The notes beneath the pieces were generated by a model. The model had not been told where the DNA came from. It searched no databases and saw only the letters and a list, made by a program, of their open reading frames with translations. This document shows, one piece after another, positions 1 through 56,420 of a stretch of DNA of 56,420 nucleotides; position 1 is the stretch's first letter, and every line of letters starts with the position of its first letter. A program made the position numbers and the translations under genes. The DNA comes from an uncultured Verrucomicrobiota bacterium (lineage in GTDB: Bacteria; Verrucomicrobiota; Kiritimatiellia; CAIKKV01; CAITUY01), in the NCBI GenBank assembly GCA_964568965.1, contig CAZMSS010000001.1, positions 1-56,420 on the forward strand, given 5' to 3'.

Positions 1-67
1 ATATGGGCATAAGACCTTCCCGAAAATTGGGTAGACCGCCCTTAGGCCAGTGATTACCAACCGCAAT

Positions 68-1006
68 TTATTCCTTTGCCGGAACACTGCCGTCTTTGAC
101 CTTCCATGCCATGTTCATCTGGTCGGGGTTGAAAGGGGCCGGGGCCTCGCCACCGGCTGCGTAGAGGTAGAGAGCTCCCATGTACACCTGGCCTGCAACA
201 TTGAGCAGGTACATGAAGAACACCAGACCCAGGAACCAGATGACGGAGCCAATCCCCAGGAACCAGAAGTTATGGAGGACGATGCTCAGGACGGTCGAGA
301 TGGCCAATATGAGGATGGATCCCAGGATCACGAGAAGTCCTCCGAACTGGATCCCCAGATAACCAAGCAGGGATTCCCCCCATGTCCGCTTGAGCAGCAT
401 CGCCGACGTCTTGAGGAACTCCACCGGATTGGCCTTTTCCTCCTCAATGACGATAGCAGGAATGACAAAGACGGATGCCACACTCCAGGCCAGGCCGATC
501 AACCGGATGATCCAGCGACCGATGAACCCTACCCGCTCCTCCAGCCCCTTGATGATGAGACCAACCAGTCCGGCGAACAACGACCAGGCAATGATGGCTT
601 TCCAGCGAGCCGAGGCCACCCGCAAACCGCCGGAGACTGACACCGGCCGCCCCCGCAAGGCGTTGAGTATCTGACTGTAGAAAGCCACATTGAAGAATGT
701 GGCCAGAAATGTCGAGACCAGGTAGATGCCGGCCAGCAGTGCATACCCGGCAGGGTTAACACTAACATTCTTCCCCTCCGCATCCCAGGCTACCCAACGG
801 TGGGCGACCGTTTGCCAGTGTGCCGATTCAGTATAACCATGGCCCGTATGCCACAGGGCGATGGGGGCAATGACAAACAGTGAGATGACCACCATCAGAA
901 TGGTGATGACTATGGGAAACAGGAGCAATTTCCTGTTACTGCCCACCACGCTGACTGAACATTTCAGCAATTCCCAACTTCTTATGAATCTACTCATCTT
1001 TTCCAC
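68..1006 (-). CDS. Polytopic membrane protein of unknown function (DUF6159-like from memory only)
   Basis: The 312-aa ORF starts MSRFIRSWELLKCS and has at least 6 hydrophobic helices, for example LLLFPIVITILMVVISLFVIAPIAL, IIAWSLFAGLVGLII and GGLLVILGSILILAISTVLSIVL. The plus-strand ORFs over it (50..640 and others) are low-complexity shadows. The true start may be Met4 at 997. Confidence 0.6.
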   Translation of the reverse strand: MEKMSRFIRSWELLKCSVSVVGSNRKLLLFPIVITILMVVISLFVIAPIALWHTGHGYTESAHWQTVAHRWVAWDAEGKNVSVNPAGYALLAGIYLVSTFLATFFNVAFYSQILNALRGRPVSVSGGLRVASARWKAIIAWSLFAGLVGLIIKGLEERVGFIGRWIIRLIGLAWSVASVFVIPAIVIEEEKANPVEFLKTSAMLLKRTWGESLLGYLGIQFGGLLVILGSILILAISTVLSIVLHNFWFLGIGSVIWFLGLVFFMYLLNVAGQVYMGALYLYAAGGEAPAPFNPDQMNMAWKVKDGSVPAKE

Positions 1007-1287
1007 CTTTCTCCGGGCTTCACACCATTCAGGAAATGTTTCGTCAATCGTAACTGTCGAAACTCATTGCTCAGTCGGATTCTCCTCCTCCGGGAGGGAT
1101 TGTCAAGGGGGAGGGGCGTTTTTCAGTCTGAATGGAACTGGATATGGCCACCGACGCCCCCCGGTCCCTCCACACGGCCCGAACGAGGTGGCTGAGGGTG
1201 TGCAGTACTGCGCGCGCTGTCTGATTGCCGTGGTATTCTGGACAAAGGGCTGGCACCAGCCCGTCACGAATCAGTCCGTGTGGGCGA

Positions 1288-2229
1288 TCAGTTGCTCCTG
1301 TATTCCGTTTTTCTGTCCTGCCTGCGGGCAAGTTCGCTGGTGTAGTGAAGACCGAGACTGTCAGCTCGTTCGATGGCCCAATCGGTCAGTCGCGTGGTGC
1401 CGACGGGCGGAGAGTCAACAAACAGGAGATTGTCCATCAGGCCCCTGATTTCTTCCCGGGTGATCATCACGTCACCCAGGAGTTTCCCGATGATCCACCC
1501 GACGGCATAACCAGCAGCTTGAGGTACTGAAACAATGGGCCGCTTCTTTCCAATGATCTTCCCGATTGCCTCAGCCAATCCCCTGTATGTGAAAGTCTCG
1601 GGACCGATGGCGTTGAGGGTGGTGTTGCCTGTGTGCTTGCCCTGTTCCACGGCAAGTTGGGCAAGGTCATCAACATGGATGGGCTGAAGTTTGTACTGTC
1701 CGTCCCCGAAGACTCCGAATACGGGGAGATGACGCAAGGCCCATGCGATGTTGTTCACCAGGATATCTTCTTTCCCGAAAAGAACGGTTGGCCGGAGAAT
1801 CGCATGGGAGAGACCACTCTCGCGAAGGGATCGTTCCAGCCGTGCCTTCCCTCTGAAGTACTCCAGCGGCGAGTCCTCTGAAGGGTTGGTTATGCTGACA
1901 TGCACCACTCGGCTCACTCCCGCTATTTTCGCTGCCTGGAACAATGTCTCCGTGTTCCTCACGGCATCCGCTTGGGTGAAGTCGCCATGGTTGAACCGAA
2001 CCCAGTACGTATTGTACAGCACGGAAACTCCCCGGAGTGACTCTGCGAGTATTCCCGGAGAGTCGAAATTGAATGGCAGAACCCGGACTCGATCACCGAA
2101 GGGATTTCTCCGGTGAAGTGAGTTCGTGAGTGTGATCACATTTTTCCCCTCAGCCAGAAGACGCTGGGCGATATACTTGCCCGAGTATCCGAAGGCCCCG
2201 GTTACAGCATGTATGTTGTCCTGACGCAT
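1288..2229 (-). CDS. Atypical SDR / NmrA-like NAD(P)-binding protein (epimerase/dehydratase family)
   Basis: The N-terminal Rossmann motif is VTGAFGYSGKYIAQRLL (GxxGxxG type). Length is about 310 aa. Its ATG overlaps the stop of the upstream SGNH gene by 1 nt (TAATG at 2227-2231). Confidence 0.75.
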   Translation of the reverse strand: MRQDNIHAVTGAFGYSGKYIAQRLLAEGKNVITLTNSLHRRNPFGDRVRVLPFNFDSPGILAESLRGVSVLYNTYWVRFNHGDFTQADAVRNTETLFQAAKIAGVSRVVHVSITNPSEDSPLEYFRGKARLERSLRESGLSHAILRPTVLFGKEDILVNNIAWALRHLPVFGVFGDGQYKLQPIHVDDLAQLAVEQGKHTGNTTLNAIGPETFTYRGLAEAIGKIIGKKRPIVSVPQAAGYAVGWIIGKLLGDVMITREEIRGLMDNLLFVDSPPVGTTRLTDWAIERADSLGLHYTSELARRQDRKTEYRSN

Positions 2230-3350
2230 TATTTCCGGTCAACCCCCGGATTCACAACAATTTCCTTAAATGACGGCAAAGCAGCCTTGAATAGCGCCTG
2301 ATGACCCGCTGCTGTTGGATGCTGGCCGTCACAGGTGTCGAACGATACATGCCCCAGATCGACGAGGCAGGCGTTCTCATCCTTGGAAGTGTTCTTGTAG
2401 CTGTTAAAGGCCCGGGTCACTTCGGCACGCGCCCGGCCGGACACCGGGATCATCACGTATATCTTAGCGGCTTGGCCGGCCCGATTGCGCAACGTGATGA
2501 GCGCCTCGGTCACCGCCGTTTCGGCCGGTGCCCCGTTCTCGCCCAGATTGACCAACACGACATCGGGTGATGGATTTAACTTCCCACCCAGCAACCGACT
2601 TTCCGTCGATGTCCTCTGATCGATCAGCATTTTAAGCGCGGGCACCCCGGCCATTCCCCCGCCCCAGTTATAGCCCCCGTAAGCAATCCTGGATTCCCGA
2701 TAACCAAAATGTCGGGCGAGAAGATAGCCGTAACTCGCGCGTCCGTCCTCTGACGCCGCCCAGGCATCATCCGGCGGCCGCCCTTGTCCTTTCGCGTATG
2801 CGGCACCATCGCCCGACATGATCGAATCACCGATGTTCAACCAAACCCTGTCGGGGAGCCTGGCGGGCACGACAGAACCGCCCGCATCCACGACAAAGCC
2901 GCAGACCTTGAGTGCATTACCCGGTACCTCACCGTTGAAGCGATCCTCGAAAGGAGACATCCCCTTGAGATACAACTCGATCGTCGGATCCTCGATTCCC
3001 GAAGACAACAACACGGATTTTTCATTTGCAGCGAGTTGATGGGTTTGCGGAATGCCTCCGTTTACCGACCACGCGATAATCGGAAAACGCGAAGGAACCT
3101 TGGTGGTCAAGTGGTCGGTGGCCACCTGCAACGCCACCTGCCGGGTGCCCTTGAACGTCAGCGTAATGGACGCCCCATTAACCGTTGAGTTAATCGAATC
3201 GCTCTTACACACCCAATTGTAAGGGGAAAACCCCTTAGACACATTGCTGTCCGTGACCGGGATCACGGCTCCCATTAGGACCGCACCCTGTGCAAGCACT
3301 CCGCAAATAGTCGTCATGCTGATATGTCGAATCATGGTTTTCATGTTCAT
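2229..3350 (-). CDS. Secreted SGNH/GDSL-family hydrolase (carbohydrate esterase-like) with an N-terminal beta-sandwich module
   Basis: SGNH blocks are visible: NIGDSIMSGDG (block I Ser), NLGENG (block III) and DGQHPTAAGH (block V DxxH). The signal-peptide-like N-terminus is MNMKTMIRHISMTTICGVLAQGAVLMGAV. I trimmed the start to the ATG at 3350, which has AAGGA upstream; the track ORF extends to 3407. Confidence 0.8.
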   Translation of the reverse strand: MNMKTMIRHISMTTICGVLAQGAVLMGAVIPVTDSNVSKGFSPYNWVCKSDSINSTVNGASITLTFKGTRQVALQVATDHLTTKVPSRFPIIAWSVNGGIPQTHQLAANEKSVLLSSGIEDPTIELYLKGMSPFEDRFNGEVPGNALKVCGFVVDAGGSVVPARLPDRVWLNIGDSIMSGDGAAYAKGQGRPPDDAWAASEDGRASYGYLLARHFGYRESRIAYGGYNWGGGMAGVPALKMLIDQRTSTESRLLGGKLNPSPDVVLVNLGENGAPAETAVTEALITLRNRAGQAAKIYVMIPVSGRARAEVTRAFNSYKNTSKDENACLVDLGHVSFDTCDGQHPTAAGHQALFKAALPSFKEIVVNPGVDRK

Positions 3351-3772
3351 CTTTTCCTTATACAGATATCTTCCTGTGACCTGCGGTCCGCAACCCGCAA
3401 GATCCATTCAGTTTCAGCGATAAGCTTTTATCCCTTCTGACAGGACTCTCAAGCCCTTTCTTGGCTCCGACACCGGCTCTCTGGTTTCTGAAGCAGTGGA
3501 TCCGGCCCGTCCATTGCGCGCCACACCGATTCAAAACCGAAAGTACACAAGGCGTGGCCCTTGACATTGCCGGGGAATGTGAGACGCTTTCAAATATTCT
3601 GAAACGGCTTATTCAGGTTATCCACCTGATCTGGAAACCAGTTCAAACTCCTGAGGACACGCAACGCATATGGCACAAGAAGTCTTCTTCAGCTATCACA
3701 ATGGATCCGATAAATAGCGGGCATACAGGATTTGCAACAAATACAAGGGCCAGGCCTTGGTGCTGAACCGTA

Positions 3773-6700
3773 ATGAACAAGGGAAGAAGGGGAATGAGGT
3801 TTAAGATGAAGTATTATACACCGTGGTTTGTGTTGGCCGTGGCGATAGAACTTGTCTGGCCGGGGGCTGGTCAGGCCGCACCTGAAGGGAGCGCAAAGGG
3901 TGGCGTTCTGCCCGTCACCAAAGACCTGGTCTGCTGGTATGATGCGGCTGTCGGCGTCACCACGGGATCCAATGGGGTGATCCAGACCTGGGCCGACTTG
4001 TCGGGCAACAATCACTACGGTACGCGAGCCTCCGGTGCGCCGGTCCTCGCCTTGAACCAGGTTAATTCCAGGCCCGCGGTCCAGTTCAGGACAGCGTCCG
4101 GGGCCTGCGGATTTAACGTGGACGGACCGTTCTTCGTGGAGCAGCAATACCTCGTGGTGCGCTCGCCGCATGACAAATGGAACAACGACGGTTGCTTTCT
4201 CGGCCGGAGATGGGGACGGAGCTCATGCTACAGGCTCGGAAGGAACTCCTCAGGGTTCTGGCAGGACCAGTTCCCGGAGGCGGTCTCAAAGAATGGGAAA
4301 AAACTTAGGGATCGCCCGTTTGACATGGCACCTATCACCGAATACATGGTCCTCAAGATTGATGTGAACGATGGGGACATGAGCCGGAATACCTACCAGA
4401 TAGGCATTGGGGATCTCGCCTCCTGCGACTTTGATGTTGCCGAAATCATTGGCTATGCCAGCTCCCTGTCATCCAATGAAGAGGCAGCGGTGGGCCTCTA
4501 TCTGGCAACCAAATACGGGATCAGCACGTCGTATGCCGCTCCCTCGAGCGGGGTTCCGCTTAGCGTTCCGGTCGTCCCTCGCGTTTCAGCCAAGTCATCC
4601 AGCCAGGCGGTGACGGATACCAAGCCGGCTCTTCTGGTAACCAATGGCCTAGTCTGCTGGTTTGATGCATCTTCAGGCATCACGACAGGCAGCAACGGGG
4701 TTGTACAGACCTGGAATGACCTGTCGGGCAATGCTCATCACGCCACCCCCGGGGGCAGTGCGCCGGCGCTTGCCTTGAACCAGATCAATTCGAAACCAGT
4801 GGTCCAGTTCAGGAACAACTGGCTCGCCCTTGCGGGAACGTTCTTTGCCAAGGAGCACTACATCGTGCTGCGCTCGCCGGTCGACAAGTGGAGTGGCCCC
4901 GGAAGCTTTCTCGGCCGCCTCAAGGGGCGGGGTTCAAGCTATAATACCTGGGCCGGAGACACCGGATTCTGGACGGATCAATCCCCGGTTGCTGTTACCA
5001 GGAATGGGACCGTGCTCCCGGGAATCGGGTTCGATTGTTCGCCGATCACCAATTACATGGTACTCAAGATTGATGTGAATGATCACAGCACAAATGCGGC
5101 CAGCTACGCGATCGGGAATAACGACGGTATGGCCGGGTGTAATTTTGACGTTGCCGAGATACTCGGGTACCAGTCCATGTTGTCACCTCTCGAGGAGGAA
5201 TCGGTGGGTGCCTACCTGGCGGCCAAATACGGGATCAGCACGGCGTATCGACCGCTTCCCCGGACAGGGGGCGGGCCGGTTACCCCTGCGTCGGTTCAAT
5301 ACAAACGCTGGCAACATTCCGGATCCCTCTTCCTCCTGACCACCCCGGAAGGCGCGAACCTGGAGGCATCGGCCTCTGAAGATAACTTCCCGGTTCTGGT
5401 CCGGTTGAGCAAGGACTGGTTCAATTTCAGCGAGGCGAAAGGCGGGGGAGCGGATATCCGTTTTGCCACCGCCGCTGATATCCCGCTGGCCTTCCAGATC
5501 GATGAATGGGATGCGGCCGCCGGAACGGCCCTCATCTGGGTGCGGGTGCCGTTGATCAAGGGCAACGCGCGGCAGGAGCTGAAAATGTACTGGGGGAAAG
5601 CCGACGCCGCCAGCGAATCCAGCGGACCAGCGGTGTTTAACAGATCCAATGGCTATCTCAGCGTGTGGCACATGAACGATACTGTGAAGGATGATGCCGG
5701 CACGCTTGACTCAACGGATGTGGACACCTCCTCTTCTTCCGGAATGATCGGCATGAGCCGGCATTTTTCGGGTGGCAAGGGGATCAGTTGCGGCAATAAA
5801 ATCACAACCTATCCGTTCGCCTCCAGCCCCCATACGTCCGAGGCCTGGTTCAAGGGGGAGAAATTAAACAAACCCATTCTCGTCTGGGGCAAGCATGACA
5901 TGGTGAATTTACAGTTCCTGAGCACGCCGCCCCATGTTGCTGCAGGGGGCGTTCACGGAACCAGCGTGCTTCAGAAATCCGGGTGGTTTCATGTCGTTTA
6001 CACCTATAACGGCCAGAGTGGCCAGATCTATGTCAATGGGCAGTCTGACGTCCCGGCTCCCGTGCCGGACCAGATGGACATCCTGACGCCGGTGTCGCTG
6101 GGGATCGGCGGCGGTTTCATTGGTGACATCGACGAGGTGCGGGTTTCCCGGTGGGCGCGCTCCTCCAACTGGGTGAAACTCCAATACGAAAACCAGAAAC
6201 CCCTGCAAATGCTGGTGGGGCCCCTGGTGCAATCAGGCAAGGGGTTTTCGGTTTCAGAGAAGAAGATCACACTGCTGGAAGGTAAAAGCATCGTGATCAA
6301 GGGCCGTGCCGGTGGTGCGATGAAGGTTTATTGGATCGTTAAGAGCGGCGGGGTGGAAACGATAGCCGCCGTGGATCAGTTCAATTTCACGGTGGAGGCC
6401 GGCCGGGTGACCGGGGACCAAACGTATACCCTGCAGTTCAAAGCGGTCTATCCTGACGGAGTGAAGACCCAGGATATTCCCGTCACGGTGCGGGAAGATA
6501 TTCCGGACCCGGTATTCACCCTGAAGGCTCCGGCGAAGTGGGATGGCCGCGAGACAGTGGAAGTGGTCCCTCAGATCGACAATCTGCCGGCCATGCAGGC
6601 GAAGCATGCCGGTGAACTGAAATACGAGTGGACCGTTACGCCCATGGTGGAGGCCAAGGAGATTGTGTCGGGGAAACTGATCCTCAAGAGGGCGCGAAAT

Positions 6701-8143
6701 AGCGGGACGATGCCCGTGACCGTCGCGGTCAGTAACGGTGGAAAGCCGGTCGCGCAGACGATGCAGATCGTGGTCAGGGAACCTGCGAAAGATGCATGGG
6801 TGCAGCGTATTCCCGGCAAGGACGAGAAACCCCTCAACAACCAGTTCTATGCCCGTGACGACAAGAATGAGGGCACGCTCTACTACAACGGCATATTGAG
6901 CAATGCCGCTGATACGGTTTTCCTGAAGGTCTATGCCGACGACAAACTTGTGAAAACCGAAAGCCAGAAGCTCACGGCGGACAAAGCCTATGCGTTTTCA
7001 GCCAAGCTCAAGCCCGGCCTGATCAAGTACAAGGTGGAGTTCGGTTCCAAAAACGGGGATGCCGAGACGATACTGCAGACCGTCACCAATCTTGTGTGTG
7101 GCGATGCCTACCTGATCAACGGCCAATCGAATGCGTTGGCCGTTGATTGGGGGCCGGGCGAACATCCTGACACGAGCGAGTGGATCCGCAGTTTCGGCGA
7201 CAACGGCGGCGACACCATCAGCGGGTGGGGCAATGCCGTCCGCCGCCAGGGCGGGCACTGGCAGATCGGATGCTGGGGAATGGATCTTGCCAAGCTCCTC
7301 GTGGACAAGGAGAAGATCCCGATCTGCATTATGAACGGGGCGGTCGGTGGCACGCTGATCGAGGCTCACACTAGAAACCTGACTAATTCCGTTGAAAAGG
7401 CGTCGATCTATGGGCGACTGCTGAATCGTATCGAGAAGGCGGGGCTCACCCACGGGATCCGTGGCGCCTTCTGGCACCAGGGCGAGTGCAACCAGAGCAA
7501 TTGGGGTGAGACGGGCGGCTATGGGTGGGAATCGTACGAGACGTTGTTCCTGGAAATAGCGGCGGCCTGGAAGCAGGATTATCCCAATATCCAGCATTAC
7601 TATCTATTCCAGATCTGGCCGAACTCGTGCTCCATTGGAGGTAACCGGCACAGCGACAAGCTGCGAGATGTGCAGAGGATCCTGCCGCGGCTCTTCTCCA
7701 ATATGACGCCGATATCGACCCTGGGGATCAAGCCGGAAGGGCCCTGCCATTTCCCGCCGGCGGGCTATGCGGAATTGGCCCGGCAACTACTTCCCGTGGT
7801 TGAGCAATACAACTATGGAAAAGAACCCGCCAAACCTGTCACAGCTGCCGACCTGAAGAAGGCTTACTACACGAGTGCCTCGAAAGACGAGATCGCCCTG
7901 GAGTTCGACCAGCCGATGGTGTGGAGCGATGCCCTGGCCAGCCAGTTCTACCTGGACGGGAAAGAGGGGCGGGTCGCGGCGGGTGACGCGTCCGGCAAGG
8001 TAATTAAACTCAAGCTGGCTTCTGCCGAGACCGCGAAAACAATCAGCTATCTCGCCGACCGGAAATGGGACTCCAAAAACCTGCTCAACGGACAGAACGG
8101 GATTGCCGCACTCACCTTCTTTGAAGTGCCTCTCGATTTTTAA
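3773..8143 (+). CDS. 1456-aa secreted multidomain protein: 2x LamG-like repeat, DUF2341-like, LamG, Ig-like repeats and a C-terminal SASA-type (sialate O-acetylesterase-like) esterase domain
   Basis: A signal peptide is present (YYTPWFVLAVAIELVWPGAGQAAPEG). The DUF2341-like stretch reads DIRFATAADIPLAFQIDEWDAAAGTALIWVRVP...MYWGKA. The LamG motif reads GDIDEVRVSRWARSSNWVKLQYENQ. The SASA motifs are LINGQSNA (Ser codon at 7127-7129) and FWHQGECN. The start may be Met8 or Met12 (3794 or 3806). Confidence 0.85.
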   Translation: MNKGRRGMRFKMKYYTPWFVLAVAIELVWPGAGQAAPEGSAKGGVLPVTKDLVCWYDAAVGVTTGSNGVIQTWADLSGNNHYGTRASGAPVLALNQVNSRPAVQFRTASGACGFNVDGPFFVEQQYLVVRSPHDKWNNDGCFLGRRWGRSSCYRLGRNSSGFWQDQFPEAVSKNGKKLRDRPFDMAPITEYMVLKIDVNDGDMSRNTYQIGIGDLASCDFDVAEIIGYASSLSSNEEAAVGLYLATKYGISTSYAAPSSGVPLSVPVVPRVSAKSSSQAVTDTKPALLVTNGLVCWFDASSGITTGSNGVVQTWNDLSGNAHHATPGGSAPALALNQINSKPVVQFRNNWLALAGTFFAKEHYIVLRSPVDKWSGPGSFLGRLKGRGSSYNTWAGDTGFWTDQSPVAVTRNGTVLPGIGFDCSPITNYMVLKIDVNDHSTNAASYAIGNNDGMAGCNFDVAEILGYQSMLSPLEEESVGAYLAAKYGISTAYRPLPRTGGGPVTPASVQYKRWQHSGSLFLLTTPEGANLEASASEDNFPVLVRLSKDWFNFSEAKGGGADIRFATAADIPLAFQIDEWDAAAGTALIWVRVPLIKGNARQELKMYWGKADAASESSGPAVFNRSNGYLSVWHMNDTVKDDAGTLDSTDVDTSSSSGMIGMSRHFSGGKGISCGNKITTYPFASSPHTSEAWFKGEKLNKPILVWGKHDMVNLQFLSTPPHVAAGGVHGTSVLQKSGWFHVVYTYNGQSGQIYVNGQSDVPAPVPDQMDILTPVSLGIGGGFIGDIDEVRVSRWARSSNWVKLQYENQKPLQMLVGPLVQSGKGFSVSEKKITLLEGKSIVIKGRAGGAMKVYWIVKSGGVETIAAVDQFNFTVEAGRVTGDQTYTLQFKAVYPDGVKTQDIPVTVREDIPDPVFTLKAPAKWDGRETVEVVPQIDNLPAMQAKHAGELKYEWTVTPMVEAKEIVSGKLILKRARNSGTMPVTVAVSNGGKPVAQTMQIVVREPAKDAWVQRIPGKDEKPLNNQFYARDDKNEGTLYYNGILSNAADTVFLKVYADDKLVKTESQKLTADKAYAFSAKLKPGLIKYKVEFGSKNGDAETILQTVTNLVCGDAYLINGQSNALAVDWGPGEHPDTSEWIRSFGDNGGDTISGWGNAVRRQGGHWQIGCWGMDLAKLLVDKEKIPICIMNGAVGGTLIEAHTRNLTNSVEKASIYGRLLNRIEKAGLTHGIRGAFWHQGECNQSNWGETGGYGWESYETLFLEIAAAWKQDYPNIQHYYLFQIWPNSCSIGGNRHSDKLRDVQRILPRLFSNMTPISTLGIKPEGPCHFPPAGYAELARQLLPVVEQYNYGKEPAKPVTAADLKKAYYTSASKDEIALEFDQPMVWSDALASQFYLDGKEGRVAAGDASGKVIKLKLASAETAKTISYLADRKWDSKNLLNGQNGIAALTFFEVPLDF
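3905..4534 (+). repeat. Intragenic tandem duplication, copy 1 (LamG-like module, aa ~45-254)
   Basis: The peptide LVCWYDAAVGVTTGSNGVIQTWADLSGNNHYG...PVLALNQVNSRPAVQFR...YMVLKIDVND...CDFDVAEIIGYASSLSSNEEAAVGLYLATKYGIST recurs in copy 2. Confidence 0.85.
4628..5248 (+). repeat. Intragenic tandem duplication, copy 2 (LamG-like module, aa ~286-492)
   Basis: The peptide is LVCWFDASSGITTGSNGVVQTWNDLSGNAHHA...PALALNQINSKPVVQFR...YMVLKIDVND...CNFDVAEILGYQSMLSPLEEESVGAYLAAKYGIST. It is colinear with copy 1. Confidence 0.85.
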
Positions 8144-8261
8144 AGGGGGCAAAATTCATCAAGCTTGAACTCGAGGCCGTTTTTTGGGACTCTTATAAAG
8201 ATGACGGATGTTATTCAGGAGTTTCAGTCAACCGTCACCAGATACAGATTCTTTCATAACT

Positions 8262-8579
8262 ATGACCATTAAAAGCAAACGCATCCACCTGATTGAGCGG
8301 AGTGACGGGATCAAACGGGTTGAGAATCAGGTATGGGAAAGCGGGTATTGGCTGTTGCCTGAACCCAAGGCCAAGCAGTTGCTGAACGGATCGGTGCTCT
8401 TTCACAAGAAACGTAATGAGCCCTCCTATTTCGGCGGCATCATCCTGAATTACCGCATTCAGGATACGGGCAAGTGGAAAGGGCGGGTCATCTTCACTTT
8501 CGAGTACCGGGCTGACCATCGGATGGCGTTGGCGCAGGGGGGGTGGAGCAAGGACATGAAGGTTGTGTTCAAGGAGTGA
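8262..8579 (+). CDS. Small hypothetical protein (105 aa)
   Basis: The ORF is trimmed to MTIKSKRIHLIERSDG. Its stop overlaps the rsgA start (TGATG at 8577-8581). No motif is recognisable. By eye it is less GC-rich than its neighbours. Confidence 0.45.
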   Translation: MTIKSKRIHLIERSDGIKRVENQVWESGYWLLPEPKAKQLLNGSVLFHKKRNEPSYFGGIILNYRIQDTGKWKGRVIFTFEYRADHRMALAQGGWSKDMKVVFKE

Positions 8580-9505
8580 TGGCCTTTACATCGACTCCCC
8601 CAGCCAGTGCCCTGCTTCACGGGCGTATTGTTGCGGCCTATGGGCGGCAGTATGAAGTGCGGATAGACGGACGCCTCCCCGGCAACAACCTGTTGATGTG
8701 TTTCCCCCGGGGCAAGAAAAGCCTCTATGCCTGTGGCGACGAGGTCGAGGTGGAAGCCTCGGGTGAGACCCAGGGCGTCATCGTGGCCCTCACTCCCCGC
8801 CGCAGCCTGCTCCACCGTGCCGATTCCTTTAAGGAAAAACTGATTGCCGCCAATGTTACGCAGGTGGTGATGGTGGCGGCGACGGAGCCGGGGTTCAGCG
8901 ATGAGCTGCTGATGCGCTGCCTCTGTGCGGTTGAATCCCAGGGCATCGAGGGAGTGATTGTGCTCAACAAGTGCGACCTTTCCACTCATCTTCAGCGCGG
9001 TCGGGATTTGCTGGCCCCCTTTGCAAGGCTGGGGCATCCCGTGCTCGAGGTGAGCGCACAGGAGGGCGATCTTGAGGAGCTGCGCCGGCGCCTGTCCGGC
9101 CATGTCTCGCTGCTCGTCGGCCAGTCCGGCATGGGTAAGACAACCCTGACCAATGTCCTGGTGCCCGAAGCCGCGGCCAGGACGGGGATCGTGTCGGAAG
9201 CGCTCGGCAGCGGCATGCATACCACGACCCATGCCCGATGGTATGACCTTCCCGGTGGCGGGGCGTTGATTGATAGTCCCGGCCTGCAGGCCTTCGGCCT
9301 CACGCACTTGTCGCGCGAGCAGCTTGCGGAGGGGTTCCGGGAACTGAAGCCGCTGCGCGGTCAGTGCCGGTTTCGTGACTGCCGGCATGACCGCGAGCCC
9401 CAGTGCGCCTTTCGTGCCGCACTGGCTTCAGGCGTAATTGACGCCCGGCGGTTTCAGGTCTTTATGACCCTCCTCGCCGAAGACGACAAGAAGCCGAAAT
9501 ACTGA
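8579..9505 (+). CDS. rsgA: Ribosome small-subunit-dependent GTPase A
   Basis: The GTPase motifs are circularly permuted: LNKCDL (G4) precedes GQSGMGKTTLTN (P-loop). The C-terminal zinc-finger motif is CRFRDCRHDREPQCA. The N-terminal OB-like region reads GRIVAAYGRQYEV. Confidence 0.9.
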   Translation: MAFTSTPPASALLHGRIVAAYGRQYEVRIDGRLPGNNLLMCFPRGKKSLYACGDEVEVEASGETQGVIVALTPRRSLLHRADSFKEKLIAANVTQVVMVAATEPGFSDELLMRCLCAVESQGIEGVIVLNKCDLSTHLQRGRDLLAPFARLGHPVLEVSAQEGDLEELRRRLSGHVSLLVGQSGMGKTTLTNVLVPEAAARTGIVSEALGSGMHTTTHARWYDLPGGGALIDSPGLQAFGLTHLSREQLAEGFRELKPLRGQCRFRDCRHDREPQCAFRAALASGVIDARRFQVFMTLLAEDDKKPKY

Positions 9506-9508
9506 TCA

Positions 9509-10618
9509 TCAGTCAATCTTGACTTCCTTGCCGGCGGCCGCAGAGCGGTACACGCCGTCGAGGATTTTCTGAACGGTCAGGCCGTCCTCGCCCGGGGCTT
9601 CGAGCGGCGAGCCCGTGAGGCAACCATCCACGAAGTTCTGCAGCTTGCTGGTAAACATGGCCTCAAAGCTGCCCTGCGGCAACCACTGCGGGGTGATGTT
9701 GACCATCGTTCCGGCCTTGTCGGTGAAGACTGCGGCGGGATCCCAGTTGCAACCGCCCTTATCCCCGATCATGTTGAAGTTCCAGACATCCTTCTCGATA
9801 TGGCCGCAGAAACTCGACTCGATCTGCAGCACCGCGCCATTCTCAAAGCGGATGTGGCCGATGGCAAGGTCTTCGACGGTGTAGGTCTTGTGGTCCCAGT
9901 TCGGCCAGGGGATGACCACGTTGCTCTTCTTGTTGCCCATATAGGTCCAGACGTTGCCCGTGGCGGCTACCGGGCGCGGCCGGCCCATGGCGTAGTGCGC
10001 CATCTCGATGACGTGCACGCCGATGTCGATCATCGGTCCGCCGCCCTGCAGGGCCTTCTGGCCGAACACGCCCCAGTTGGGGATGCCGCGCCGCCGCAAC
10101 GCCTGGCACTTCACAAACATGATATTGCCGAACTGGCCTTCTTCGCGGAACCGCTTGATCATCTGGGTGACGGGGTGATAGCGATATTGGAATCCGGTCA
10201 CGAGCACCTTGCCGGCCTTCTTGGCGGCGGCGATCATCCGGGTGCATTCCGCCGGGTTCATGGCCATGGGCTTTTCGGTGATGACGTGACATCCCGCGTT
10301 GGAGGCGTCAATAGCCGCCGCGGCATGCACGCCATTGGGTGTGCAGACATCCACGGCGTCAGGCTTGACTTCCTTCAGCATGACCTTCCAGTCCTTGTAG
10401 AGTTTCTTGATGCCGAATTTTTCCTGCATCACAGCCAGACGTTCGGGCTTGATATCCACTCCGGCCACGATCTCCACATCCGGCATGGCGGCAAACGTCC
10501 TCAGGTGAAGTTCGGAAATACCGCCGCAGCCGATGACCGCCACGCGCAATTTCTTTCCCTTGTGTTCGACCTTCTTTTCGCCACCCAAAGACTCGGTTGA
10601 TACTGCACTGTTCGCCAT
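9509..10618 (-). CDS. Gfo/Idh/MocA-family NAD(P)-dependent oxidoreductase
   Basis: The Rossmann motif is RVAVIGCGGISELH and the family EKP motif is ITEKPMA. Length is about 370 aa. Confidence 0.9.
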   Translation of the reverse strand: MANSAVSTESLGGEKKVEHKGKKLRVAVIGCGGISELHLRTFAAMPDVEIVAGVDIKPERLAVMQEKFGIKKLYKDWKVMLKEVKPDAVDVCTPNGVHAAAAIDASNAGCHVITEKPMAMNPAECTRMIAAAKKAGKVLVTGFQYRYHPVTQMIKRFREEGQFGNIMFVKCQALRRRGIPNWGVFGQKALQGGGPMIDIGVHVIEMAHYAMGRPRPVAATGNVWTYMGNKKSNVVIPWPNWDHKTYTVEDLAIGHIRFENGAVLQIESSFCGHIEKDVWNFNMIGDKGGCNWDPAAVFTDKAGTMVNITPQWLPQGSFEAMFTSKLQNFVDGCLTGSPLEAPGEDGLTVQKILDGVYRSAAAGKEVKID

Positions 10619-10856
10619 GTGATATACTCCTTAGTAAAGTTAAATAGGGACCCGACAGTCCACGCGGACCATCAATTGACCGTTAACTTTGTTGATTTTC
10701 CCCAAACAAGTCAACAACCACTTCACAGGATAAAGAAAGTTCCGGTGCGGCACATCCGGGTTCCTTCAGCCATTTCCTCGCGTCACATTGGGCTGGAACT
10801 TCGTTGATGGAAGAGTATCCTTCCCGATCAGGAATGACACCAGAACAGGAGCCAGA

Positions 10857-11699
10857 ATGCCAAACATTGCCAAGGTTTTGAGAGGCGGAATCACCCGGAG
10901 GTTCTTCCTCTCCCGCATGGTGGTCCTGCTGTTGTTGCTGTTGCTTCCGGGACAGGCCCGGGCGCAGTTGGAAACCGGGTCAGACACCGGCCAGGTGTTC
11001 GTTCTGGTGCGCCTCACGGATTATGCGGGGCTCACCACCTACAAGGCGGCCACCCCGGAAGAATTCATCGAGCTCGCCAGCGTGGCCAAAAAGGACAACC
11101 TGGCGCTCCCCGCGGCCTATGCCAATCTCCGCAAGGATTGGAAAAAAACCCAGAGCAAAGTCGAGAAGCGGACTGTTAATAATGGGGGCCAATCCCAGCA
11201 GGTTGACTATAAGGTTCCGGCACCGCCCTTTCCCTTGAAATGCCCGGCACCGCGGGAAGTCAAGCAGATGGGACGTTTTTCCTCTGCGGAGGCGCTGGAC
11301 AAGGCGAAGGCCCCGCTCGAGGAGAACGAAGCGAAACGTTTGGAGCGGCTGACCAAGGAGAAAGAAGCCAAGGAGGCGGCGGCCGCGCCAAGGACGGACG
11401 CCATGTCGAATAGCACGCAGGATGCCTTCGGGTTTAAGCGCCCCCCCCCAAGGCCCTCGACAAAGCGGTCGACCAGGACGAGGTCGGTGAGCCCGGTGTC
11501 GGAGACGGAGATGCTGGAAAAATTGATCGAGGAAATTGAGCGTGTGAAGATTGAGAATGACACCTCGGGGGCTGTTGGGGGACTGCGTGGAGCCGGGAGC
11601 TTGACGACCATGAACCAGAAGACCGGGGCGGATGCCAAGGCGGGCGGCAAGGGTGGCTCGAAGACCGGCGCCAAGGCGATCAAGCGCATCGGGGAGTGA
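10857..11699 (+). CDS. Secreted low-complexity (K/E/A/S/T-rich) hypothetical protein
   Basis: The ORF is trimmed to MPNIAKVLRGGITRRFFLSRMVVLLLLLLLPGQARAQ (signal peptide). The remainder is charged and probably disordered. It contains a C9 homopolymer at 11441-11449. Confidence 0.5.
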   Translation: MPNIAKVLRGGITRRFFLSRMVVLLLLLLLPGQARAQLETGSDTGQVFVLVRLTDYAGLTTYKAATPEEFIELASVAKKDNLALPAAYANLRKDWKKTQSKVEKRTVNNGGQSQQVDYKVPAPPFPLKCPAPREVKQMGRFSSAEALDKAKAPLEENEAKRLERLTKEKEAKEAAAAPRTDAMSNSTQDAFGFKRPPPRPSTKRSTRTRSVSPVSETEMLEKLIEEIERVKIENDTSGAVGGLRGAGSLTTMNQKTGADAKAGGKGGSKTGAKAIKRIGE

Positions 11700-11726
11700 G
11701 CCGTTGAATGTTTGTCCTGCCCCTGA

Positions 11727-13697
11727 TTACTCCGCCTGCCGGATCGGCAGTTTCCGGCTGTTTCGCAGGAACAAGGGGATCCGCTCGAGGGGTGCCTCGG
11801 CGGTGATCCACTGGCCGCCCTCGTGTACCCGGTCCGTCCAGGCATCTGTCCAGCGCGCGCCGGCCGGCAGGTAGACCCGCTTCTGTGTGGCGCCCTTTTC
11901 CGTCACCGGTGCCACCAGGAGATCCGGCCCGAAGCAATACGAGTCGCCAATGTCATAGCAGGAGGGGTCTCCGGGAAACTCCAGGAACAGGGGGCGCATC
12001 GGGGGGAGTCCCGTCTCGTGCGCCTCGGTCATCAGTTCCCGGATGTAGGGGCGGAGCCGCTCGCGCAGCTGGAGATAGCCGGTCAGGATCCCGTAGACCT
12101 TTTCGCCGTAGGACCATACCTCATTGTCGGCACCGGTCAATTCCGGAACGGAGGTCCAGCACGAGGGATTGCGCACGCCGTGGAGCCGGCATACGGGGCA
12201 GAATACGCCGTATTGGAACCACCGCACGAGCAGCTCATGGAACTCGGGGCTTGCGGCCTCGCCGCCGCTGAAGCCGCCGATGTCGGTGTTCCACCAGGGG
12301 ATGCCGCTCATGGCCATGTTCAGGCCGGCGGGAATCTGTTTTGCGAACACCTCGAACGAGGAGGTAATGTCGCCGGACCAGACAATCGCCCCGTAGCGCT
12401 GGCTTCCCAGCCAGGCGGCCCGGCACAGGGTCGCGATCTCCGTCTCGCCCTCGCTGCGCAAGCCTTCGTAAAAGGCCTTCTCGTGGAGGAGCGGATAGAG
12501 GTTTAGGACCTCCTCGCCGTTCCCCGCCCACATCCGCAGGTTGTCGAAATGAATCGGGAAAATCTCCGGCTCGCACTGGTCGAGCCAGAAGAGCTTGATG
12601 CCATACCGGTAGTAGTTTTCCTTGATCTTCCCCCAGAGGAAGTCGCGCGCTTCCGGATTGGTGGCGTCATAGTACTGCGACGACACGACGCCCTTGGGGG
12701 ACACGTCGATGAAGGTGTGGTGATAAGGCTCGCCGCGCTCGGCCCGGATCAGCAGGTTGCGACTGGCCATTTCGCTGTAGTTTTCGCTGTTTCGGTTAAC
12801 GTTGGGCCAGACCGAAACCGCCAGGGTTACGCCCATGGCCTTCAGCTCGTCGACCATCGCCTGCGGGTCCGGCCATTCCTCGCTCTTGAACTTGAAGTCG
12901 CCCAGCATGGGCCAGTGGAAGAAGTCGATCACGATGACCGACAGTGGCAATCCACGCTCCTTGTAGCCGCGGGCCACCTTGAGGAGCTCCTCCTGTGAGC
13001 GGTAGCGCAACTTGCATTGCCAGAACCCGATGCCCCATTCCGGCATGACCGGCGGGAGCCCCGTGAGCCGGGCGTAATGGCCCAGGATTTCAGAATAGGA
13101 CTCGCCGGTCGTCACGAAATAATCGATGCCCCGGCAAGCGTTGGCGGCCCAGCGCGTGCGGTTCTGTGCGAGTTCCACGCGGCCGATGGCGGGGTTGTGC
13201 CACATGAAGCCGTATTGCCGGCTCGACACCAGGAACGGGATGCTGATGTCCTTGTTGATCTGGTGCAGGTCCAGCACGCAGCCCTTCTGGTTGAGGAGGC
13301 CGTGCTGGTACTGCCCCAGTCCGTAAATCTTTTCATCGGGGTACGCCGTGAAATCGGCGGTAACGGCATACGCGTTGCCATGGAGCGGGCGGTAATCGGC
13401 GCCCTGCTCGGCGCACAGCGGCGTCTCGCCCGCCGTGGAGACGCGGAAAAACGAGACTCCTCCCCGGATGTTGATCTGCGCCTTGAGTTTGCCATTCGTG
13501 ACAAAGGCGTTGCGGCCGCTGATTTCGACTGAGATTCCCGCGGGTGCCGGAGGCAGGAGGGCATCGGTGTCGGCCGGCATCTCCGCCGTCAGGCTTTTGC
13601 GAACCCGCAAGGTGTCCGGCCCGTAGGCCTCCAGCCAGACTGTCTCCCCGTTGCACTGTACGATGATCCGGTTCCCCTCTTGACGAAATTGATTCAC
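11727..13697 (-). CDS. GH31-family alpha-glycosidase (alpha-xylosidase-like), no signal peptide
   Basis: GH31 signatures are KLFWLDQCEPE (nucleophile Asp region), VWSGDITSSF (acid/base Asp region) and WNTDIGGF. It is a paralog of 42429..44435. Confidence 0.9.
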   Translation of the reverse strand: MNQFRQEGNRIIVQCNGETVWLEAYGPDTLRVRKSLTAEMPADTDALLPPAPAGISVEISGRNAFVTNGKLKAQINIRGGVSFFRVSTAGETPLCAEQGADYRPLHGNAYAVTADFTAYPDEKIYGLGQYQHGLLNQKGCVLDLHQINKDISIPFLVSSRQYGFMWHNPAIGRVELAQNRTRWAANACRGIDYFVTTGESYSEILGHYARLTGLPPVMPEWGIGFWQCKLRYRSQEELLKVARGYKERGLPLSVIVIDFFHWPMLGDFKFKSEEWPDPQAMVDELKAMGVTLAVSVWPNVNRNSENYSEMASRNLLIRAERGEPYHHTFIDVSPKGVVSSQYYDATNPEARDFLWGKIKENYYRYGIKLFWLDQCEPEIFPIHFDNLRMWAGNGEEVLNLYPLLHEKAFYEGLRSEGETEIATLCRAAWLGSQRYGAIVWSGDITSSFEVFAKQIPAGLNMAMSGIPWWNTDIGGFSGGEAASPEFHELLVRWFQYGVFCPVCRLHGVRNPSCWTSVPELTGADNEVWSYGEKVYGILTGYLQLRERLRPYIRELMTEAHETGLPPMRPLFLEFPGDPSCYDIGDSYCFGPDLLVAPVTEKGATQKRVYLPAGARWTDAWTDRVHEGGQWITAEAPLERIPLFLRNSRKLPIRQAE

Positions 13698-13822
13698 GGT
13701 AAAGTCCCTTTCGTGACCTAAAATGGCCTTGCATCCGATGTCTGGTGCAACATATTCTAACTGCTCGAGAAATTCAAACAGGGAAGTCGTGCGGATATGA
13801 GCCGCAGAAGAGGTATAAAGAC

Positions 13823-14845
13823 GTGAAGCAAGCAGTTATGATTCGTCCGGGGGTTATTGAACAACGTGAAGCAGTTGAGCCCAAGGCGGGGCCGGGAGAA
13901 GTGCTGTTGCGCGTCCGGCGTATCGGGGTGTGCGGCTCGGATATCCATGTGTGGCACGGCAAGCATCCCTTTACCTCCTATCCGGTGGTGCAGGGGCACG
14001 AATACAGCGCCTCCGTCGAGGCCGTCGGGGCCGGGGTCACCCGTGTGAAGCCCGGCATGAAGGCGACCGCCCGCCCGCAGGTCGTCTGCGGCGTGTGCGA
14101 TCCGTGCCGCCGGGGCGATTACCATATCTGCAACCAGCTCAAGGTGCAGGGGTTTCAGGCACCGGGCTGCGCCCAGGATTTGTTCGTGGTTCCGGAGGAC
14201 CGCCTTGTGGTGCTGCCGGAGAGCCTGTCGTATGAGCAGGGGGCCCTGGTGGAGCCGGCGGCGGTATCAGCCCATTCTACCGGGCGGGCCGGGGATTTGA
14301 AGGGAAAGAACGTCGTGGTGCTTGGCGCGGGCACGATCGGCAACCTCGTCGCCCAGGCGGCGCGCTGCCGCGGGGCCAGGAACGTCCTGATCACCGACCT
14401 GAGTGACTTCCGGCTGGAAAAGGCCCGGGCCTGCGGCATTGCCAACACCTGCAACGTGAAGCAGGAGAAGCTGGCTGATGCGGTGAAGCGGGTTTTCGGC
14501 GACGAGAGCTTTGACATCGCGTTTGAGGCCGTGGGGGTGGAATCGGCCCTCGATGACGCCGTGCAGACCATCCGCAAGGGCGGGCGCATCGTGGTGCTGG
14601 GCGTGTTCGGCGACCGGCCGCGCGTGGATATGTCCATCGTGGGCGACCGCGAACTGAGCCTGATCGGCACGCTGATGTACAAGCACGAGGACTACGAGCA
14701 GGCGGTGAAATGGATCGCCACAGGCGCGCTGGTGACCGAACCCCTGATCACCCGGCATTTCCCCTTCGCGCAGTATGTGGATGCCTATCACTTCATCGAG
14801 GCGCAGGGCGACAAGACGCTGAAGGTCATGATCGATGTCAATTGA
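13823..14845 (+). CDS. Zinc-dependent medium-chain alcohol/polyol dehydrogenase (sorbitol/idonate dehydrogenase-like)
   Basis: Motifs present are GVCGSDIHVWHGKH, GHEYS, the structural-Zn cysteines CGVCDPCRRGDYHIC and the Rossmann VVLGAGTIG. I preferred the in-frame GTG at 13823 (giving MKQAVMIRPG, with GAAGAGG upstream). The ATG at 13838 is an alternative and the track start at 13745 is unlikely. Confidence 0.85.
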   Translation: MKQAVMIRPGVIEQREAVEPKAGPGEVLLRVRRIGVCGSDIHVWHGKHPFTSYPVVQGHEYSASVEAVGAGVTRVKPGMKATARPQVVCGVCDPCRRGDYHICNQLKVQGFQAPGCAQDLFVVPEDRLVVLPESLSYEQGALVEPAAVSAHSTGRAGDLKGKNVVVLGAGTIGNLVAQAARCRGARNVLITDLSDFRLEKARACGIANTCNVKQEKLADAVKRVFGDESFDIAFEAVGVESALDDAVQTIRKGGRIVVLGVFGDRPRVDMSIVGDRELSLIGTLMYKHEDYEQAVKWIATGALVTEPLITRHFPFAQYVDAYHFIEAQGDKTLKVMIDVN

Positions 14846-15767
14846 CGTTCAGTCGTTTCCCCCGCTGTGTGTTGGCATCGGCGAGATCCTCTGGGACTTG
14901 CTTCCCACAGGCAAGGCGCTTGGCGGCGCCCCGGCCAATGTGGCGGCGCACACCACCCAGCTTGGCGCGCGAGGGGCGGCCGTCAGTGCGGTGGGCGACG
15001 ACCCCGACGGGCACGAGATTTTGAAACGGGTGCAGGCGATGGGGGTGGACGCCTCCGGCATCCAGGTCCGGAGCGACCTGCCGACCGGCGCGGTGGATGT
15101 GATCCTCGACAAGGCCGGGATTCCCTCGTTCACGATCCGGGCCCCCTCCGCCTGGGATGCCATCACGATGGATGCGGCCCTGGAGCGGCTGGCGGATGCC
15201 GCCGATGCGGTGGTTTTCGGGTCCCTGGCGCAACGCGATCCCCGCAGCCGCGAGGGGATCGGGCGATTCCTCGGCCGGGTCCGGCCGGGCTGCCTGAAGG
15301 TGTTTGATATCAACCTGCGCCGTCCGTTCATCTCAGAGCCCGTCATCCGCGAATCACTGGAACGGGCGGATGTGCTGAAGCTGAACGATGGCGAGCTGCC
15401 GGTTCTGGCGGGGATGCTGGGGCTGGCGGGGGATGAAACCTCACAGCTGCGGGCCATCCGCCAACTGTTTGATCTGGACCTGGTGGTATACACCCGCGGG
15501 GACAAGGGGAGCCGGATGATCACGGCGCAGCAGGATGAAAGCCATCCGGGCTATCCGGCCCGTGTGGTGGATACCGTCGGCGCCGGCGATGCCTTCACCG
15601 CGGCCGTGACCGTCGGATTGCTGGATGGGATGGACCTGTCGCGGATCCAGGATCTGGCCAACCGGGTGGCGGTGTTTGTATGTTCCCAGCCCGGCGCGGT
15701 GCCGCGGCTGCCGGAGGAACTCAGGAATAATTTCGAAACTCACAAATCAAGAAAAGGAAAAGCATGA
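14835..15767 (+). CDS. PfkB-family carbohydrate kinase (fructokinase / 2-keto-3-deoxygluconate kinase-like)
   Basis: Motifs are GGAPANVA at the N-terminus and TVGAGDAFTAAV (the PfkB ATP/anion-hole motif). It overlaps the upstream gene by 11 nt and the downstream gene by 4 nt (ATGA). Confidence 0.85.
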   Translation: MSIDVQSFPPLCVGIGEILWDLLPTGKALGGAPANVAAHTTQLGARGAAVSAVGDDPDGHEILKRVQAMGVDASGIQVRSDLPTGAVDVILDKAGIPSFTIRAPSAWDAITMDAALERLADAADAVVFGSLAQRDPRSREGIGRFLGRVRPGCLKVFDINLRRPFISEPVIRESLERADVLKLNDGELPVLAGMLGLAGDETSQLRAIRQLFDLDLVVYTRGDKGSRMITAQQDESHPGYPARVVDTVGAGDAFTAAVTVGLLDGMDLSRIQDLANRVAVFVCSQPGAVPRLPEELRNNFETHKSRKGKA

Positions 15768-16933
15768 AATTCAACTATTGTCAGACGACGGAACTGGTGT
15801 TCGGGCGGGGGCGGACGGCGGAACTCGGGCAGATTGCAAAACGATTCGGCACCAAGACCCTCCTCGTGACGGTCAAGGAATTCCCCGCCGTTCGCAAGCA
15901 GTATGCGCAGGTGAAAAAGATCCTGGCCAAGGCCGGCGTGAAGGTGACCCATTATGACGGCGTGGTGCCGAACCCGACCGTGGCCTCAATCGATGCCGGC
16001 GCGAAGCTGGCGCGTGCCTGCGGCGCGCAGTCGGTGATCGGGCTCGGCGGCGGTTCGAGCATGGACAGCGCCAAGGCGATCGCCGTGGCCGCCACGCATC
16101 CGGGGAGCTGCTGGGACTACCTTTTCTACAAGAAGGCCCCCACGACCAAAACCCTGCCGATCATTGCCGTCACCACGACCTCGGGCACCGGCTCGCAGGT
16201 CACCCAGGTAGCCGTGATCACCAACCCGAAAACCCGCGACAAGTCCGCCATTTACCACCCGAATGTGTTTCCCAAGGTGGCGGTGGTCGATCCGGAGCTG
16301 ATGGTCACGGTGCCGCGCAAGATCACGGCGGCCACGGGCTTTGATGTCTTCTGCCATGCGTTTGAGTCCGCCATTCATCCCAATACCAGCCCGATGACCA
16401 ACATGATGGCCTGGGAGGCGATCAGCCTGGTGGTGAAGTGGCTGCCCAAGGTGCTGGCCGACGGAACGAACCTCGATGCACGTGAAGCCATGGCCCTGGC
16501 GGACACCCTGGGCGGGTACAGCATTGCCGCGGCCGGTGTCACCCTGCCGCACGGCATGGGCATGGCGATCGGCGGCATGTACCCGCATGTGGCGCATGGC
16601 GAAGCGCTGGCCATCGTGTATCCGGCCTTTGTTCGGTATACCTGGCGCAATGCGGTTCCCCAGTTCGCACGGCTGGCCCGCATCCTGAATCCCGCCCTCG
16701 TCCGCGCAAACGATCGCGTGGCCGCCGCGCGGTGTGAAGAGCTCGTCACGGCCTTCCTGAAGAAGATCGGCATGCGGCTTTCCCTTGAGGGGATGAATGT
16801 TCCCGCGGCGGAGTTGCCGGCCCTGGCCAGGCAGTGCATGGTGCTGCCCGACTACAAGGGCAACCCGCGGGTGACCACGCCGGCGGACATGACCAAGCTG
16901 GTGAAGGAATCGTATTCCGTGCGCCGGAAATAG
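15764..16933 (+). CDS. Iron-containing (group III) alcohol dehydrogenase, lactaldehyde/propanediol oxidoreductase-like
   Basis: Motifs are GLGGGSSMDSAKA and the metal-ligand region FCHAFESAIH ... HG. Length is about 389 aa. Confidence 0.9.
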   Translation: MKFNYCQTTELVFGRGRTAELGQIAKRFGTKTLLVTVKEFPAVRKQYAQVKKILAKAGVKVTHYDGVVPNPTVASIDAGAKLARACGAQSVIGLGGGSSMDSAKAIAVAATHPGSCWDYLFYKKAPTTKTLPIIAVTTTSGTGSQVTQVAVITNPKTRDKSAIYHPNVFPKVAVVDPELMVTVPRKITAATGFDVFCHAFESAIHPNTSPMTNMMAWEAISLVVKWLPKVLADGTNLDAREAMALADTLGGYSIAAAGVTLPHGMGMAIGGMYPHVAHGEALAIVYPAFVRYTWRNAVPQFARLARILNPALVRANDRVAAARCEELVTAFLKKIGMRLSLEGMNVPAAELPALARQCMVLPDYKGNPRVTTPADMTKLVKESYSVRRK

Positions 16934-16949
16934 GGGGCGAAAAGATTGC

Positions 16950-19900
16950 ATGAAAGCACCTCGTACTGAGCCGCCCGGGCCAGCGGTACACGGGCTCGTT
17001 CACCCCTCCCGCGACTGCAGCCAGGCACCCTTCTGGTTCTGGAATGGCCCGCTGGATCCGGACGTGCTGGCCGGTCAGATCCGGGAGATGGCGGACAAGG
17101 GTGTGCATGCGGCCATGCCGCATCCGCGTTTCGGGATGGATCGGCGCGACTATCTGGGCCCGGCCTACTGGAAGGCGTTCAGTGCCGTCGTGAAACAGGC
17201 TGAGGCCCTCGGCAGCCAGGTGATGCTCTATGACGAGTACAACTGGCCCAGCGGCGGGGCCGGCGGACGCGTAACGGACGGCCATCCGGAGTTGTATCCC
17301 CACGCCTTGGACTATGTGGTCCGCGACGTGGAGGGGAAGGTCCGGCTGGGCGTGGCGGATCTGGTCGCCAGTGAGCCCGAAAGTTCATCAACCCAGTCGA
17401 TAGTCGCCGCCTTCCTGGTTCCCTCCGACTGCCCGGTTCAGCTGTCTGAACTGCCGGTCGGCGGCTCCGGGGACTCGGAATTGGAGGTGCGGCCGTGGGG
17501 CCGGCTCGCGACCGACGGCGCCAGCGTGGCGGGCCAGGTGCCGCCCGGTCGGCACCGGCTGCTGGTCTTCATTCTCACCCGGACCTCTAATCCGTCGCCT
17601 TTGGACAGCGGGAGCGGGTCGTTTGTGGATTTCATGAACCCGCAGACAGCGAAGCGGTTTATCGCCCTCACGCACGACCAGTATGCCCGCCGGTACGCCC
17701 GGCATTTCGGCAAGACGATCCCCTGCATCTTCACCGACGAACCCCAGGCCATGGCCTCGGGGCCCTTCCCCTGGACCGGCGATCTTCTCCGCGAGTTTCA
17801 GCGCAGGCGGGGTTACGACCTCAGGCCGCATTTTGTCGCCCTGGTTGACGACCGTTATCCCCGGGGATGGCAGCACCGCGCCGCGTACTGGCAGACGGTA
17901 TCGGAACTGATCGACGAACGATTCTTCGAGCCGATCGCGCGGTGGTGCCGCCGGCACGGGATTGCGCTCACCGGGCATGTTTTTGATGAATTGATCGGAA
18001 CCTGGCCGACGGCGCCGCACCTGATGAACTGGCTGCGCCGGTTCGACTGGCCCGGGATCGATGCGCTCGGCCCGCGCGTCAAGATCACCGGTGCGAAGAT
18101 CGCGGCCTCCGTGGCGCACCTGGAGGAAAAACCGCATTTTCTCTGCGAGGCGCTTGGCCTGGCGCGCGGTTGGAACGCCACGCTCGGAATGACCAAGCGG
18201 GGATATAATTTTCTGGCGCTGATGGGGGTCGACATCCTCGTGCCCCACGCCTTTTTCCAGACGGTCGAGAATTCCCGCGTGGAGTGTCCGCCGAGTTTCT
18301 TCCTGCAGAATCCCTACTGGAAATACTATGGCAGCCTGGCCGGGATGACTGACCGCCTCTGCGCCTTCAACCGGCTCGGGCGGCATGTGGCGCCGGTAGC
18401 CGTGTATTACCCGATAGAATCACTCTGGGCTGATGGTACGGGGGGCAAGGGGCAGAACGTCAAGCCCTGGGAGTGCAAGAACCGCGGCAATGTCTGGGCG
18501 AGCCGGACGATCAGCGCGTTCGATACCGCCCTCACGGCCTGTTCGGCCGGAGAATGGGATTGCGACGTGGTCGATGCCGCCGCGCTGGTGAAGGCCAGGG
18601 TGCAGGCCGATGGGGGCCTGAAAATCGGCCCCGAGGTTTTTTCCTGCCTGGTCCTTCCCGCCATGCGCACGCTTGCGACATCGGCGGCGGAACGGATCCA
18701 GGAGTTTGTGCGCGCCGGCGGAACGCTGGTGGCGACAGGTTCCCTGCCGTGCCGCTCCTACCCTGCGACGGGCGACGCCTCACTGGATCTCCGAGCGGCG
18801 TTTGCCATTCCTGAATCCGCCGGGACGGGGGAGTGGGCCGTGGGGCGTGGCCGGGTAATCGTGCTGGCAAACGAGGCCGATCTTCGGGCTACGCTGGCCT
18901 CGCGGATTGCTCCCAACGTCCGGTTTGTCGGCGGCCGCAACGAGCAGGTTTATGTGGCTGTGCGACGCAATGACGAGGCGACGGCCTGGTTGGTCGTCAA
19001 CGACGGATCGGAGCCCTGTGCCGTCGAATTGGAACTGCCGCCGCACCTGTTGCCGGAAGGTTGCGCGCGACTGACGGCGGTCGATCCCGTGACGGGGGTG
19101 TGCAGACCCTTGCCCTGCCGGATCACGGCCAACGGGTTGCAGGTCACCTGCAGGCTGGAGCATACCCAGGCCATGATGCTGGTGGCAGAGGCGGCGCTTC
19201 ACCCGGAGATTTCCTGCCCCGGCGCGGGCGATGCGTTGCCCGCCAAGGCGCTGGCTCTCGACCGCTGGACATTACAGCTCGTGCCGCGGCTGCTGGACGA
19301 AAAATGGGCGGCGGCTGCCAAGCCCGCACTCGTGGAGTTACCGGTTTGGAAGGCGACCGGCCGTGACTGGAGGCGGCTTGAGGGATGGACCCGGCCGGAG
19401 TTTAACGACAGTGAGTGGAAGACAGTCACCACACAACGGGGTGGAGCCCTGCTCGACGACGAGGTGGTTCTGTTCCGCACGCATTTGCCACCGGGTGCCA
19501 TGGCCTTGAGGATGCCCCTTCCGGTGAGCGGCGAGTACATGTTGCACGTGAACGGGAAGCTGGTGGAAAAACGCCTGGGCCCGGCACCGAAGCGCGGCAC
19601 TCTGGACCTGTCAAAATGGGTCAACGGGATTGGCGATGTGATTGCCCTTGAAGTCTCCTCCCTGAGCGGGGCATCAGGGTTGTCGGCGCCCGTGGATGTT
19701 CTGTGCGGGCCGGTGGAGCTGCCCCGTTTGATGGACTGGCAGCAGTTGCGCGCGGGCTGGTATTCGGGCCGTGCACTTTACCGTACCCAGGTCGCGCTGC
19801 CACGGGCGGTGAAAGGGCCGGTCTGGCTTGACCTTGGCCGCGTGGAGCACTATGCGGAGGTCTGGGTGAACGGGAAGCTGGCCACCACACTGCTGTGGGC

Positions 19901-20090
19901 GCCCTATCGCGTGGAGATCAGCCGGCACTTGCGGCCGGGGCGGAACAGCCTGGTCGTGGTTGTCAGCAACTCCTTGTCCAATCGATTTGCCTGGGACACC
20001 TGGGGTACCCGCTGCGGCAGGTCGTGGGGGGTTACCCCGAAGCCAGACCCGTCCGGTCTGCTCGGCCCCGTGCGGCTGCTAAAAGTATAA
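16950..20090 (+). CDS. Large cytoplasmic glycoside-hydrolase-like protein (GH106-like N-terminal barrel, GH2-type sugar-binding beta-sandwiches at the C-terminus)
   Basis: The N-terminal motif APFWFWNGPLDPDVLAGQIREMADKGVHAAMPHPRFG matches what I recall from GH106-type rhamnosidases. The C-terminal segments WYSGRALYRTQVALP...AEVWVNGKL...PYRVEISRHLRPGRNSL are typical of GH2-N-like galactose-binding modules. Family assignment is uncertain. Confidence 0.65.
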   Translation: MKAPRTEPPGPAVHGLVHPSRDCSQAPFWFWNGPLDPDVLAGQIREMADKGVHAAMPHPRFGMDRRDYLGPAYWKAFSAVVKQAEALGSQVMLYDEYNWPSGGAGGRVTDGHPELYPHALDYVVRDVEGKVRLGVADLVASEPESSSTQSIVAAFLVPSDCPVQLSELPVGGSGDSELEVRPWGRLATDGASVAGQVPPGRHRLLVFILTRTSNPSPLDSGSGSFVDFMNPQTAKRFIALTHDQYARRYARHFGKTIPCIFTDEPQAMASGPFPWTGDLLREFQRRRGYDLRPHFVALVDDRYPRGWQHRAAYWQTVSELIDERFFEPIARWCRRHGIALTGHVFDELIGTWPTAPHLMNWLRRFDWPGIDALGPRVKITGAKIAASVAHLEEKPHFLCEALGLARGWNATLGMTKRGYNFLALMGVDILVPHAFFQTVENSRVECPPSFFLQNPYWKYYGSLAGMTDRLCAFNRLGRHVAPVAVYYPIESLWADGTGGKGQNVKPWECKNRGNVWASRTISAFDTALTACSAGEWDCDVVDAAALVKARVQADGGLKIGPEVFSCLVLPAMRTLATSAAERIQEFVRAGGTLVATGSLPCRSYPATGDASLDLRAAFAIPESAGTGEWAVGRGRVIVLANEADLRATLASRIAPNVRFVGGRNEQVYVAVRRNDEATAWLVVNDGSEPCAVELELPPHLLPEGCARLTAVDPVTGVCRPLPCRITANGLQVTCRLEHTQAMMLVAEAALHPEISCPGAGDALPAKALALDRWTLQLVPRLLDEKWAAAAKPALVELPVWKATGRDWRRLEGWTRPEFNDSEWKTVTTQRGGALLDDEVVLFRTHLPPGAMALRMPLPVSGEYMLHVNGKLVEKRLGPAPKRGTLDLSKWVNGIGDVIALEVSSLSGASGLSAPVDVLCGPVELPRLMDWQQLRAGWYSGRALYRTQVALPRAVKGPVWLDLGRVEHYAEVWVNGKLATTLLWAPYRVEISRHLRPGRNSLVVVVSNSLSNRFAWDTWGTRCGRSWGVTPKPDPSGLLGPVRLLKV

Positions 20091-20098
20091 TGCCCTGA

Positions 20099-21235
20099 AT
20101 GAGGAAAATAATGAGGCCTGAAATTACCGACCGCTACTATCGCGTGTATACCTACCAGCAGACGGACCGTGTTCCGGATGTGGAGTTCGGTTACTGGCCC
20201 CAGACCATTCGTCGCTGGCTGCGAGAAGGCATGCCGCTCGAGCTGACCCCCGCCGAACAGAACGAGATGTTCTCCCGTAAAGTGAGCCAGTTCATGGGGT
20301 TAGACCGGCAACCCCAGGGGTGGATCTGCCTGAATACCGGGATGAACCCGGAATTTGAATACCAGGTGCTTGAAAAACGGGAGCACTCGACCGTTGTGCG
20401 CGATACCAACGGTAGCGTGGCCGAGCGGTTTTTGAATGACCAGGATGACAGCTCCATTCCGCACTACATTGATTTCCCGGTGAAGACGCCGGACGACTGG
20501 AAGGCCATGAAGGAACGGTACCGCATTGACGATCCTGTTCGGCTCGTCAAGACCGAGACGCTGGAAGGGCTCCGCAAGGCTGCCGGCGAGGGCAAGATGG
20601 TCACCATCCAGTGTCCGGGCCCCTACGGCATGCTGCGGGAGTGGATGGGGTTCGAGAATCTCAGCATGGCGTTCTACGAGTATCCGGAAATGATCCACGA
20701 CATGATCGAGCACATGACGGAACTATCGCTGCACCAGCTCCGGCAGATTCCCCGCGACATTCCGATCGACATGTCCTCCTGGTGGGAGGATATGGCCAGC
20801 AAGAACGGTCCCTTTGTCGGTCCGGTCATGTTCCGCGACTTCCTTCAGTCGCAGTACCACAGCATCCAGGAGGAGCTGAAGAAACACGGCATGGTGCTAG
20901 GTATCGTGGACTGCGACGGCAATCCCCACGACATTGTGGCCAACTGGATGGAAGAAGGCGTCAATATCATGTTTCCCTGCGAGGTGGCCGCCGGGGTGGA
21001 TATGTACGCGTGGCGCAAGGAGTTCGGCAAGGAGCTGCGCCTGAAAGGCGGTATCGCCAAGACCCCGCTGGCTGAAGGCGGCAAAGCCATTGACCGCGAA
21101 CTGGAACGGATCCGGCCCATGCTGGAGCAGGGCGGCTACATCCCGCACCTTGACCATCTGGTGCCGCCGGATGTTTCGTACCGGAATTATTTGGAATACC
21201 TTGAAAAGAAGCGTAAACTGATCGGGAAAATTTAA
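20099..21235 (+). CDS. Uroporphyrinogen-decarboxylase (URO-D/MtaA)-like family protein, function unknown
   Basis: Length is 378 aa. The N-terminus YRVYTYQQTDRVPDVEFGYWPQTIRRW and the C-terminal GGYIPHLDHLVPPDVSYRNY resemble URO-D-fold proteins common in PVC glycan loci. This rests on recollection and no diagnostic catalytic motif was checked. Confidence 0.6.
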   Translation: MRKIMRPEITDRYYRVYTYQQTDRVPDVEFGYWPQTIRRWLREGMPLELTPAEQNEMFSRKVSQFMGLDRQPQGWICLNTGMNPEFEYQVLEKREHSTVVRDTNGSVAERFLNDQDDSSIPHYIDFPVKTPDDWKAMKERYRIDDPVRLVKTETLEGLRKAAGEGKMVTIQCPGPYGMLREWMGFENLSMAFYEYPEMIHDMIEHMTELSLHQLRQIPRDIPIDMSSWWEDMASKNGPFVGPVMFRDFLQSQYHSIQEELKKHGMVLGIVDCDGNPHDIVANWMEEGVNIMFPCEVAAGVDMYAWRKEFGKELRLKGGIAKTPLAEGGKAIDRELERIRPMLEQGGYIPHLDHLVPPDVSYRNYLEYLEKKRKLIGKI

Positions 21236-21264
21236 GACCTTGAACGATCTGAAGAGGGAGACAT

Positions 21265-22941
21265 ATGAAGATATATTGCAAAAACATGATTTCCTTGTTG
21301 CTGTTGTCGGCGGTATGCATTTTTGCCGGTAGCGCCCTTGGCGCTGTCAAAATTGATGCGGTATTCTTTGCCCAGACGCATGTCCAAAAGCCGGACAGCC
21401 CCTGGTTCAAGCTTGTCGGCGACCGGGCGGCACTGATCAAGGTGAATGTGGTATCCCCCTCGGGCGACAGCGCGCCTCCCGTCGTGGCGCAGCTGACCTT
21501 GAAGGGAGCCGTGACCAATCTTGCGCTGCGGGGGCCCGCCAAGCTTCCCGTCTCGATCCCGCTGGAGCCGGGCGTGGTGGAGCACCGGTTTGACAACAGC
21601 TTCACTTCCATGATTCCGAAAGAATGGGTCCAGCGCGGACTCCAGGTGACCGTCAAGGCAGGCGATGAAACGGCGGCCTTCCCTGACTTGAAAGTCGGCG
21701 CCCCGACCGTGGTGAACATGACCATGTTCGACATTCACTATTTCGCCTATGAAACCAAAGATTATGTGGCGGGAACACTGGAGGAGCTCGAGGCCAAGTG
21801 GCCGGTTGCCAAATTGAACGTCCAGCGGGTGCCGAGGATTCTCTTCGATGAATTGATCGTGCCCGCCCGCGCGGGCCTTACGGCAACGAGATGCCGTTCC
21901 CCTGAAGATTACTTGAAGAAGACCGGAAAAGCCTTCGATGGAGAGCAGATGACAGGCCTTCAATGGAAGGATGCCTTGCAACTTGCCGGGGGACAAACCC
22001 GCATGAACCTTTTCCTGGTCAATATTTACGGCGTCAATGCCGGGGGTGATGCCTGGGATTTCGGGGGGGTCACGAGGGTTGGCAACGTGGGCACCCTGAA
22101 CCATGAACTGGGCCATGCCCTGGGTCGGCCGCATCTGAACGACGAGCCTGAATATCCCCATCGGGATGTCATGTATGGCATCGTCGGGCGCGGGCCCCAT
22201 GTCGGGCCGACGTGGGGGTTCGATCCGCGCATCGGGCTGCCGGGCGCGCAGCCGGGAATGCCCTACTTCATTCCCCCGGTTGTCCAGTCGAATTCGGTCG
22301 GCCAGACTCCCGGCATGTGGAAGCGGGACCCGATGCAGGGCGGCGGGTCGGGGGATGAGGAAAAGGGATTCCTGATGCGGTATTTTTCGGATTACTCCAT
22401 GCACAAGATGCAGGAATATCTTGAGAACAAGGTGGTCGTCTGGAGCGAGTCCCTGAAAAGCTATGCCACCTGGGATGATAAGACCGCATCCTACAGCAAA
22501 ATCCTTCCCGGCGACGGATACTCCCTGCCCATCGAGCGCAATGTCGAGGTCATCAGTGTCATCGCCGCGGTGAGTGCGGTCACGCCCCAGGCCAATTTCA
22601 TCTATCGCCCTATCGGGCCCTATGTCAGCGGGATGATCAAGCTGTATGACCCCACCGTGGCCGAAGACCGGGCGCTGGCCGCCAAGGGATTCGCCCCGCA
22701 GGGCGGGTGCGATGTGTCGCTGCGGGTGACACAGGGCGGAAAGGTAAAAACCTATATGTTACCCGTCGAGTGGAGGACCAATGACGATCCGCTGGTGCCC
22801 TGGAGCCTGACGACCCGTGGTGTGAACCTCCCCGCGCGCGACGGCAAGGTGACCCGCGTGGAACTGCTCCTGACGCCGGACGCCGAGAAGAACGGCCTGC
22901 CTGATAACCCGAAAGTCCTGGATACCCGGATCTGTGACTGA
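21265..22941 (+). CDS. Secreted zinc metallopeptidase (HEXXH; M66/StcE-like)
   Basis: A signal peptide is present (MKIYCKNMISLLLLSAVCIFAGSALG). The motif HELGHALGRPH has HELGH encoded at 22102-22116. The N-terminal beta-rich region reads AQTHVQKP...AALIKVNV. Confidence 0.7.
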   Translation: MKIYCKNMISLLLLSAVCIFAGSALGAVKIDAVFFAQTHVQKPDSPWFKLVGDRAALIKVNVVSPSGDSAPPVVAQLTLKGAVTNLALRGPAKLPVSIPLEPGVVEHRFDNSFTSMIPKEWVQRGLQVTVKAGDETAAFPDLKVGAPTVVNMTMFDIHYFAYETKDYVAGTLEELEAKWPVAKLNVQRVPRILFDELIVPARAGLTATRCRSPEDYLKKTGKAFDGEQMTGLQWKDALQLAGGQTRMNLFLVNIYGVNAGGDAWDFGGVTRVGNVGTLNHELGHALGRPHLNDEPEYPHRDVMYGIVGRGPHVGPTWGFDPRIGLPGAQPGMPYFIPPVVQSNSVGQTPGMWKRDPMQGGGSGDEEKGFLMRYFSDYSMHKMQEYLENKVVVWSESLKSYATWDDKTASYSKILPGDGYSLPIERNVEVISVIAAVSAVTPQANFIYRPIGPYVSGMIKLYDPTVAEDRALAAKGFAPQGGCDVSLRVTQGGKVKTYMLPVEWRTNDDPLVPWSLTTRGVNLPARDGKVTRVELLLTPDAEKNGLPDNPKVLDTRICD

Positions 22942-22945
22942 CGTG

Positions 22946-23317
22946 TTACCTTGCCGACGGTGAGGCGGCGATGACGACGAGGCCGCGTTGCATGAGATCC
23001 TTCAGGTATTGCACAAGAAGGGCGCGGGCCTCGAGGAAGGTAAGCTTCTCCGCGGATGCCAGTTCCATGACGAGCTGCTCCAGCGTCCGCTTGCCATCCA
23101 GCTTCGCGTAAAGCTCCCGGGAGAGCCCCGCCAGCTCATAGCGGCGTACACGCTTGGTTTTAAGGATCTTGGCGGCCAGATTCAACAGGCCGCTATACCG
23201 GAGGCGAACCTCCACGATCAAGGCTCCGGGATTGTGGTCCGGGGTGTAGGCCTTGACCCCCTCGTTCCGCACCGGCACGCAGTGCAGCTGCGTTTCGAAA
23301 TCCAGGTGTTTTTTCAT
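22946..23317 (-). CDS. PqqD-like small protein (RRE / peptide-chaperone fold candidate)
   Basis: The protein is 123 aa. The C-terminal half LYAKLDGKRTLEQLVMELASAEKLTFLEARALLVQYLKDLMQRGLV fits the PqqD winged-helix pattern. The ATGA overlap with the upstream gene is at 23314-23317. Confidence 0.55.
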   Translation of the reverse strand: MKKHLDFETQLHCVPVRNEGVKAYTPDHNPGALIVEVRLRYSGLLNLAAKILKTKRVRRYELAGLSRELYAKLDGKRTLEQLVMELASAEKLTFLEARALLVQYLKDLMQRGLVVIAASPSAR

Positions 23318-24168
23318 GGGGCGAGCAACTCCTTCTCATCCAGAAGTTCCACCTTGCGGGGAGCCGACTGCACCCAGGCGTAAATTCGTTTCTCCGTCGT
23401 GTCGTGCCAGATCCGGCCAACGCCCGGCCAGCGTGCGGCATACAGCTTGTCCATGCCGTGGGTGCCGCGGATTTCGGCCGTGATCTTCACGGATTCCATG
23501 CCGTGAAACGTGTCCCTGCTGCTGGTCAGGATACGCCCCTCATGCCCGCGCAACACATCGCCGAAAAATGATTCCAGGTTGCGAGTCCTCAGCAACTCGC
23601 GCGGTACACCCCAGCGGTGCAGGTCGACCTTGTGCATGTTCTTCCGTTCAAAAGCCAGCCATACGTCGGCCGGTTTGCAGGAGGCCTCCTCCAGCTCGAA
23701 ATCGCGAGGGAGGCGGCACCGGATGCCGAACAGGGACCATTCGCGCCAAACCCCGTCATTCGGCTTGCACGATTCCAGGATCGGGCGCCAAATCCGCTCG
23801 AACTTTTCCGGAGAAAATTCCGGGAAACTCCACAGGAGAACCTTGGACTCGCGCGCGAGGTGGGTCACCGCCGAGCAGGGGGCGCCGGCGGCGGGGTGCC
23901 CGACGAGAAACGCGCCAACCCGCCGGGTCTCGAATTCAGAGAAGCGTTGAAATGCCTCCTTGTCGAATTGTTTCAGGTAACGGCGGTGATATTCCGTCAG
24001 GATGCGCTTTTCATCCGGCAGGCGTTTGCAGGTTTCCCAGGAAAGAACGCCGAGCGGCCCGTGCCGGTCGGCAAATTCCAGTCGCCCGACCTGTGCGGCG
24101 ACGGAGTAACGCGACACTTCCCACTGGTCCGGGACCTCCGCGGTGAAGTCATGCCACGCAATGCGCAC
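23314..24168 (-). CDS. Hypothetical cytoplasmic protein (284 aa), no recognisable domain
   Basis: The ORF has a GTG start overlapping the TAG of the upstream ATPase by 1 nt. There are no TM segments. It is W/R/E-rich with no motif I can assign. Confidence 0.55.
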   Translation of the reverse strand: MRIAWHDFTAEVPDQWEVSRYSVAAQVGRLEFADRHGPLGVLSWETCKRLPDEKRILTEYHRRYLKQFDKEAFQRFSEFETRRVGAFLVGHPAAGAPCSAVTHLARESKVLLWSFPEFSPEKFERIWRPILESCKPNDGVWREWSLFGIRCRLPRDFELEEASCKPADVWLAFERKNMHKVDLHRWGVPRELLRTRNLESFFGDVLRGHEGRILTSSRDTFHGMESVKITAEIRGTHGMDKLYAARWPGVGRIWHDTTEKRIYAWVQSAPRKVELLDEKELLAP

Positions 24169-24914
24169 TAGGCGTCACCCCGCCCCCTGATGGAGCCGAC
24201 CGAGATGTTCATGGAGGCGGTGTCCTGGATCTTCTCGATGGCGCCATCCTTGATCCAGACAATACGGTCGGAGGCCGCCAGCATCTTATGGTCGTGGGTG
24301 GCGCTGATGACCGTGACGCCCTTCTCGACGGAGAGCTGCTTGAAGAGCGTAATAATCTCCTTGCCGGTGTTCAGGTCGAGGTTGCCGGTCGGCTCATCGG
24401 CGAGCAGGATGGTGGGTTCATTCACGAGGGCGCGGGCGATGGCCACACGCTGTTGCTGGCCCCCGGAGAGTTCGTCGGGCCGGTGCGTAAGGCGTTCGCC
24501 CAGCCCGACGTAGGTCAACACCTCGGTGGCGCGGCGGTGGGCTTCCTTCTCGTCAATCCCCAGGAAGATCTGGGGCAGGGCGGTGTTTTCCAGGGCGGTG
24601 AGGAACGGGATGAGATTGTAGGTCTGGAAGACATAGCCGATGTGGCGGCAGCGGAAGTAGGAGCGCTCGAGGGAGGTCAGCGAGGAGATCCGGACGGACT
24701 TCACGCGCACTTCGCCGCTGGTCGGCGTGTCGAGGGCGCCGATCATGTTGAACAGTGTGGATTTTCCGGAGCCGGAGGGCCCCATGATCGAGAGGTATTC
24801 CCCCCGGTAGATGTCCAGGTCCACGCCGCGCAGGGCATAGACTGTCTCCCCCTTGCTCTTGTAAACCCGGTCGATGCCCCTGACCGACAGCAGTATTTCA
24901 TCCGATTTCATCAT
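24168..24914 (-). CDS. ABC transporter ATP-binding protein, MacB/LolD/FtsE type (copy 2)
   Basis: Motifs are Walker A GPSGSGKST, the signature LSGGQQQRVAIARAL, Walker B ILLADEPT and the H-loop ATHD. The start is trimmed to the ATG at 24914 (MMKSDEILLSVRG) with GGAGAG upstream. The track N-terminal extension to 25037 overlaps the upstream gene. Confidence 0.9.
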   Translation of the reverse strand: MMKSDEILLSVRGIDRVYKSKGETVYALRGVDLDIYRGEYLSIMGPSGSGKSTLFNMIGALDTPTSGEVRVKSVRISSLTSLERSYFRCRHIGYVFQTYNLIPFLTALENTALPQIFLGIDEKEAHRRATEVLTYVGLGERLTHRPDELSGGQQQRVAIARALVNEPTILLADEPTGNLDLNTGKEIITLFKQLSVEKGVTVISATHDHKMLAASDRIVWIKDGAIEKIQDTASMNISVGSIRGRGDA

Positions 24915-24919
24915 CTCTC

Positions 24920-26890
24920 CTAGTACGGCAATGTGGTGGCGGCCTTGGCGAGGAACACGAGCCCGACCGTCACCATCGAAACGAGCCCTGCACCCACCAT
25001 GTAGCCGGCGCTCAGGATCGGAACGATCTTCCGCCAATCACTCCCGAATCGTTTCTGGAAATAGAACCGTCCGATACAGGCCCCCAGGAACTGCACGAGG
25101 ATCACATGGGGCAGGGATTGTCCCAGCCCTCGGATCAGCCCGTAGAACAGCATGAGCGGAACATTGAGGGCCGACATTGCCCACGCCACGCCCATCGCGA
25201 TGCTGAAGCCGGCGCCAATCTTGGCGACGCTGAACGCCTTCTCGAACGGCGAAAATTCCCCCATGGTGGAGGAATAGAGCAGGCAGGCATTCTTGGCCTC
25301 CAGCTCCCAGATCATCTCCGTGTACGGATATTGGGAGCTTGGGATGGGAGCCAGGCTCCAGATGAAACTCGAGAAGCAGATCATCGAGATGAGAATGATC
25401 GGGACGAGGATCAGGGCCGCCTTCCAGATCGAGGTGAACTTCGTTCCCAGCAGTTCCGCCTGCCGGTAGAAGACCACCATGCCGCTGAAGTTGGCCTTGG
25501 GCACGGGGATGAACCAGATGGCCACCCCCTTGTAGCCGGAGAGAATGAAGGAGAGTTCCCGGATGAAGGGGATTTCCACCACCTGGCCCGCCAGTCCCTC
25601 GAGCTTGGCCGACACATAGGAAATCAGCGGTGTATAGACAAACCCGAAGAACACCAGCAGGATCATCACGCCCCGGTGCCAGTCGACCAGCCAGCCGCTG
25701 AGCAGGATGTAGGACAGCACGCACAGGATGTAGGCGAGCACGGCGTAGCGGCCGGGAATATCACCGCGCCCCTCGGGCACGGTCGATCCCTTGCGCTTGC
25801 TCTTGTCGGCGGTCCGGACACTCCGGACCACGCCCCAGATGCCGATCACGGCAATCGCCAGGGAGATGCCGATTCCGAGGCTGAAGTACAGGTCGATGTT
25901 GTTCTTGAACAGGATCTGAACCGTGGAGTCACCCTTCTCGTAGGTGCTGAGCACGCCGAGGTGGTAAAGGATGGGATTGGCCGCCATGGTGATCATCAGT
26001 CCGATAAAGCTGCCGAGCATGGCGAAGAACGGCATGACCATGCCGACGATCACCTGGCCCAGGTCCATGGAGAGTCCCGTGGCCGTGGCGGGGAGGATAT
26101 CCTTCGTGAAGGTGGAGAAATCCGCGAACGGGATGGGCAGGACCTGCACGGCACTACCGAAGATCGCGCCTGTGATGGTGGGAATTCCGATGTAGATGGC
26201 GCCGAACCCCATGCCGATGGCTCCCCCAATGCAGAAGACGCGCCAGCGCCGCACGGACTGGGTGTCGCTGCCATCGTTGCCCTCGACCTGCTCGGCCAGC
26301 GCCGTGATTCCCTGCGCGCCGACCGGCGCCATGGGGAAGGGCAGCTTTTCAATATCGCTGGTCTGGTGGAAGAGCCCGTATCCCATGATGGCCGAATTCA
26401 AGTTGCCGATGAACATCTGGAACATGATCATCCCCATCACGGGGAGCCATTCCCACTGGAAGAACGTGCGGTTCTTGAGGGCCGCCTCGGAGGCGGGCGC
26501 CACCCAGACAGGCAAGGCCGTGTTGATGCCGAACGAGGTGGCCGCGTCGCTTTGCACCAGGAACTGCGTGAACAGCGGGGTGCCCTGCACTGTCTGCCCC
26601 ACAATGATGCCCGCCATATAGAACAGCACGAACAGGCTGGCGCGACTGAGCGAGGCGTTGGCCCGCTTGGCGATTTCAACGAACAGGATGACGGTTACCC
26701 ACTGGGCGGCGGGACCGATACCCGTGCCTGCCACCAGTTCCATGTACAGGCAGCCCGGGATCATGACCATGGCAAGGAACAGTGCCCCCAGCAGGGAGGA
26801 AAGCGAGAATCCCTCCTGGAACTGGGACGGCACTTCCATGACCGCCCGGAATTCCTCCATCTCCTTGTCTCGTTTGTTCAGATCAATCAT
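24920..26890 (-). CDS. Polytopic membrane protein A (~656 aa, at least 12 predicted TM helices), family unassigned
   Basis: The start is trimmed to MIDLNKRDKEMEEF. Many hydrophobic helices are present, including LLGALFLAMVMIPGCLY, WVTVILFVEIA, VFCIGGAIGMGFGAIYIGI and VMPFFAMLGSFIGLMITMAA. The conserved-looking loop HQTSDIEKLPFPMA is paralleled by YHEQLRYPLAS in protein B. Confidence 0.8.
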   Translation of the reverse strand: MIDLNKRDKEMEEFRAVMEVPSQFQEGFSLSSLLGALFLAMVMIPGCLYMELVAGTGIGPAAQWVTVILFVEIAKRANASLSRASLFVLFYMAGIIVGQTVQGTPLFTQFLVQSDAATSFGINTALPVWVAPASEAALKNRTFFQWEWLPVMGMIMFQMFIGNLNSAIMGYGLFHQTSDIEKLPFPMAPVGAQGITALAEQVEGNDGSDTQSVRRWRVFCIGGAIGMGFGAIYIGIPTITGAIFGSAVQVLPIPFADFSTFTKDILPATATGLSMDLGQVIVGMVMPFFAMLGSFIGLMITMAANPILYHLGVLSTYEKGDSTVQILFKNNIDLYFSLGIGISLAIAVIGIWGVVRSVRTADKSKRKGSTVPEGRGDIPGRYAVLAYILCVLSYILLSGWLVDWHRGVMILLVFFGFVYTPLISYVSAKLEGLAGQVVEIPFIRELSFILSGYKGVAIWFIPVPKANFSGMVVFYRQAELLGTKFTSIWKAALILVPIILISMICFSSFIWSLAPIPSSQYPYTEMIWELEAKNACLLYSSTMGEFSPFEKAFSVAKIGAGFSIAMGVAWAMSALNVPLMLFYGLIRGLGQSLPHVILVQFLGACIGRFYFQKRFGSDWRKIVPILSAGYMVGAGLVSMVTVGLVFLAKAATTLPY

Positions 26891-26897
26891 GGTCTTG

Positions 26898-29800
26898 TCA
26901 TTCCTGGGTGCTTGCGAAAACGTCGCTCGTTGTCCGGTAATGTTCGACCGTGGCGACGGGGAGTGACCGCCAGAGCAGGAACTGCTGGCGCAGTTCATCC
27001 ACAAAGATGCGGTTCCCCCTCAGCCAGGCCCCCTCCGTGCCGCTGACCTTCTTCAGCTCCACGACCACTTCGTCAATGCCCTCAATCTCGGACGGCCGCG
27101 AGAACATGGTGAACGCCTGCATGACGCCCAGATCGAAAGGAGCCAGCGAGACTCTGGCGCGGATGCCGCGGGATCCCCGCTTGTCCAGGTTGAAGAGCTC
27201 GACCTCGGACGCTGCGAAGTTGCCGAGCGAGGAGTCGCCATGATTCCCGAAATGTTCGGCAATGAAGGCCAGGATGCCGCCCATGTCATTGGCCGAGACC
27301 GTGAAGGGGAAAACAAACTCGATCCGGTCGTCGGATGGCTTGGGCATCTTCCACCGGCGGGCGACGCCGGGGTTGGCGGAACGCCCCGCCTTGATGGCCG
27401 GATAGATGGTGGAGATCATCACCATGACCATGACGATGAGGATCGTCAGCACCGAGGCGAGGGATGAGAAATTCATTTCTGGCGGAACGAACCAGCCGAG
27501 ATCCCCGCAGAGGCCGACGACCTTGGCCGCCACCTGGCTGACCAGATAGCCGCCCATGCCGCCGAGGATGGCATAGACTCCCGATTCCGCGAAGAAGAGC
27601 GCGCCCACGTCCGGCGGGGCCAGGCCCAGTGCGCTGTAGGTGAAGATCTCCTTCTGCCGGTCCACGATGGATCCGAGCAGCGAGTTGAAGATGATCAGCC
27701 CGCCCAGCAACAGCGGCACGATCAGCATGACAAAGCCCGAGGCCTGCATGGACTTCGAGAAGAAGAACTGGTTGGTGCCCTTGGAGCCCTTGGCGTTGAC
27801 CGGTCCCACGAAGACCTTGGCCACATCGCGGGCGGTTGCCTCGACATCCGACTCGGCCCCGGCGTACATCACGATCGCATTGACAAGCGGGGTAAGCCGG
27901 TCCGATGCGAGCCGGCCCAGGCTGCCCCGGGTGGTGATGCCGATCGTACGCGACGGGAAATAGGTGAAACGGGTGGCGTCCACGGATATTTCCTGCGAGC
28001 TGTCCGTTCCGCCCTTGGCCATCCCCTCGATTCCGACTTCACGGGACGAGGCTTCAAAGTCGGGGGGGGCAAACCGGGCCTTGTCCAGAAAGGTCAACTG
28101 ATCCACCGCGGCCGCGTCAAAGGTTCCGCCGAAGGTGAACGTCTCGCCCCCGATGGAAAGGATCGCGCCGGGGGTCACGCCCAGGGATTCGGCCACCCGC
28201 TGATGAAGAAACAGGGGAGGGGGCTGGTTTGCCTGGTTGGTCGAGGCTGCCCAGGCGGCCAATCCCGGAATCGCCTGTGACAGGACCGGGTTCGATGCCA
28301 GTTCTTCCGGCTCGAGGGACACCATGGCTTTCAGCGTCTCCCACTTGCGCGTCTCCTTCTGGAAGACCACCAGCTCGCCATCGATATCGCTGGCCGGTGC
28401 CCGGAAGAGGCATTCCCGCGCATGGATTTTCCACTCTCCGCCGTATAATGCCTTAAGCGACTCCAGGAGGGTCTGGGGGATGGCGAGGCTGGAGAAGCGG
28501 CGCAGTTCAATCCGGTTCGGGCCTGAACCCTTGCCGAGGTAACTCTCCTTGACCCCGATCATGGAGGTGAACGAGGCGAACACCACGATCGTGAAGGTCA
28601 GCATGATGATCGTCAGTGCCGTCAGGAATGTTTTCAGGGGCCGGTTCCGCATCCCGGATATACCGATCAATACCGCGGCCATGGCGGTGCTGCTATCGGC
28701 CGCCACGCCGTGGGCGCTGGTGCTCAGGCCCTGGATCTCGCGCAGCTCGCGCTTGAACTTGGACATGACGATGGACATCACCACCACGCTGAGCAGAATG
28801 ATGACAAAGGCCAGGAAGATGATCATGGGCGATGCGGCCAGGGCAAACGCCGGATGGGCCATGTACAGGAGGAAGAACGTCGCCAGGAAGAGGCCGGCAA
28901 AGCCGAGCACCTGCCGGTAGATCGTGAGGCTGTTCAGGAGCAGGCGTTCGAGCACAAAGGCGAAGGGGATGGTCAGTAACAGCAGCAGCACGACGGCGCG
29001 GATCATGTCGTTGGTGACTTCCCGAAGGGGTTCCGCGACCCGAGCCCCCATGGTGGCGGCGAAGGCCTCATGGGCGACGGCTCGGGGAATGTCCTGGGTT
29101 TTGCGCGCCTCCACGGCGGCGTCCCAATGACCGACCGCGTCCGCATGCAGGGTTTCAAGGGACTCGTTGATGATCGCCTTTTCCCGCAGGATACGGAGAC
29201 GCGACTCGTTGAGCAGGGTGTAGTCGTGGGCCGACTGGCGCAGGGCATTCTTGGCATACATGGGCGGCTCATCGATCGGGAGGCCGGTTCCCTGGGGATT
29301 ATTGGTTGTAGACCCCAGCAACAGCAGTCCGCCGTTGGCATAAACCTTGAACGCCCCGTGCTCGTCGGCGAAGAACTGCAGGACTTCCTCGATCGTGGCG
29401 ATCATGTAGCTGTTCCGGAAGAGGGAATCGGAACGGCCTTCGGCCACGGTGCAGACCGGCTGGCCGTACTTGCCCGGCAGCAGGGGAAGGAACATCACCC
29501 CGCCATAGCCGTAGAAGAGCCGCCGCGTGCCCCAGCTTCCCGAGGGGAAGAGGTTCAGCTCCCCGTTGGCGTCAAAGCCGAGCGGCCGGTACGGCACATT
29601 ATTGAACATCATCGGCATGAAAATATGCCCCGAGGCCAGGATGCGCGATGCGGAGGAATAGGAATTTCCCGCGATGCAGGGCATTCCCTGGACCTTCATC
29701 GGCGCACAGAACGCCACGCCATCCCGGGGTACACCCTCGACGTCGGTGGAGCCGCGCACGTAATTCAGATAACGAATCCCGCCCTCTCCGCGAAAATGCA

Positions 29801-31688
29801 GGACAGAGTCGGGATTGAAGATCGGCGCCGCCAGCGGGCAGTACTGGGACAGTTCGGGCGCCGTGCCCAGTCCCCGGCAGAAGGCGGTCATCCGCGGGGA
29901 CAGTGCCTCCAGGTCCACCGCCTGTGCGTAGGGTAATTCATCGGCCTCAAGCGGATCCGCGACCGTCATCATCTGGTATCCGAAGACCTGCATGGCGTGG
30001 GCGATGCGGGAAGGGACGCTGCGGATCGACGGAACACAGAACCGGTCGGGTTGCTGCAGCGCAAGCACCGGCGCCGTGAACAGGTCGGGTCCCGCAGGTC
30101 CGTTCGTCGCGCGCGTCGCGGCGTCCATGGCCGTCACATCGCGCAGGTTCTTGACAAAATCCCCGGCTTTGATCTGCGCGAACTTGCGGTTGACCGTGTG
30201 GTAGAAGACTTGGGCCCCGATGCCATTGAACGCCAGCGTCCAGTCATCCTGCGTGTTGGCGAAGTCAAAGCTATAGTGGCCGACGATGCGTTTTGAGCCG
30301 AGTTGCCCGTACAGTTCAAGATGCGTTGCGTTCTGGGTCAGGAGGCGTTGGTGATCCCCCATGTCGCGGGTCAACCAGGCACGTTCCTCGGCGGCGACCC
30401 GGCCGAATGTCTCTCGATCGGTGATCGCCTTTTTGTGCAGCTGGCGGCGCAACTCGTTGAGGCTTGTCCGCTCCGTGGTCAGGCTGTCCAGCTTCGTCGT
30501 GAGGGTTGCGCGGGTGGCGCTCTCTTCAGGCCCGAGGTTCTTCTTGCGATTCATCGCGGCCAGGGGGCGGCGCAGGCCGCTCAGCTCGAAGTTCATGCTG
30601 CTCACCTTGGCGGCGAGACGCTTGTCGAGATCCTTGGTGACATCGAACAGCAGCGGATGACTGTCGGCGAAAAAGTCATCCCGCTTCAGCAACTCAATGC
30701 GGGAGGCCAGCCCGTCGATAATCTTCTGGTACTCGCCGTTGCGGGACTCCAGCTCGCCGTGGGCGCCGGTTCGCACGGCATGGTAGAACATCCGCGCGCC
30801 GTCCTGCATGGCGTAATGACTGCCGAAGAACACCACGAACACGCTTCGCGGCATGGGATGCTTGGCCAGTTCGACGGCGACCTCGGCCAGGAGGGCGCAG
30901 TTGGCCGCCTCGCGGATGGCCGGGCAGCGACCCGGCACGGTGCCGAACGTGTCCATGGTGGCGGAGAGCACGACTGCCTCCTCCTCGAAATTAAAGGAGG
31001 CGCCCTTGATGCCGGGGATCTCGACCCACAGGTTGACGCCCTCCACGTCCTTCCAGACGGTGGTGAGCGACAGGCTGGCCTTCCGGCCGGGTTGCCAGGA
31101 CGACAGGCCGTATGTGCGCGCCACCTCCGCATCGACAAACAAGCGCGGTAGCGCCACATCGAGCTCGATGAACTGCCGGCCCACCTCCTGCCGTGTCTCC
31201 GTGCCGCTCCCCACAAAGACAACAGCCAGCGCACCCTGGCTGAAAACTTGCCGCATGTTGGGCGAGTTGAAGTTGAGCACCGCGATCGAGCCCTCCACGG
31301 GCTTTCCCTTCATGTCCTCAAGCGTGCCATCGCCCAGCCACACGAGCGGGCCGGTGATTTCGCGGGCGCCGGCCGTATTATTGGCCGCGCCATTGGGGCC
31401 CAGGGCATAGACGGGGGTCACCTCGCGGCCGTCGACACGCAGCATGCAGCGCCGGGTTTCGGGAACCAGCGTGTCAAAGGTCTGGCGGTGGGGCGTCAGC
31501 CCGGCTGCGCGGAAGGTCGCCTCGAGCGTGCCGATACAGGATGTGAGCGCCGGGCTGCCGGCCAGCCGCTGCTCATGGGACGCGAACTCGCGCATGACCG
31601 TCTTGTAGTTCTCGCCGGCGTGGAGCAAGGGTGCCATCAGCCCGAGGGTGGCGGTCGCTGTTCTAATTATCGTCAACACCTTATTCAT
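26898..31688 (-). CDS. Giant (~1596 aa) fusion protein: signal peptide, M28/PA peptidase-like ectodomain (degenerate), coiled coil, unknown ectodomain, 3 TM, MacB-type FtsX permease and a C-terminal cytoplasmic domain
   Basis: The start is the ATG at 31688 (MNKVLTIIRTATATLGLMAPLLHAGE), overlapping the upstream ATPase stop by 8 nt. The FtsX signature is QKEIFTYSALGLAPPDVGALFFAESGVYAILGGMGGYLVS. The MacB-type TM1 is RNRPLKTFLTALTIIMLTFTIVVFASF. See the domain features below. Confidence 0.85.
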   Translation of the reverse strand: MNKVLTIIRTATATLGLMAPLLHAGENYKTVMREFASHEQRLAGSPALTSCIGTLEATFRAAGLTPHRQTFDTLVPETRRCMLRVDGREVTPVYALGPNGAANNTAGAREITGPLVWLGDGTLEDMKGKPVEGSIAVLNFNSPNMRQVFSQGALAVVFVGSGTETRQEVGRQFIELDVALPRLFVDAEVARTYGLSSWQPGRKASLSLTTVWKDVEGVNLWVEIPGIKGASFNFEEEAVVLSATMDTFGTVPGRCPAIREAANCALLAEVAVELAKHPMPRSVFVVFFGSHYAMQDGARMFYHAVRTGAHGELESRNGEYQKIIDGLASRIELLKRDDFFADSHPLLFDVTKDLDKRLAAKVSSMNFELSGLRRPLAAMNRKKNLGPEESATRATLTTKLDSLTTERTSLNELRRQLHKKAITDRETFGRVAAEERAWLTRDMGDHQRLLTQNATHLELYGQLGSKRIVGHYSFDFANTQDDWTLAFNGIGAQVFYHTVNRKFAQIKAGDFVKNLRDVTAMDAATRATNGPAGPDLFTAPVLALQQPDRFCVPSIRSVPSRIAHAMQVFGYQMMTVADPLEADELPYAQAVDLEALSPRMTAFCRGLGTAPELSQYCPLAAPIFNPDSVLHFRGEGGIRYLNYVRGSTDVEGVPRDGVAFCAPMKVQGMPCIAGNSYSSASRILASGHIFMPMMFNNVPYRPLGFDANGELNLFPSGSWGTRRLFYGYGGVMFLPLLPGKYGQPVCTVAEGRSDSLFRNSYMIATIEEVLQFFADEHGAFKVYANGGLLLLGSTTNNPQGTGLPIDEPPMYAKNALRQSAHDYTLLNESRLRILREKAIINESLETLHADAVGHWDAAVEARKTQDIPRAVAHEAFAATMGARVAEPLREVTNDMIRAVVLLLLLTIPFAFVLERLLLNSLTIYRQVLGFAGLFLATFFLLYMAHPAFALAASPMIIFLAFVIILLSVVVMSIVMSKFKRELREIQGLSTSAHGVAADSSTAMAAVLIGISGMRNRPLKTFLTALTIIMLTFTIVVFASFTSMIGVKESYLGKGSGPNRIELRRFSSLAIPQTLLESLKALYGGEWKIHARECLFRAPASDIDGELVVFQKETRKWETLKAMVSLEPEELASNPVLSQAIPGLAAWAASTNQANQPPPLFLHQRVAESLGVTPGAILSIGGETFTFGGTFDAAAVDQLTFLDKARFAPPDFEASSREVGIEGMAKGGTDSSQEISVDATRFTYFPSRTIGITTRGSLGRLASDRLTPLVNAIVMYAGAESDVEATARDVAKVFVGPVNAKGSKGTNQFFFSKSMQASGFVMLIVPLLLGGLIIFNSLLGSIVDRQKEIFTYSALGLAPPDVGALFFAESGVYAILGGMGGYLVSQVAAKVVGLCGDLGWFVPPEMNFSSLASVLTILIVMVMVMISTIYPAIKAGRSANPGVARRWKMPKPSDDRIEFVFPFTVSANDMGGILAFIAEHFGNHGDSSLGNFAASEVELFNLDKRGSRGIRARVSLAPFDLGVMQAFTMFSRPSEIEGIDEVVVELKKVSGTEGAWLRGNRIFVDELRQQFLLWRSLPVATVEHYRTTSDVFASTQE
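27387..28637 (-). other. MacB-type permease module of the giant protein (TM1, ~275-aa extracytoplasmic loop, FtsX TM2-4)
   Basis: This covers aa ~1027-1443 in ORF-track numbering. The TM segments are FLTALTIIMLTFTIVVFASF, GFVMLIVPLLLGGLIIFNSLLG, VYAILGGMGGYLVSQVAA and LASVLTILIVMVMVMISTIY. Confidence 0.75.
30771..31583 (-). other. M28-peptidase-like module with an inserted PA domain; canonical metal and catalytic positions appear substituted
   Basis: M28-like landmarks are RLAGSPA, the PA-like GPLVWLGDGTLEDMKGKPVEGSIAVL...GALAVVFVG, and VNLWVEIPG. The usual HxD motif reads VVLSATMDTF, so the His is replaced. The GADD-ASG region reads PGRCPAIREAANCALL. The AEE-GLxGS region reads FFGSHYAMQDGARMF, so the EE pair is replaced by HY. 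All alignments were made by eye. Confidence 0.5.
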
Positions 31689-32445
31689 CGTGTTCACCCA
31701 GGCTCGCCTTTTCAATCAGGAGGTCGGAACTCAACTCGATCCGGTTCACGCTGCCGTCCACGATCCACACAATCCGGTCGCAGACCTTGAGCATGTTGTA
31801 GTCATGGGTCGCGCAGATGATGGTGACCCCTTCCTGCCGGTTCAACTCGTACAGAAGCTGGTGGATCTCCCGGCCGGTTTTGATGTCCAGGTTGGCCGTG
31901 GGTTCGTCACAGAGCAGAAGGGAGGGGTTGTTGGCCAGGGCGCGCGCGATCGCCACGCGCTGCTGCTGGCCGCCGGACATCTCCTTGGGGCGGTGGTTCC
32001 AGCGGTCCTTGAGCCCGACCCGGTCCAGCAGCGCCATGCCGCGCGCGCGCGCATCGTCGGCGTGCATCCCGCTGAACACCATGGGCAGGGTGACATTGTC
32101 CAGGGCCGTCATGACGCTGTTAAGGTTGTAGGACTGGAAGACATACCCGATTTTGCGGCAGCGCAGGAACGCGAGTTCCTTGGCGTTGAGCTGGGCCATG
32201 TCCACGGCGTCCATGAAGACGCGCCCCTTCGAGGGGGAATCCAGCCCGCCGACCATGTTGAAGAACGTGCTCTTGCCCGAGCCCGAGGGGCCCATGACGC
32301 ACATGTATTCGCCCCGGTACACGCACAGGTTGATATCCCTCAGGGCGTGAACCGTCTCGGTGCCGCGCTGGTAGAGCTTGCGCACGCCCACCGCCCGCAG
32401 GACGAATTCCCGGCCCTTCGCATATTCTTTTTCGTCGTATGGCAT
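31681..32445 (-). CDS. ABC transporter ATP-binding protein, MacB/LolD/FtsE type (copy 1)
   Basis: Motifs are Walker A GPSGSGKST, the signature MSGGQQQRVAIARAL, Walker B LLLCDEPT and the H-loop ATHD. By eye it is about half identical to copy 2. Confidence 0.9.
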   Translation of the reverse strand: MPYDEKEYAKGREFVLRAVGVRKLYQRGTETVHALRDINLCVYRGEYMCVMGPSGSGKSTFFNMVGGLDSPSKGRVFMDAVDMAQLNAKELAFLRCRKIGYVFQSYNLNSVMTALDNVTLPMVFSGMHADDARARGMALLDRVGLKDRWNHRPKEMSGGQQQRVAIARALANNPSLLLCDEPTANLDIKTGREIHQLLYELNRQEGVTIICATHDYNMLKVCDRIVWIVDGSVNRIELSSDLLIEKASLGEHDE

Positions 32446-32451
32446 AGATAT

Positions 32452-33930
32452 CTATTCCACCCTCATGGCATCCATCGGGGCCATGGCCGCCGCCGCCCGT
32501 GACGGGTAGATGGAAGCCAGCATTGACAGCAACACACCCAGAACAACCGTAAAGACCGCGCACAACAGCAGGGGCAGGGCGGGGAAATACACAAAGACGC
32601 TGACGCCGAAGATCGCCGAGCTCTTGATCAGGGCGACCAGCAGGCCAATGGCCATGCCGAGGGTTCCGCCGATCATGCCCTGGATGGCCGCCTCGATCAG
32701 GAACTGGTTCAGGATGAAGCCGTCCGTCGCCCCCAGGCATTTCATGGTGGCGATTTCCCGGAAACGCTCGGTAATGGACATGAGCATCGCATTGGTGATG
32801 CCCACCATGCACACGATGAAGGAGATGACCGCCAGGAACAGCTGGCTGCCGTCAAGAAATCCCGCCGGCTCACCGCCGGACGTGCGCCGGACGGGAAGCT
32901 TATCCTCCAGGTTCCGCAGCTGCTGTGCCCGCGTGAAGTTGGCCGCCACCGCAACCCGCTGTTGGGGGGTGAATGATCCACCCAGGAGCGAGTCCGCCCG
33001 CGGGTCGTTTACTTGAGCGAACTGCTCCTCCAGGGAGGGCAGGGACCCGAACGACTCTTTCCAGGCCTTGCGGCTTTCATCCGACTGCAGCAGGCGGGCG
33101 ATGCGGGTCTCGTGCGAGGCCAGGGTCAGCAGATGCCGGAGCCGGAGCATCACCACGGGCTCCAGGCGGAATCCGGCGGCCACGACGGCCTGACGCCACT
33201 GTTCAACCTCGGCGTCCCGGGCGCCGGCAATCCAGTCGGCGACATCCCCGCCGCCGGTGAGTGCCTGGAGACGGGTCTGCAGGCCGGTCACGGTGGCTGC
33301 CCAGCCGGCGCGCGCCGCTTCAAGGCTCTTCAGGTGATTTGACCAGTTGTCGACAAACGCCCGCATGGTTGTGATATCCGTAGGAAGGCGCAGGGAGCGC
33401 ATGTTGGCGAGATTACGGGTGAATTCATCCCAGCGGGCCGGGTCGGCGAGTATGGTGAAGACCTCGCGGCCCCGGGCTTTTTTCACGAGCACCATGCGCT
33501 TGCCGATGTTCATGTCCTCAAAGAACGACAAGTACTTGTTTTCCAGCCGGCACTGGCCGGCCAGCCGTGCGGCGGCCTCGGGCGTGATCCCGGCGACCTG
33601 CGCAAACTCCGCGAGGGTCTCCGGCTGCCCATGCGCGGCGGCCAGCTTGCGCGACAGCCCGAGGGTGGAATGGGGGTAGAAGATGTGGGTGAGCAGGAGG
33701 TCGCCCTCGCGCAGGTCGAGCACCGCCGCGGCCACCCCCTTGCCGATGGATCGCGTCATGGTGCCCTCGCTGAGAAGGGCCATGAAGAACGCCACCGCCA
33801 CGACAACGACCGCCAGCGTCAGCGAGGAACGGAACAGCCGGTACGAGATGCCCTTGAGGCAGAACCCCAGGGACTTCCGGAACGAAAGCTGCACCTGCTT
33901 GCGCACATCCATATGTTCTGATGACGTCAT
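32452..33930 (-). CDS. FtsX-family ABC permease with a ~330-aa helical-looking extracytoplasmic domain
   Basis: The N-terminal TM is LTLAVVVVAVAFFMALL. The C-terminal FtsX domain reads ERFREIATMKCLGATDGFILNQFLIEAAIQGMIGGTLGMAIG plus two further TMs. The loop between them is A/L/R/E-rich. Confidence 0.85.
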   Translation of the reverse strand: MTSSEHMDVRKQVQLSFRKSLGFCLKGISYRLFRSSLTLAVVVVAVAFFMALLSEGTMTRSIGKGVAAAVLDLREGDLLLTHIFYPHSTLGLSRKLAAAHGQPETLAEFAQVAGITPEAAARLAGQCRLENKYLSFFEDMNIGKRMVLVKKARGREVFTILADPARWDEFTRNLANMRSLRLPTDITTMRAFVDNWSNHLKSLEAARAGWAATVTGLQTRLQALTGGGDVADWIAGARDAEVEQWRQAVVAAGFRLEPVVMLRLRHLLTLASHETRIARLLQSDESRKAWKESFGSLPSLEEQFAQVNDPRADSLLGGSFTPQQRVAVAANFTRAQQLRNLEDKLPVRRTSGGEPAGFLDGSQLFLAVISFIVCMVGITNAMLMSITERFREIATMKCLGATDGFILNQFLIEAAIQGMIGGTLGMAIGLLVALIKSSAIFGVSVFVYFPALPLLLCAVFTVVLGVLLSMLASIYPSRAAAAMAPMDAMRVE

Positions 33931-33949
33931 GGTTTATCCCGAAAAAACC

Positions 33950-35959
33950 CTAGGGCGCGACCGGGGGAGTGGCCCCCGTGATCTGGTAATAGATAAAGCC
34001 CACCACGAAACCCATGGCCACGGCCATGAATTCCCCGACAATGAACCCGATAAAAAGAGGCTTCATGGAGTTGTACATGCCCCCGCCGCCGAACTTGACC
34101 ACCAGGTTCTTGATTCCCCAGCCCAGCAGGAACCCGAACCAGGAGTACATGCCCACCGTGGTTCCCAACAGGATCAGGAAGAGTGGATGGAGCGGCCATT
34201 TGGCAAAACGGAAACGCAGACCATAGGTGACCAGCACCGAAGCCAGGCCGACCAGGACCCACCCGACGGTACGGCCATCGGCGCGCATGAGCGGGAGCCG
34301 GTCGAAACCGCGCGCGGCTTCGGAGACCTCCATCTTGCCAAGGTCCTTGAGGTTGAGGACCTCGGAGGCGCCCTTCTGCAGAACTCCCCGCTCCTCATTG
34401 CTCAGGTTGCCCTGCCCGTTGGTGTACGAGATGGTGAGGGTGGCAATAAAACCGGCGATGAGCATGATGGCAATGACCCCGATCGAGGCGTACGCGAAGC
34501 GGCGGAGCTTGATCTTGTTGTCGTCAAGGATCTTCAGGCTCGTGGCCATGTAGGGCATGATCAGCTGGGTGGAATCGGCCATGGTCCGGCTCAGCAGGCT
34601 CATGAAGACCAGCGGCACGGCGCCGATCGCCGCCGGACCGAACAGCCCCGTCATCAGCCCGGGCAGCGACCATGAGGGGGCGATTGTGGGCACGCCGGTC
34701 TCGCACACCAGGCGCGTCACGACGAGGAAGACCAGCAGCAGGAAGGTCACATAGATCCAGGCAACCAGGAAGGCAAAGCCGATGACCTTGAATATGATGA
34801 TCAGGCAGATATAACCCGCCAGGAAGACGCGGGCCGCCCATACCTCGCCGGGATCAATCAGCACCTTGCGCGACACGGGCACAATCGCCCTCCACAGCAC
34901 CGGGAAATAGTAGGTCCGCCCCGTATACATGAGGATCAGGCCAAAGGCGATGAACCCCCCGGACCGGAAAACATCGAGGTCCGATGACGCCAGGGGAGCG
35001 CCGGTGGCCAGATAGTACTGGATTCCGACCAGGGTCCCCAGCGGGGCCGTGAGGCCCACGGCAAGGCTCACGTCGGAGGGCACAAAATAGGCGATGCCGA
35101 TGATCGCAAAACTGATGGACATCCAGTGGAGGCAGAACATGGAGGCGTTCGACTGGTCGGGGCCGATGATCGGGAGCACGTTCCACCAATATAAGCTATA
35201 ACCTAGGGCCGGCTGGGGCAACTTCCCGGGAAACCACATGTTGAGGTACCCCAGCAGGTTGAGGAAAAAGACAAGGAGGAAGCCCCACCAGAAGAGCTTG
35301 TTGTGGTAGATCCGGCCGCCGGGCCGCGTGTCATCCTGCCGGAGCAGGGCATCGGCCACCGAGGCCAGCGGGTAGCGCAACTGTTCATGGTAGGCCCACT
35401 GGCGATGCACCAGGAAGCTCAGCGCCAGCAGGCACAGGCACAGGACAATCAACAGGGGTATCCAGTGCAACAGGGGGGTAACCCACTCGGCAAACGGGAT
35501 CTTCCCCAAGGTCAGGCCTCCCTGGATGAACCCGAAATGCACCTTCTCGCCGATGACGCTGCCGGTCTCGCCGGCCGGGAACAACCCCGCCGGCAGGCGC
35601 GCAGTCAACCCCGCCTCCTTCCAGGGAACATTGGAGGTCATCTCCTCGTAGCGCGGCAGGATCAGATGGCGGACCAGGCTGCCCTGCAGGCCGGGAATCC
35701 AGGAGACCATCAGCATAAAGCAGAAGATGACGGCCAGTTCCCTCCCGCTGAGCGCGAGACTCCGGTTGACTCGCCCCGCGATCATGTTCCAGGCGCAGGA
35801 CATCATGACCATCAGGAACAGCGGCACCACCGGCAGATACCCCTCGATGGCATTGGGGATTTTCAAAACCAGGTCGCTGTAGGTCGGAAAGGCACAGACG
35901 ATCAGCAGGCTGATCAGCCCCGTCACTGCCGTCTTAATTGTGAATTCCCTTGTGGCCAT
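33950..35959 (-). CDS. Polytopic membrane protein B (~669 aa), a distant paralog of protein A
   Basis: The start is trimmed to the ATG at 35959 (MATREFTIKTAVTGLISLLIV) with GAGGGG upstream. There are at least 12 hydrophobic helices. The loop WAYHEQLRYPLASVAD matches the EKLPFPMA loop of protein A. Confidence 0.8.
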   Translation of the reverse strand: MATREFTIKTAVTGLISLLIVCAFPTYSDLVLKIPNAIEGYLPVVPLFLMVMMSCAWNMIAGRVNRSLALSGRELAVIFCFMLMVSWIPGLQGSLVRHLILPRYEEMTSNVPWKEAGLTARLPAGLFPAGETGSVIGEKVHFGFIQGGLTLGKIPFAEWVTPLLHWIPLLIVLCLCLLALSFLVHRQWAYHEQLRYPLASVADALLRQDDTRPGGRIYHNKLFWWGFLLVFFLNLLGYLNMWFPGKLPQPALGYSLYWWNVLPIIGPDQSNASMFCLHWMSISFAIIGIAYFVPSDVSLAVGLTAPLGTLVGIQYYLATGAPLASSDLDVFRSGGFIAFGLILMYTGRTYYFPVLWRAIVPVSRKVLIDPGEVWAARVFLAGYICLIIIFKVIGFAFLVAWIYVTFLLLVFLVVTRLVCETGVPTIAPSWSLPGLMTGLFGPAAIGAVPLVFMSLLSRTMADSTQLIMPYMATSLKILDDNKIKLRRFAYASIGVIAIMLIAGFIATLTISYTNGQGNLSNEERGVLQKGASEVLNLKDLGKMEVSEAARGFDRLPLMRADGRTVGWVLVGLASVLVTYGLRFRFAKWPLHPLFLILLGTTVGMYSWFGFLLGWGIKNLVVKFGGGGMYNSMKPLFIGFIVGEFMAVAMGFVVGFIYYQITGATPPVAP

Positions 35960-35997
35960 TGGTTTCCACCCCTCACCGTTCCTGGTTTCCCGCCACC

Positions 35998-37359
35998 TCA
36001 TCCTTTTTTGGCAACCGGCCGGCCGGCCATGAAGGCCTCCACGTCGTCCATTTCAAGCAGGGCGCCGGCGGTGAAGTTCTCGATGCCGTTTTTGGTGATC
36101 ACCACCGTGTCCTCGCACCGGATGTAAAGCTCCTCCTCCGGAATCCAGGTCATGGGATCCACGGACAACACCACGCCGGGCTCCAGGGGCTTGTCGCGGT
36201 AGGAGCAGGCGTCGTGCACCGCCAGCCCGACCGGATGGGAGAGGTGCGGCTTGAACACGAGCATGCGCCGGGCGGCCTGCTCGTAGATTTTCTTGGACCA
36301 CTTGGTCTTCCTGATGACCCGCTCCATCTTGTTGGCGGCCGCCTTGAGGACATCATCGGCCATGACGCCGGGGCGCAGGAGGGACAGCAGGGTTTTGTGA
36401 TACTGGATGATGAACCCGTAAAGCTCGCGTTGCCAGGGGGTGTACTTGCCGTTCACCGGCCAGATGCGGCCGATGTCGCTCGCGTAGTTGTTGTAGTCGG
36501 GGGCGCCGTCCATCAGGACGATATCGCCATCCTTCATGACGGCATTGTTGCGGCTGTAGTGTCCGAACTGCATGTTGCGCCCCGAGGCGACGATCGTGCT
36601 GTAGGCCTCGCCGGTCGCGCCGGCCGCGAGGAAGATGTGGCTGGCCTGGGCGGCGAGTTCGCGCTCGACCATGCCGGGCCGGGTGATGCGCATGGCTTCC
36701 ATGACGCCGAGCGCGGTCAGGCGGCCGGCTTCGCGCATGACGGCGATTTCACAGGGGCTCTTGACCCGGCGCATCCGCTCGATGATGGAGTCGATCTCCC
36801 TGATTTCAACGTTCGGCAAGCGTGTTTTCAGCAGGGCAATGAAATGCTGGCGGGGGGAAGGCCGTCCATCCCAGGGGTCTTCAGAACGCATTTTATCCAT
36901 GCGGATAGCCGTCCAGCGCGTCACAAAGGGCAGTTCGGCCGGCTTCTGGAAAACATGCAGGGTCTTGACGTCCTTGAGGAATCCGGAGAGTGCCTCGGGG
37001 CCGTAAACCTCGTCGACGCCGGTGAAGCGGCGGATCATGGCGTCATCTTCAGCGCCCAGTCCCACCTCATCCGGATGCTTGTCCGCCGGCCGGTGGGGAA
37101 TGAAGAGCCGGGTCTTGCGGTCGGTTCCCGACATCAGCAACAAGGCGTTGGGGATCTCCACGCCGCAGCAGTAGTAGAAATCGCTGGCCTGGCGGAAGCG
37201 GCCGCCGGCCTCCCCGGGCTCGCCGCGCAACAGCACATGGGCCCCGGCCCCGATCTCCTTGAAGATTGTCTTGCGGCGGGCTGTGAATTCCGCCGGCGGA
37301 AAGGCCTCGTTGAAGTAATACCGCGCCTGGGTCAGTGTAAGCGTCTTGGTCTTTGTCAT
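35998..37359 (-). CDS. M24B-family Xaa-Pro aminopeptidase/prolidase-like metallopeptidase
   Basis: The pita-bread ligand motifs are VLMDGAPDYNNYASDIGR (D, D), HLSHPVGLAVHD (H) and IRCEDTVVIT (E). The usual xEPG Glu position reads VLSVDPM, an Asp in my by-eye alignment. There is no signal peptide. Confidence 0.85.
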   Translation of the reverse strand: MTKTKTLTLTQARYYFNEAFPPAEFTARRKTIFKEIGAGAHVLLRGEPGEAGGRFRQASDFYYCCGVEIPNALLLMSGTDRKTRLFIPHRPADKHPDEVGLGAEDDAMIRRFTGVDEVYGPEALSGFLKDVKTLHVFQKPAELPFVTRWTAIRMDKMRSEDPWDGRPSPRQHFIALLKTRLPNVEIREIDSIIERMRRVKSPCEIAVMREAGRLTALGVMEAMRITRPGMVERELAAQASHIFLAAGATGEAYSTIVASGRNMQFGHYSRNNAVMKDGDIVLMDGAPDYNNYASDIGRIWPVNGKYTPWQRELYGFIIQYHKTLLSLLRPGVMADDVLKAAANKMERVIRKTKWSKKIYEQAARRMLVFKPHLSHPVGLAVHDACSYRDKPLEPGVVLSVDPMTWIPEEELYIRCEDTVVITKNGIENFTAGALLEMDDVEAFMAGRPVAKKG

Positions 37360-37405
37360 GCCCTTCTCCCTTTCATGATCGATTGCGTTGTGTTGTAGGT
37401 GAAAA

Positions 37406-38578
37406 CTATTTTCCGAAACGATGCTTCTTGACGGCGCCCTCGTCGAGCTGGACGCCGAGCCCGGGGCCTTCCGGGACGGGTATGCAGCCGTCCTCGAGGG
37501 GCAGGGACATCAGCCGGTCGTGGGGTGGAGCCAGCAGGCCGGTGTGGATGCCGATCTCGGTGAACTCGACGGCGTCGACCATCTTCACGGTGGATGCGGC
37601 GAGATGCAGTTTCGCCGCCCGCTCGATGCCGGTGCCGAACGCCGTGCCCAGGACGCACTGCAGGCCGGCCGCCTCGGCCAGGGCTGCGATCTTCTTGGCA
37701 TTGTAGAGGCCGCCCGCCTTGCCGATCTTGATGTTCAGCACGTCGGCCGCCTCGTGGCGGATGATCTGCATGGCGTCGTGAATCGTGTAGCAGCTTTCGT
37801 CGGCCTCGATCAGCGTGTCCACGGAACGCCGTACGCCGGCCATGCCCTGCAGGTCCCACGCCTGTACGGGCTGTTCGAGGAGGTCCAGGCCCACATCGTG
37901 CTTTTCGGCCAGCCGGCAGAGACGGATCGCCTCCTTGGGGGTATAGCCCTGGTTGGCGTCGGCACGCAAGGAGACGCCCTTGCCCACCGCTTCGCGGATG
38001 GCGCGCAGTCGGTCGGCATCCTTGTCCGGGTCGCCGCCGATTTTCGGCTTGAACGCGCGAACGCCCTGTTTCATGTATTTGACGCACTCGTTTGCCATGT
38101 CGTCGGGCGAACCGCCCGCGATTTCAATGGCCACGGGGATGCGCTTCTTGTGGGAGCCGCCGATGAGGGCGCTGACAGGGACGCCGAGGGCCTTGCCCAT
38201 CAGGTCGTGGAGCGCGAGGTCGAGACCGGCCTTGGCGCAGGAGTTTCCCCGGTAGTCGATATGGTGGATCAGGTATTCGCGGTCGAAGGGGTCCTTGCCG
38301 ACGAGTTGCGGCCCCAGGTAATCCTCCACGGCGGACTGGATCTCCTCGATTGTCTCGCCGAAGAACCCGATGTCGGCCGGCGCTTCCCCGATCCCGGTTG
38401 TGCCCGCGTCGGTCGCGATGTGGACCAGCAGGTATTCGAGGATCGGGGATGGGCGTTTAGGCGAGACACGGCTCAGGCGTCCACCCCACTCCCGCTTCGT
38501 CCCCGCGTTCTCCGAGTTGTAGAAGAACTGGGTGAGCGGGATGCGGACTGCGGTTGTGGTGACGGCGGTGATCTTCAT
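37406..38578 (-). CDS. Enolase-superfamily enzyme, MLE subgroup (dipeptide epimerase-like, e.g. L-Ala-D/L-Glu epimerase family)
   Basis: The KxK motif is FKPKIG. The metal ligands are in LRADANQGY, LLEQPV and IEADES. The second catalytic Lys is in NIKIGKAGG. Confidence 0.85.
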   Translation of the reverse strand: MKITAVTTTAVRIPLTQFFYNSENAGTKREWGGRLSRVSPKRPSPILEYLLVHIATDAGTTGIGEAPADIGFFGETIEEIQSAVEDYLGPQLVGKDPFDREYLIHHIDYRGNSCAKAGLDLALHDLMGKALGVPVSALIGGSHKKRIPVAIEIAGGSPDDMANECVKYMKQGVRAFKPKIGGDPDKDADRLRAIREAVGKGVSLRADANQGYTPKEAIRLCRLAEKHDVGLDLLEQPVQAWDLQGMAGVRRSVDTLIEADESCYTIHDAMQIIRHEAADVLNIKIGKAGGLYNAKKIAALAEAAGLQCVLGTAFGTGIERAAKLHLAASTVKMVDAVEFTEIGIHTGLLAPPHDRLMSLPLEDGCIPVPEGPGLGVQLDEGAVKKHRFGK

Positions 38579-38591
38579 GGCGTTCCTTTTT

Positions 38592-39626
38592 TCAGCTCTC
38601 CGTTGGCAACTCGTGGGCGTGCTCCATGAGCGTGGTCAGCAACTTGACCGTGGCATCCATGTCATCGGCGTGACACAGCTGCACCGTCGAATGCATATAG
38701 CGGACGGGTGCGCCGATGGTGGTGGCGATGACGCCCGCCCGGGACTGCTGGATGGCGCGGGCATCGGTTCCCCCGCCAATGTTCTTCTGGAAGGGAATCC
38801 GGTTCTTCTTGCACAGGTCGTACAGGAAACTCAACAGGCCGCGGTGGCCGATCGTCAGGTTGTCCACCAGGTAGATGCCCGTGCCCTTGCCCGGTTCGCA
38901 GAGGTTCTGGTGATTCTTGACGTAGGCGCCACGGGTCATGCTGCCGTCCAGGGCGATGCCGATGTCGGGATCGATGCCGAAGGCGGCGGGGGTCATGCCG
39001 CGCAGGCCGACTTCCTCCTGTACGGAGCTCACGGCGTAGACATCCACATGGGTTTCCTTCACCTGGCGCATGGCTTCGAGCAGGCAGTAGGTGCCGATGC
39101 GGTCGTCGAAGTTACGCCCCACCCACATCTTGCCGTTCAACAGCGAAACATCCTCGTCGAACGTGACGATGTCGCCCACATCGATGAGCTTGAGGAGATC
39201 CCGCTTGGACAACCCGGTGTCAATCAGCAGGTCATCGAGAACGGCGGCCTTTCCGTCGGGGCCGGCCGGCTTGGGGACCACGACCCCGCGCACGGGTTTC
39301 CGGCCGTGGATGATGACGCGCTGGGACTCGACAACCTGCGGGTTGAGGCCGCCCATCTGGATGAAGTGGATGAATCCCTCGTCGTTGATATGCTTGACCA
39401 TCATGCCGATTTCGTCGGCATGCGCGGCGAGCAGTAAACGGAGGGGGTGTTTCCCCTTGGCGGGCGGGCGGGTGGCCTTGCGGAGTCCGATGACGTTCCC
39501 CATCCGGTCTCGGCGCACCTCGTCGCAGCAGCCTCGCAGAACATCCATGGCTACCGCCTGCACCCCGTCCTCGAATCCGGACACTCCGGGGGCATTTCCC
39601 ACACTCTTGAGTAATTCGTGGTTCAT
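38592..39626 (-). CDS. M42-family metalloaminopeptidase (FrvX/glutamyl aminopeptidase-like)
   Basis: The N-terminus is APGVSGFEDGV and the motif LLAAHADEIGMMV is present. Length is about 344 aa. The sequence GGAG lies 9 nt upstream of the ATG. Confidence 0.88.
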   Translation of the reverse strand: MNHELLKSVGNAPGVSGFEDGVQAVAMDVLRGCCDEVRRDRMGNVIGLRKATRPPAKGKHPLRLLLAAHADEIGMMVKHINDEGFIHFIQMGGLNPQVVESQRVIIHGRKPVRGVVVPKPAGPDGKAAVLDDLLIDTGLSKRDLLKLIDVGDIVTFDEDVSLLNGKMWVGRNFDDRIGTYCLLEAMRQVKETHVDVYAVSSVQEEVGLRGMTPAAFGIDPDIGIALDGSMTRGAYVKNHQNLCEPGKGTGIYLVDNLTIGHRGLLSFLYDLCKKNRIPFQKNIGGGTDARAIQQSRAGVIATTIGAPVRYMHSTVQLCHADDMDATVKLLTTLMEHAHELPTES

Positions 39627-39667
39627 AGTATTTCTCCGCCGAAAACCTGTTTACTACAAAGCCCAGC

Positions 39668-39696
39668 ACAATAGCCGCTTATCATGCTGTTGTAAA
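39668..39696 (-). promoter_or_regulatory. Candidate sigma70-like promoter for the 11-gene minus-strand cluster
   Basis: On the minus strand: TTTACA (plus 39691-39696), a 17-nt spacer, then TATTGT (plus 39668-39673). It lies about 40 nt upstream of the M42 ATG. The promoter consensus for this lineage is unknown. Confidence 0.25.
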
Positions 39697-39846
39697 CCCA
39701 AGAACACGGGGCGCCTGATAGTTCTATTGCCGGATAATGCCAAAGACGTACCATGAAATACAATAATGCGGAAAGTGTGTCTGGCATGCTGTGTGCCGAT
39801 CACTTGAATGTGAAATAGTTCTGATCGAGCTTGACCGGAGACGCTT

Positions 39847-40905
39847 ATGTATCGCCAGTATTTCATTGATTTGACTCGCAAGGACGTCCGTGTACCCATT
39901 GGTGTTGACATGATTCTTCACAAGTACCCGGATGTGGATGCCATTCTCGACGATGGGGAGCGGATGGGTCAGGTTCTTCTGGAGGCGGCGGGGTTCTATA
40001 ACAGTCCGATTGTGATGCCCCACATGGACCTAATGCTCGAGAAGGATCATCTGCTTGCCCTGATGGGCGTTCCGGAAGCGGATCGCCCGGCCTATCATTT
40101 TCATGGTTGCCCCCCGGAAGCGATGGTCGCTGCATTCAAGTCCGGGATCAAAGGGCCACTGGGGCGCAGGATGGAAGCCCGGAACGAGGCCATCCGGTAT
40201 GTCGCAACCCATTCCACGCTCCTGCCCATGGGTATTTCGATCGGCCCCTTCTCCCTGATGACCAAGCTGCTGGCTGATCCTATTACCCCCATTTTCCTGC
40301 ATGGAGCGGGGGTTTCCGGTGATGACGATCCGGAGGTCAAGGCCGTGGAGGTCTGTCTGGAGCTTGCGCTGGCCGTGGTCTTGCGCGCCATTGAGGCTCA
40401 ACTGGATGCCGGGGCCAAGACGATTATCGTGGCCGAGCCGGCTGCCAATACCGTCTATCTCTCGCCCAAACAGATGGAGGAGGGGGCTGATATCTATGAC
40501 CGGTTTGTACTGGCCCCAAATAGGGTCATGCGCGAATTAGTGGCAGAACGTGGTGCTGCATTGATATTTCATGACTGTGGGGCGCTTACCCCGGAGATGA
40601 TCCGCAAGCTCGACACGTTGCGGCCCGAGGTATTCAGCTTCGGCAGTCCCGTGAACTTGTGGGAGGCGGCGGATCTGGTGTCGAAGGACACGGTTCTCTA
40701 CGGGAATCTCCCCTCCAAGCGGTTCATGTCGGACTCCCTGATCACGGTTGAGCAGGTGAAGGCCGCCTCCCGTGACCTGGTGGCGAGGATGCGGGACAAA
40801 CAGCATCCTTTCATGCTGGGCACGGAATGCGATGTTCTTTGCGTTCATGAACACAAGGAGACGATTGCCCGCAAGGTGGAAGCCTTCATGACCTGCGAGG
40901 TCTAG
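39847..40905 (+). CDS. Uroporphyrinogen-decarboxylase (URO-D/MtaA)-like family protein, second copy
   Basis: Length is 352 aa. It shows URO-D-fold-like landmarks: GISIGPFSLMTKLL (GPFT/SL motif), AGAKTIIVAEPAAN..LSP, IFHDCGA and LYGNLPS. Confidence 0.65.
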   Translation: MYRQYFIDLTRKDVRVPIGVDMILHKYPDVDAILDDGERMGQVLLEAAGFYNSPIVMPHMDLMLEKDHLLALMGVPEADRPAYHFHGCPPEAMVAAFKSGIKGPLGRRMEARNEAIRYVATHSTLLPMGISIGPFSLMTKLLADPITPIFLHGAGVSGDDDPEVKAVEVCLELALAVVLRAIEAQLDAGAKTIIVAEPAANTVYLSPKQMEEGADIYDRFVLAPNRVMRELVAERGAALIFHDCGALTPEMIRKLDTLRPEVFSFGSPVNLWEAADLVSKDTVLYGNLPSKRFMSDSLITVEQVKAASRDLVARMRDKQHPFMLGTECDVLCVHEHKETIARKVEAFMTCEV

Positions 40906-40968
40906 GAACCCAGGGGGGGGGGCTACGAAGACTTGTGCCGGCGCGGGCGGCCCTGCTATGCTCCGGTC

Positions 40969-42441
40969 ATGAGTAAGAAACCGAATATCCTGATGTTGTT
41001 CACGGACCAGCAGCGGTTTGACACCATTCATGCCCTGGGCAATCCCGTGATCAAGACTCCGGCGTTTGACAGCCTGTGCGCGGCAGGGGTGGCCTTCACC
41101 AGCGCCTATTCGCCCTCCCCGGTGTGCGTGCCGGCCCGGTGCAGCCTGATCTACGGGCAGTACCCCATGCGCACCCGGTGCTATGACAATAGCGATAAAA
41201 TGCCCGAGGACCGCCGGTCGTTCATGGATGTTCTGACCGAAGCGGGATACAGGACGCATGGCATCGGAAAATGCCACTACACGCCCGACAAGTTTGCCTT
41301 GCGCGGCTTCCAGACCCGGGAGGTACAGGAGGAATGCCCGGCCCGCGGCAGCGACGATTACATGAAGTTCCTTGAGCGGGAGGGGTATGGCGAGTTATTC
41401 GAACCGCACGGGGTGCGGGGTGAGATGTACTATGTGCCCCAGATCTCGCAGCTGCCCCCGAAACTGCACCCGACCCAGTGGGTGGGGGACCGGTCCCTCG
41501 CCTTTATTGAGGCGCAGAAAGGCAGTTCCCAGCCCTGGTTCCTCTATTCAAGTTATGTCCACCCGCATCCGCCCTTTGCGCCGCCGTCGCCCTGGCATAA
41601 GCTCTATCGCTCCTTCGATATGCCCCTGCCCAATGTGCCGCAGGATGTCGAGGCCCTGCATACTCATATCAACCGGGTGCAGAACCGCTACAAGGGTCGC
41701 GATCATGGCATCGACACGAATCTGCTGCGCAATATGAAGGCCCACTATTATGCCTGTATTTCCTTTGTCGACTTTCAGGTCGGGCGAATTCTCCAGGCCT
41801 TGAGGCAGCAGGGGCAACTCGAGAACACCCTGGTGCTGCTCTCGGCGGACCATGGTGAACATCTGGGCGACTACAACTGTTTCGGCAAGCGCAGCATGCA
41901 CGACAGTTGTGCGCGGGTGCCCCTGGTGATCTCCATGCCCGGACGGTTCGAGGGAGGCGTGCAGTGCTCCCAGCCCGCCAGCCTCATTGACGTGATGCCC
42001 ACCATCCTGGGCGCCGCGGGATGTGATGGCGGAGGCTTGACTCTCGACGGCGAGGATCTCCACGATGCGGTGCGGCAAAAATCCGGCCGCAAGGCGGTCT
42101 ACTCGCAGATCAGCACCCGGGAGGATGCGATTTACACCGCCGTCACGGATCGCTGGAAATACGCCTATAGCGCCCCTGACAACCAGGAGTTCCTGTTTGA
42201 CCGTGTTGTCGATCCCCTTGAGACGCGCAACCGCGCCGGTCTGCCGACCACGCGGGAGATTGTCAAATCACTACGCGAGCAGACGACCAGTTTTTTTGCC
42301 GCCTGCGGCGAAACCGATGCCGTGGACGGCAGCGGCTGGAAGGTCTACCCGAAGCGCACCATGCCCGCGGACCCGGATGCCGGATTCCTCACCCAGGACC
42401 CGCGGGGCTTTGTGCTGGACCTTCCCGGTTACACGGACTGA
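40969..42441 (+). CDS. Cys-type (formylglycine) sulfatase, no signal peptide
   Basis: The N-terminus is MSKKPNILMLFTDQQRFD. The sulfatase signature is SPVCVPARCSLIYG, with CVPAR encoded at 41125-41139. The region LSADHGEHLGD is also present. The start is trimmed from the track TTG at 40933. Confidence 0.9.
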   Translation: MSKKPNILMLFTDQQRFDTIHALGNPVIKTPAFDSLCAAGVAFTSAYSPSPVCVPARCSLIYGQYPMRTRCYDNSDKMPEDRRSFMDVLTEAGYRTHGIGKCHYTPDKFALRGFQTREVQEECPARGSDDYMKFLEREGYGELFEPHGVRGEMYYVPQISQLPPKLHPTQWVGDRSLAFIEAQKGSSQPWFLYSSYVHPHPPFAPPSPWHKLYRSFDMPLPNVPQDVEALHTHINRVQNRYKGRDHGIDTNLLRNMKAHYYACISFVDFQVGRILQALRQQGQLENTLVLLSADHGEHLGDYNCFGKRSMHDSCARVPLVISMPGRFEGGVQCSQPASLIDVMPTILGAAGCDGGGLTLDGEDLHDAVRQKSGRKAVYSQISTREDAIYTAVTDRWKYAYSAPDNQEFLFDRVVDPLETRNRAGLPTTREIVKSLREQTTSFFAACGETDAVDGSGWKVYPKRTMPADPDAGFLTQDPRGFVLDLPGYTD

Positions 42442-44435
42442 AGCTGAAGTTTGCTCCCCTGCCGGATAAACACCGGGATACGGGCGAGGGGTGCCTCGGC
42501 CTTGAAGATCGTTCCCCCCTTGTGCACCTTGCCGGTCCAGGCGCAACGCCAGGCCGTTCCGGACGGGAGATACACGGGGCGGGTGCGCACCCCCTCGGCA
42601 ACCACCGGTGCCACGACGAGGTCGGGGCCGAACAGGAACTGGTCCTCGACCTGCCAGGCCTTCTGGTCCTCCGGGAAGTCAACGAAGAGCGGGCGCATCG
42701 GCGGCAGGCCTGTCTTCTGAGCCACCTTCATCTGCTTCCTGATGTAGGGGCGCAGCCGTTCACGCAGGAACAGTTGGTCGCGCAGGATCCCGTAGACCTC
42801 CTCGCCGTAGGACCACACTTCGTTCGCGACATTCGGGTGATTGGGGTTGGCGATGGGGTCGCCGGGTTTCTCCCTGGCATTCTTGTGCCGCCGGATTCCG
42901 TGCACGCGGAGGATCGGGCAGAACACGCCATACTGGAACCAGCGCACCATCAGTTCGCGGAAGCTGGGGTCTTCAATATCGCCACCATAGAAGCCTCCGA
43001 TGTCGGTGGTCCACCAGGGGATGCCGCTCATGGCGATGTTGAGGCCGCCGGCAACCTGTCGCTGCAGGGAGTCGAAGGTGGAGGGGATGTCTGCCGACCA
43101 GACTGCGGCGCCGAAGCGCTGGCTGCCGATCCAGGCCGAGCGGCCGAGGGTCAGGATGGCGGTCTCGCCCGTTGACTTCAGGCCGTCGTGGAAAGCCTGG
43201 GCATGATGGAGCGGGTAGAGGCCCGAGACCTCCAGGCCGTTGCCCAGGTGGTAGCGGGTGTTGTCCTGTTCCAGCGGGCAGAGTTCAGGCTCCATGGTGT
43301 CCAGCCAGAACAGCTTGATGCCGTACTTGACGTACCCCTCCATGATCTGCTTCCACAGGTAGGTGCGCGCCTCGGGATTCGTGGAATCGTAGAAGGTCTG
43401 GATCACGCTGCCGTGATTGTCGGTGCTGTTGTTCTGGATGGAGAAGCCGCGCTCATTGCGGATGAGCAGGCCGTGCGCCTTCATGGGGGGGTAGTTCTTG
43501 CAGGACACGTTGACGGTCGGCCACACCGACACCATCAGTTCGATGCCCATCTCCTTGAGTTCCTTCACCATGGCGGCGGGATCAGGCCAGCACTCCGGAT
43601 CGAAGGTCCAGTCGCCCATCTGGCGCCAGTGGTGGAAGTCGATGATGATGACGGAGATCGGCAGCTTGCGCCGCTTGTATTCGCGGGCTACTTCCATCAG
43701 TTCGTTCTGGGTCTTGTAGCGGAGCTTGCACTGCCAGAACCCAGACGCCCATTCCGGGAACTCCGAGGGAAACCCGGTAACTTCAGCGTAGCGGGTGAGC
43801 AGGGCAGCCGGCGTCTTGTCGATCACGATGTAGTAGTCGATCTGTTGCGCGGATTCGGCAATCCAGCGGGTGTCGTTCCGGCCGAGGTCGACACGGCCGA
43901 CGCCGGGGTGGTTCCAGAGGAACCCGTAACCCTCGCTGGAGATCAGGAACGGGATCGAGACTTCGGTATTGCGGTGCATCAGGTCGAGCACGCACCCCTT
44001 CTGGTCGAGGAAGCCATGCTGGCGCTGCCCCATCCCGTAGAACCGTTCGCCCTCCCTGGCGAAGAAGCGCTGGTCGATATGCCAGGTTCCGTTGCGGGGG
44101 GTGAAAGTGCGGCCGTGGTATTCGGCGGTGGTCCTGGCACGTTCCGTCAGCAGGGGTTTGCCGTCGGAATTGCGGATGAAGGTCAGCTGGGCGCCGGCGG
44201 AGAGTTTCACGGTCAGCTCGCCGTTGACGAGCGTGGACTCCTGCTCCCCGATTGTGATTTTCACCTTGCCGCCCGGGGGCGGGGGTGTCAGCAGTCCGCC
44301 GGGTGTATCCTTGAAAGAAGCCTGTTTGGTGACCCGGACCCGGGCGCCATTTTTGCCCCAGGGTACGATCCAAATGCTCTCATTGTTCTTCTTCCACAAC
44401 AGTCCGTTGCCATCTCGCGAGGTAAATTCGTTCAT
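42429..44435 (-). CDS. GH31-family alpha-glycosidase (alpha-xylosidase-like), paralog 2, no signal peptide
   Basis: Motifs are KLFWLDTMEPE, VWSADIPSTF and WTTDIGGF. The start at 44435 (MNEFTSRDGNG) aligns with MNQFRQEGN of paralog 1; the track start is 44456. The 3' end overlaps the convergent sulfatase gene by 13 nt. Confidence 0.9.
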   Translation of the reverse strand: MNEFTSRDGNGLLWKKNNESIWIVPWGKNGARVRVTKQASFKDTPGGLLTPPPPGGKVKITIGEQESTLVNGELTVKLSAGAQLTFIRNSDGKPLLTERARTTAEYHGRTFTPRNGTWHIDQRFFAREGERFYGMGQRQHGFLDQKGCVLDLMHRNTEVSIPFLISSEGYGFLWNHPGVGRVDLGRNDTRWIAESAQQIDYYIVIDKTPAALLTRYAEVTGFPSEFPEWASGFWQCKLRYKTQNELMEVAREYKRRKLPISVIIIDFHHWRQMGDWTFDPECWPDPAAMVKELKEMGIELMVSVWPTVNVSCKNYPPMKAHGLLIRNERGFSIQNNSTDNHGSVIQTFYDSTNPEARTYLWKQIMEGYVKYGIKLFWLDTMEPELCPLEQDNTRYHLGNGLEVSGLYPLHHAQAFHDGLKSTGETAILTLGRSAWIGSQRFGAAVWSADIPSTFDSLQRQVAGGLNIAMSGIPWWTTDIGGFYGGDIEDPSFRELMVRWFQYGVFCPILRVHGIRRHKNAREKPGDPIANPNHPNVANEVWSYGEEVYGILRDQLFLRERLRPYIRKQMKVAQKTGLPPMRPLFVDFPEDQKAWQVEDQFLFGPDLVVAPVVAEGVRTRPVYLPSGTAWRCAWTGKVHKGGTIFKAEAPLARIPVFIRQGSKLQLQSV

Positions 44436-44480
44436 CGAAAAAAAATATAGACTCATCGCGGAAAAGTCAACGGCGCCGCG

Positions 44481-45389
44481 TCAGTCGAGGCCGGCGAGGC
44501 ATTTGCGCAGGGCGGCGGCCCCTTCCCGGGAGACGGGGTAGAGGGGCGGCCGCGGGGCGCCGACGGGGTGCCCCATCAGGCGGCAGCCGGCCTTGACGAA
44601 CTGGGTGTACCGGCCCCCGCCCTCCATGAAGGAGAGGAGCGGCAACAACTTGAAGTACAGCGTGCGGGCGGCGGCATAATCCTTTTTCACGACGGCCAGG
44701 TCGTATAGCCGCACAAAGCTCCGGGGCGTCACATTGGAGACGCCGGTGACCCACCCTCCCGCGCCCATCATGAAGCTCTCCAGCGCGAGGGTGTCGCACC
44801 CGCAGAACACGCCCAGCCGGTCACCGCACAGCCGGGTCAGGGAGCTGACGCGCGACATGTCGCCGGTGCTGTCCTTGACATAGCGGATGTTCGAGAGGGT
44901 GGTCAGGCGCGCGATGAGGTCCGGCGCCATGTCCACGCCCGTGCGGCCGGGGTAGTTGTAGAGCATGACCGGGATGCCGATCGCGGCATTGATCGCGCGG
45001 AAGTGCTCGAACAGTTCGTCGGGCGTGGGCAGGGAGTAATAGGGAGCGGCCAGCAGCACCCCGTCGCAGCCGAGCGCCTCGGCCTGGCGCGAGTAGGCGA
45101 TGACGTCGCGCGTTGCCCCGGCGTTGGTGCCGGCGAGAACCGGGACGCGTCCATCGGCCGCTTCCAGCGTGGTGCGCAGGACGCGCTCCCGCTCGTCGGC
45201 CGACAAGGCGTAGTACTCGCCCGTGCTGCCCAGCGGGATCAGGCCGTGGATGCCCTGGCGGATCTGGTACTCGACGAAGGCGCCGAGGGCGGGGTAATCA
45301 ACCTCCCCGTTCGCCTTCATCGGCGTGACAAGGGCTGTGAATACGCCGCGGAACGCTCCGCGGCGCGACTTTGAGGACTGGGTCTTCAT
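44481..45389 (-). CDS. DHDPS/NAL-family class I aldolase (2-keto-3-deoxy-sugar-acid aldolase-like)
   Basis: Motifs are FTALVTPM, LGSTGEYYALS and the Schiff-base Lys region IRYVKDSTGD. The start is trimmed to the ATG at 45389, which forms an ATGA overlap with the upstream ALDH stop. Confidence 0.85.
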   Translation of the reverse strand: MKTQSSKSRRGAFRGVFTALVTPMKANGEVDYPALGAFVEYQIRQGIHGLIPLGSTGEYYALSADERERVLRTTLEAADGRVPVLAGTNAGATRDVIAYSRQAEALGCDGVLLAAPYYSLPTPDELFEHFRAINAAIGIPVMLYNYPGRTGVDMAPDLIARLTTLSNIRYVKDSTGDMSRVSSLTRLCGDRLGVFCGCDTLALESFMMGAGGWVTGVSNVTPRSFVRLYDLAVVKKDYAAARTLYFKLLPLLSFMEGGGRYTQFVKAGCRLMGHPVGAPRPPLYPVSREGAAALRKCLAGLD

Positions 45390-46903
45390 GTTAATTGCAT
45401 CCAGATGGTTTTCAGCTCGGTGTATTGGTAATGAGCAAAGATCGACTTGTCGCGGCCGAAGAAGCCCGACTGCTTGTAGCCGCCGAACGGGGTGGTGGCG
45501 TCGCCCTCGGAGAAACAATTCACCGAGACGGTACCCGCCCGGATGGCGCGAGCGACGCGGTGGGCCCGGCTGACATTCTCGCTGTAGAGCGAGGCGGTCA
45601 ATCCGTAGGGGGTGTCGTTCGCGAGGATGATGGCTTCCTCCTCGGTGTCAAAGGTCAGCACGGAGAGGACAGGGCCGAAGATCTCCTCGCGGGCGATCTT
45701 CATGGCGGGCTTCACGCCGTCGAAGATGGTGGGTTCGACGAAATAGCCGCCGGTCTTGAGGAGCGTGCGTTTCCCTCCCAGAACCAGTTTGGCGCCCTCG
45801 CGCTTTCCGCTCTCGACGTACTCCAGGACCTTCATCATGTGGCTTTCCTCGATCATCGGGCCGATCTTGGTGGCCGGATCCAGCGGGCTGCCGACGACCC
45901 ACTCCCTGCTCAGCTCGATCATGCGGGACAGGAGCTTGTCCTTGAACTTGCGGTGGACGATCAGGCGCGAGCCGGAGCTGCAGTTTTCCCCCATGTTCCA
46001 GAAGACGCTGCTCAGGGCCTGGCGGGCGATGTAATCCACGTCGCCGGCGTCCTCGAACACAACCTGCGGGTTCTTGCCGCCCAGTTCCAGCATGATGCGC
46101 TTGAGGTTGGATTCGGCCGAATACTGCAGCAGCTGGCGACCCACTTCAGTCGAGCCGGTGAAGGCCGCGGCGTCGACATCGGGATGACGGCAGAGCGCCG
46201 CGCCGATCACGGCGCCACTGCCGGGCACGACGTTGAGAACGCCGTCTGGAATTCCCGCCTCGGCGGCGATTTCGGCCAGGCGCAGGACGCTCAGGGCCGT
46301 CTGCCGGGCCGGTTTAAGGACCACGCTGTTGCCGGTGGCGAGGATGGGGCCGAGCTTCCAGGCGGCCATCTGGAACGGGAAATTCCAGGGCAGGATGGCT
46401 CCAACGACGCCCAGCGGTTCGCGCACGATCATCGCGACATTGCCCGGGCCGGTGGGCGAGACCTTCTCGTATTCCTTGTCAATCGCCTCGGCATGCCAGC
46501 GGAAACAGTGCACGGAGTCGGGCAGGTCCATCGTCAGGCAATCCGTGATCGGCTTGCCGGCGTCCAGGCAGTCGAGCAGGGCCAGTTCGCCGAGGTTTTT
46601 CTCAATGAGGTCGGCGAAACGCAGCAGGACATGCTTGCGCTCGGTGGGGGAGCGCTTGGCCCAGACGCCCTGGTCAAACGCGCGGCGGGCGGCCTTGACG
46701 GCGGCGTCCACGTCGGCGGCCTCGCAGGCGGCGATCTTGGCGAGGGGCTGGCCGGTGGCGGGGTTTGTCGAGACATATGTCTTGCCGGATGCGGCATTCA
46801 CATAGCGGCCGTTGATGAAGGCCTGGGTGCGGAACTTGATTTTGGCCGTGGCGGCCTTGATGGACTTGGGCTCAAGCGTGACGTTAAGTACCGGTGTTTT
46901 CAT
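45386..46903 (-). CDS. NAD(P)+-dependent aldehyde dehydrogenase
   Basis: The ALDH motifs are LELGGKNP (catalytic Glu), GENCSSGSRL (catalytic Cys) and FTGSTEVG. The sequence GGGGAGG lies upstream of the ATG. Confidence 0.9.
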   Translation of the reverse strand: MKTPVLNVTLEPKSIKAATAKIKFRTQAFINGRYVNAASGKTYVSTNPATGQPLAKIAACEAADVDAAVKAARRAFDQGVWAKRSPTERKHVLLRFADLIEKNLGELALLDCLDAGKPITDCLTMDLPDSVHCFRWHAEAIDKEYEKVSPTGPGNVAMIVREPLGVVGAILPWNFPFQMAAWKLGPILATGNSVVLKPARQTALSVLRLAEIAAEAGIPDGVLNVVPGSGAVIGAALCRHPDVDAAAFTGSTEVGRQLLQYSAESNLKRIMLELGGKNPQVVFEDAGDVDYIARQALSSVFWNMGENCSSGSRLIVHRKFKDKLLSRMIELSREWVVGSPLDPATKIGPMIEESHMMKVLEYVESGKREGAKLVLGGKRTLLKTGGYFVEPTIFDGVKPAMKIAREEIFGPVLSVLTFDTEEEAIILANDTPYGLTASLYSENVSRAHRVARAIRAGTVSVNCFSEGDATTPFGGYKQSGFFGRDKSIFAHYQYTELKTIWMQLT

Positions 46904-47196
46904 GGCGTTATGCTACCTCCCCGAATTCATGCTGTCTTCTGATAAAACGGCAAAAGGTTGCCAGATAAATCCGACGGACGCAAGATTTGTCACTTCAATT
47001 GCTGGTGGACGCCGCCCCCGGGCGGCGTCAGCCCGCTTATTTTGGGAACGGTAGTCTGTCCCCGCAGCCGCTATTGACTTTCCGGTTTCAAAAATGGATT
47101 GTGGCGAACTTGCAAATGGCGGGAGGGATCGGGTCGTGGGCATCGGAATACAGAGGAGAGATTGTGGCAACGGAACGGGCAGCTTTTGAGGGGAAT

Positions 47197-49920
47197 ATGA
47201 CGCCGTCTGGCGGGGGGATGGTTGTCAGCGCCTTGACTTGCGAGCAACGGGTCTGTCCGCTCGGCATTGACGTGACGCGCCCGATGCTGGGCTGGATCCT
47301 GGAATCTCCTCTTCGTGGCGACAGGCAGACCGCCTATCAGATTCTGGTGGCCGGGACGCCCGGGGCGCTCGCCGCCAACACCCCTGATCTCTGGGACAGC
47401 GGCCGGGTGATATCCGACCGATCGGTGGGCATCCTCTACGAAGGCCGGCCGCTCCACTCCGGCATGCGGGTCTGGTGGAAGGTCCGCGTGTGGGACCGGG
47501 AGGGCCGGCCGGGACCCGACAGCGAGCCGCAATGGTGGGAGATGGCGCTTCTTTCCCCGCAAGACTGGCGTGGCAAATGGATCTGCCACGACCAGCCCCT
47601 GCCGCAGCAGGATGAGGATTTCTATAAGGACAACCCCGCCCCGCTCCTGCGGAAGGACTTTGCGGCGGCCCGCCCGATCCGCAAGGCCCGTCTGCATGTC
47701 AGCGGCCTGGGATACTACGAGCTTCACCTCAACGGTTCCAAGGTAGGCGACCAGGTGCTTGACCCCGGCTGGACCAGCTACGGCAAGCGCGTGCTCTATT
47801 CCACCTATGATGTCACCACGTTGATTCAGCCGGGCGGGAATGCGCTTGGCGTCATGCTCGGGAACGGCTGGTACAACCCGCTTCCGCTGCGGATGTGGGG
47901 GCATCTCAACCTCCGCGAGCATCTGACCGTGGGCCGGCCGCGGGTCATCCTTCAGCTGAACATCGAGTACACCGACGGCACGACGGGGGAAGTCGTCACC
48001 GATGAAACCTGGAAAACGGCGGACGGCCCCATTCTCAGGAATAGCGTCTATCTGGGTGAGGTTTATGACGCGCGGCGCGAGATTCCCGGGTGGGACCGCC
48101 CCGGGTTCAACGACCGCGGGTGGCAGGCGGCGGTTGCCGCCACGGACGTGCTGGGCCCGTTGCGGGCGCAGGCCGCACCCCCGATCAAGGTGGGCCGGAT
48201 CATCAAGCCGGTCGCGATGACCGAACCGGCTCCAGGCCTTTTCGTCTTTGACCTGGGTGAGAATTTCGCGGGGTGGGTCCGGCTCCGCGCCCGGGGCAAG
48301 GCCGGCGACACCATGACGCTGACCTTCGGCGAACTGCTCATGCCGGACGGGACGTTGAATCCCAAGACCGTTGCCTGCGGGCAGATCAAGACGGGGCGCT
48401 CCAAGGGCGGTCCCGGCGCCCCTGCCGATGCCTTCCATCGTTACACCATCATCCTGAAGGGCGACGGGGAAGAGGTCTACACTCCCCGCTTCACGTTCCA
48501 CGGGTTCCGCTATGTGGAGGTGGCCGGCTATCCGGGTCGTCCTGCGCTGGAAGCACTCGAGGGGCTGGCCCTGTATTCGGCGGTCAGGTCCGCCGGCTCG
48601 TTTTCCTGTTCCAACCCGATGCTCAACCGGATCCAGGATGCCTTCCGCCGTTCCCTGCTCAGCAACCTCTTTGGCGTCGAGTCGGATTGCCCGCACCGCG
48701 AGAAGTTCGGTTACGGCGGCGATATTGTCGCCTGCAGCGAGGCGGCCATCTACAACTTCGACATGTCCGGCTTCTATGCCAAGGCGGTTGAGGACCTTCA
48801 GGATGCGGTGAGGCCCAACGGCGGTTTCACCGAAACCGCGCCCTTCACCGGGGTGGCCGACAATGGCCTGGGCGAGGGGGCCGGCCCGATGCTCTGGGGT
48901 ACGGCCCATCCCGTCCTGCAGAAGCGGCTGCTCCAGCACTACGGCAACCTCAGGCTGCTGGCCGAGCAGGACGATGCCACCGGCCGCTGGATGGCGTTTC
49001 TGGAATCCAAGGCCCAGGACCATATCCTGACCCAGTGCCTGGGTGATCACGAGACGCTGGCGCCCCGCTCGACGGCGGTCAGCAGTACTGCCTACTATTA
49101 CTGGACCGCCTGTCTGTGCCGCGACTTCGCCGAAATCCTGGGCAAGACCGGCGAGGCCCGGTGCTATGACGCCCTGGCAGGCCGGATCCGCGATGCCTTC
49201 AACCGCACGTTCCTGGACGCGAAGACCGGGCGGGTCGACAACGCCAGCCAGGCGAACCAGGCGTTTGCCCTGGCGCTGGGACTGCTGTCCGAACAGGACC
49301 GGGCGGCGGCGCTGGCCGTGCTCGTCGATGATGTCATGACCACCCACCAGGGGCACCTGAGTACCGGGATTTTCGGCACCGACTGCCTGTTGCAGGCGCT
49401 GGGCCAGACTGGGCGGGCGGATATCGCCTACACCATCGTCACCCGGAAGACTTTTCCCGGTTGGGGCTACATGCTGGAGAACGGCGCGACGACCCTGTGG
49501 GAACATTGGGCGCTGGACGCCGGTATCTTCTCGCACAACCATCCCATGTTCGGATCCGTCAGCGCATGGTTTTTCAAATTCCTGGGGGGTATCCAGTGTG
49601 AGCCCGGAGCCATCGGGTTCGACCGGATCATCATCGCCCCTCAGATTGTCGGCGACCTGACGTGGGTCAAGGCCAGCCACGAGTCGGTCCGTGGAACCAT
49701 CCGGAGCGGGTGGGCACTGGACGGCAAGCGCCTGACGCTGGACATCACCATTCCCGTCAACGCCATAGCGTCCGTCCGGGTTCCGGCGGCCGCGGCCTCC
49801 AAAATCCGCGAGGGCGGACTCCCGGCCGGGGAATCGCCGGGAGTCCGCAGTCTTGGCCGGGACACGACTGCGGCCATCTTCGAGGTCGGCGCCGGGACCT
49901 ACCAATTCACTGTGGAATAG
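47197..49920 (+). CDS. GH78 alpha-L-rhamnosidase, no signal peptide
   Basis: The N-terminal family pattern is LTCEQRVCPLGIDVTRPMLGWILESPLRGDRQTAYQILVAG. Later segments are RLHVSGLGYYELHLNGSKVGD and DCPHREKFGYGGD. The start is trimmed to the ATG at 47197 (alternative 47218); the track start at 46987 is unlikely. Confidence 0.9.
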   Translation: MTPSGGGMVVSALTCEQRVCPLGIDVTRPMLGWILESPLRGDRQTAYQILVAGTPGALAANTPDLWDSGRVISDRSVGILYEGRPLHSGMRVWWKVRVWDREGRPGPDSEPQWWEMALLSPQDWRGKWICHDQPLPQQDEDFYKDNPAPLLRKDFAAARPIRKARLHVSGLGYYELHLNGSKVGDQVLDPGWTSYGKRVLYSTYDVTTLIQPGGNALGVMLGNGWYNPLPLRMWGHLNLREHLTVGRPRVILQLNIEYTDGTTGEVVTDETWKTADGPILRNSVYLGEVYDARREIPGWDRPGFNDRGWQAAVAATDVLGPLRAQAAPPIKVGRIIKPVAMTEPAPGLFVFDLGENFAGWVRLRARGKAGDTMTLTFGELLMPDGTLNPKTVACGQIKTGRSKGGPGAPADAFHRYTIILKGDGEEVYTPRFTFHGFRYVEVAGYPGRPALEALEGLALYSAVRSAGSFSCSNPMLNRIQDAFRRSLLSNLFGVESDCPHREKFGYGGDIVACSEAAIYNFDMSGFYAKAVEDLQDAVRPNGGFTETAPFTGVADNGLGEGAGPMLWGTAHPVLQKRLLQHYGNLRLLAEQDDATGRWMAFLESKAQDHILTQCLGDHETLAPRSTAVSSTAYYYWTACLCRDFAEILGKTGEARCYDALAGRIRDAFNRTFLDAKTGRVDNASQANQAFALALGLLSEQDRAAALAVLVDDVMTTHQGHLSTGIFGTDCLLQALGQTGRADIAYTIVTRKTFPGWGYMLENGATTLWEHWALDAGIFSHNHPMFGSVSAWFFKFLGGIQCEPGAIGFDRIIIAPQIVGDLTWVKASHESVRGTIRSGWALDGKRLTLDITIPVNAIASVRVPAAAASKIREGGLPAGESPGVRSLGRDTTAAIFEVGAGTYQFTVE

Positions 49921-49947
49921 GGAACACTAAAGAGGGAATACCAGACC

Positions 49948-52014
49948 ATGAAAACCGCCTGTATCATTACCAATAGCTCACACCCGACACTGGCCTATGC
50001 GGCCCACGACTTGCAGTCTTTCCTGGAGAAGACGACCGACCTGCTGAAGACGACCGACGTGGTGCAGGCGGATTATTGCTTTACCCTGTCAAAGGAGCCC
50101 GGTCTGAAGGAGACCAGTTTTGCGGTGCGTGTGGTGAAGCAGGGGCGGCGCACGGTCGTCACGCTGGCAGGCCATGACGAGGCCTGTGTGTTGCACGCCG
50201 TCTATGCGATGCTGGGAACATGCGGGATCCACTTTGACATTCTGGGGCCCATCCTTCCCGACCAGCTCGATCTGTCAGCCCTGACGGAGGGGGAGCAGGT
50301 CACGACGCCGTTCGTGCGGCAGCGCGGCATCCGGCAGCACATCAATTTCGCGATGGACATCTCGTCGTACCCCCTGGCCGAAGCCAAGGACTACATCCGC
50401 AACATGGCCCGCATGGGGATGAACCACATCACGTTCCACAGCTATAACGGGCAATGGTTCGGGTATGTGAAGGACGGCGAGTTCAAGCACGGCGGCAACT
50501 TCTTCTATGGAACGCGCTTCGACCTGCCCGACCGGGAGCTGTTCACCCGGAATATCCGCAACCGCGCCATCTACTGCATTCCCGAGATCGAGGCGGTCAT
50601 CGAGCAGCCCGAACTGCGCAGCAGGATGGCCACCGAATGGCTCAATGCGGTGATCGCTGAATGCAAGCGCTGCGGCCTCCACGTGCAGTTCTCCGTTGAA
50701 CCGGCCGGGAAGACCCACGCCGAGGGCGTGGCAATCTGCCGGGACGTGATCGCGCTGTATCCCGCGATCGACACCTTCGAGCTGATCACGCCCGAATGCG
50801 GCAATTCCGAGCGGACCCTGAAGGCGGTTGAGCTCAAGGCGTATCTGGTGGATCTCTTCGGCCAGTCGGTGCTCGACGATGCGGCGCTGATGGCCTCGCT
50901 CAAGGATGGCCTGCATCAACTGGAGGGCGGGATCCGAAACTGCGCCCGCAACATCCGGATTGTCGAGGCGCTTCGGGCCGCGCCGGGTGCCGCGAGGCCC
51001 GCCCTGGCGATCGGCGCCTACATCACGTGCCCTGATTCCAACCGTGTCGTGCATGCCCTGATGCAGCGCTATACGCCCGAGGGCGTGTCGCTGGCGTTTC
51101 TCCCTGCGCATGGGGCGCGGCGGGCTGTGGCCAACCTCAGGCAGATGGGGTTTACCCGGCAGAGCGTCCTGAGGTCCATGCTCTACGGGTGGATCGAATT
51201 CGACGGCAACATGTACCTGCAGCAGAATTCCGTGGTGGGCGCCCGGCAGATGCTGGAGTTTGCGAAGTCACTCACGGGTGAGGCGCAGGTCACGGGCGTG
51301 GCGCTCAACCACTGGCGCACGGCCGAAAACAGGGTGTGCATCGCGTATGCCGCCCGGGCGTTCATCCAGGGACCTATCGACCCCGCCGGGTTCTACCGGG
51401 ATTATGCCCGTGTCTTCGGGGTGAAGGAGGCAGACCGCTATGCCGGCATCATGCAGGAACTGGACGACCTTGACGACCTGGCGCGGGAGAAAATGTTCAA
51501 TATCGGGTTTTGTGCCAGCGGCTGCTGGGTGCGACCCGGGCTGAGGTGGACCCGGAAGTGGGACAATGACGCCATTGACGAGGCGAAGCGGCGTTTCGCA
51601 GAGACCATTCCCGGGCTGGAGTCCTGCCTGCAGACGGCAACCCGGCCGGCGGGCCGCGAACTCCTCCGGTTCCTGATCAACCGGGTGGAATGCACGCTGC
51701 TCCAGCTGGAGTGCGCCCAGACGATGAAGTCCCTCAATGCCTTTTGCGACCATGATCATCCCGACAGCCTGGATGCCGCGCAGAAGCAGACGGTCAAGGA
51801 GACCTGCGCGCGGGCCCTGGATCTGGCCGGGCGCTACCTGGCCAAGCATGCCGAGACCATTATCGACCGGGGTTGCGAAGGCACGTTGATCAGCTACCAG
51901 ACCACGCTGCCGAACTTCATTCACCACATCCGCGCGGTTTTTGTAGAGGGCGAGAAAACCTGCACCCATTTCCTGCCCGAGTTCGATGCGCCACCTCCAC
52001 CGATGATTATCTAA
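49948..52014 (+). CDS. Hypothetical glycosidase-like protein (GH20-like N-terminal module plus TIM-barrel-like core, divergent)
   Basis: The segments VVTLAGHDEACVLHAVYAMLGTCGIHF and RGIRQHINFAMDISSYPLAEAKDYIRNMARMGMNHITFHSY resemble the GH20b/GH20 barrel entry pattern. I could not find the GH20 D-E catalytic pair. Confidence 0.5.
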   Translation: MKTACIITNSSHPTLAYAAHDLQSFLEKTTDLLKTTDVVQADYCFTLSKEPGLKETSFAVRVVKQGRRTVVTLAGHDEACVLHAVYAMLGTCGIHFDILGPILPDQLDLSALTEGEQVTTPFVRQRGIRQHINFAMDISSYPLAEAKDYIRNMARMGMNHITFHSYNGQWFGYVKDGEFKHGGNFFYGTRFDLPDRELFTRNIRNRAIYCIPEIEAVIEQPELRSRMATEWLNAVIAECKRCGLHVQFSVEPAGKTHAEGVAICRDVIALYPAIDTFELITPECGNSERTLKAVELKAYLVDLFGQSVLDDAALMASLKDGLHQLEGGIRNCARNIRIVEALRAAPGAARPALAIGAYITCPDSNRVVHALMQRYTPEGVSLAFLPAHGARRAVANLRQMGFTRQSVLRSMLYGWIEFDGNMYLQQNSVVGARQMLEFAKSLTGEAQVTGVALNHWRTAENRVCIAYAARAFIQGPIDPAGFYRDYARVFGVKEADRYAGIMQELDDLDDLAREKMFNIGFCASGCWVRPGLRWTRKWDNDAIDEAKRRFAETIPGLESCLQTATRPAGRELLRFLINRVECTLLQLECAQTMKSLNAFCDHDHPDSLDAAQKQTVKETCARALDLAGRYLAKHAETIIDRGCEGTLISYQTTLPNFIHHIRAVFVEGEKTCTHFLPEFDAPPPPMII

Positions 52015-52025
52015 AGGAGCAAAAC

Positions 52026-54032
52026 ATGATCAAGCCACAACAAGCAGTATCCAGCGTTAACACACCGCTTCCGGCCGGCGCCGACCTGCCTCCGGTGCAC
52101 GGGCTGTGCGAGGTTCACAGCTCGCAGGTGAAGCTGGGCGGCGGGTTCTGGGGGCCGAGGTTGAAAACCCACCATGAGGTCACCATTCCCCATGAGTTGA
52201 ACTGTCTGGAGGAACGGGGGCACGTCACCAACTTCGACAAGGCGGCGGGCGTCTTCGATGGCCCCCTGCAGGGGCACGGGGCCTTTGATTCCGATTTGTA
52301 CAAGGCCCTGGAGGGAGCGCTGTACTCCCTGCAGCTCCGCGACGACAGCCGCCTGCTCCTGCGTGTTGAAAGCATGATGGACCGCGTCCTGGCGGCCCAG
52401 CAGGAGGACGGGTTCCTGATCGCCTATCACATCGTCAAGGATCTCGCCAAGCGGTGGGACGATCTGACCCTGGGGCACCAGATGTACAATGCGGGCCATT
52501 ATTTCGAGATGGCGGTTGAGCATTACCGGCTGACCGGGGATCCCCGGGTGCTGGAGTCCGCGCGGCGGTTTGCCGACCACATCGACGGCCTCTTCGGCGA
52601 AGGCAAACGCTACGAGGTGGACGGGCATCAGGAAGTGGAGCTGGCCCTGGTCAAGCTGTACCGCGCCACCGGCGAGCGGCGTTACCTCGACCTGTCGCGG
52701 TTCTTCCTCGATGAACGGGGCTATGCCCACGGGACGGAGCGCAAGCCCTTTGATCCCTCAACGCAAGTGATGCCGGTCAAGCCGGAAGGCCCGCTGGAAG
52801 GCGAGAAGCGTCGTGAGTTCTGGCATGCCCAGCTCCGGTATCGCAACGGTCGCATGCAGGACCATAAGCCGGTTGTCGACCAGCACGAGGCCGTGGGCCA
52901 TGCCGTGCGGGCCGGTTACATGTATGCGGCGATGGCCGATATTCTCCGCTTCATGGACGCCCCGGGCTACGAGCAGGCGCTGGATGACATCTGGAATGAC
53001 GTCGTGAGCCACAAGCTTTACGTCACCGGCAGCATCGGCTCGGGCCAGTATGATGACGAGGGCTTCGGTGATCCCTATCTGCTGCCCAATGACACGGCGT
53101 ATTGTGAATCCTGTGCGGCCATCGCCCATGTGCTGTGGCAATACCGGATGGCCCTGCTGAAGGGGCAGGCCAAGTATGCCGACGTAATGGAGCTGGCGCT
53201 GTACAACGGCGTGCTCTCCGGGATTTCGATCTCCGGATCCCAGTTCTTCTACGAGAACCATCTCTTCAATCCCGAGGGCGATGCCCGGCGGTCATGGATC
53301 GGGATTGCGTGCTGCCCGACGAACCTGGCGCGCATCATTCCGCAGGTCGGCGGGCTGGCCTTTGCCTGCGGCCCGCGGCAGGCGACCGTCAACCTCTACC
53401 TGGCCGGCGAGGCGACGTTCGCCATCGACGATAAGGTGACGGTCAAGTTGGCCCAGCAGACCGACTATCCGTGGAACGGTCGTGTGCGGCTGACGGTTAC
53501 GCCGGACAAGGCGGCCGATTTCACCCTGCGCCTGCGCATTCCGGGCTGGGCGCTGGGGCGGCCCGTGCCCAGCGACCTCTACCGGTTTGCCGGGACGAAA
53601 GTCCCGCCGGTCGGTTTGACCCTCAACGGCCAGCCGGCTGACGCCACGCCGCAGACCGACGGCTATGTTCACCTGAAGCGTTGTTGGCAGCCAGGCGACG
53701 TGGTGGAGCTGGATCTACCGATGCCCGTTCGCCGTGTCGTCGCCCATGAGAATGTCCAGGCCGATAAAGGCAAGGTGGCGCTGATGCGTGGCCCGGTCAT
53801 CTATTGCATCGAGGCGGCTGATCATCCCGGGGTGGACATCACCGGCCTTGTCCTGCCTCAGGACTCGGAACTCCACGCGGAGCACCGTCCGGAATTTCTG
53901 GGCGGCGTGACCGTCATCCAGGGCAAGGCCATGAATGCCAGCCAACAGCCAGTCACCCTGACGGCCATACCGAACTATGCCTGGGCGAACCGGGAGAAAG
54001 GCGCCATGACGGTATGGATCAACGCTGGCTGA
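52026..54032 (+). CDS. GH127 beta-L-arabinofuranosidase-family protein (DUF1680), no signal peptide
   Basis: A strong SD (AAGGAG) lies 7 nt upstream of the ATG at 52026. Motifs are GHAVRAGYMY, YCESCAAIA (Glu/Cys Zn ligands) and IACCPTNLARI, with the Cys-Cys pair encoded at 53310-53315. Confidence 0.9.
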   Translation: MIKPQQAVSSVNTPLPAGADLPPVHGLCEVHSSQVKLGGGFWGPRLKTHHEVTIPHELNCLEERGHVTNFDKAAGVFDGPLQGHGAFDSDLYKALEGALYSLQLRDDSRLLLRVESMMDRVLAAQQEDGFLIAYHIVKDLAKRWDDLTLGHQMYNAGHYFEMAVEHYRLTGDPRVLESARRFADHIDGLFGEGKRYEVDGHQEVELALVKLYRATGERRYLDLSRFFLDERGYAHGTERKPFDPSTQVMPVKPEGPLEGEKRREFWHAQLRYRNGRMQDHKPVVDQHEAVGHAVRAGYMYAAMADILRFMDAPGYEQALDDIWNDVVSHKLYVTGSIGSGQYDDEGFGDPYLLPNDTAYCESCAAIAHVLWQYRMALLKGQAKYADVMELALYNGVLSGISISGSQFFYENHLFNPEGDARRSWIGIACCPTNLARIIPQVGGLAFACGPRQATVNLYLAGEATFAIDDKVTVKLAQQTDYPWNGRVRLTVTPDKAADFTLRLRIPGWALGRPVPSDLYRFAGTKVPPVGLTLNGQPADATPQTDGYVHLKRCWQPGDVVELDLPMPVRRVVAHENVQADKGKVALMRGPVIYCIEAADHPGVDITGLVLPQDSELHAEHRPEFLGGVTVIQGKAMNASQQPVTLTAIPNYAWANREKGAMTVWINAG

Positions 54033-55441
54033 ATCAAGATTCTGATTCGTTAGGTCAGTTATCGTCCATGCGCTACAGTGGCAACACCCCCGGCGTGGCT
54101 TTCGCCTACGACCGTCTCGGACGCCAGACCACCATCACCGACGCCACGGGTACCCGTACCTTCACCTACAACGATGCCCTCCAGTTGTCGGGCGAAACCA
54201 ACACCCAGTGCGTGTTGCAGTACGGTTTCGACAATCTCGGCCGTCCATCCGGCTTCGCCGTAGGCCCCAACTACTCCGTCAACTACACCTACGACTCCGT
54301 CGGCCGCTTCTCCTCCGTTTCTTCAACTGTTGCGTCCGTTGCCTCCTACTCCTACCTCCCCGGCAGCGACCTCGTCCAAGGTTACACCACAGTCTCCGGC
54401 TTTGCCCTCATGCGCTCCTACGAGCCCAACCGCAACCTGATCGCCAGCATTACCAATGGTTTCGGGGGTGTTCAGCTGCACCGGTTCGACTACACAAACG
54501 ATGAAATCGGGCGCCGTACCCAGCGGGCTGATTTCGATCTTTCCACTAGCATCTCCAACTTCTTCGCCTATAATATCCGTAGCGAACTGGAAGATGCGGC
54601 TATGGGAACCAACACCTTCAACTACCGCTACGACCCCATCGGCGGCATCCTGTCTGCTGACTTCAACGGCACAGACGCCTTCTACGCCTATGACGCGAAC
54701 GGCAATGTTACCGATTTGGTCGGCACCAACGGTGCATTCCTGGCCCAGTACCAGTTCGATCCATACGGCAACACGATCAGCAAAACCGGCGCTCTCGCCG
54801 ATGTGAATCCGTTTAGGTTCTCGACGAAATTTTTGGATGCGGAAACGGGGCTGTATTATTACGGCCACAGATACTTCAACTCTGAATTAGCGAGATGGGT
54901 GAGCCGCGATCCGATTCATGAAAGGGGCGGAAGGAATTTGTATGCCTCATTTGCAAATTCCCCATTGAATAAATTCGATCGGCTTGGCAAATCAGCAACA
55001 AAGGCATCATCATGTTGCTCTGTTACGTGGGTAGTCAGCCCTCGGCGTTTTCAGACGTTCTCCTACAACTCTTCTACACGAGATTTTCTTGTTCGGCTTG
55101 AGCAAGTTTCAGTTACGGTAACAGTGGATCCTCCTACTGTTAGTCTTGCTGGGGTAAAGATCAAACAGGAGGCAACTATAACATGGGTTGATGACCGCGG
55201 GCCTGGAAGTCGTTCTTGGCCCGACCTTGAAGTTGGTGCTCCTGGGCCTCTCTGGGACACTAGTTCGGGGCCCTACGGGCCTGAATACAGTGGCAATGTC
55301 GATTTGACGTGGGAGTATGCTCTTACACTGAAAGATTATTTAGATCCTCCTGTTTGCCTTGGTGACTCGGGAGTAACGTGGGGTTTCTCTATCGTTGGAA
55401 CGAGAGACGGTGGTGGCGGAATCGTCGGAACAACATTCTGA
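54014..55441 (+). CDS. 5'-truncated RHS/YD-repeat core protein with an unassigned C-terminal (toxin-candidate) domain
   Basis: The YD repeats are YDRLGR, YTYDSVGR, FDYTNDEIGRR, YRYDPIG and YAYDANGNV. The RHS-associated core is FDPYGN...NPFRFSTKFLDAETGLYYYGHRYFNSELARWVSRDPI...NSPLNKFDRLG. No N-terminal secretion or PAAR module is present. The ORF starts inside the last 19 nt of the GH127 gene. Confidence 0.8.
   Translation: MDQRWLNQDSDSLGQLSSMRYSGNTPGVAFAYDRLGRQTTITDATGTRTFTYNDALQLSGETNTQCVLQYGFDNLGRPSGFAVGPNYSVNYTYDSVGRFSSVSSTVASVASYSYLPGSDLVQGYTTVSGFALMRSYEPNRNLIASITNGFGGVQLHRFDYTNDEIGRRTQRADFDLSTSISNFFAYNIRSELEDAAMGTNTFNYRYDPIGGILSADFNGTDAFYAYDANGNVTDLVGTNGAFLAQYQFDPYGNTISKTGALADVNPFRFSTKFLDAETGLYYYGHRYFNSELARWVSRDPIHERGGRNLYASFANSPLNKFDRLGKSATKASSCCSVTWVVSPRRFQTFSYNSSTRDFLVRLEQVSVTVTVDPPTVSLAGVKIKQEATITWVDDRGPGSRSWPDLEVGAPGPLWDTSSGPYGPEYSGNVDLTWEYALTLKDYLDPPVCLGDSGVTWGFSIVGTRDGGGGIVGTTF
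54989..55438 (+). other. RHS C-terminal variable domain (about 150 aa) downstream of the core-end motif
   Basis: It begins after ...FDRLG and reads KSATKASSCCSVTWVVSPRRFQ...GGGIVGTTF. It is beta-rich with no nuclease, deaminase or ART motif I can recognise. GC content drops here. Confidence 0.55.
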
Positions 55442-55483
55442 TGACAAACACGATGCTATGCTTGCACTTTATATAACAGGTTT

Positions 55484-55987
55484 ATGAAACAGATTCTAAA
55501 GTTAGGCTTGAGCGTGATAATTCACACTTTGATTGTGGTGAATTGTTGTGGGCAATTAACTTCACAATCTGTTGCTGCTGAAAAAGAAACTTTGCGTACG
55601 CTAGTACAGCAGGCGGAGAGTATCTTTGTCGGCAGGGTTGAAGGTGTAGGAAAAAATGGTGGAACTTCATATTATCTCACGCAGGTATGTGAGATTTTAA
55701 GAGATAAAGATGGGCTGGGGCAATTCGGCAGTGTGACGAATTCCAAGATCACTATTCTTGTCTTCTATCCAATTAGCACAGAGTCTTCCGTTTTAAAACT
55801 CGAGCGGCAATTGATTGGTGGAAAGTTCATCATTTTTATGGAAAAATTTCCTGGTAAGGGGAAGATTTGGTACGTATTTGGCCGAGATCCCCGAAAGGGT
55901 TTAGTAGAAAGTACTCCACATCTACTTGACACAATAAAAATGCTTATTGGAAGTAACCACGTTGAGTCCTTCATCATCCCGCCGTGA
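55484..55987 (+). CDS. Hypothetical exported protein, candidate cognate immunity protein
   Basis: It lies immediately downstream of the RHS-CT with a 42-nt gap. The N-terminal hydrophobic segment is MKQILKLGLSVIIHTLIVVNCCGQ. Two sampled 60-nt lines here are about 35-40% GC. Confidence 0.45.
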   Translation: MKQILKLGLSVIIHTLIVVNCCGQLTSQSVAAEKETLRTLVQQAESIFVGRVEGVGKNGGTSYYLTQVCEILRDKDGLGQFGSVTNSKITILVFYPISTESSVLKLERQLIGGKFIIFMEKFPGKGKIWYVFGRDPRKGLVESTPHLLDTIKMLIGSNHVESFIIPP

Positions 55988-56017
55988 AAATCCGTAGATG
56001 AGGAATGAGGTAATGAG

Positions 56018-56254
56018 ATGAATCAAAAAATCAAACTACCCGAGTGTTTCGGATGCCAGGCTGAAACGATGCTGCACGGCCAGGATGTCGTTGCCTGTAT
56101 CGACTGCGAATGGTTCGACAAATGCCACAAGATCACGGTGTCGGCGTCACTGATGGCGATCTCGGATGCGATGGATTTGATCGTCCAGAACGGTTTGGCC
56201 GATGGCCGTCTCAAGGGATTCAAGGAACTAGAGAAGTTGATTGAAAAGCGGTAA
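56018..56254 (+). CDS. Small Cys-rich protein (zinc-ribbon-like CxxC...CxxC)
   Basis: Length is 78 aa, with the pattern CFGCQ-x14-CIDCEWFDKCH. GAGG lies upstream of the ATG. Confidence 0.4.
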   Translation: MNQKIKLPECFGCQAETMLHGQDVVACIDCEWFDKCHKITVSASLMAISDAMDLIVQNGLADGRLKGFKELEKLIEKR

Positions 56255-56366
56255 ACGCTCTCCCCCGATCCCTGATTTGTTTGGTCTGGGCGCAGATCAA
56301 GCCTAGCCGTCCTTTCCTCGTTATTACCTCGATTTCCGGCTAAAATTCATGGCAGGGAGGCCTACC

Positions 56367-56420
56367 ATGAATACACGTAACTGCAAGTATTGCCGGGAAC
56401 CCTTCATTCCTGAAATCCAC
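56367..56420 (+). CDS. Partial ORF (5' end only), begins with a CxxC motif
   Basis: The ATG is preceded by GGGAGG. The peptide MNTRNCKYCREPFIPEIH runs off the window edge. Confidence 0.3.
   Translation, partial: MNTRNCKYCREPFIPEIH

Follow-up and report, generated by a model that had tools for sequence, protein, structure and literature searches.

MacB-type permeases are presented as mechanotransmission devices in two papers (PMC5985334, PMC12646458). The latter also gives a dedicated accessory partner as typical of the type VII ABC class, which is a point of likeness to the locus described below. A second relevant family is OPT/YSL, whose member Yellow Stripe 1 (YS1) is a proton-coupled elevator-type importer (PMC9691689).

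Here we analyzed a region at positions 22946-39626 of an uncultured Verrucomicrobiota contig; the whole stretch of DNA analyzed, 56,420 nt, is referred to as the window. A sequence-only reading of the region had proposed that eleven genes constitute one system that takes up and degrades peptides. Our results indicate that the functional unit is smaller than this: the eight genes g8-g1 (22946-35959) are one conserved module. A literature search found no paper on it, and the eight-gene module is thus so far undescribed in the literature found.

Results

Eleven ORFs, all on the minus strand, occupy the region (Table 1), and every coordinate and junction of the sequence-only reading was reproduced, including gaps of at most 46 nt, an 8-nt overlap at 31681-31688, a TAG/GTG junction at 24168 and ATGA at 23314-23317. 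In gene order from g11 to g1, the intergenic distances are 13, 46, 38, 19, 6, -8, 7, 5, -1 and -4 nt, the third of which becomes -4 nt if g8 begins at its alternative upstream start (36001, giving 683 aa). This tight packing with partial gene overlaps fits translational coupling. Public gene calls with identical products are on record for the 1596-, 656-, 284- and 123-aa proteins. The family assignments made earlier agreed with Pfam and NCBIfam searches. A weak sigma-70-like promoter match upstream of g11 agrees with 9 of 12 consensus positions, and the number of such sites across the region is at chance level. No convincing terminator was found in the intergenic regions of the eleven-gene run in this contig.

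Table 1. Genes, protein domains and promoter match of the locus (positions in the window)
Feature	Position	Strand	Description
sigma-70-like promoter, weak match	39668..39696	-	upstream of g11
g11	38592-39626	-	M42 aminopeptidase; Pfam Peptidase_M42 E 4e-74; local neighbour
g10	37406-38578	-	enolase superfamily, MLE subgroup, dipeptide-epimerase-like; Pfam MR_MLE_N + MR_MLE_C; local neighbour
g9	35998-37359	-	M24 Xaa-Pro aminopeptidase; Pfam M24 + AMP_N; local neighbour, outside conserved module
g8	33950-35959	-	polytopic membrane protein; Pfam DUF6785 E 6e-63, DUF6784 E 1e-15
g7	32452-33930	-	FtsX-type permease; Pfam FtsX E 1e-16
g6	31681-32445	-	ABC ATPase 1, MacB/LolD-like; Pfam ABC_tran E 5e-33
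g5	26898-31688	-	giant membrane protein, 1596 aa; FtsX at C-terminal end
g5 PA/M28 aminopeptidase-like domain	residues 22-291, 30816..31625	-	profile matches to aminopeptidases
g5 three extra transmembrane helices	residues ~895-975, 28764..29006	-	hydropathy
g5 FtsX/MacB-type 4-TM module	residues 1020-1436, 27381..28631	-	Pfam FtsX E 4e-10
g5 family-specific cytoplasmic C-terminal domain	residues 1440-1596, 26901..27371	-	phmmer
g4	24920-26890	-	656-aa polytopic membrane protein, divergent OPT/YSL-family transporter
g3	24168-24914	-	ABC ATPase 2; canonical motifs
g2	23314-24168	-	284 aa, soluble, without known family
g1	22946-23317	-	123 aa, PqqD-family (peptide-chaperone-like)

Relatives of the giant protein g5 occur in 189 GTDB species genomes, about 0.1% of those scanned and mostly from the PVC group, and gene order was examined in the 80 best loci. 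Starting from the DUF6785/6784 protein, the core continues with FtsX permease, ATPase, giant FtsX protein, 656-aa polytopic protein and a second ATPase. This arrangement is kept in Lentisphaerota, Kiritimatiellia, Verrucomicrobiota, Planctomycetota and Sumerlaeia, as well as in single MAGs of Spirochaetes, Polyangiales, Chitinivibrionales and Omnitrophota. Presence was counted in loci with enough flank, so that denominators differ by gene: g6 was found in 49 of 55 loci, g3 in 49 of 57, and g7, which precedes the giant gene, in 44 of 49. The most conserved component is g4, which follows the giant gene in 62 of 64 loci. The g8 gene is somewhere in the locus in 38 of 45 cases and directly upstream of g7 in 33 of 45; in some loci it is duplicated, displaced or absent, and one Planctomycetota MAG has reduced "DUF6785-giant" pairs that lack the intervening FtsX and ATPase genes. 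The flanks are otherwise unrelated between loci, with any given Pfam family in no more than 2 of 94 nearest neighbours.

The proposal that all eleven genes form one system, in which imported peptides, possibly containing D-amino acids, are broken down by the g11, g10 and g9 enzymes (M42, epimerase-like and M24), implied that peptidase and transporter genes should co-occur in related genomes. They did not: among 30 related loci with full flanks, each of the three enzyme genes turned up just once, and the closest relative whose gene context could be read (g8 74% identical) lacks homologues of g9, g10 and g11 altogether. In the nearest relatives, the M42 and enolase genes are a divergent pair several kb away, with sugar-metabolism genes between the pair and the module. 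On the other side, g9-g11 are co-directional with the module here, with the short gaps and the lack of a convincing terminator noted above, and relatives in the Victivallales clade have the M42 and enolase genes, or the M24 gene, within ~3-5 kb of it. The eleven genes as a conserved system are therefore largely refuted, and we consider this reading very unlikely. The g9-g11 genes are only local neighbours of the module, in a link confined to this contig and, loosely, its nearest clade; in this contig they are probably co-transcribed with it. The closest solved relative of g10 is the L-Ala-D/L-Glu epimerase YkfB (E 1e-58), with all NCBIfam equivalogs scoring below cut-off, and that of g9 in the PDB is aminopeptidase P (E 1e-50). 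The position of three peptide enzymes directly upstream fits a local use of the system in peptide nutrition.

The g7 permease is predicted from hydropathy to have 4 TM segments and a ~310-aa extracytoplasmic domain (residues 54-363). Both g6 and g3 carry canonical Walker A, signature and Walker B motifs and are 51% identical. The ATPase just upstream of the giant gene is of g6 type in 53 of 53 cases, and the one downstream of the OPT-like g4 is of g3 type in 46 of 46. In line with the earlier description of divergent copies, the two are an ancient paralogous pair; they form position-specific orthologous groups, dedicated and non-interchangeable. The curated NCBIfam models for LolC/E, LolD, MacB, FtsE, FtsX and ADOP give scores far short of their cut-offs (e.g. 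223 bits for g6 against LolD, cut-off 308), which upholds the view that the membrane genes are a conserved uncharacterised unit and not Lol, MacAB, FtsEX, Bce or Gld.

The topology of g5 predicted from hydropathy comprises a signal peptide, a ~865-aa periplasmic region, three TM helices, the FtsX 4-TM module and a cytoplasmic tail, and 56 full-length relatives were found. Its PA/M28-like domain has profile matches to 2ek8 (E 8e-10) and YwaD (6hc6). The g5 family fails to match 2ek8 at the HHD and NDD motif positions of the printed alignment, and outside that alignment it has SHY at the position where M28 sequences presumably have GAEE; the domain is probably non-catalytic. It is followed by a helix-rich segment (residues ~310-470) with weak coiled-coil-type PDB matches, and in the extra-helix region E914, R915 and H945 are invariant columns of the family alignment. 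The FtsX module has a 277-aa periplasmic domain, with a MacB_PCD match in 2 of 11 family members, and its PDB profile matches are MacB, YtrF, LolF and LolC. A phmmer search of 1.84 billion representatives with the C-terminal domain gave 1308 matches (757 at E<=1e-10); in the best 150 of the 1308 the domain forms the C-terminus, usually of a protein of ~1450-2100 aa. The same domain had no Pfam or PDB sequence match.

The combination in g5 of an FtsX module, a degenerate metallopeptidase-like domain and a helix-rich segment mirrors the arrangement of FtsX with EnvC, which has a degenerate LytM domain. By analogy with FtsEX-EnvC, the module might be an envelope-remodelling regulator, an ATP-driven switch of a periplasmic hydrolase, whose OPT-fold proteins would recycle released cell-wall or envelope peptides by importing them; the dipeptide-epimerase-like gene upstream in this contig and single loci that adjoin the dcw cluster (L004) or alanine racemase are consistent with this. 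However, the cell-wall-gene neighbours occur once each, no hydrolase gene recurs beside the module, the FtsE and FtsX models are far below cut-off, and presence in only ~0.1% of species genomes scanned argues against a housekeeping division function. We regard this explanation as distinctly unlikely.

The sequence-only reading had called both polytopic proteins novel. This did not stand, as g8 (its protein B) was already filed under Pfam DUF6785 and DUF6784, and both AlphaFold models match the OPT/YSL fold. Barley YS1 (7wst/7wsr) is the only significant PDB fold match of g8 (pLDDT 88, pTM 0.88; E 3e-9, TM 0.58-0.64) and likewise of g4 (pLDDT 71, pTM 0.71; E 2e-7, TM 0.62-0.67), so that the two are predicted to share the fold of this elevator-type transporter. 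The window copy of g4 has no Pfam match; 11 of 27 members of its family match Pfam OPT (best E 3e-11), and NCBI names its homologues "peptide transporter" or "OPT/YSL family transporter". The OPT (oligopeptide transporter)/YSL fold lends indirect support to the earlier idea that peptides pass through the polytopic proteins. Because YS1 is the sole significant structure match and no other OPT-family entry was among the matches listed, the comparison identifies a fold and not a substrate. In an Armatimonadetes MAG, moreover, a stand-alone DUF6785 gene has glycoside hydrolase genes as its neighbours, which indicates that a peptide ligand is not compulsory. Two sets of a three-part module, as proposed earlier, are present, but since g4 and g8 have no pairwise sequence similarity, "two divergent copies" is valid for the polytopic part at the fold level only. 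The sets also differ in order (polytopic, FtsX, ATPase; then FtsX, polytopic, ATPase) and are therefore not a simple tandem repeat.

The YS1 match raises a further alternative, metal-chelate (metallophore) uptake as in plant YSL, in which the periplasmic domains would capture a nicotianamine-like complex for OPT/YSL-fold import. YS1, the one solved structure resembling either model, is an iron-phytosiderophore transporter, and a TonB-dependent-receptor-like (Plug domain) gene lies directly upstream in one locus (L005). The match marks fold rather than substrate, however; genes for metallophore synthesis or for metal regulators do not recur in the flanks, and the PqqD-like and M28-like parts would be left without a role. 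We consider this alternative very unlikely.

The g2 protein has no Pfam, NCBIfam or PDB match, as single sequence or profile, and no TM segment by hydropathy; its family, for which an HMM detected 33 ORFs among fetched loci, has no invariant Cys or His. The g2+g1 pair, located downstream of g3 or upstream of g7, goes with the core in roughly two thirds of the loci whose flanks are complete (16 of 27, or 17 to 18 when either gene alone counts). The window copy of g1 is below the Pfam PqqD cut-off (E 0.005), and 20 of 21 family members match (best E 5.5e-11), in agreement with the earlier PqqD-like assignment; the g1 profile matches the lasso-peptide PqqD chaperone 9x90 (E 0.0016).

This last match bears on the possibility of export or resistance along the lines of MacAB, Bce or DevCBA-type systems, in which the two FtsX/ATPase sets would expel or detoxify a peptide, either antimicrobial or made by the cell itself, with the PqqD-like protein as cytoplasmic chaperone of a precursor and the OPT-fold proteins as exit path. 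PqqD family members are leader-peptide chaperones of RiPP pathways, the best PDB match of g1 is such a lasso-peptide chaperone, the best-scoring models for the ATPases, all below cut-off, are LolD, MacB, darobactin-export DarD and DevA, and JGI names one homologue "ABC-type antimicrobial peptide transport system permease". However, no set of more than 3 loci shared a small precursor-type ORF within 1.5 kb of the module; no radical-SAM, YcaO, cyclase, protease, membrane-fusion or outer-membrane-factor gene recurred in the flanks; and no two-component system adjoined the module. In addition, to our knowledge all characterised OPT/YSL members are importers. Export thus appears unlikely.

Discussion

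Gene content, gene order, conservation, folds and family assignments are direct results of this analysis. As the best of the readings considered, though a tentative one, we propose that a type VII ABC machine cooperates with OPT-fold transporters to handle a peptide-like ligand, probably by taking it up. The products of g8-g1 would assemble and be coupled as one multi-subunit inner-membrane system, with g7 and the giant g5 as MacB/FtsX-type (type VII ABC) permeases, g6 and g3 as ATPases, g8 and g4 as the OPT/YSL-fold polytopic pair, and a usually present cytoplasmic pair, g2 and g1. The ~865-aa periplasmic region of g5, with its presumably dead PA/M28-like head, would capture the ligand. As g6 and g3 bind and hydrolyse ATP, the FtsX modules would then produce periplasmic movement (mechanotransmission), by which the ligand would be released or handed to the OPT-fold proteins. 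These would supply the membrane path that MacB-type permeases lack, and PqqD-like g1, with g2, would take the ligand in the cytoplasm.

We infer the peptide nature of the ligand, like the direction of transport; four independent hints point to a peptide, namely the OPT/YSL fold of both polytopic proteins, the membership of g1 in the PqqD peptide-chaperone family, the aminopeptidase-like domain of g5 without metal-ligand motifs, and the three peptide-processing enzymes directly upstream in this contig. Against this reading, we know of no characterised MacB-family system that imports, as these export, extract or regulate, and PqqD proteins are best known from RiPP biosynthesis rather than uptake. 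In addition, OPT/YSL transporters are proton-coupled and an ATPase is unnecessary for them (PMC9691689).

Compared with type VII ABC systems (MacAB-TolC, LolCDE, FtsEX-EnvC, YbbAP-TesA, BceAB, YtrBCDEF), the module has the same FtsX-type 4-TM permeases, in which a large extracytoplasmic domain separates TM1 from TM2, and the same separate MacB/LolD-like ATPases, with PDB profile matches to MacB, LolC, LolF and YtrF. In contrast to them, it combines two different permeases with two different ATPases; in the 1596-aa g5, the permease is fused to a pseudo-M28 domain, to three additional TM helices and to a unique C-terminal domain; and genes for a MacA-type adaptor, an outer-membrane factor, EnvC, TesA or BceRS do not recur in the neighbourhood. 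Its constant partners are instead OPT-fold polytopic proteins, and we neither know of nor found in the literature search a type VII system with such partners.

Relative to OPT/YSL proteins (TC 2.A.67; PF03169; YS1 7wst), g4 and g8 are of like size (~650-680 aa) and polytopic, and their models match YS1 alone (match probability 1.0, TM 0.58-0.67), although identity to YS1 is only 13-14% and, in Pfam, window g4 is unmatched while g8 falls under DUF6785/DUF6784. Known OPT/YSL proteins are lone proton-coupled carriers (PMC9691689), whereas g4 and g8 are fixed partners of ABC ATPase/FtsX genes. With the PqqD/RRE peptide chaperones of RiPP pathways, the g1 family shares matches to Pfam PqqD and PDB PqqD-type chaperones; however, no precursor peptide gene or modifying enzyme was found near the module, and the constant partner of g1 is the 284-aa g2. 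Finally, ECF (energy-coupling factor) importers, which have two different ABC ATPases, a coupling membrane protein and a separate substrate-binding integral membrane protein but no soluble binding protein, offer an analogy without homology: the coupling proteins of the module are FtsX-type, not EcfT, and its candidate carriers are 650-aa OPT-fold proteins rather than small S-components.

Organization of the gene cluster

Eleven minus-strand ORFs are present in the window, as the sequence-only reading had described them: g11 (M42 peptidase), g10 (enolase superfamily), g9 (M24 peptidase), g8 (polytopic protein), g7 (FtsX permease), g6 (ABC ATPase 1), g5 (1596-aa giant FtsX protein), g4 (656-aa polytopic protein), g3 (ABC ATPase 2), g2 (284-aa protein) and g1 (123-aa protein). 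Their spacing in gene order is 13, 46, 38 (or -4), 19, 6, -8, 7, 5, -1 and -4 nt, and the 1596-, 656-, 284- and 123-aa products have identical sizes in public gene calls. The enzyme, permease and ATPase assignments proposed for these genes were backed by Pfam and NCBIfam (M42, MLE-subgroup enolase, M24, two FtsX permeases and two MacB/LolD-like ATPases). One of the permeases is g7 and the other makes up the C-terminal part of g5; the ATPases, g6 and g3, share 51% identity. In a scan for promoters and terminators, sites were about as numerous as expected by chance, and none of the intergenic terminator candidates was convincing. Because of this last result and the tight packing of the genes, co-transcription of g11 to g1 in this contig is plausible.

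Conservation of the module

The giant protein g5 has full-length metagenome relatives with 38-73% identity, and relatives were found in 189 GTDB species genomes. Taxonomy and source were taken from the best 80 of these 189, all of which are MAGs or uncultured; these 80 belong mostly to Lentisphaerota/Victivallales, Kiritimatiellia, Verrucomicrobiota and Planctomycetota, with single carrier MAGs from Polyangiales, Spirochaetes, Chitinivibrionales and Omnitrophota. The module was found in Sumerlaeia too.

For the locus comparison, the eleven window proteins were mapped onto six-frame ORFs of related loci. The gene order g8-g7-g6-g5-g4-g3 recurred throughout. Where there was enough flank, g6 was present in 49/55 loci, g7 in 44/49, g4 in 62/64 and g3 in 49/57, and g8 was adjacent in 33 of 45 loci and found anywhere in 38 of them. 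Family HMMs placed g2 and g1 jointly in 16 of the 27 fully flanked loci, where the pair follows g3 or, in a clade further removed, precedes g7. The ATPase gene upstream of the giant gene was of the g6 type in every case (53/53), and that after g4 was of the g3 type in all 46. The ATPases are thus position-specific orthologues, and the duplication is therefore old, with both copies retained. The flanks share no recurrent Pfam family, none occurring in more than 2 of the 94 nearest flanking ORFs, which makes the module a self-contained unit set in changing surroundings. Since the same genes recur in the same order in different phyla, the chance adjacency of two unrelated ABC systems was rejected. 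We consider it highly probable, and well supported, that the eight genes from g8 to g1 make up a single conserved functional module.

Variants of the module were also observed. The Planctomycetota MAG PL25a_bin.47 carries three giant-gene paralogues (loci L037, L046 and L049). One belongs to a complete module in which two DUF6785 genes lie in tandem, and the other two are found in reduced 'DUF6785-giant' pairs that lack intervening FtsX and ATPase genes. The reduced pairs hint at a possible direct pairing of DUF6785 proteins with the giant protein. In some relatives, the module is adjoined or interrupted by small PF05635 genes ('23S rRNA intervening sequence protein' family); in locus L091, one of them sits between the FtsX and ATPase genes.

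The peptidase genes and their surroundings

Homologues of g9, g10 and g11 were each found in only 1 of 30 related loci. Such rarity thus tells against an eleven-gene system on the very point, co-occurrence in related genomes, by which the sequence-only reading had proposed to judge it: g8 to g1 stand as a conserved unit, but the peptidase genes do not stand as constant members. The finding is real and concerns eight genes, not eleven, and the association with peptidase genes is a local one, seen in this contig. In Victivallales relatives, the M42 and enolase genes form a divergent pair 3.5-5 kb upstream of the module, with genes for ADH, PfkB and an aldo-keto reductase in between. In the closest relative for which gene context was available (g8 74% identity), a divergent alanine racemase gene takes the place of the peptidase genes. 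The ADH_zinc-PfkB-aldo/keto-reductase block separates the module from the M42/enolase pair in L091-L093, L011 and the P0017 locus, and a similar ADH_zinc-PfkB-Fe-ADH block lies at window 13745-16933, about 6 kb past the other end of the cluster; this differing placement indicates local rearrangement.

Among the enzymes, g9 is an aminopeptidase-P-like M24 protein. The best solved relative of g10 is the L-Ala-D/L-Glu epimerase YkfB (E 1e-58). Against the NCBIfam epimerase models g10 scored 150 bits (cut-off 500) and 80 bits (cut-off 343), and against a muconate cycloisomerase subfamily model 205 bits, which is above its epimerase-model scores.

A secreted M66 protease gene is convergent with g1 and ends 4 nt from the g1 stop codon. 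This protease, together with the sulfatase, GH31, GH78, GH106-like and GH127 genes of the contig, suggests that the contig targets glycoproteins and not glycans alone, which would fit local recruitment of peptide-processing genes. The two URO-D-family genes on either side of the cluster have no BLASTP similarity to each other, so they do not reflect a recent duplication. Given an overlap of ~130 nt between the listed ORFs of the DHDPS-family and aldehyde dehydrogenase genes, translation of DHDPS probably starts at a more downstream site; the two genes may serve in a catabolic branch of the deoxy-sugar or hydroxyproline type. Near the end of the contig, GC content is 0.50 at window 54001-56000 vs ~0.63 elsewhere, and because of this drop the RHS-repeat region may be foreign or mobile DNA.

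Features of the window, of related loci and of the giant protein g5 (layout of g5 from hydropathy and the giant-family alignment A1)
Feature	Location	Strand	Remarks
URO-D-family genes (uroporphyrinogen-decarboxylase-like)	window 20099-21235 and 39847-40905	+	bracket the eleven-gene cluster
Secreted Peptidase_M66 (StcE-like) zinc protease	window 21265-22941	+	signal peptide, intact HELGHALGRPH
DHDPS-family and aldehyde dehydrogenase genes	window 44481-45518 and 45386-46903	-	adjoin GH31 and GH78 rhamnosidase
RHS-repeat protein gene	window 54014-55441	+	within the contig's last 2.4 kb
PF05635 small genes	L007 1865-2347; L091 13495-13884 and 21586-21942
g5 signal peptide, then periplasmic region			periplasmic region ~865 aa
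g5 three extra TM helices	residues 895-975		invariant E914, R915, H945
g5 FtsX 4-TM module	residues 1020-1436		includes a 277-aa periplasmic domain
g5 cytoplasmic tail	C-terminal		~160 aa

The two polytopic proteins

The most conserved component of the module is g4, with at least 54% identity across phyla. Pfam OPT (PF03169) was matched by 11 of 27 members of the g4 family (best E 3e-11), and some relatives are named 'peptide transporter' or 'OPT/YSL family transporter' by NCBI; the window g4 gave no Pfam family match. In Pfam, g8 is a DUF6785 plus DUF6784 protein, not OPT. PDB sequence-profile searches with the g4 and g8 families returned no match. We compared AlphaFold models of g4 (pLDDT 71, pTM 0.71) and g8 (pLDDT 88, pTM 0.88) with the PDB. 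The sole fold matches at E <= 0.001, for both models, were 7wst and 7wsr, entries of barley Yellow Stripe 1 (YS1), a proton-coupled, elevator-type member of the OPT family (PMC9691689). The g4 model matched YS1 with E 2e-7, probability 1.0 and TM 0.62/0.67, and the g8 model matched the same entries with E 3e-9 and TM 0.58-0.64; both models have the YS1 fold of the OPT/YSL superfamily, with its core and scaffold domains. Because both models match YS1 only, g4 and g8 are predicted to be divergent OPT-superfamily folds. The two polytopic proteins had been called novel; instead, the membrane proteins of the module are known folds in a new combination. Metallophore uptake by the module, as a rival reading, seems very unlikely to us.

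Between themselves, g4 and g8 showed no similarity by BLASTP. Profile-profile comparison of their families gave a weak match (probability 5.5%, E 0.007), with just a region around the motif E-x-L-x-[FY]-P-[ML]-A shared, and the models settle their relationship at the fold level only. A distant DUF6785/6784 protein (25% identity) was seen alone, without ABC or FtsX genes, in an Armatimonadetes MAG (L087/L088, 8001-9923), where its gene adjoins those of a Laminin_G_3/GHL10 protein and a GH2 enzyme. From this gene, the DUF6785/6784 fold may also act independently, in a glycan context.

The giant FtsX protein

The N-terminal part of g5 (residues 22-291) is homologous to PA/M28 aminopeptidases (2ek8, E 8e-10), and the window g5 gave no Pfam M28 match. 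Active M28 peptidases conserve a His/Asp/Glu/Asp/His set of metal ligands together with a catalytic Glu, whereas in the printed profile alignment of the g5 family the HHD and NDD positions of 2ek8 align with non-His/non-Asp residues. In A1, the family has an almost invariant SHY, at a position which we take to be GAEE in M28 sequences. Because HHD and NDD are not kept and SHY replaces the presumed GAEE, we read the PA/M28-like domain as a putative non-catalytic binding domain. A more distant giant-like protein with a real M28 Pfam match (P0053) stands alone, without ATPase or OPT genes, and was taken as a different family.

The 277-aa periplasmic domain is MacB_PCD-like in 2 of 11 family members. 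The cytoplasmic tail has homologues in 1308 representatives (one per 50%-identity cluster), 757 of them at E <= 1e-10; among the best 150 of the 1308, it forms the C-terminal end, mostly of proteins of ~1450-2100 aa. The tail is a signature of the family.

In a search for PADLOC defence systems, the sole matches were generic ones of the g5 and g7 FtsX regions to 'CARF_LolE_TM' models, and none was found for g1, g2, g4 or g8. Residues 1272-1485 of g5 matched 'CARF_m8--CARF_LolE_TM' with 129 bits (E 3e-38), far above the 40 bits obtained against Pfam FtsX, and this match extends ~50 residues beyond the last TM helix. Near g5, CRISPR and defence genes are absent.

The small proteins

Pfam PqqD (PF05402) was matched by 20 of 21 g1 orthologues (best E 5.5e-11), and a precomputed PqqD match exists for the Sumerlaeia orthologue; the window g1 scored 17.7 bits, under the 23.4 cut-off. 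The g1 family profile also finds PqqD chaperones in the PDB, and g1 is a PqqD-family protein. For g2, whose window copy matched no Pfam or NCBIfam family, no relative was detected outside its own family by a PDB profile search or by Pfam scans of all 19 family members. Because TM segments and invariant Cys or His residues are both missing from it, g2 looks more adaptor-like than enzyme-like. Within 1.5 kb of the module, no cluster of small ORFs (25-120 aa) of the kind expected for a RiPP precursor was found in more than 3 loci, and no RiPP-type enzyme accompanies the g2/g1 pair in the nearest flanking ORFs.

Possible function of the module

A peptide-like ligand is indirectly suggested by four features: the OPT fold, the membership of g1 in the PqqD family, the M28-like domain of g5 and the nearby peptidase genes. 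As a tentative proposal, which we hold to be possible but somewhat doubtful, the module would carry out ATP-assisted capture and uptake; here we infer both the direction of transport and the physical coupling of the parts. In a bolder reading, which we regard as unlikely, it would be a new class of primary-active transporter, in which elevator-type OPT-fold carriers are driven or gated mechanically by a type VII (MacB/FtsX) ABC engine with two distinct ATPases and the pseudo-peptidase ectodomain of g5 replaces a soluble binding protein, i.e., an ATP-powered OPT importer found mainly in the PVC group.

Type VII ABC systems spend ATP on mechanical work in the envelope, and with each newly characterised member another partner and task have come to light; examples are the extraction of lipoproteins, the activation of hydrolases and the hydrolysis of lipids. 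The type VII branch seen here is large (189 species genomes; more than 750 tail representatives at E <= 1e-10) and uncharacterised, and it is tied to two OPT-fold proteins. Should these parts act jointly, the module would be the first link of a MacB-type engine to a secondary-transporter fold, would give functions to DUF6785, DUF6784 and two unannotated families, and would suggest that PVC-group bacteria, important degraders of glycans and glycoproteins in guts, sediments and the ocean, have a specific route of their own for nutrient capture or in the envelope.

Comparison with known systems

The module was not described in any paper returned by literature searches (DUF6785/DUF6784; FtsX + oligopeptide transporter + PqqD; OPT + MacB + PVC; type VII ABC + secondary transporter), and there was none on DUF6785/DUF6784. 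OPT-fold proteins as fixed partners of a type VII ABC system appear to be undescribed. The sequence-only reading had assigned the membrane genes to no described system, and they indeed did not map cleanly to Lol, Gld or Bce: curated models scored far below cut-off and features were not matched. For LolCDE, the LolD model gave 230 and 223 bits for the module ATPases vs a cut-off of 308, the lolCE model 50 bits vs 362, and the LolC model 17-33 bits vs 473. GldFG consists of an ABC-2-type GldF plus GldG, whereas the module permeases are of the FtsX type (PF02687), and Gld and ABC-2 models were absent from the Pfam and NCBIfam output for the cluster proteins. The ADOP model (TIGR03434) gave 21 and 38 bits for the module permeases vs a cut-off of 622.

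In MacAB-TolC, the NBD and FtsX parts are fused, whereas the module ATPases are encoded by separate genes, and the MacB model gave 227, 201 and 63 bits for module proteins vs a cut-off of 966. A MacA (HlyD-type) adaptor was not among the 25 most frequent Pfam families of the 94 flanking ORFs, each of which occurs in at most 2 ORFs, and neither an outer-membrane factor nor a two-component system recurs near the module. BceAB has a 10-TM permease with an extracellular domain between TM7 and TM8 and adjacent BceRS; the module permeases differ, g7 having 4 TM helices and g5 3+4, with large domains at the N terminus and between the first two FtsX helices, and Response_reg and HATPase_c were each found in only 2 of the 94 flanking ORFs. 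A role of the module in export or resistance is, in our view, unlikely. The FtsE model gave 203 and 194 bits vs a cut-off of 265 and the FtsX model 35 bits vs 255, and we think it quite unlikely that the module is an FtsEX-EnvC-like remodelling regulator with recycling. Altogether, as judged by sequence, the module lies outside every characterised type VII ABC subfamily, and in its working it would be likened to the type VII ABC mechanotransmission machines.

Follow-up and report, generated by a model that had tools for sequence, protein, structure and literature searches.

Type VII ABC systems, which pair with a partner in the periplasm, act through mechanotransmission (PMC12646458). In this group, which includes FtsEX, LolCDE, MacB, YbbAP, and BceAB, function comes from the partner, and finding such partners is an active problem (PMC12646458). 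In FtsEX-EnvC, ATP-driven motion is delivered outside the membrane to a catalytically dead, peptidase-fold periplasmic effector with a helical element (PMC7668044). EnvC is a separate protein of the M23/LytM fold, and its long antiparallel coiled-coil hairpin is held by the X-lobes of FtsX. In Escherichia coli YbbAP-TesA, a Type VII transporter is joined to a periplasmic hydrolase-fold protein that is seated on the periplasmic domains (PMC12646458); TesA is an active SGNH esterase and, again, a separate protein. Outside ABC systems, transferrin receptor 1 (TfR1) and nicastrin each hold an M28/PA fold at the membrane that is no longer catalytic and acts as the binding or gatekeeping part of a membrane machine.

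Here we describe a gene, found in a 56,420-nucleotide stretch of DNA from an uncultured Verrucomicrobiota bacterium (the window), whose product, hereafter the giant protein, carries an M28/PA head and a MacB/LolC-type permease module in one polypeptide (Table 1). Since the partner is fused to the permease, the pairing is given by the sequence itself. We found no M28/PA fold linked to an ABC machine in the literature searched or among the solved Type VII systems compared. Literature searches on FtsX with Peptidase_M28, on DUF6785, on PVC FtsX-like permeases, and on M28 pseudopeptidases likewise found no description of such a fusion, in line with an earlier reading of the letters alone (the sequence-only reading), which knew of none.

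Table 1. Features of the giant gene and its operon (positions in the window; aa, residues of the giant protein)
Feature	Position	Strand	Evidence and remarks
Giant gene	26898..31688	-	1,596 aa + stop; pseudo-M28/PA ectodomain fused to MacB/LolC-type permease
Signal peptide, aa 1-23	31620..31688	-	AxA-like site before conserved G/D-E-x-Y; read from sequence; cleavage inferred
M28-like domain, first half incl. PA insert, aa 24-311	30756..31619	-	T244, D246, R259, H291/Y292; profile vs PDB, column counts, Foldseek
PA (protease-associated, apical) insert, ~aa 100-205	31074..31391	-	Collinear with 2ek8 and BSAP; Pfam PA in P0053/P0054/P0056
Four-helix insert inside M28 fold, aa 312-463	30300..30755	-	AF2 secondary structure; absent from P0053/P0054
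M28-like domain, second half, aa 464-612	29853..30299	-	H471, D475, D583, E584, invariant P586; AF2, Foldseek, column counts
Beta-rich ectodomain, ~aa 613-812	29253..29852	-	AF2 secondary structure
Three stalk helices into membrane, aa 813-894	29007..29252	-	AF2 helices 815-836, 842-863, 867-899; conserved
Three extra TM helices, aa 895-913, 927-951, 956-974	28767..29006	-	Hydropathy, invariant columns, AF2
Cytoplasmic linker, aa 975-1017	28638..28766	-	Most conserved segment; FtsX-type pre-TM1 motif MRNRPLKT
MacB/LolC-type permease module, aa 1018-1437	27378..28637	-	TM1, ~275-aa periplasmic domain (aa 1041-1315), TM2-4
Cytoplasmic C-terminal domain, aa 1438-1596, alpha/beta	26901..27377	-	AF2; conservation 0.72
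DUF6785 + DUF6784 polytopic membrane protein, 683 aa	33950..36001	-	Conserved in 42/47 loci
Second FtsX-family permease, 492 aa, ~300-aa periplasmic region	32452..33930	-	Conserved upstream in 44/52 loci
Upstream LolD/MacB-type ABC ATPase, 254 aa	31681..32445	-	Translationally coupled to giant gene
Polytopic 656-aa protein, divergent OPT oligopeptide-transporter family member	24920..26890	-	Starts 7 nt past giant-gene stop
Second LolD/MacB-type ABC ATPase, ~248 aa from ATG at 24914	24168..24914	-	50% identical to first ATPase; all motifs intact
284-aa soluble accessory protein	23314..24168	-	Conserved; in about half of loci
123-aa protein, weak PqqD/RRE-like (peptide-binding) C-terminal half	22946..23317	-	Pfam PqqD 0.0046, below cut-off

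One gene and a large family

The minus strand of the window contains one uninterrupted open reading frame from 26898 to 31715, in which a start at the ATG at 31688 yields the 1,596-residue product; the upstream ATPase gene ends with its stop 8 nt inside this coding region. A protein of the same length and 99.8% identity is present in independent assemblies, and 49 more full-length homologues (1,564 to 1,710 aa) are 38 to 73% identical to it. These observations, together with the same single-frame architecture in hundreds of independent assemblies and ~1,200 clusters, exclude a frameshift or mis-assembly that joined two genes, and the covalent fusion claimed by the sequence-only reading is real. 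In the AF2 model, aa 1 to 23 form an N-terminal helix of low pLDDT, and homologues align at its end as A-P-A followed by GE and V-S-A followed by DE.

A search with ectodomain fragments as profile returned 1,197 clusters (50% identity) at E ≤ 1e-30, almost all of 1,450 to 1,800 aa, and 441 relatives were found in GTDB species genomes. The family is thus very large, undescribed but not rare, and may represent an unstudied envelope machine of Planctomycetes/Verrucomicrobia/Lentisphaerae-type bacteria; envelope biology is poorly understood in the host lineages. At least one metagenome-assembled genome (MAG) carries four or more paralogous loci, which sits badly with a single divisome-type role. 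One locus, L002, sits between mreB and the dcw cluster, an adjacency seen once. Very long relatives (2,769 to 3,053 aa) were considered as fusions with operon partners and proved to be none, their extra length consisting of Ig-like Big_5 repeats added N-terminally to the head.

An M28/PA head without the canonical catalytic set

Pfam and NCBIfam searches with the N-terminal 898 residues gave no M28 or PA match, even at E ≤ 10, and Pfam on the whole protein reported FtsX only (aa 1320 to 1436). It was the family profile and the structure model that revealed the M28 fold. Searched against the PDB, the profile was collinear with PA-containing M28 aminopeptidases over aa 23 to 309 (2ek8, 9e-18; BSAP 6hc6, 4e-15), and the AF2 model of the ectodomain (pLDDT 91.6, pTM 0.89) returned enzymes of this kind as top Foldseek matches (3.5e-17), followed by TfR1 and GCPII; alignments to M28 structures extended over ~610 to 650 columns. 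TfR1 and nicastrin were matched both by the family profile and by Foldseek. Pfam M28 reaches significance in distant relatives alone and not in the giant protein; Pfam PA matches the distant relatives P0053, P0054, and P0056 at the region aligned to the PA insert of the giant protein. The head has the alpha/beta fold of M28 and collinear homology to it, and the M28-with-PA-insert layout that had been read by eye is correct.

The sequence-only reading had also pointed to a heptad-like charged stretch at about aa 320 to 470 and taken it for a coiled coil that follows the peptidase-like part. The stretch is helical in the AF2 model, where helices span aa 312 to 334, 347 to 380, 387 to 418, and 425 to 463 (23 to 39 residues each, ~150 aa in all); enrichment at heptad positions a/d is significant only in the second and third of these helices. 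M28 strands resume at aa 467 to 475, so that, according to the model, the stretch is an insertion within the M28 fold and neither a separate linker nor an EnvC-type hairpin joining the permease to a dead domain. The insert is the least conserved region of the protein. The roughly 430 aa of ectodomain that had been left unassigned comprise the rest of the M28 domain (its second half), a beta-rich domain, and the stalk helices; a profile search of solved-structure sequences gave no match for the beta-rich domain.

In the HMM alignment, the HxD position corresponds to T244-M245-D246, with T244 in place of the His ligand, the GADD position of the bridging Asp to R259, and the Glu-Glu pair to H291-Y292. 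All three substitutions had been called correctly by eye. As the profile, when spliced without the helical insert, aligns to solved M28 structures only as far as the Glu-Glu helix, the last two ligands were mapped through the motif alignment with P0053 and P0054 and the Pfam M28 match of P0054 to profile position 104. This mapping puts D475 at the fourth zinc-ligand position, as the sole canonical ligand kept, and E584 at that of the final His. By alignment, then, the five zinc ligands (His, bridging Asp, Glu, Asp/Glu, and His) read T244, R259, Y292, D475, and E584. The canonical set is not intact, as had been suspected, and a complete one occurs in 0 of 201 relatives.

The residues that stand in place of the catalytic set are themselves conserved, which argues for a selected pocket and against decay. 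The general-base Glu, the first of the Glu-Glu pair, is H291 in the giant protein and His in 47 of 56 close relatives (143 of 201 overall); R259 is kept in 53 and Y292 in 47 of the 56, as are H471 (52/56), D475 (48/56), and D583 (50/56). Patterns at the former active site vary by subfamily; two of them, TRHYDE and YEHF-D, are themselves conserved, and an N/P-R-Q-A-x-G type retains almost nothing. H291, H471, D475, and E584 could make a new single-metal site, so that catalysis may not be lost entirely.

A LolC/MacB-like permease module

The head is tethered through its own bundle of three TM helices and is not docked by a coiled coil; an HPAF motif (aa 945 to 948) in the short outer loop of this bundle is invariant. 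The permease module that follows has an FtsX-type four-TM fold (Pfam FtsX, 4.3e-10, above the cut-off) with a large periplasmic domain between TM1 and TM2. It matched YtrF, MacB, and LolC in the profile search of the PDB, and LolC/LolE, MacB, HrtB, YtrF, and YbbP in Foldseek, where E values were 5e-10 to 3e-8 for LolC/LolE/MacB and 5e-3 to 1e-2 for FtsX, and alignments to LolC covered ~490 columns. Pfam MacB_PCD matches the relative P0053. None of the NCBIfam FtsX models matches the giant protein, and the LolC/ADOP models score 17 to 21 bits against cut-offs of 473 to 622, so that it is no LolC/LolE equivalog either (17.2 versus 473). Hydropathy, AF2, and Foldseek agree with the three TM helices, the MacB-type four-TM module with its ~275-aa loop, and the ~155-aa tail of the sequence-only reading. 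Its label of an FtsX permease, in contrast, gives way to a LolC/LolE/MacB-like one. The C-terminal domain shows only a weak START/Bet v 1/CoxG-like resemblance (Foldseek E ~0.03 to 0.05).

A conserved operon of transporters and ATPases

Cognate ATPases of the MacB/LolD type, as expected of a Type VII ABC system, are encoded alongside; there are two, with motifs intact. The conserved gene order is DUF6785/6784, second FtsX permease, ATPase, giant protein, divergent OPT permease, and second ATPase, often extended by the 284-aa and PqqD-like proteins. Across ~80 loci, the upstream ATPase was conserved in 48/61 cases, the OPT-like protein in 57/63 (47 to 79% identity), and the second ATPase in 46/54, besides the two membrane proteins with counts in Table 1. 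The genes are coupled or abutting, with gaps of a few nucleotides. The operon is missing around distant relatives, P0053 among them.

The 656-aa protein has no Pfam OPT match itself, while 9 of 17 members of its family do (best, 8.3e-11). The counterpart of the 123-aa protein in locus L084 was independently, if weakly, assigned to PqqD. The OPT-like, DUF6785, and 284-aa families gave no sequence match in the PDB, and the last of these gave none in Pfam; as to paralogy between the OPT-like and DUF6785 proteins, BLASTP found nothing and hhalign only a weak match (E 0.014, probability 3%). Two families of this six-to-eight-gene operon, DUF6785/6784 and the 284-aa protein, are without assigned function.

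No hydrolase is found among the conserved operon neighbors of the giant gene. With transporters, ATPases, and a PqqD-like protein in their stead, the operon points to ligand or peptide handling and not to the activation of cell wall hydrolases. In the window, M42, MR_MLE, and M24 genes lie co-directionally and immediately upstream; the peptidase neighbors are conserved only in close relatives.

A predicted mechanotransducer with a binding head

We give an even chance to the prediction that the giant protein is the central subunit of a conserved cell-envelope complex, a mechanotransducer built from several proteins and belonging to the Type VII (MacB/LolCDE-class) ABC systems. An 870-aa periplasmic head, made of the M28 fold with its PA and four-helix inserts, the beta domain, and the helical stalk, is held by three TM helices on the LolC/MacB-like module, and the adjacent LolD/MacB-type ATPase makes ATP-driven mechanotransmission plausible. 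By analogy with transferrin receptor and nicastrin, whose M28 domains are dead, the head is predicted to be a noncatalytic binding module in which R259 probably fills the former metal site and pairs with D475 and E584; the Ig-like Big_5 repeats added in the long variants favor a binding role. The giant protein probably partners the 492-aa FtsX paralogue as LolC does LolE, a subunit composition guessed from gene order alone. More speculatively, the ligand might be a peptide or a protein N terminus that the machine passes to, or takes from, the OPT-family and DUF6785 permeases encoded with it. This peptide theme is suggested by OPT family membership, by the PqqD-like protein, and by the M42/MR_MLE/M24 neighbors in the window.

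OPT transporters are normally proton driven, and we know of none that works with an ABC system. It is a long shot to assume that the PVC superphylum and Latescibacterota possess an envelope machine of a new class: a Type VII mechanotransducer with a pseudo-aminopeptidase receptor head that would be mechanically coupled to OPT-superfamily/DUF6785 permeases for the ATP-powered capture of peptides or protein N termini and their hand-over across the inner membrane. If true, no earlier case would be known of a Type VII ABC system coupled to secondary-transporter-like channels.

The sequence-only reading had proposed a fused analogue of FtsEX-EnvC, in which the helical region would relay ATP-driven motion to a dead M28 domain that binds and activates separate envelope hydrolases (such as cell wall amidases or endopeptidases). 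A Type VII permease fused to a peptidase fold that has a helical element and degenerate catalytic residues is indeed reminiscent of EnvC, itself a peptidase fold without catalysis that FtsEX drives (PMC7668044), and the position of L002 next to the dcw cluster fits. The missing hydrolase is weak evidence at these loci since the partner hydrolases of FtsEX-EnvC are not encoded adjacently either, E. coli ftsEX being without one. However, the permease is far nearer to LolC/LolE/MacB than to FtsX, for which no NCBIfam model matches; the helices form a short insert in the M28 fold, poorly conserved and missing from distant relatives; transporters and a PqqD-like protein, not hydrolases, make up the conserved partners; and several paralogous loci occur in one genome, the dcw adjacency being a single case. 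The dead peptidase fold and the fusion survive from the proposal, while an FtsX orthologue, an EnvC-type hairpin, and a LytM domain do not, and we regard the analogue as improbable.

Nor do we consider it likely that the head has remained enzymatic through a rebuilt site, for example with metal-free chemistry or with one metal bound by H291, H471, D475, and E584, so that the permease would feed substrate to an attached hydrolase or transferase in the manner of YbbAP-TesA. The M28 fold of glutaminyl cyclases performs non-peptidase chemistry with one zinc. Polar residues in the former active site and near it show strong conservation, and so do the subfamily-specific patterns TRHYDE and YEHF-D. 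YbbAP-TesA shows that a Type VII system can have an enzyme attached (PMC12646458). Against this, at most one ligand is kept per canonical metal site, a conserved Arg replaces the bridging Asp in 53/56 close relatives, as is common where pseudoenzymes have filled the place of a lost metal, and the patterns differ among subfamilies, down to the N/P-R-Q-A-x-G type with almost nothing retained.

A further reading is a MacB-like exporter whose cargo, a peptide or a small protein, would be a toxin, bacteriocin, or RiPP-like product. The PqqD-like protein would recognize this cargo in the cytoplasm, its passage across the membrane would fall to the OPT-like and DUF6785 proteins, and its expulsion or release from the periplasm to the giant protein, whose large head would stand in for an adaptor protein. 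MacB/LolD-type modules and a PqqD/RRE-like protein are present, and relatives are named "antimicrobial peptide transport system permease" in several sources, which is annotation only. The cluster, however, contains no conserved gene for a precursor peptide, modifying enzyme, membrane-fusion protein, or TolC-like protein, and operon gaps of a few nucleotides leave no room for a small precursor gene. We think such an exporter quite unlikely.

Comparison with known systems

The comparison with FtsEX-EnvC is conceptual only. Where EnvC is a separate LytM-fold protein with a hairpin, the giant protein has an M28/PA fold, a covalent tether of three extra TM helices, an internal helical insert, and a LolC/MacB-like permease, and no link to amidases is seen. 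LolCDE and MacB, Type VII systems with a Porter and Sabre periplasmic domain, provide the best structural matches of the four-TM module together with its periplasmic domain. Two different FtsX-type permeases in one operon recall LolC and LolE, as does the co-encoded LolD-like ATPase, while the 870-aa head, the three TM helices, the 155-aa cytoplasmic tail, and an operon with two ATPases but without a LolA, MacA, or TolC partner are peculiar to the giant protein. YbbAP-TesA shares the hydrolase-fold protein on the periplasmic side. In contrast to active TesA, the head is fused and its canonical catalytic residues are gone, and YbbP has 10 TM helices in two FtsX modules, whereas the giant protein has one module plus three TM helices.

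The closest relatives of aa 23 to 612 are the PA-containing M28 aminopeptidases of Aneurinibacillus (AM-1; 2ek8), Bacillus subtilis (BSAP/YwaD; 6hc6), and Pseudomonas aeruginosa (PaAP; 8ac9), with which core and PA domain are collinear. These enzymes are soluble and active, with His/Asp/Glu/Asp/His zinc ligands and a Glu-Glu pair, and lack the 150-aa helical insert. In TfR and GCPII the helical domain comes after the protease domain, while in the giant protein it is inserted within. TfR1/nicastrin-type homologues are eukaryotic, have a single TM anchor, and, unlike the giant protein, are not coupled to an ABC system, but their role is the one proposed here for the head. The giant protein may thus offer a bacterial counterpart to the eukaryotic dead M28 receptors, transferrin receptor and nicastrin, and is a concrete target for cryo-EM and genetics.

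A single gene encodes the ectodomain and the permease

The giant gene is a single unbroken ORF on the minus strand (26898-31715), in which the ATG at 31688 gives a protein of 1,596 aa. Its start and the end of the upstream ATPase gene share 8 nt (ATGAATAA), an overlap indicative of translational coupling. In a search of 5.8 billion proteins, the nearest match was 99.8% identical (1,596 aa, 3 residue differences), and 49 more full-length homologues (38 to 73% identity, 1,564 to 1,710 aa) came from many independent assemblies. Scanning one genome per GTDB species yielded 441 relatives, the best 80 of which come chiefly from MAGs of Victivallales/Lentisphaeria, Kiritimatiellia, Verrucomicrobiota, and Planctomycetota; relatives are also present in Latescibacterota and Phycisphaera. 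The full-length homologues from independent assemblies, together with the 441 relatives, show that the fusion is genuine and old, and that the N-terminal part and the FtsX part are one gene, as the sequence-only reading had it. A frameshift or mis-assembly is ruled out by the same homologues.

Searching 1.84 billion representatives with an ectodomain profile gave 1,197 clusters at E≤1e-30, rising to 2,251 at E≤1e-10 and to 7,671 at E≤1e-3; the count at the loosest cutoff presumably takes in ordinary M28 enzymes. Almost all of the top 150 matches are 1,450 to 1,800 aa long. Three very long relatives (P0129, P0174, and P0180; 2,769 to 3,053 aa) carry ~1,100 to 1,250 extra residues with bacterial Ig-like Big_5 repeats ahead of the M28-like domain, and one MAG has at least four paralogous loci. 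Source records name the relatives only "FtsX-like permease family protein," [quoted passage not shown] or "hypothetical," and our literature search found no paper on DUF6785, an FtsX-M28 fusion, or the operon.

The head has an M28/PA fold and has lost the canonical catalytic residues

Pfam recognizes only FtsX in the giant protein (aa 1320-1436); the first 898 aa have no Pfam match even at E≤10, and neither Pfam nor NCBIfam has a model that covers the query's head. The M28 layout with a PA insert, previously proposed by eye, was borne out by two other approaches. A family profile built from 56 homologues and searched against the sequences of solved structures is collinear, over aa 23-309, with PA-containing M28 aminopeptidases: 2ek8 (9e-18), the Bacillus subtilis aminopeptidase BSAP (6hc6; 4e-15), and the Pseudomonas aeruginosa aminopeptidase (4e-7), followed by the transferrin receptor. 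Nicastrin was also matched once the helical insert was spliced out of the profile. The AF2 model of aa 1-900, made with the family alignment, is confident (pLDDT 91.6, pTM 0.89), and with it Foldseek retrieved the same aminopeptidases (3.5e-17 to 1e-13), then transferrin receptor 1 (TfR1), GCPII, and NAALADase L. As these alignments span ~610 to 650 columns against targets of ~410 residues, the M28 fold extends over ~aa 24-612, with a large gap inside it. Distant family members have significant Pfam matches to Peptidase_M28, PA, MacB_PCD, and FtsX.

In the AF2 model, four helices come after the helix that succeeds the Glu-Glu strand and before M28 resumes with a strand at aa 467-475, so the helical region is an insert inside the M28 fold. 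In the distant relatives P0053 and P0054 just ~25 residues occupy this site. Conservation is lowest in the protein here (0.44), versus 0.63 for the M28 N-terminal half plus PA (aa 25-311) and 0.52 for the C-terminal half. A heptad a/d hydrophobic pattern exceeded shuffled sequences for helices 347-380 and 387-418 only. The helical region described as a coiled coil exists, but as a four-helix insert. The ~430 aa once left unassigned resolve into the second half of M28, a beta-rich domain whose sequence matched no solved structure in the family profile search, and three stalk helices.

HMM alignments to 2ek8 and BSAP exactly reproduced the catalytic-site substitutions noted by eye. The His of the H-x-D motif is T244 (D246 is retained), the metal-bridging Asp (D-D-A-S-G in 2ek8, D-N-G-S-G in BSAP) is R259, and the Glu-Glu pair is H291-Y292. 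Among the 56 close homologues, none has His at 244, 53 have Arg at 259, and 47 have His-Tyr at 291/292. The second half of the fold gave no sequence alignment to solved structures, and ligand positions 4 and 5 were therefore mapped through relatives. In P0053 and P0054 the counterpart of the query strand GHYSFDFA is FVGLDLAS, a region reached by the Pfam M28 match of P0054 (profile position 104), which places the fourth ligand at D475, retained in 48/56 close homologues. At the site of the canonical last-ligand motif, Y-H-T-P-x-D-T, P0053 has V-D-T-P-L-D-T and the query D-E-L-P-Y, with P586 invariant, so that E584 takes the position of the last His.

By hmmsearch alignment, the canonical catalytic set occurs in 0 of 201 collected proteins. 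Four subfamily patterns were seen at 244/259/291/292/475/584: TRHYDE (the query's type), YEHF(D)D, N/P-R-Q-A-x-G, and PDYH-x-D. Judged from these sequences, canonical co-catalytic zinc aminopeptidase chemistry has been lost family-wide. Because the replacement residues and those near them (R259, N263, H291, Y292, H471, D475, and D583) are among the best-conserved residues of the head, the alignments suggest that the former catalytic region is a pocket under selection. R259 probably sits in the former metal site and pairs with D475 and E584; alternatively, the head may hold a rebuilt single-metal site.

Features of the giant protein and its operon
Feature	Position	Strand	Basis or loci with gene
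Insert helices, four	aa 312-334, 347-380, 387-418, 425-463		AF2
Second half of M28	aa 464-612
Beta-rich domain	aa ~613-812
Stalk helices, three	end of ectodomain; last 867-899, continuing into first TM helix
TM helices, seven	aa 895-913, 927-951, 956-974, 1020-1038, 1316-1334, ~1362-1390, 1410-1428		hydropathy + AF2
H-P-A-F	28845-28856; aa 945-948	-	all 56 aligned homologues
Cytoplasmic tail, 159 aa	26901-27377; aa 1438-1596	-
1, DUF6785/6784 polytopic protein	33950-36001	-	42/47
2, 492-aa FtsX permease	32452-33930	-	44/52
3, ATPase	31681-32445	-	at least 48/61 (lower bound)
4, giant protein	26898-31688	-
5, 656-aa polytopic protein	24920-26890	-	57/63
6, second ATPase	24168-24914	-	46/54
7, 284-aa protein	23314-24168	-	21/42
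8, 123-aa protein	22946-23317	-	20/42

The permease is of the LolC/MacB class

Hydropathy and AF2 agree on three extra TM helices, a four-TM MacB-type module, and a cytoplasmic tail, as first read. The topology is self-consistent: from the outside head, the chain passes through the three extra helices, a basic, very conserved cytoplasmic linker with an FtsX-type pre-TM1 motif, TM1, a 275-aa periplasmic domain, and TM2-4 to the tail. The very short periplasmic loop joining the second and third extra helices is the site of H-P-A-F, invariant even in the most distant homologues. With the model of aa 880-1596 (pLDDT 81.5), Foldseek ranked LolC/LolE best (5e-10 to 4e-9), then the Streptococcus pneumoniae 5xu1 permease, MacB, HrtB, YtrF, and YbbP, while FtsX scored no better than 5e-3 to 1e-2. 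NCBIfam gave ADOP and LolC matches, sub-threshold only, and no FtsX match. The proposed FtsX permease is an FtsX-superfamily module by Pfam, but structurally LolC/LolE/MacB-like. The highly conserved tail (motifs FPFTVS, LAPFDLG, and FLLWRSLP) has a beta-alpha-beta4-alpha2 fold weakly resembling START/Bet v 1/CoxG (Foldseek E ~0.03 to 0.05).

The giant gene belongs to a conserved operon

The gene lies within a tightly packed minus-strand operon, whose conservation was assessed by tblastn of the window proteins against 83 fetched loci, the denominators being loci with enough flank. Gene order is the same almost everywhere flanks reach; P0053, a distant relative, stands by itself without the operon. 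The two ATPases are 50% identical to each other, and in each the Walker A and B, Q-loop, signature, and H-loop motifs are intact. Over TM2-4, the giant protein and its 492-aa FtsX paralogue are 23% identical. Among the non-ATPase components, conservation is highest for the 656-aa protein (47 to 79% identity); the window copy has no Pfam match, and 9 of 17 orthologues match Pfam OPT (best 8e-11), so that we treat it as a divergent member of the OPT oligopeptide-transporter family. A weak hhalign match (E 0.014) pairs it with the DUF6785 protein over a region with the motif E-x-L-P/Y-F/P-P-M/L-A. For the 123-aa protein, Pfam gives a sub-threshold match to PqqD/RRE-like (peptide-binding) domains, and its counterpart in locus L084 independently received the same weak assignment; the soluble 284-aa protein has no relatives detected in Pfam or PDB. 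These two form a conserved accessory pair at about half of the loci; in L084 the pair is not next to the second ATPase but ~8 kb downstream of the giant gene. Among the loci compared, the neighborhood of the giant gene has no conserved gene for a membrane-fusion protein, TolC, LolA, or an amidase or other hydrolase.

Directly upstream (35998-39626, minus strand) are closely spaced, co-directional genes for an M42 aminopeptidase, an MR_MLE enolase-superfamily protein that may be a dipeptide epimerase, and an M24 Xaa-Pro aminopeptidase, the last overlapping the DUF6785 start. The arrangement is not general among loci and, for this lineage alone, hints at the catabolism of peptides. Genes at 1-22941 and 39847-54032 encode GH31 (two), GH78 rhamnosidase, GH106-like, GH127, sulfatase, GDSL lipase, a 1,456-aa DUF2341/Laminin_G_3/SASA esterase protein, and an M66 peptidase convergent with the operon end, and are typical of a polysaccharide degrader. 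At 54001-56420, GC falls from ~0.63 to 0.50; an RHS-repeat C-terminal fragment (54014-55441) followed by a 167-aa ORF without a Pfam match resembles the tip of a polymorphic toxin accompanied by a possible immunity gene. In one locus (L002:17692-24887) the operon is flanked by mreB on one side and by a dcw-type cluster (mraZ, rsmH, ftsI-like PBP, Mur ligases) on the other, a neighborhood not seen in the other loci inspected. In another, two different operon genes (L037:5526-7607 and L037:14827-16779) each have 2 in-frame stops and otherwise align well, which could reflect stop-codon recoding or sequence errors.

A Type VII system with a fused head

The analysis establishes the architecture, the LolC/MacB-class permease, the competent ATPases, the conserved operon, and the loss of the canonical catalytic residues. 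We regard the system as a Type VII ABC system that carries a pseudo-M28/PA head by covalent fusion and is encoded in a new conserved operon. In Type VII systems, cytoplasmic ATP binding and hydrolysis move periplasmic parts, and the periplasmic partner sets the function (PMC12646458; PMC7668044). By analogy, binding ATP and hydrolyzing it in the cytoplasm would move the periplasmic parts of the giant protein, and the fused head would set the function. The head is probably a binding module, because other dead M28/PA domains, those of TfR1 and nicastrin, behave so. Its ligand might be a peptide or protein N-terminus, the OPT-like and DUF6785 permeases might be functionally coupled to the giant protein, and the latter might pair with the 492-aa FtsX paralogue in LolC-LolE fashion. 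Two less likely readings are a peptide exporter and an enzyme with a rebuilt active site, akin to YbbAP-TesA. The family is large and structurally distinctive and has gone unstudied; its fused head makes the partner question of Type VII systems directly testable.

The sequence-only reading proposed a fused FtsEX-EnvC analogue, which we consider unlikely: the overall scheme, a Type VII motor joined to a dead peptidase fold, fits, but the analogy fails in every specific feature tested, including permease class, and finds no support in gene context. Compared with FtsEX-EnvC, the dead domain has a different fold, the helical element is of a different nature, and the attachment differs.
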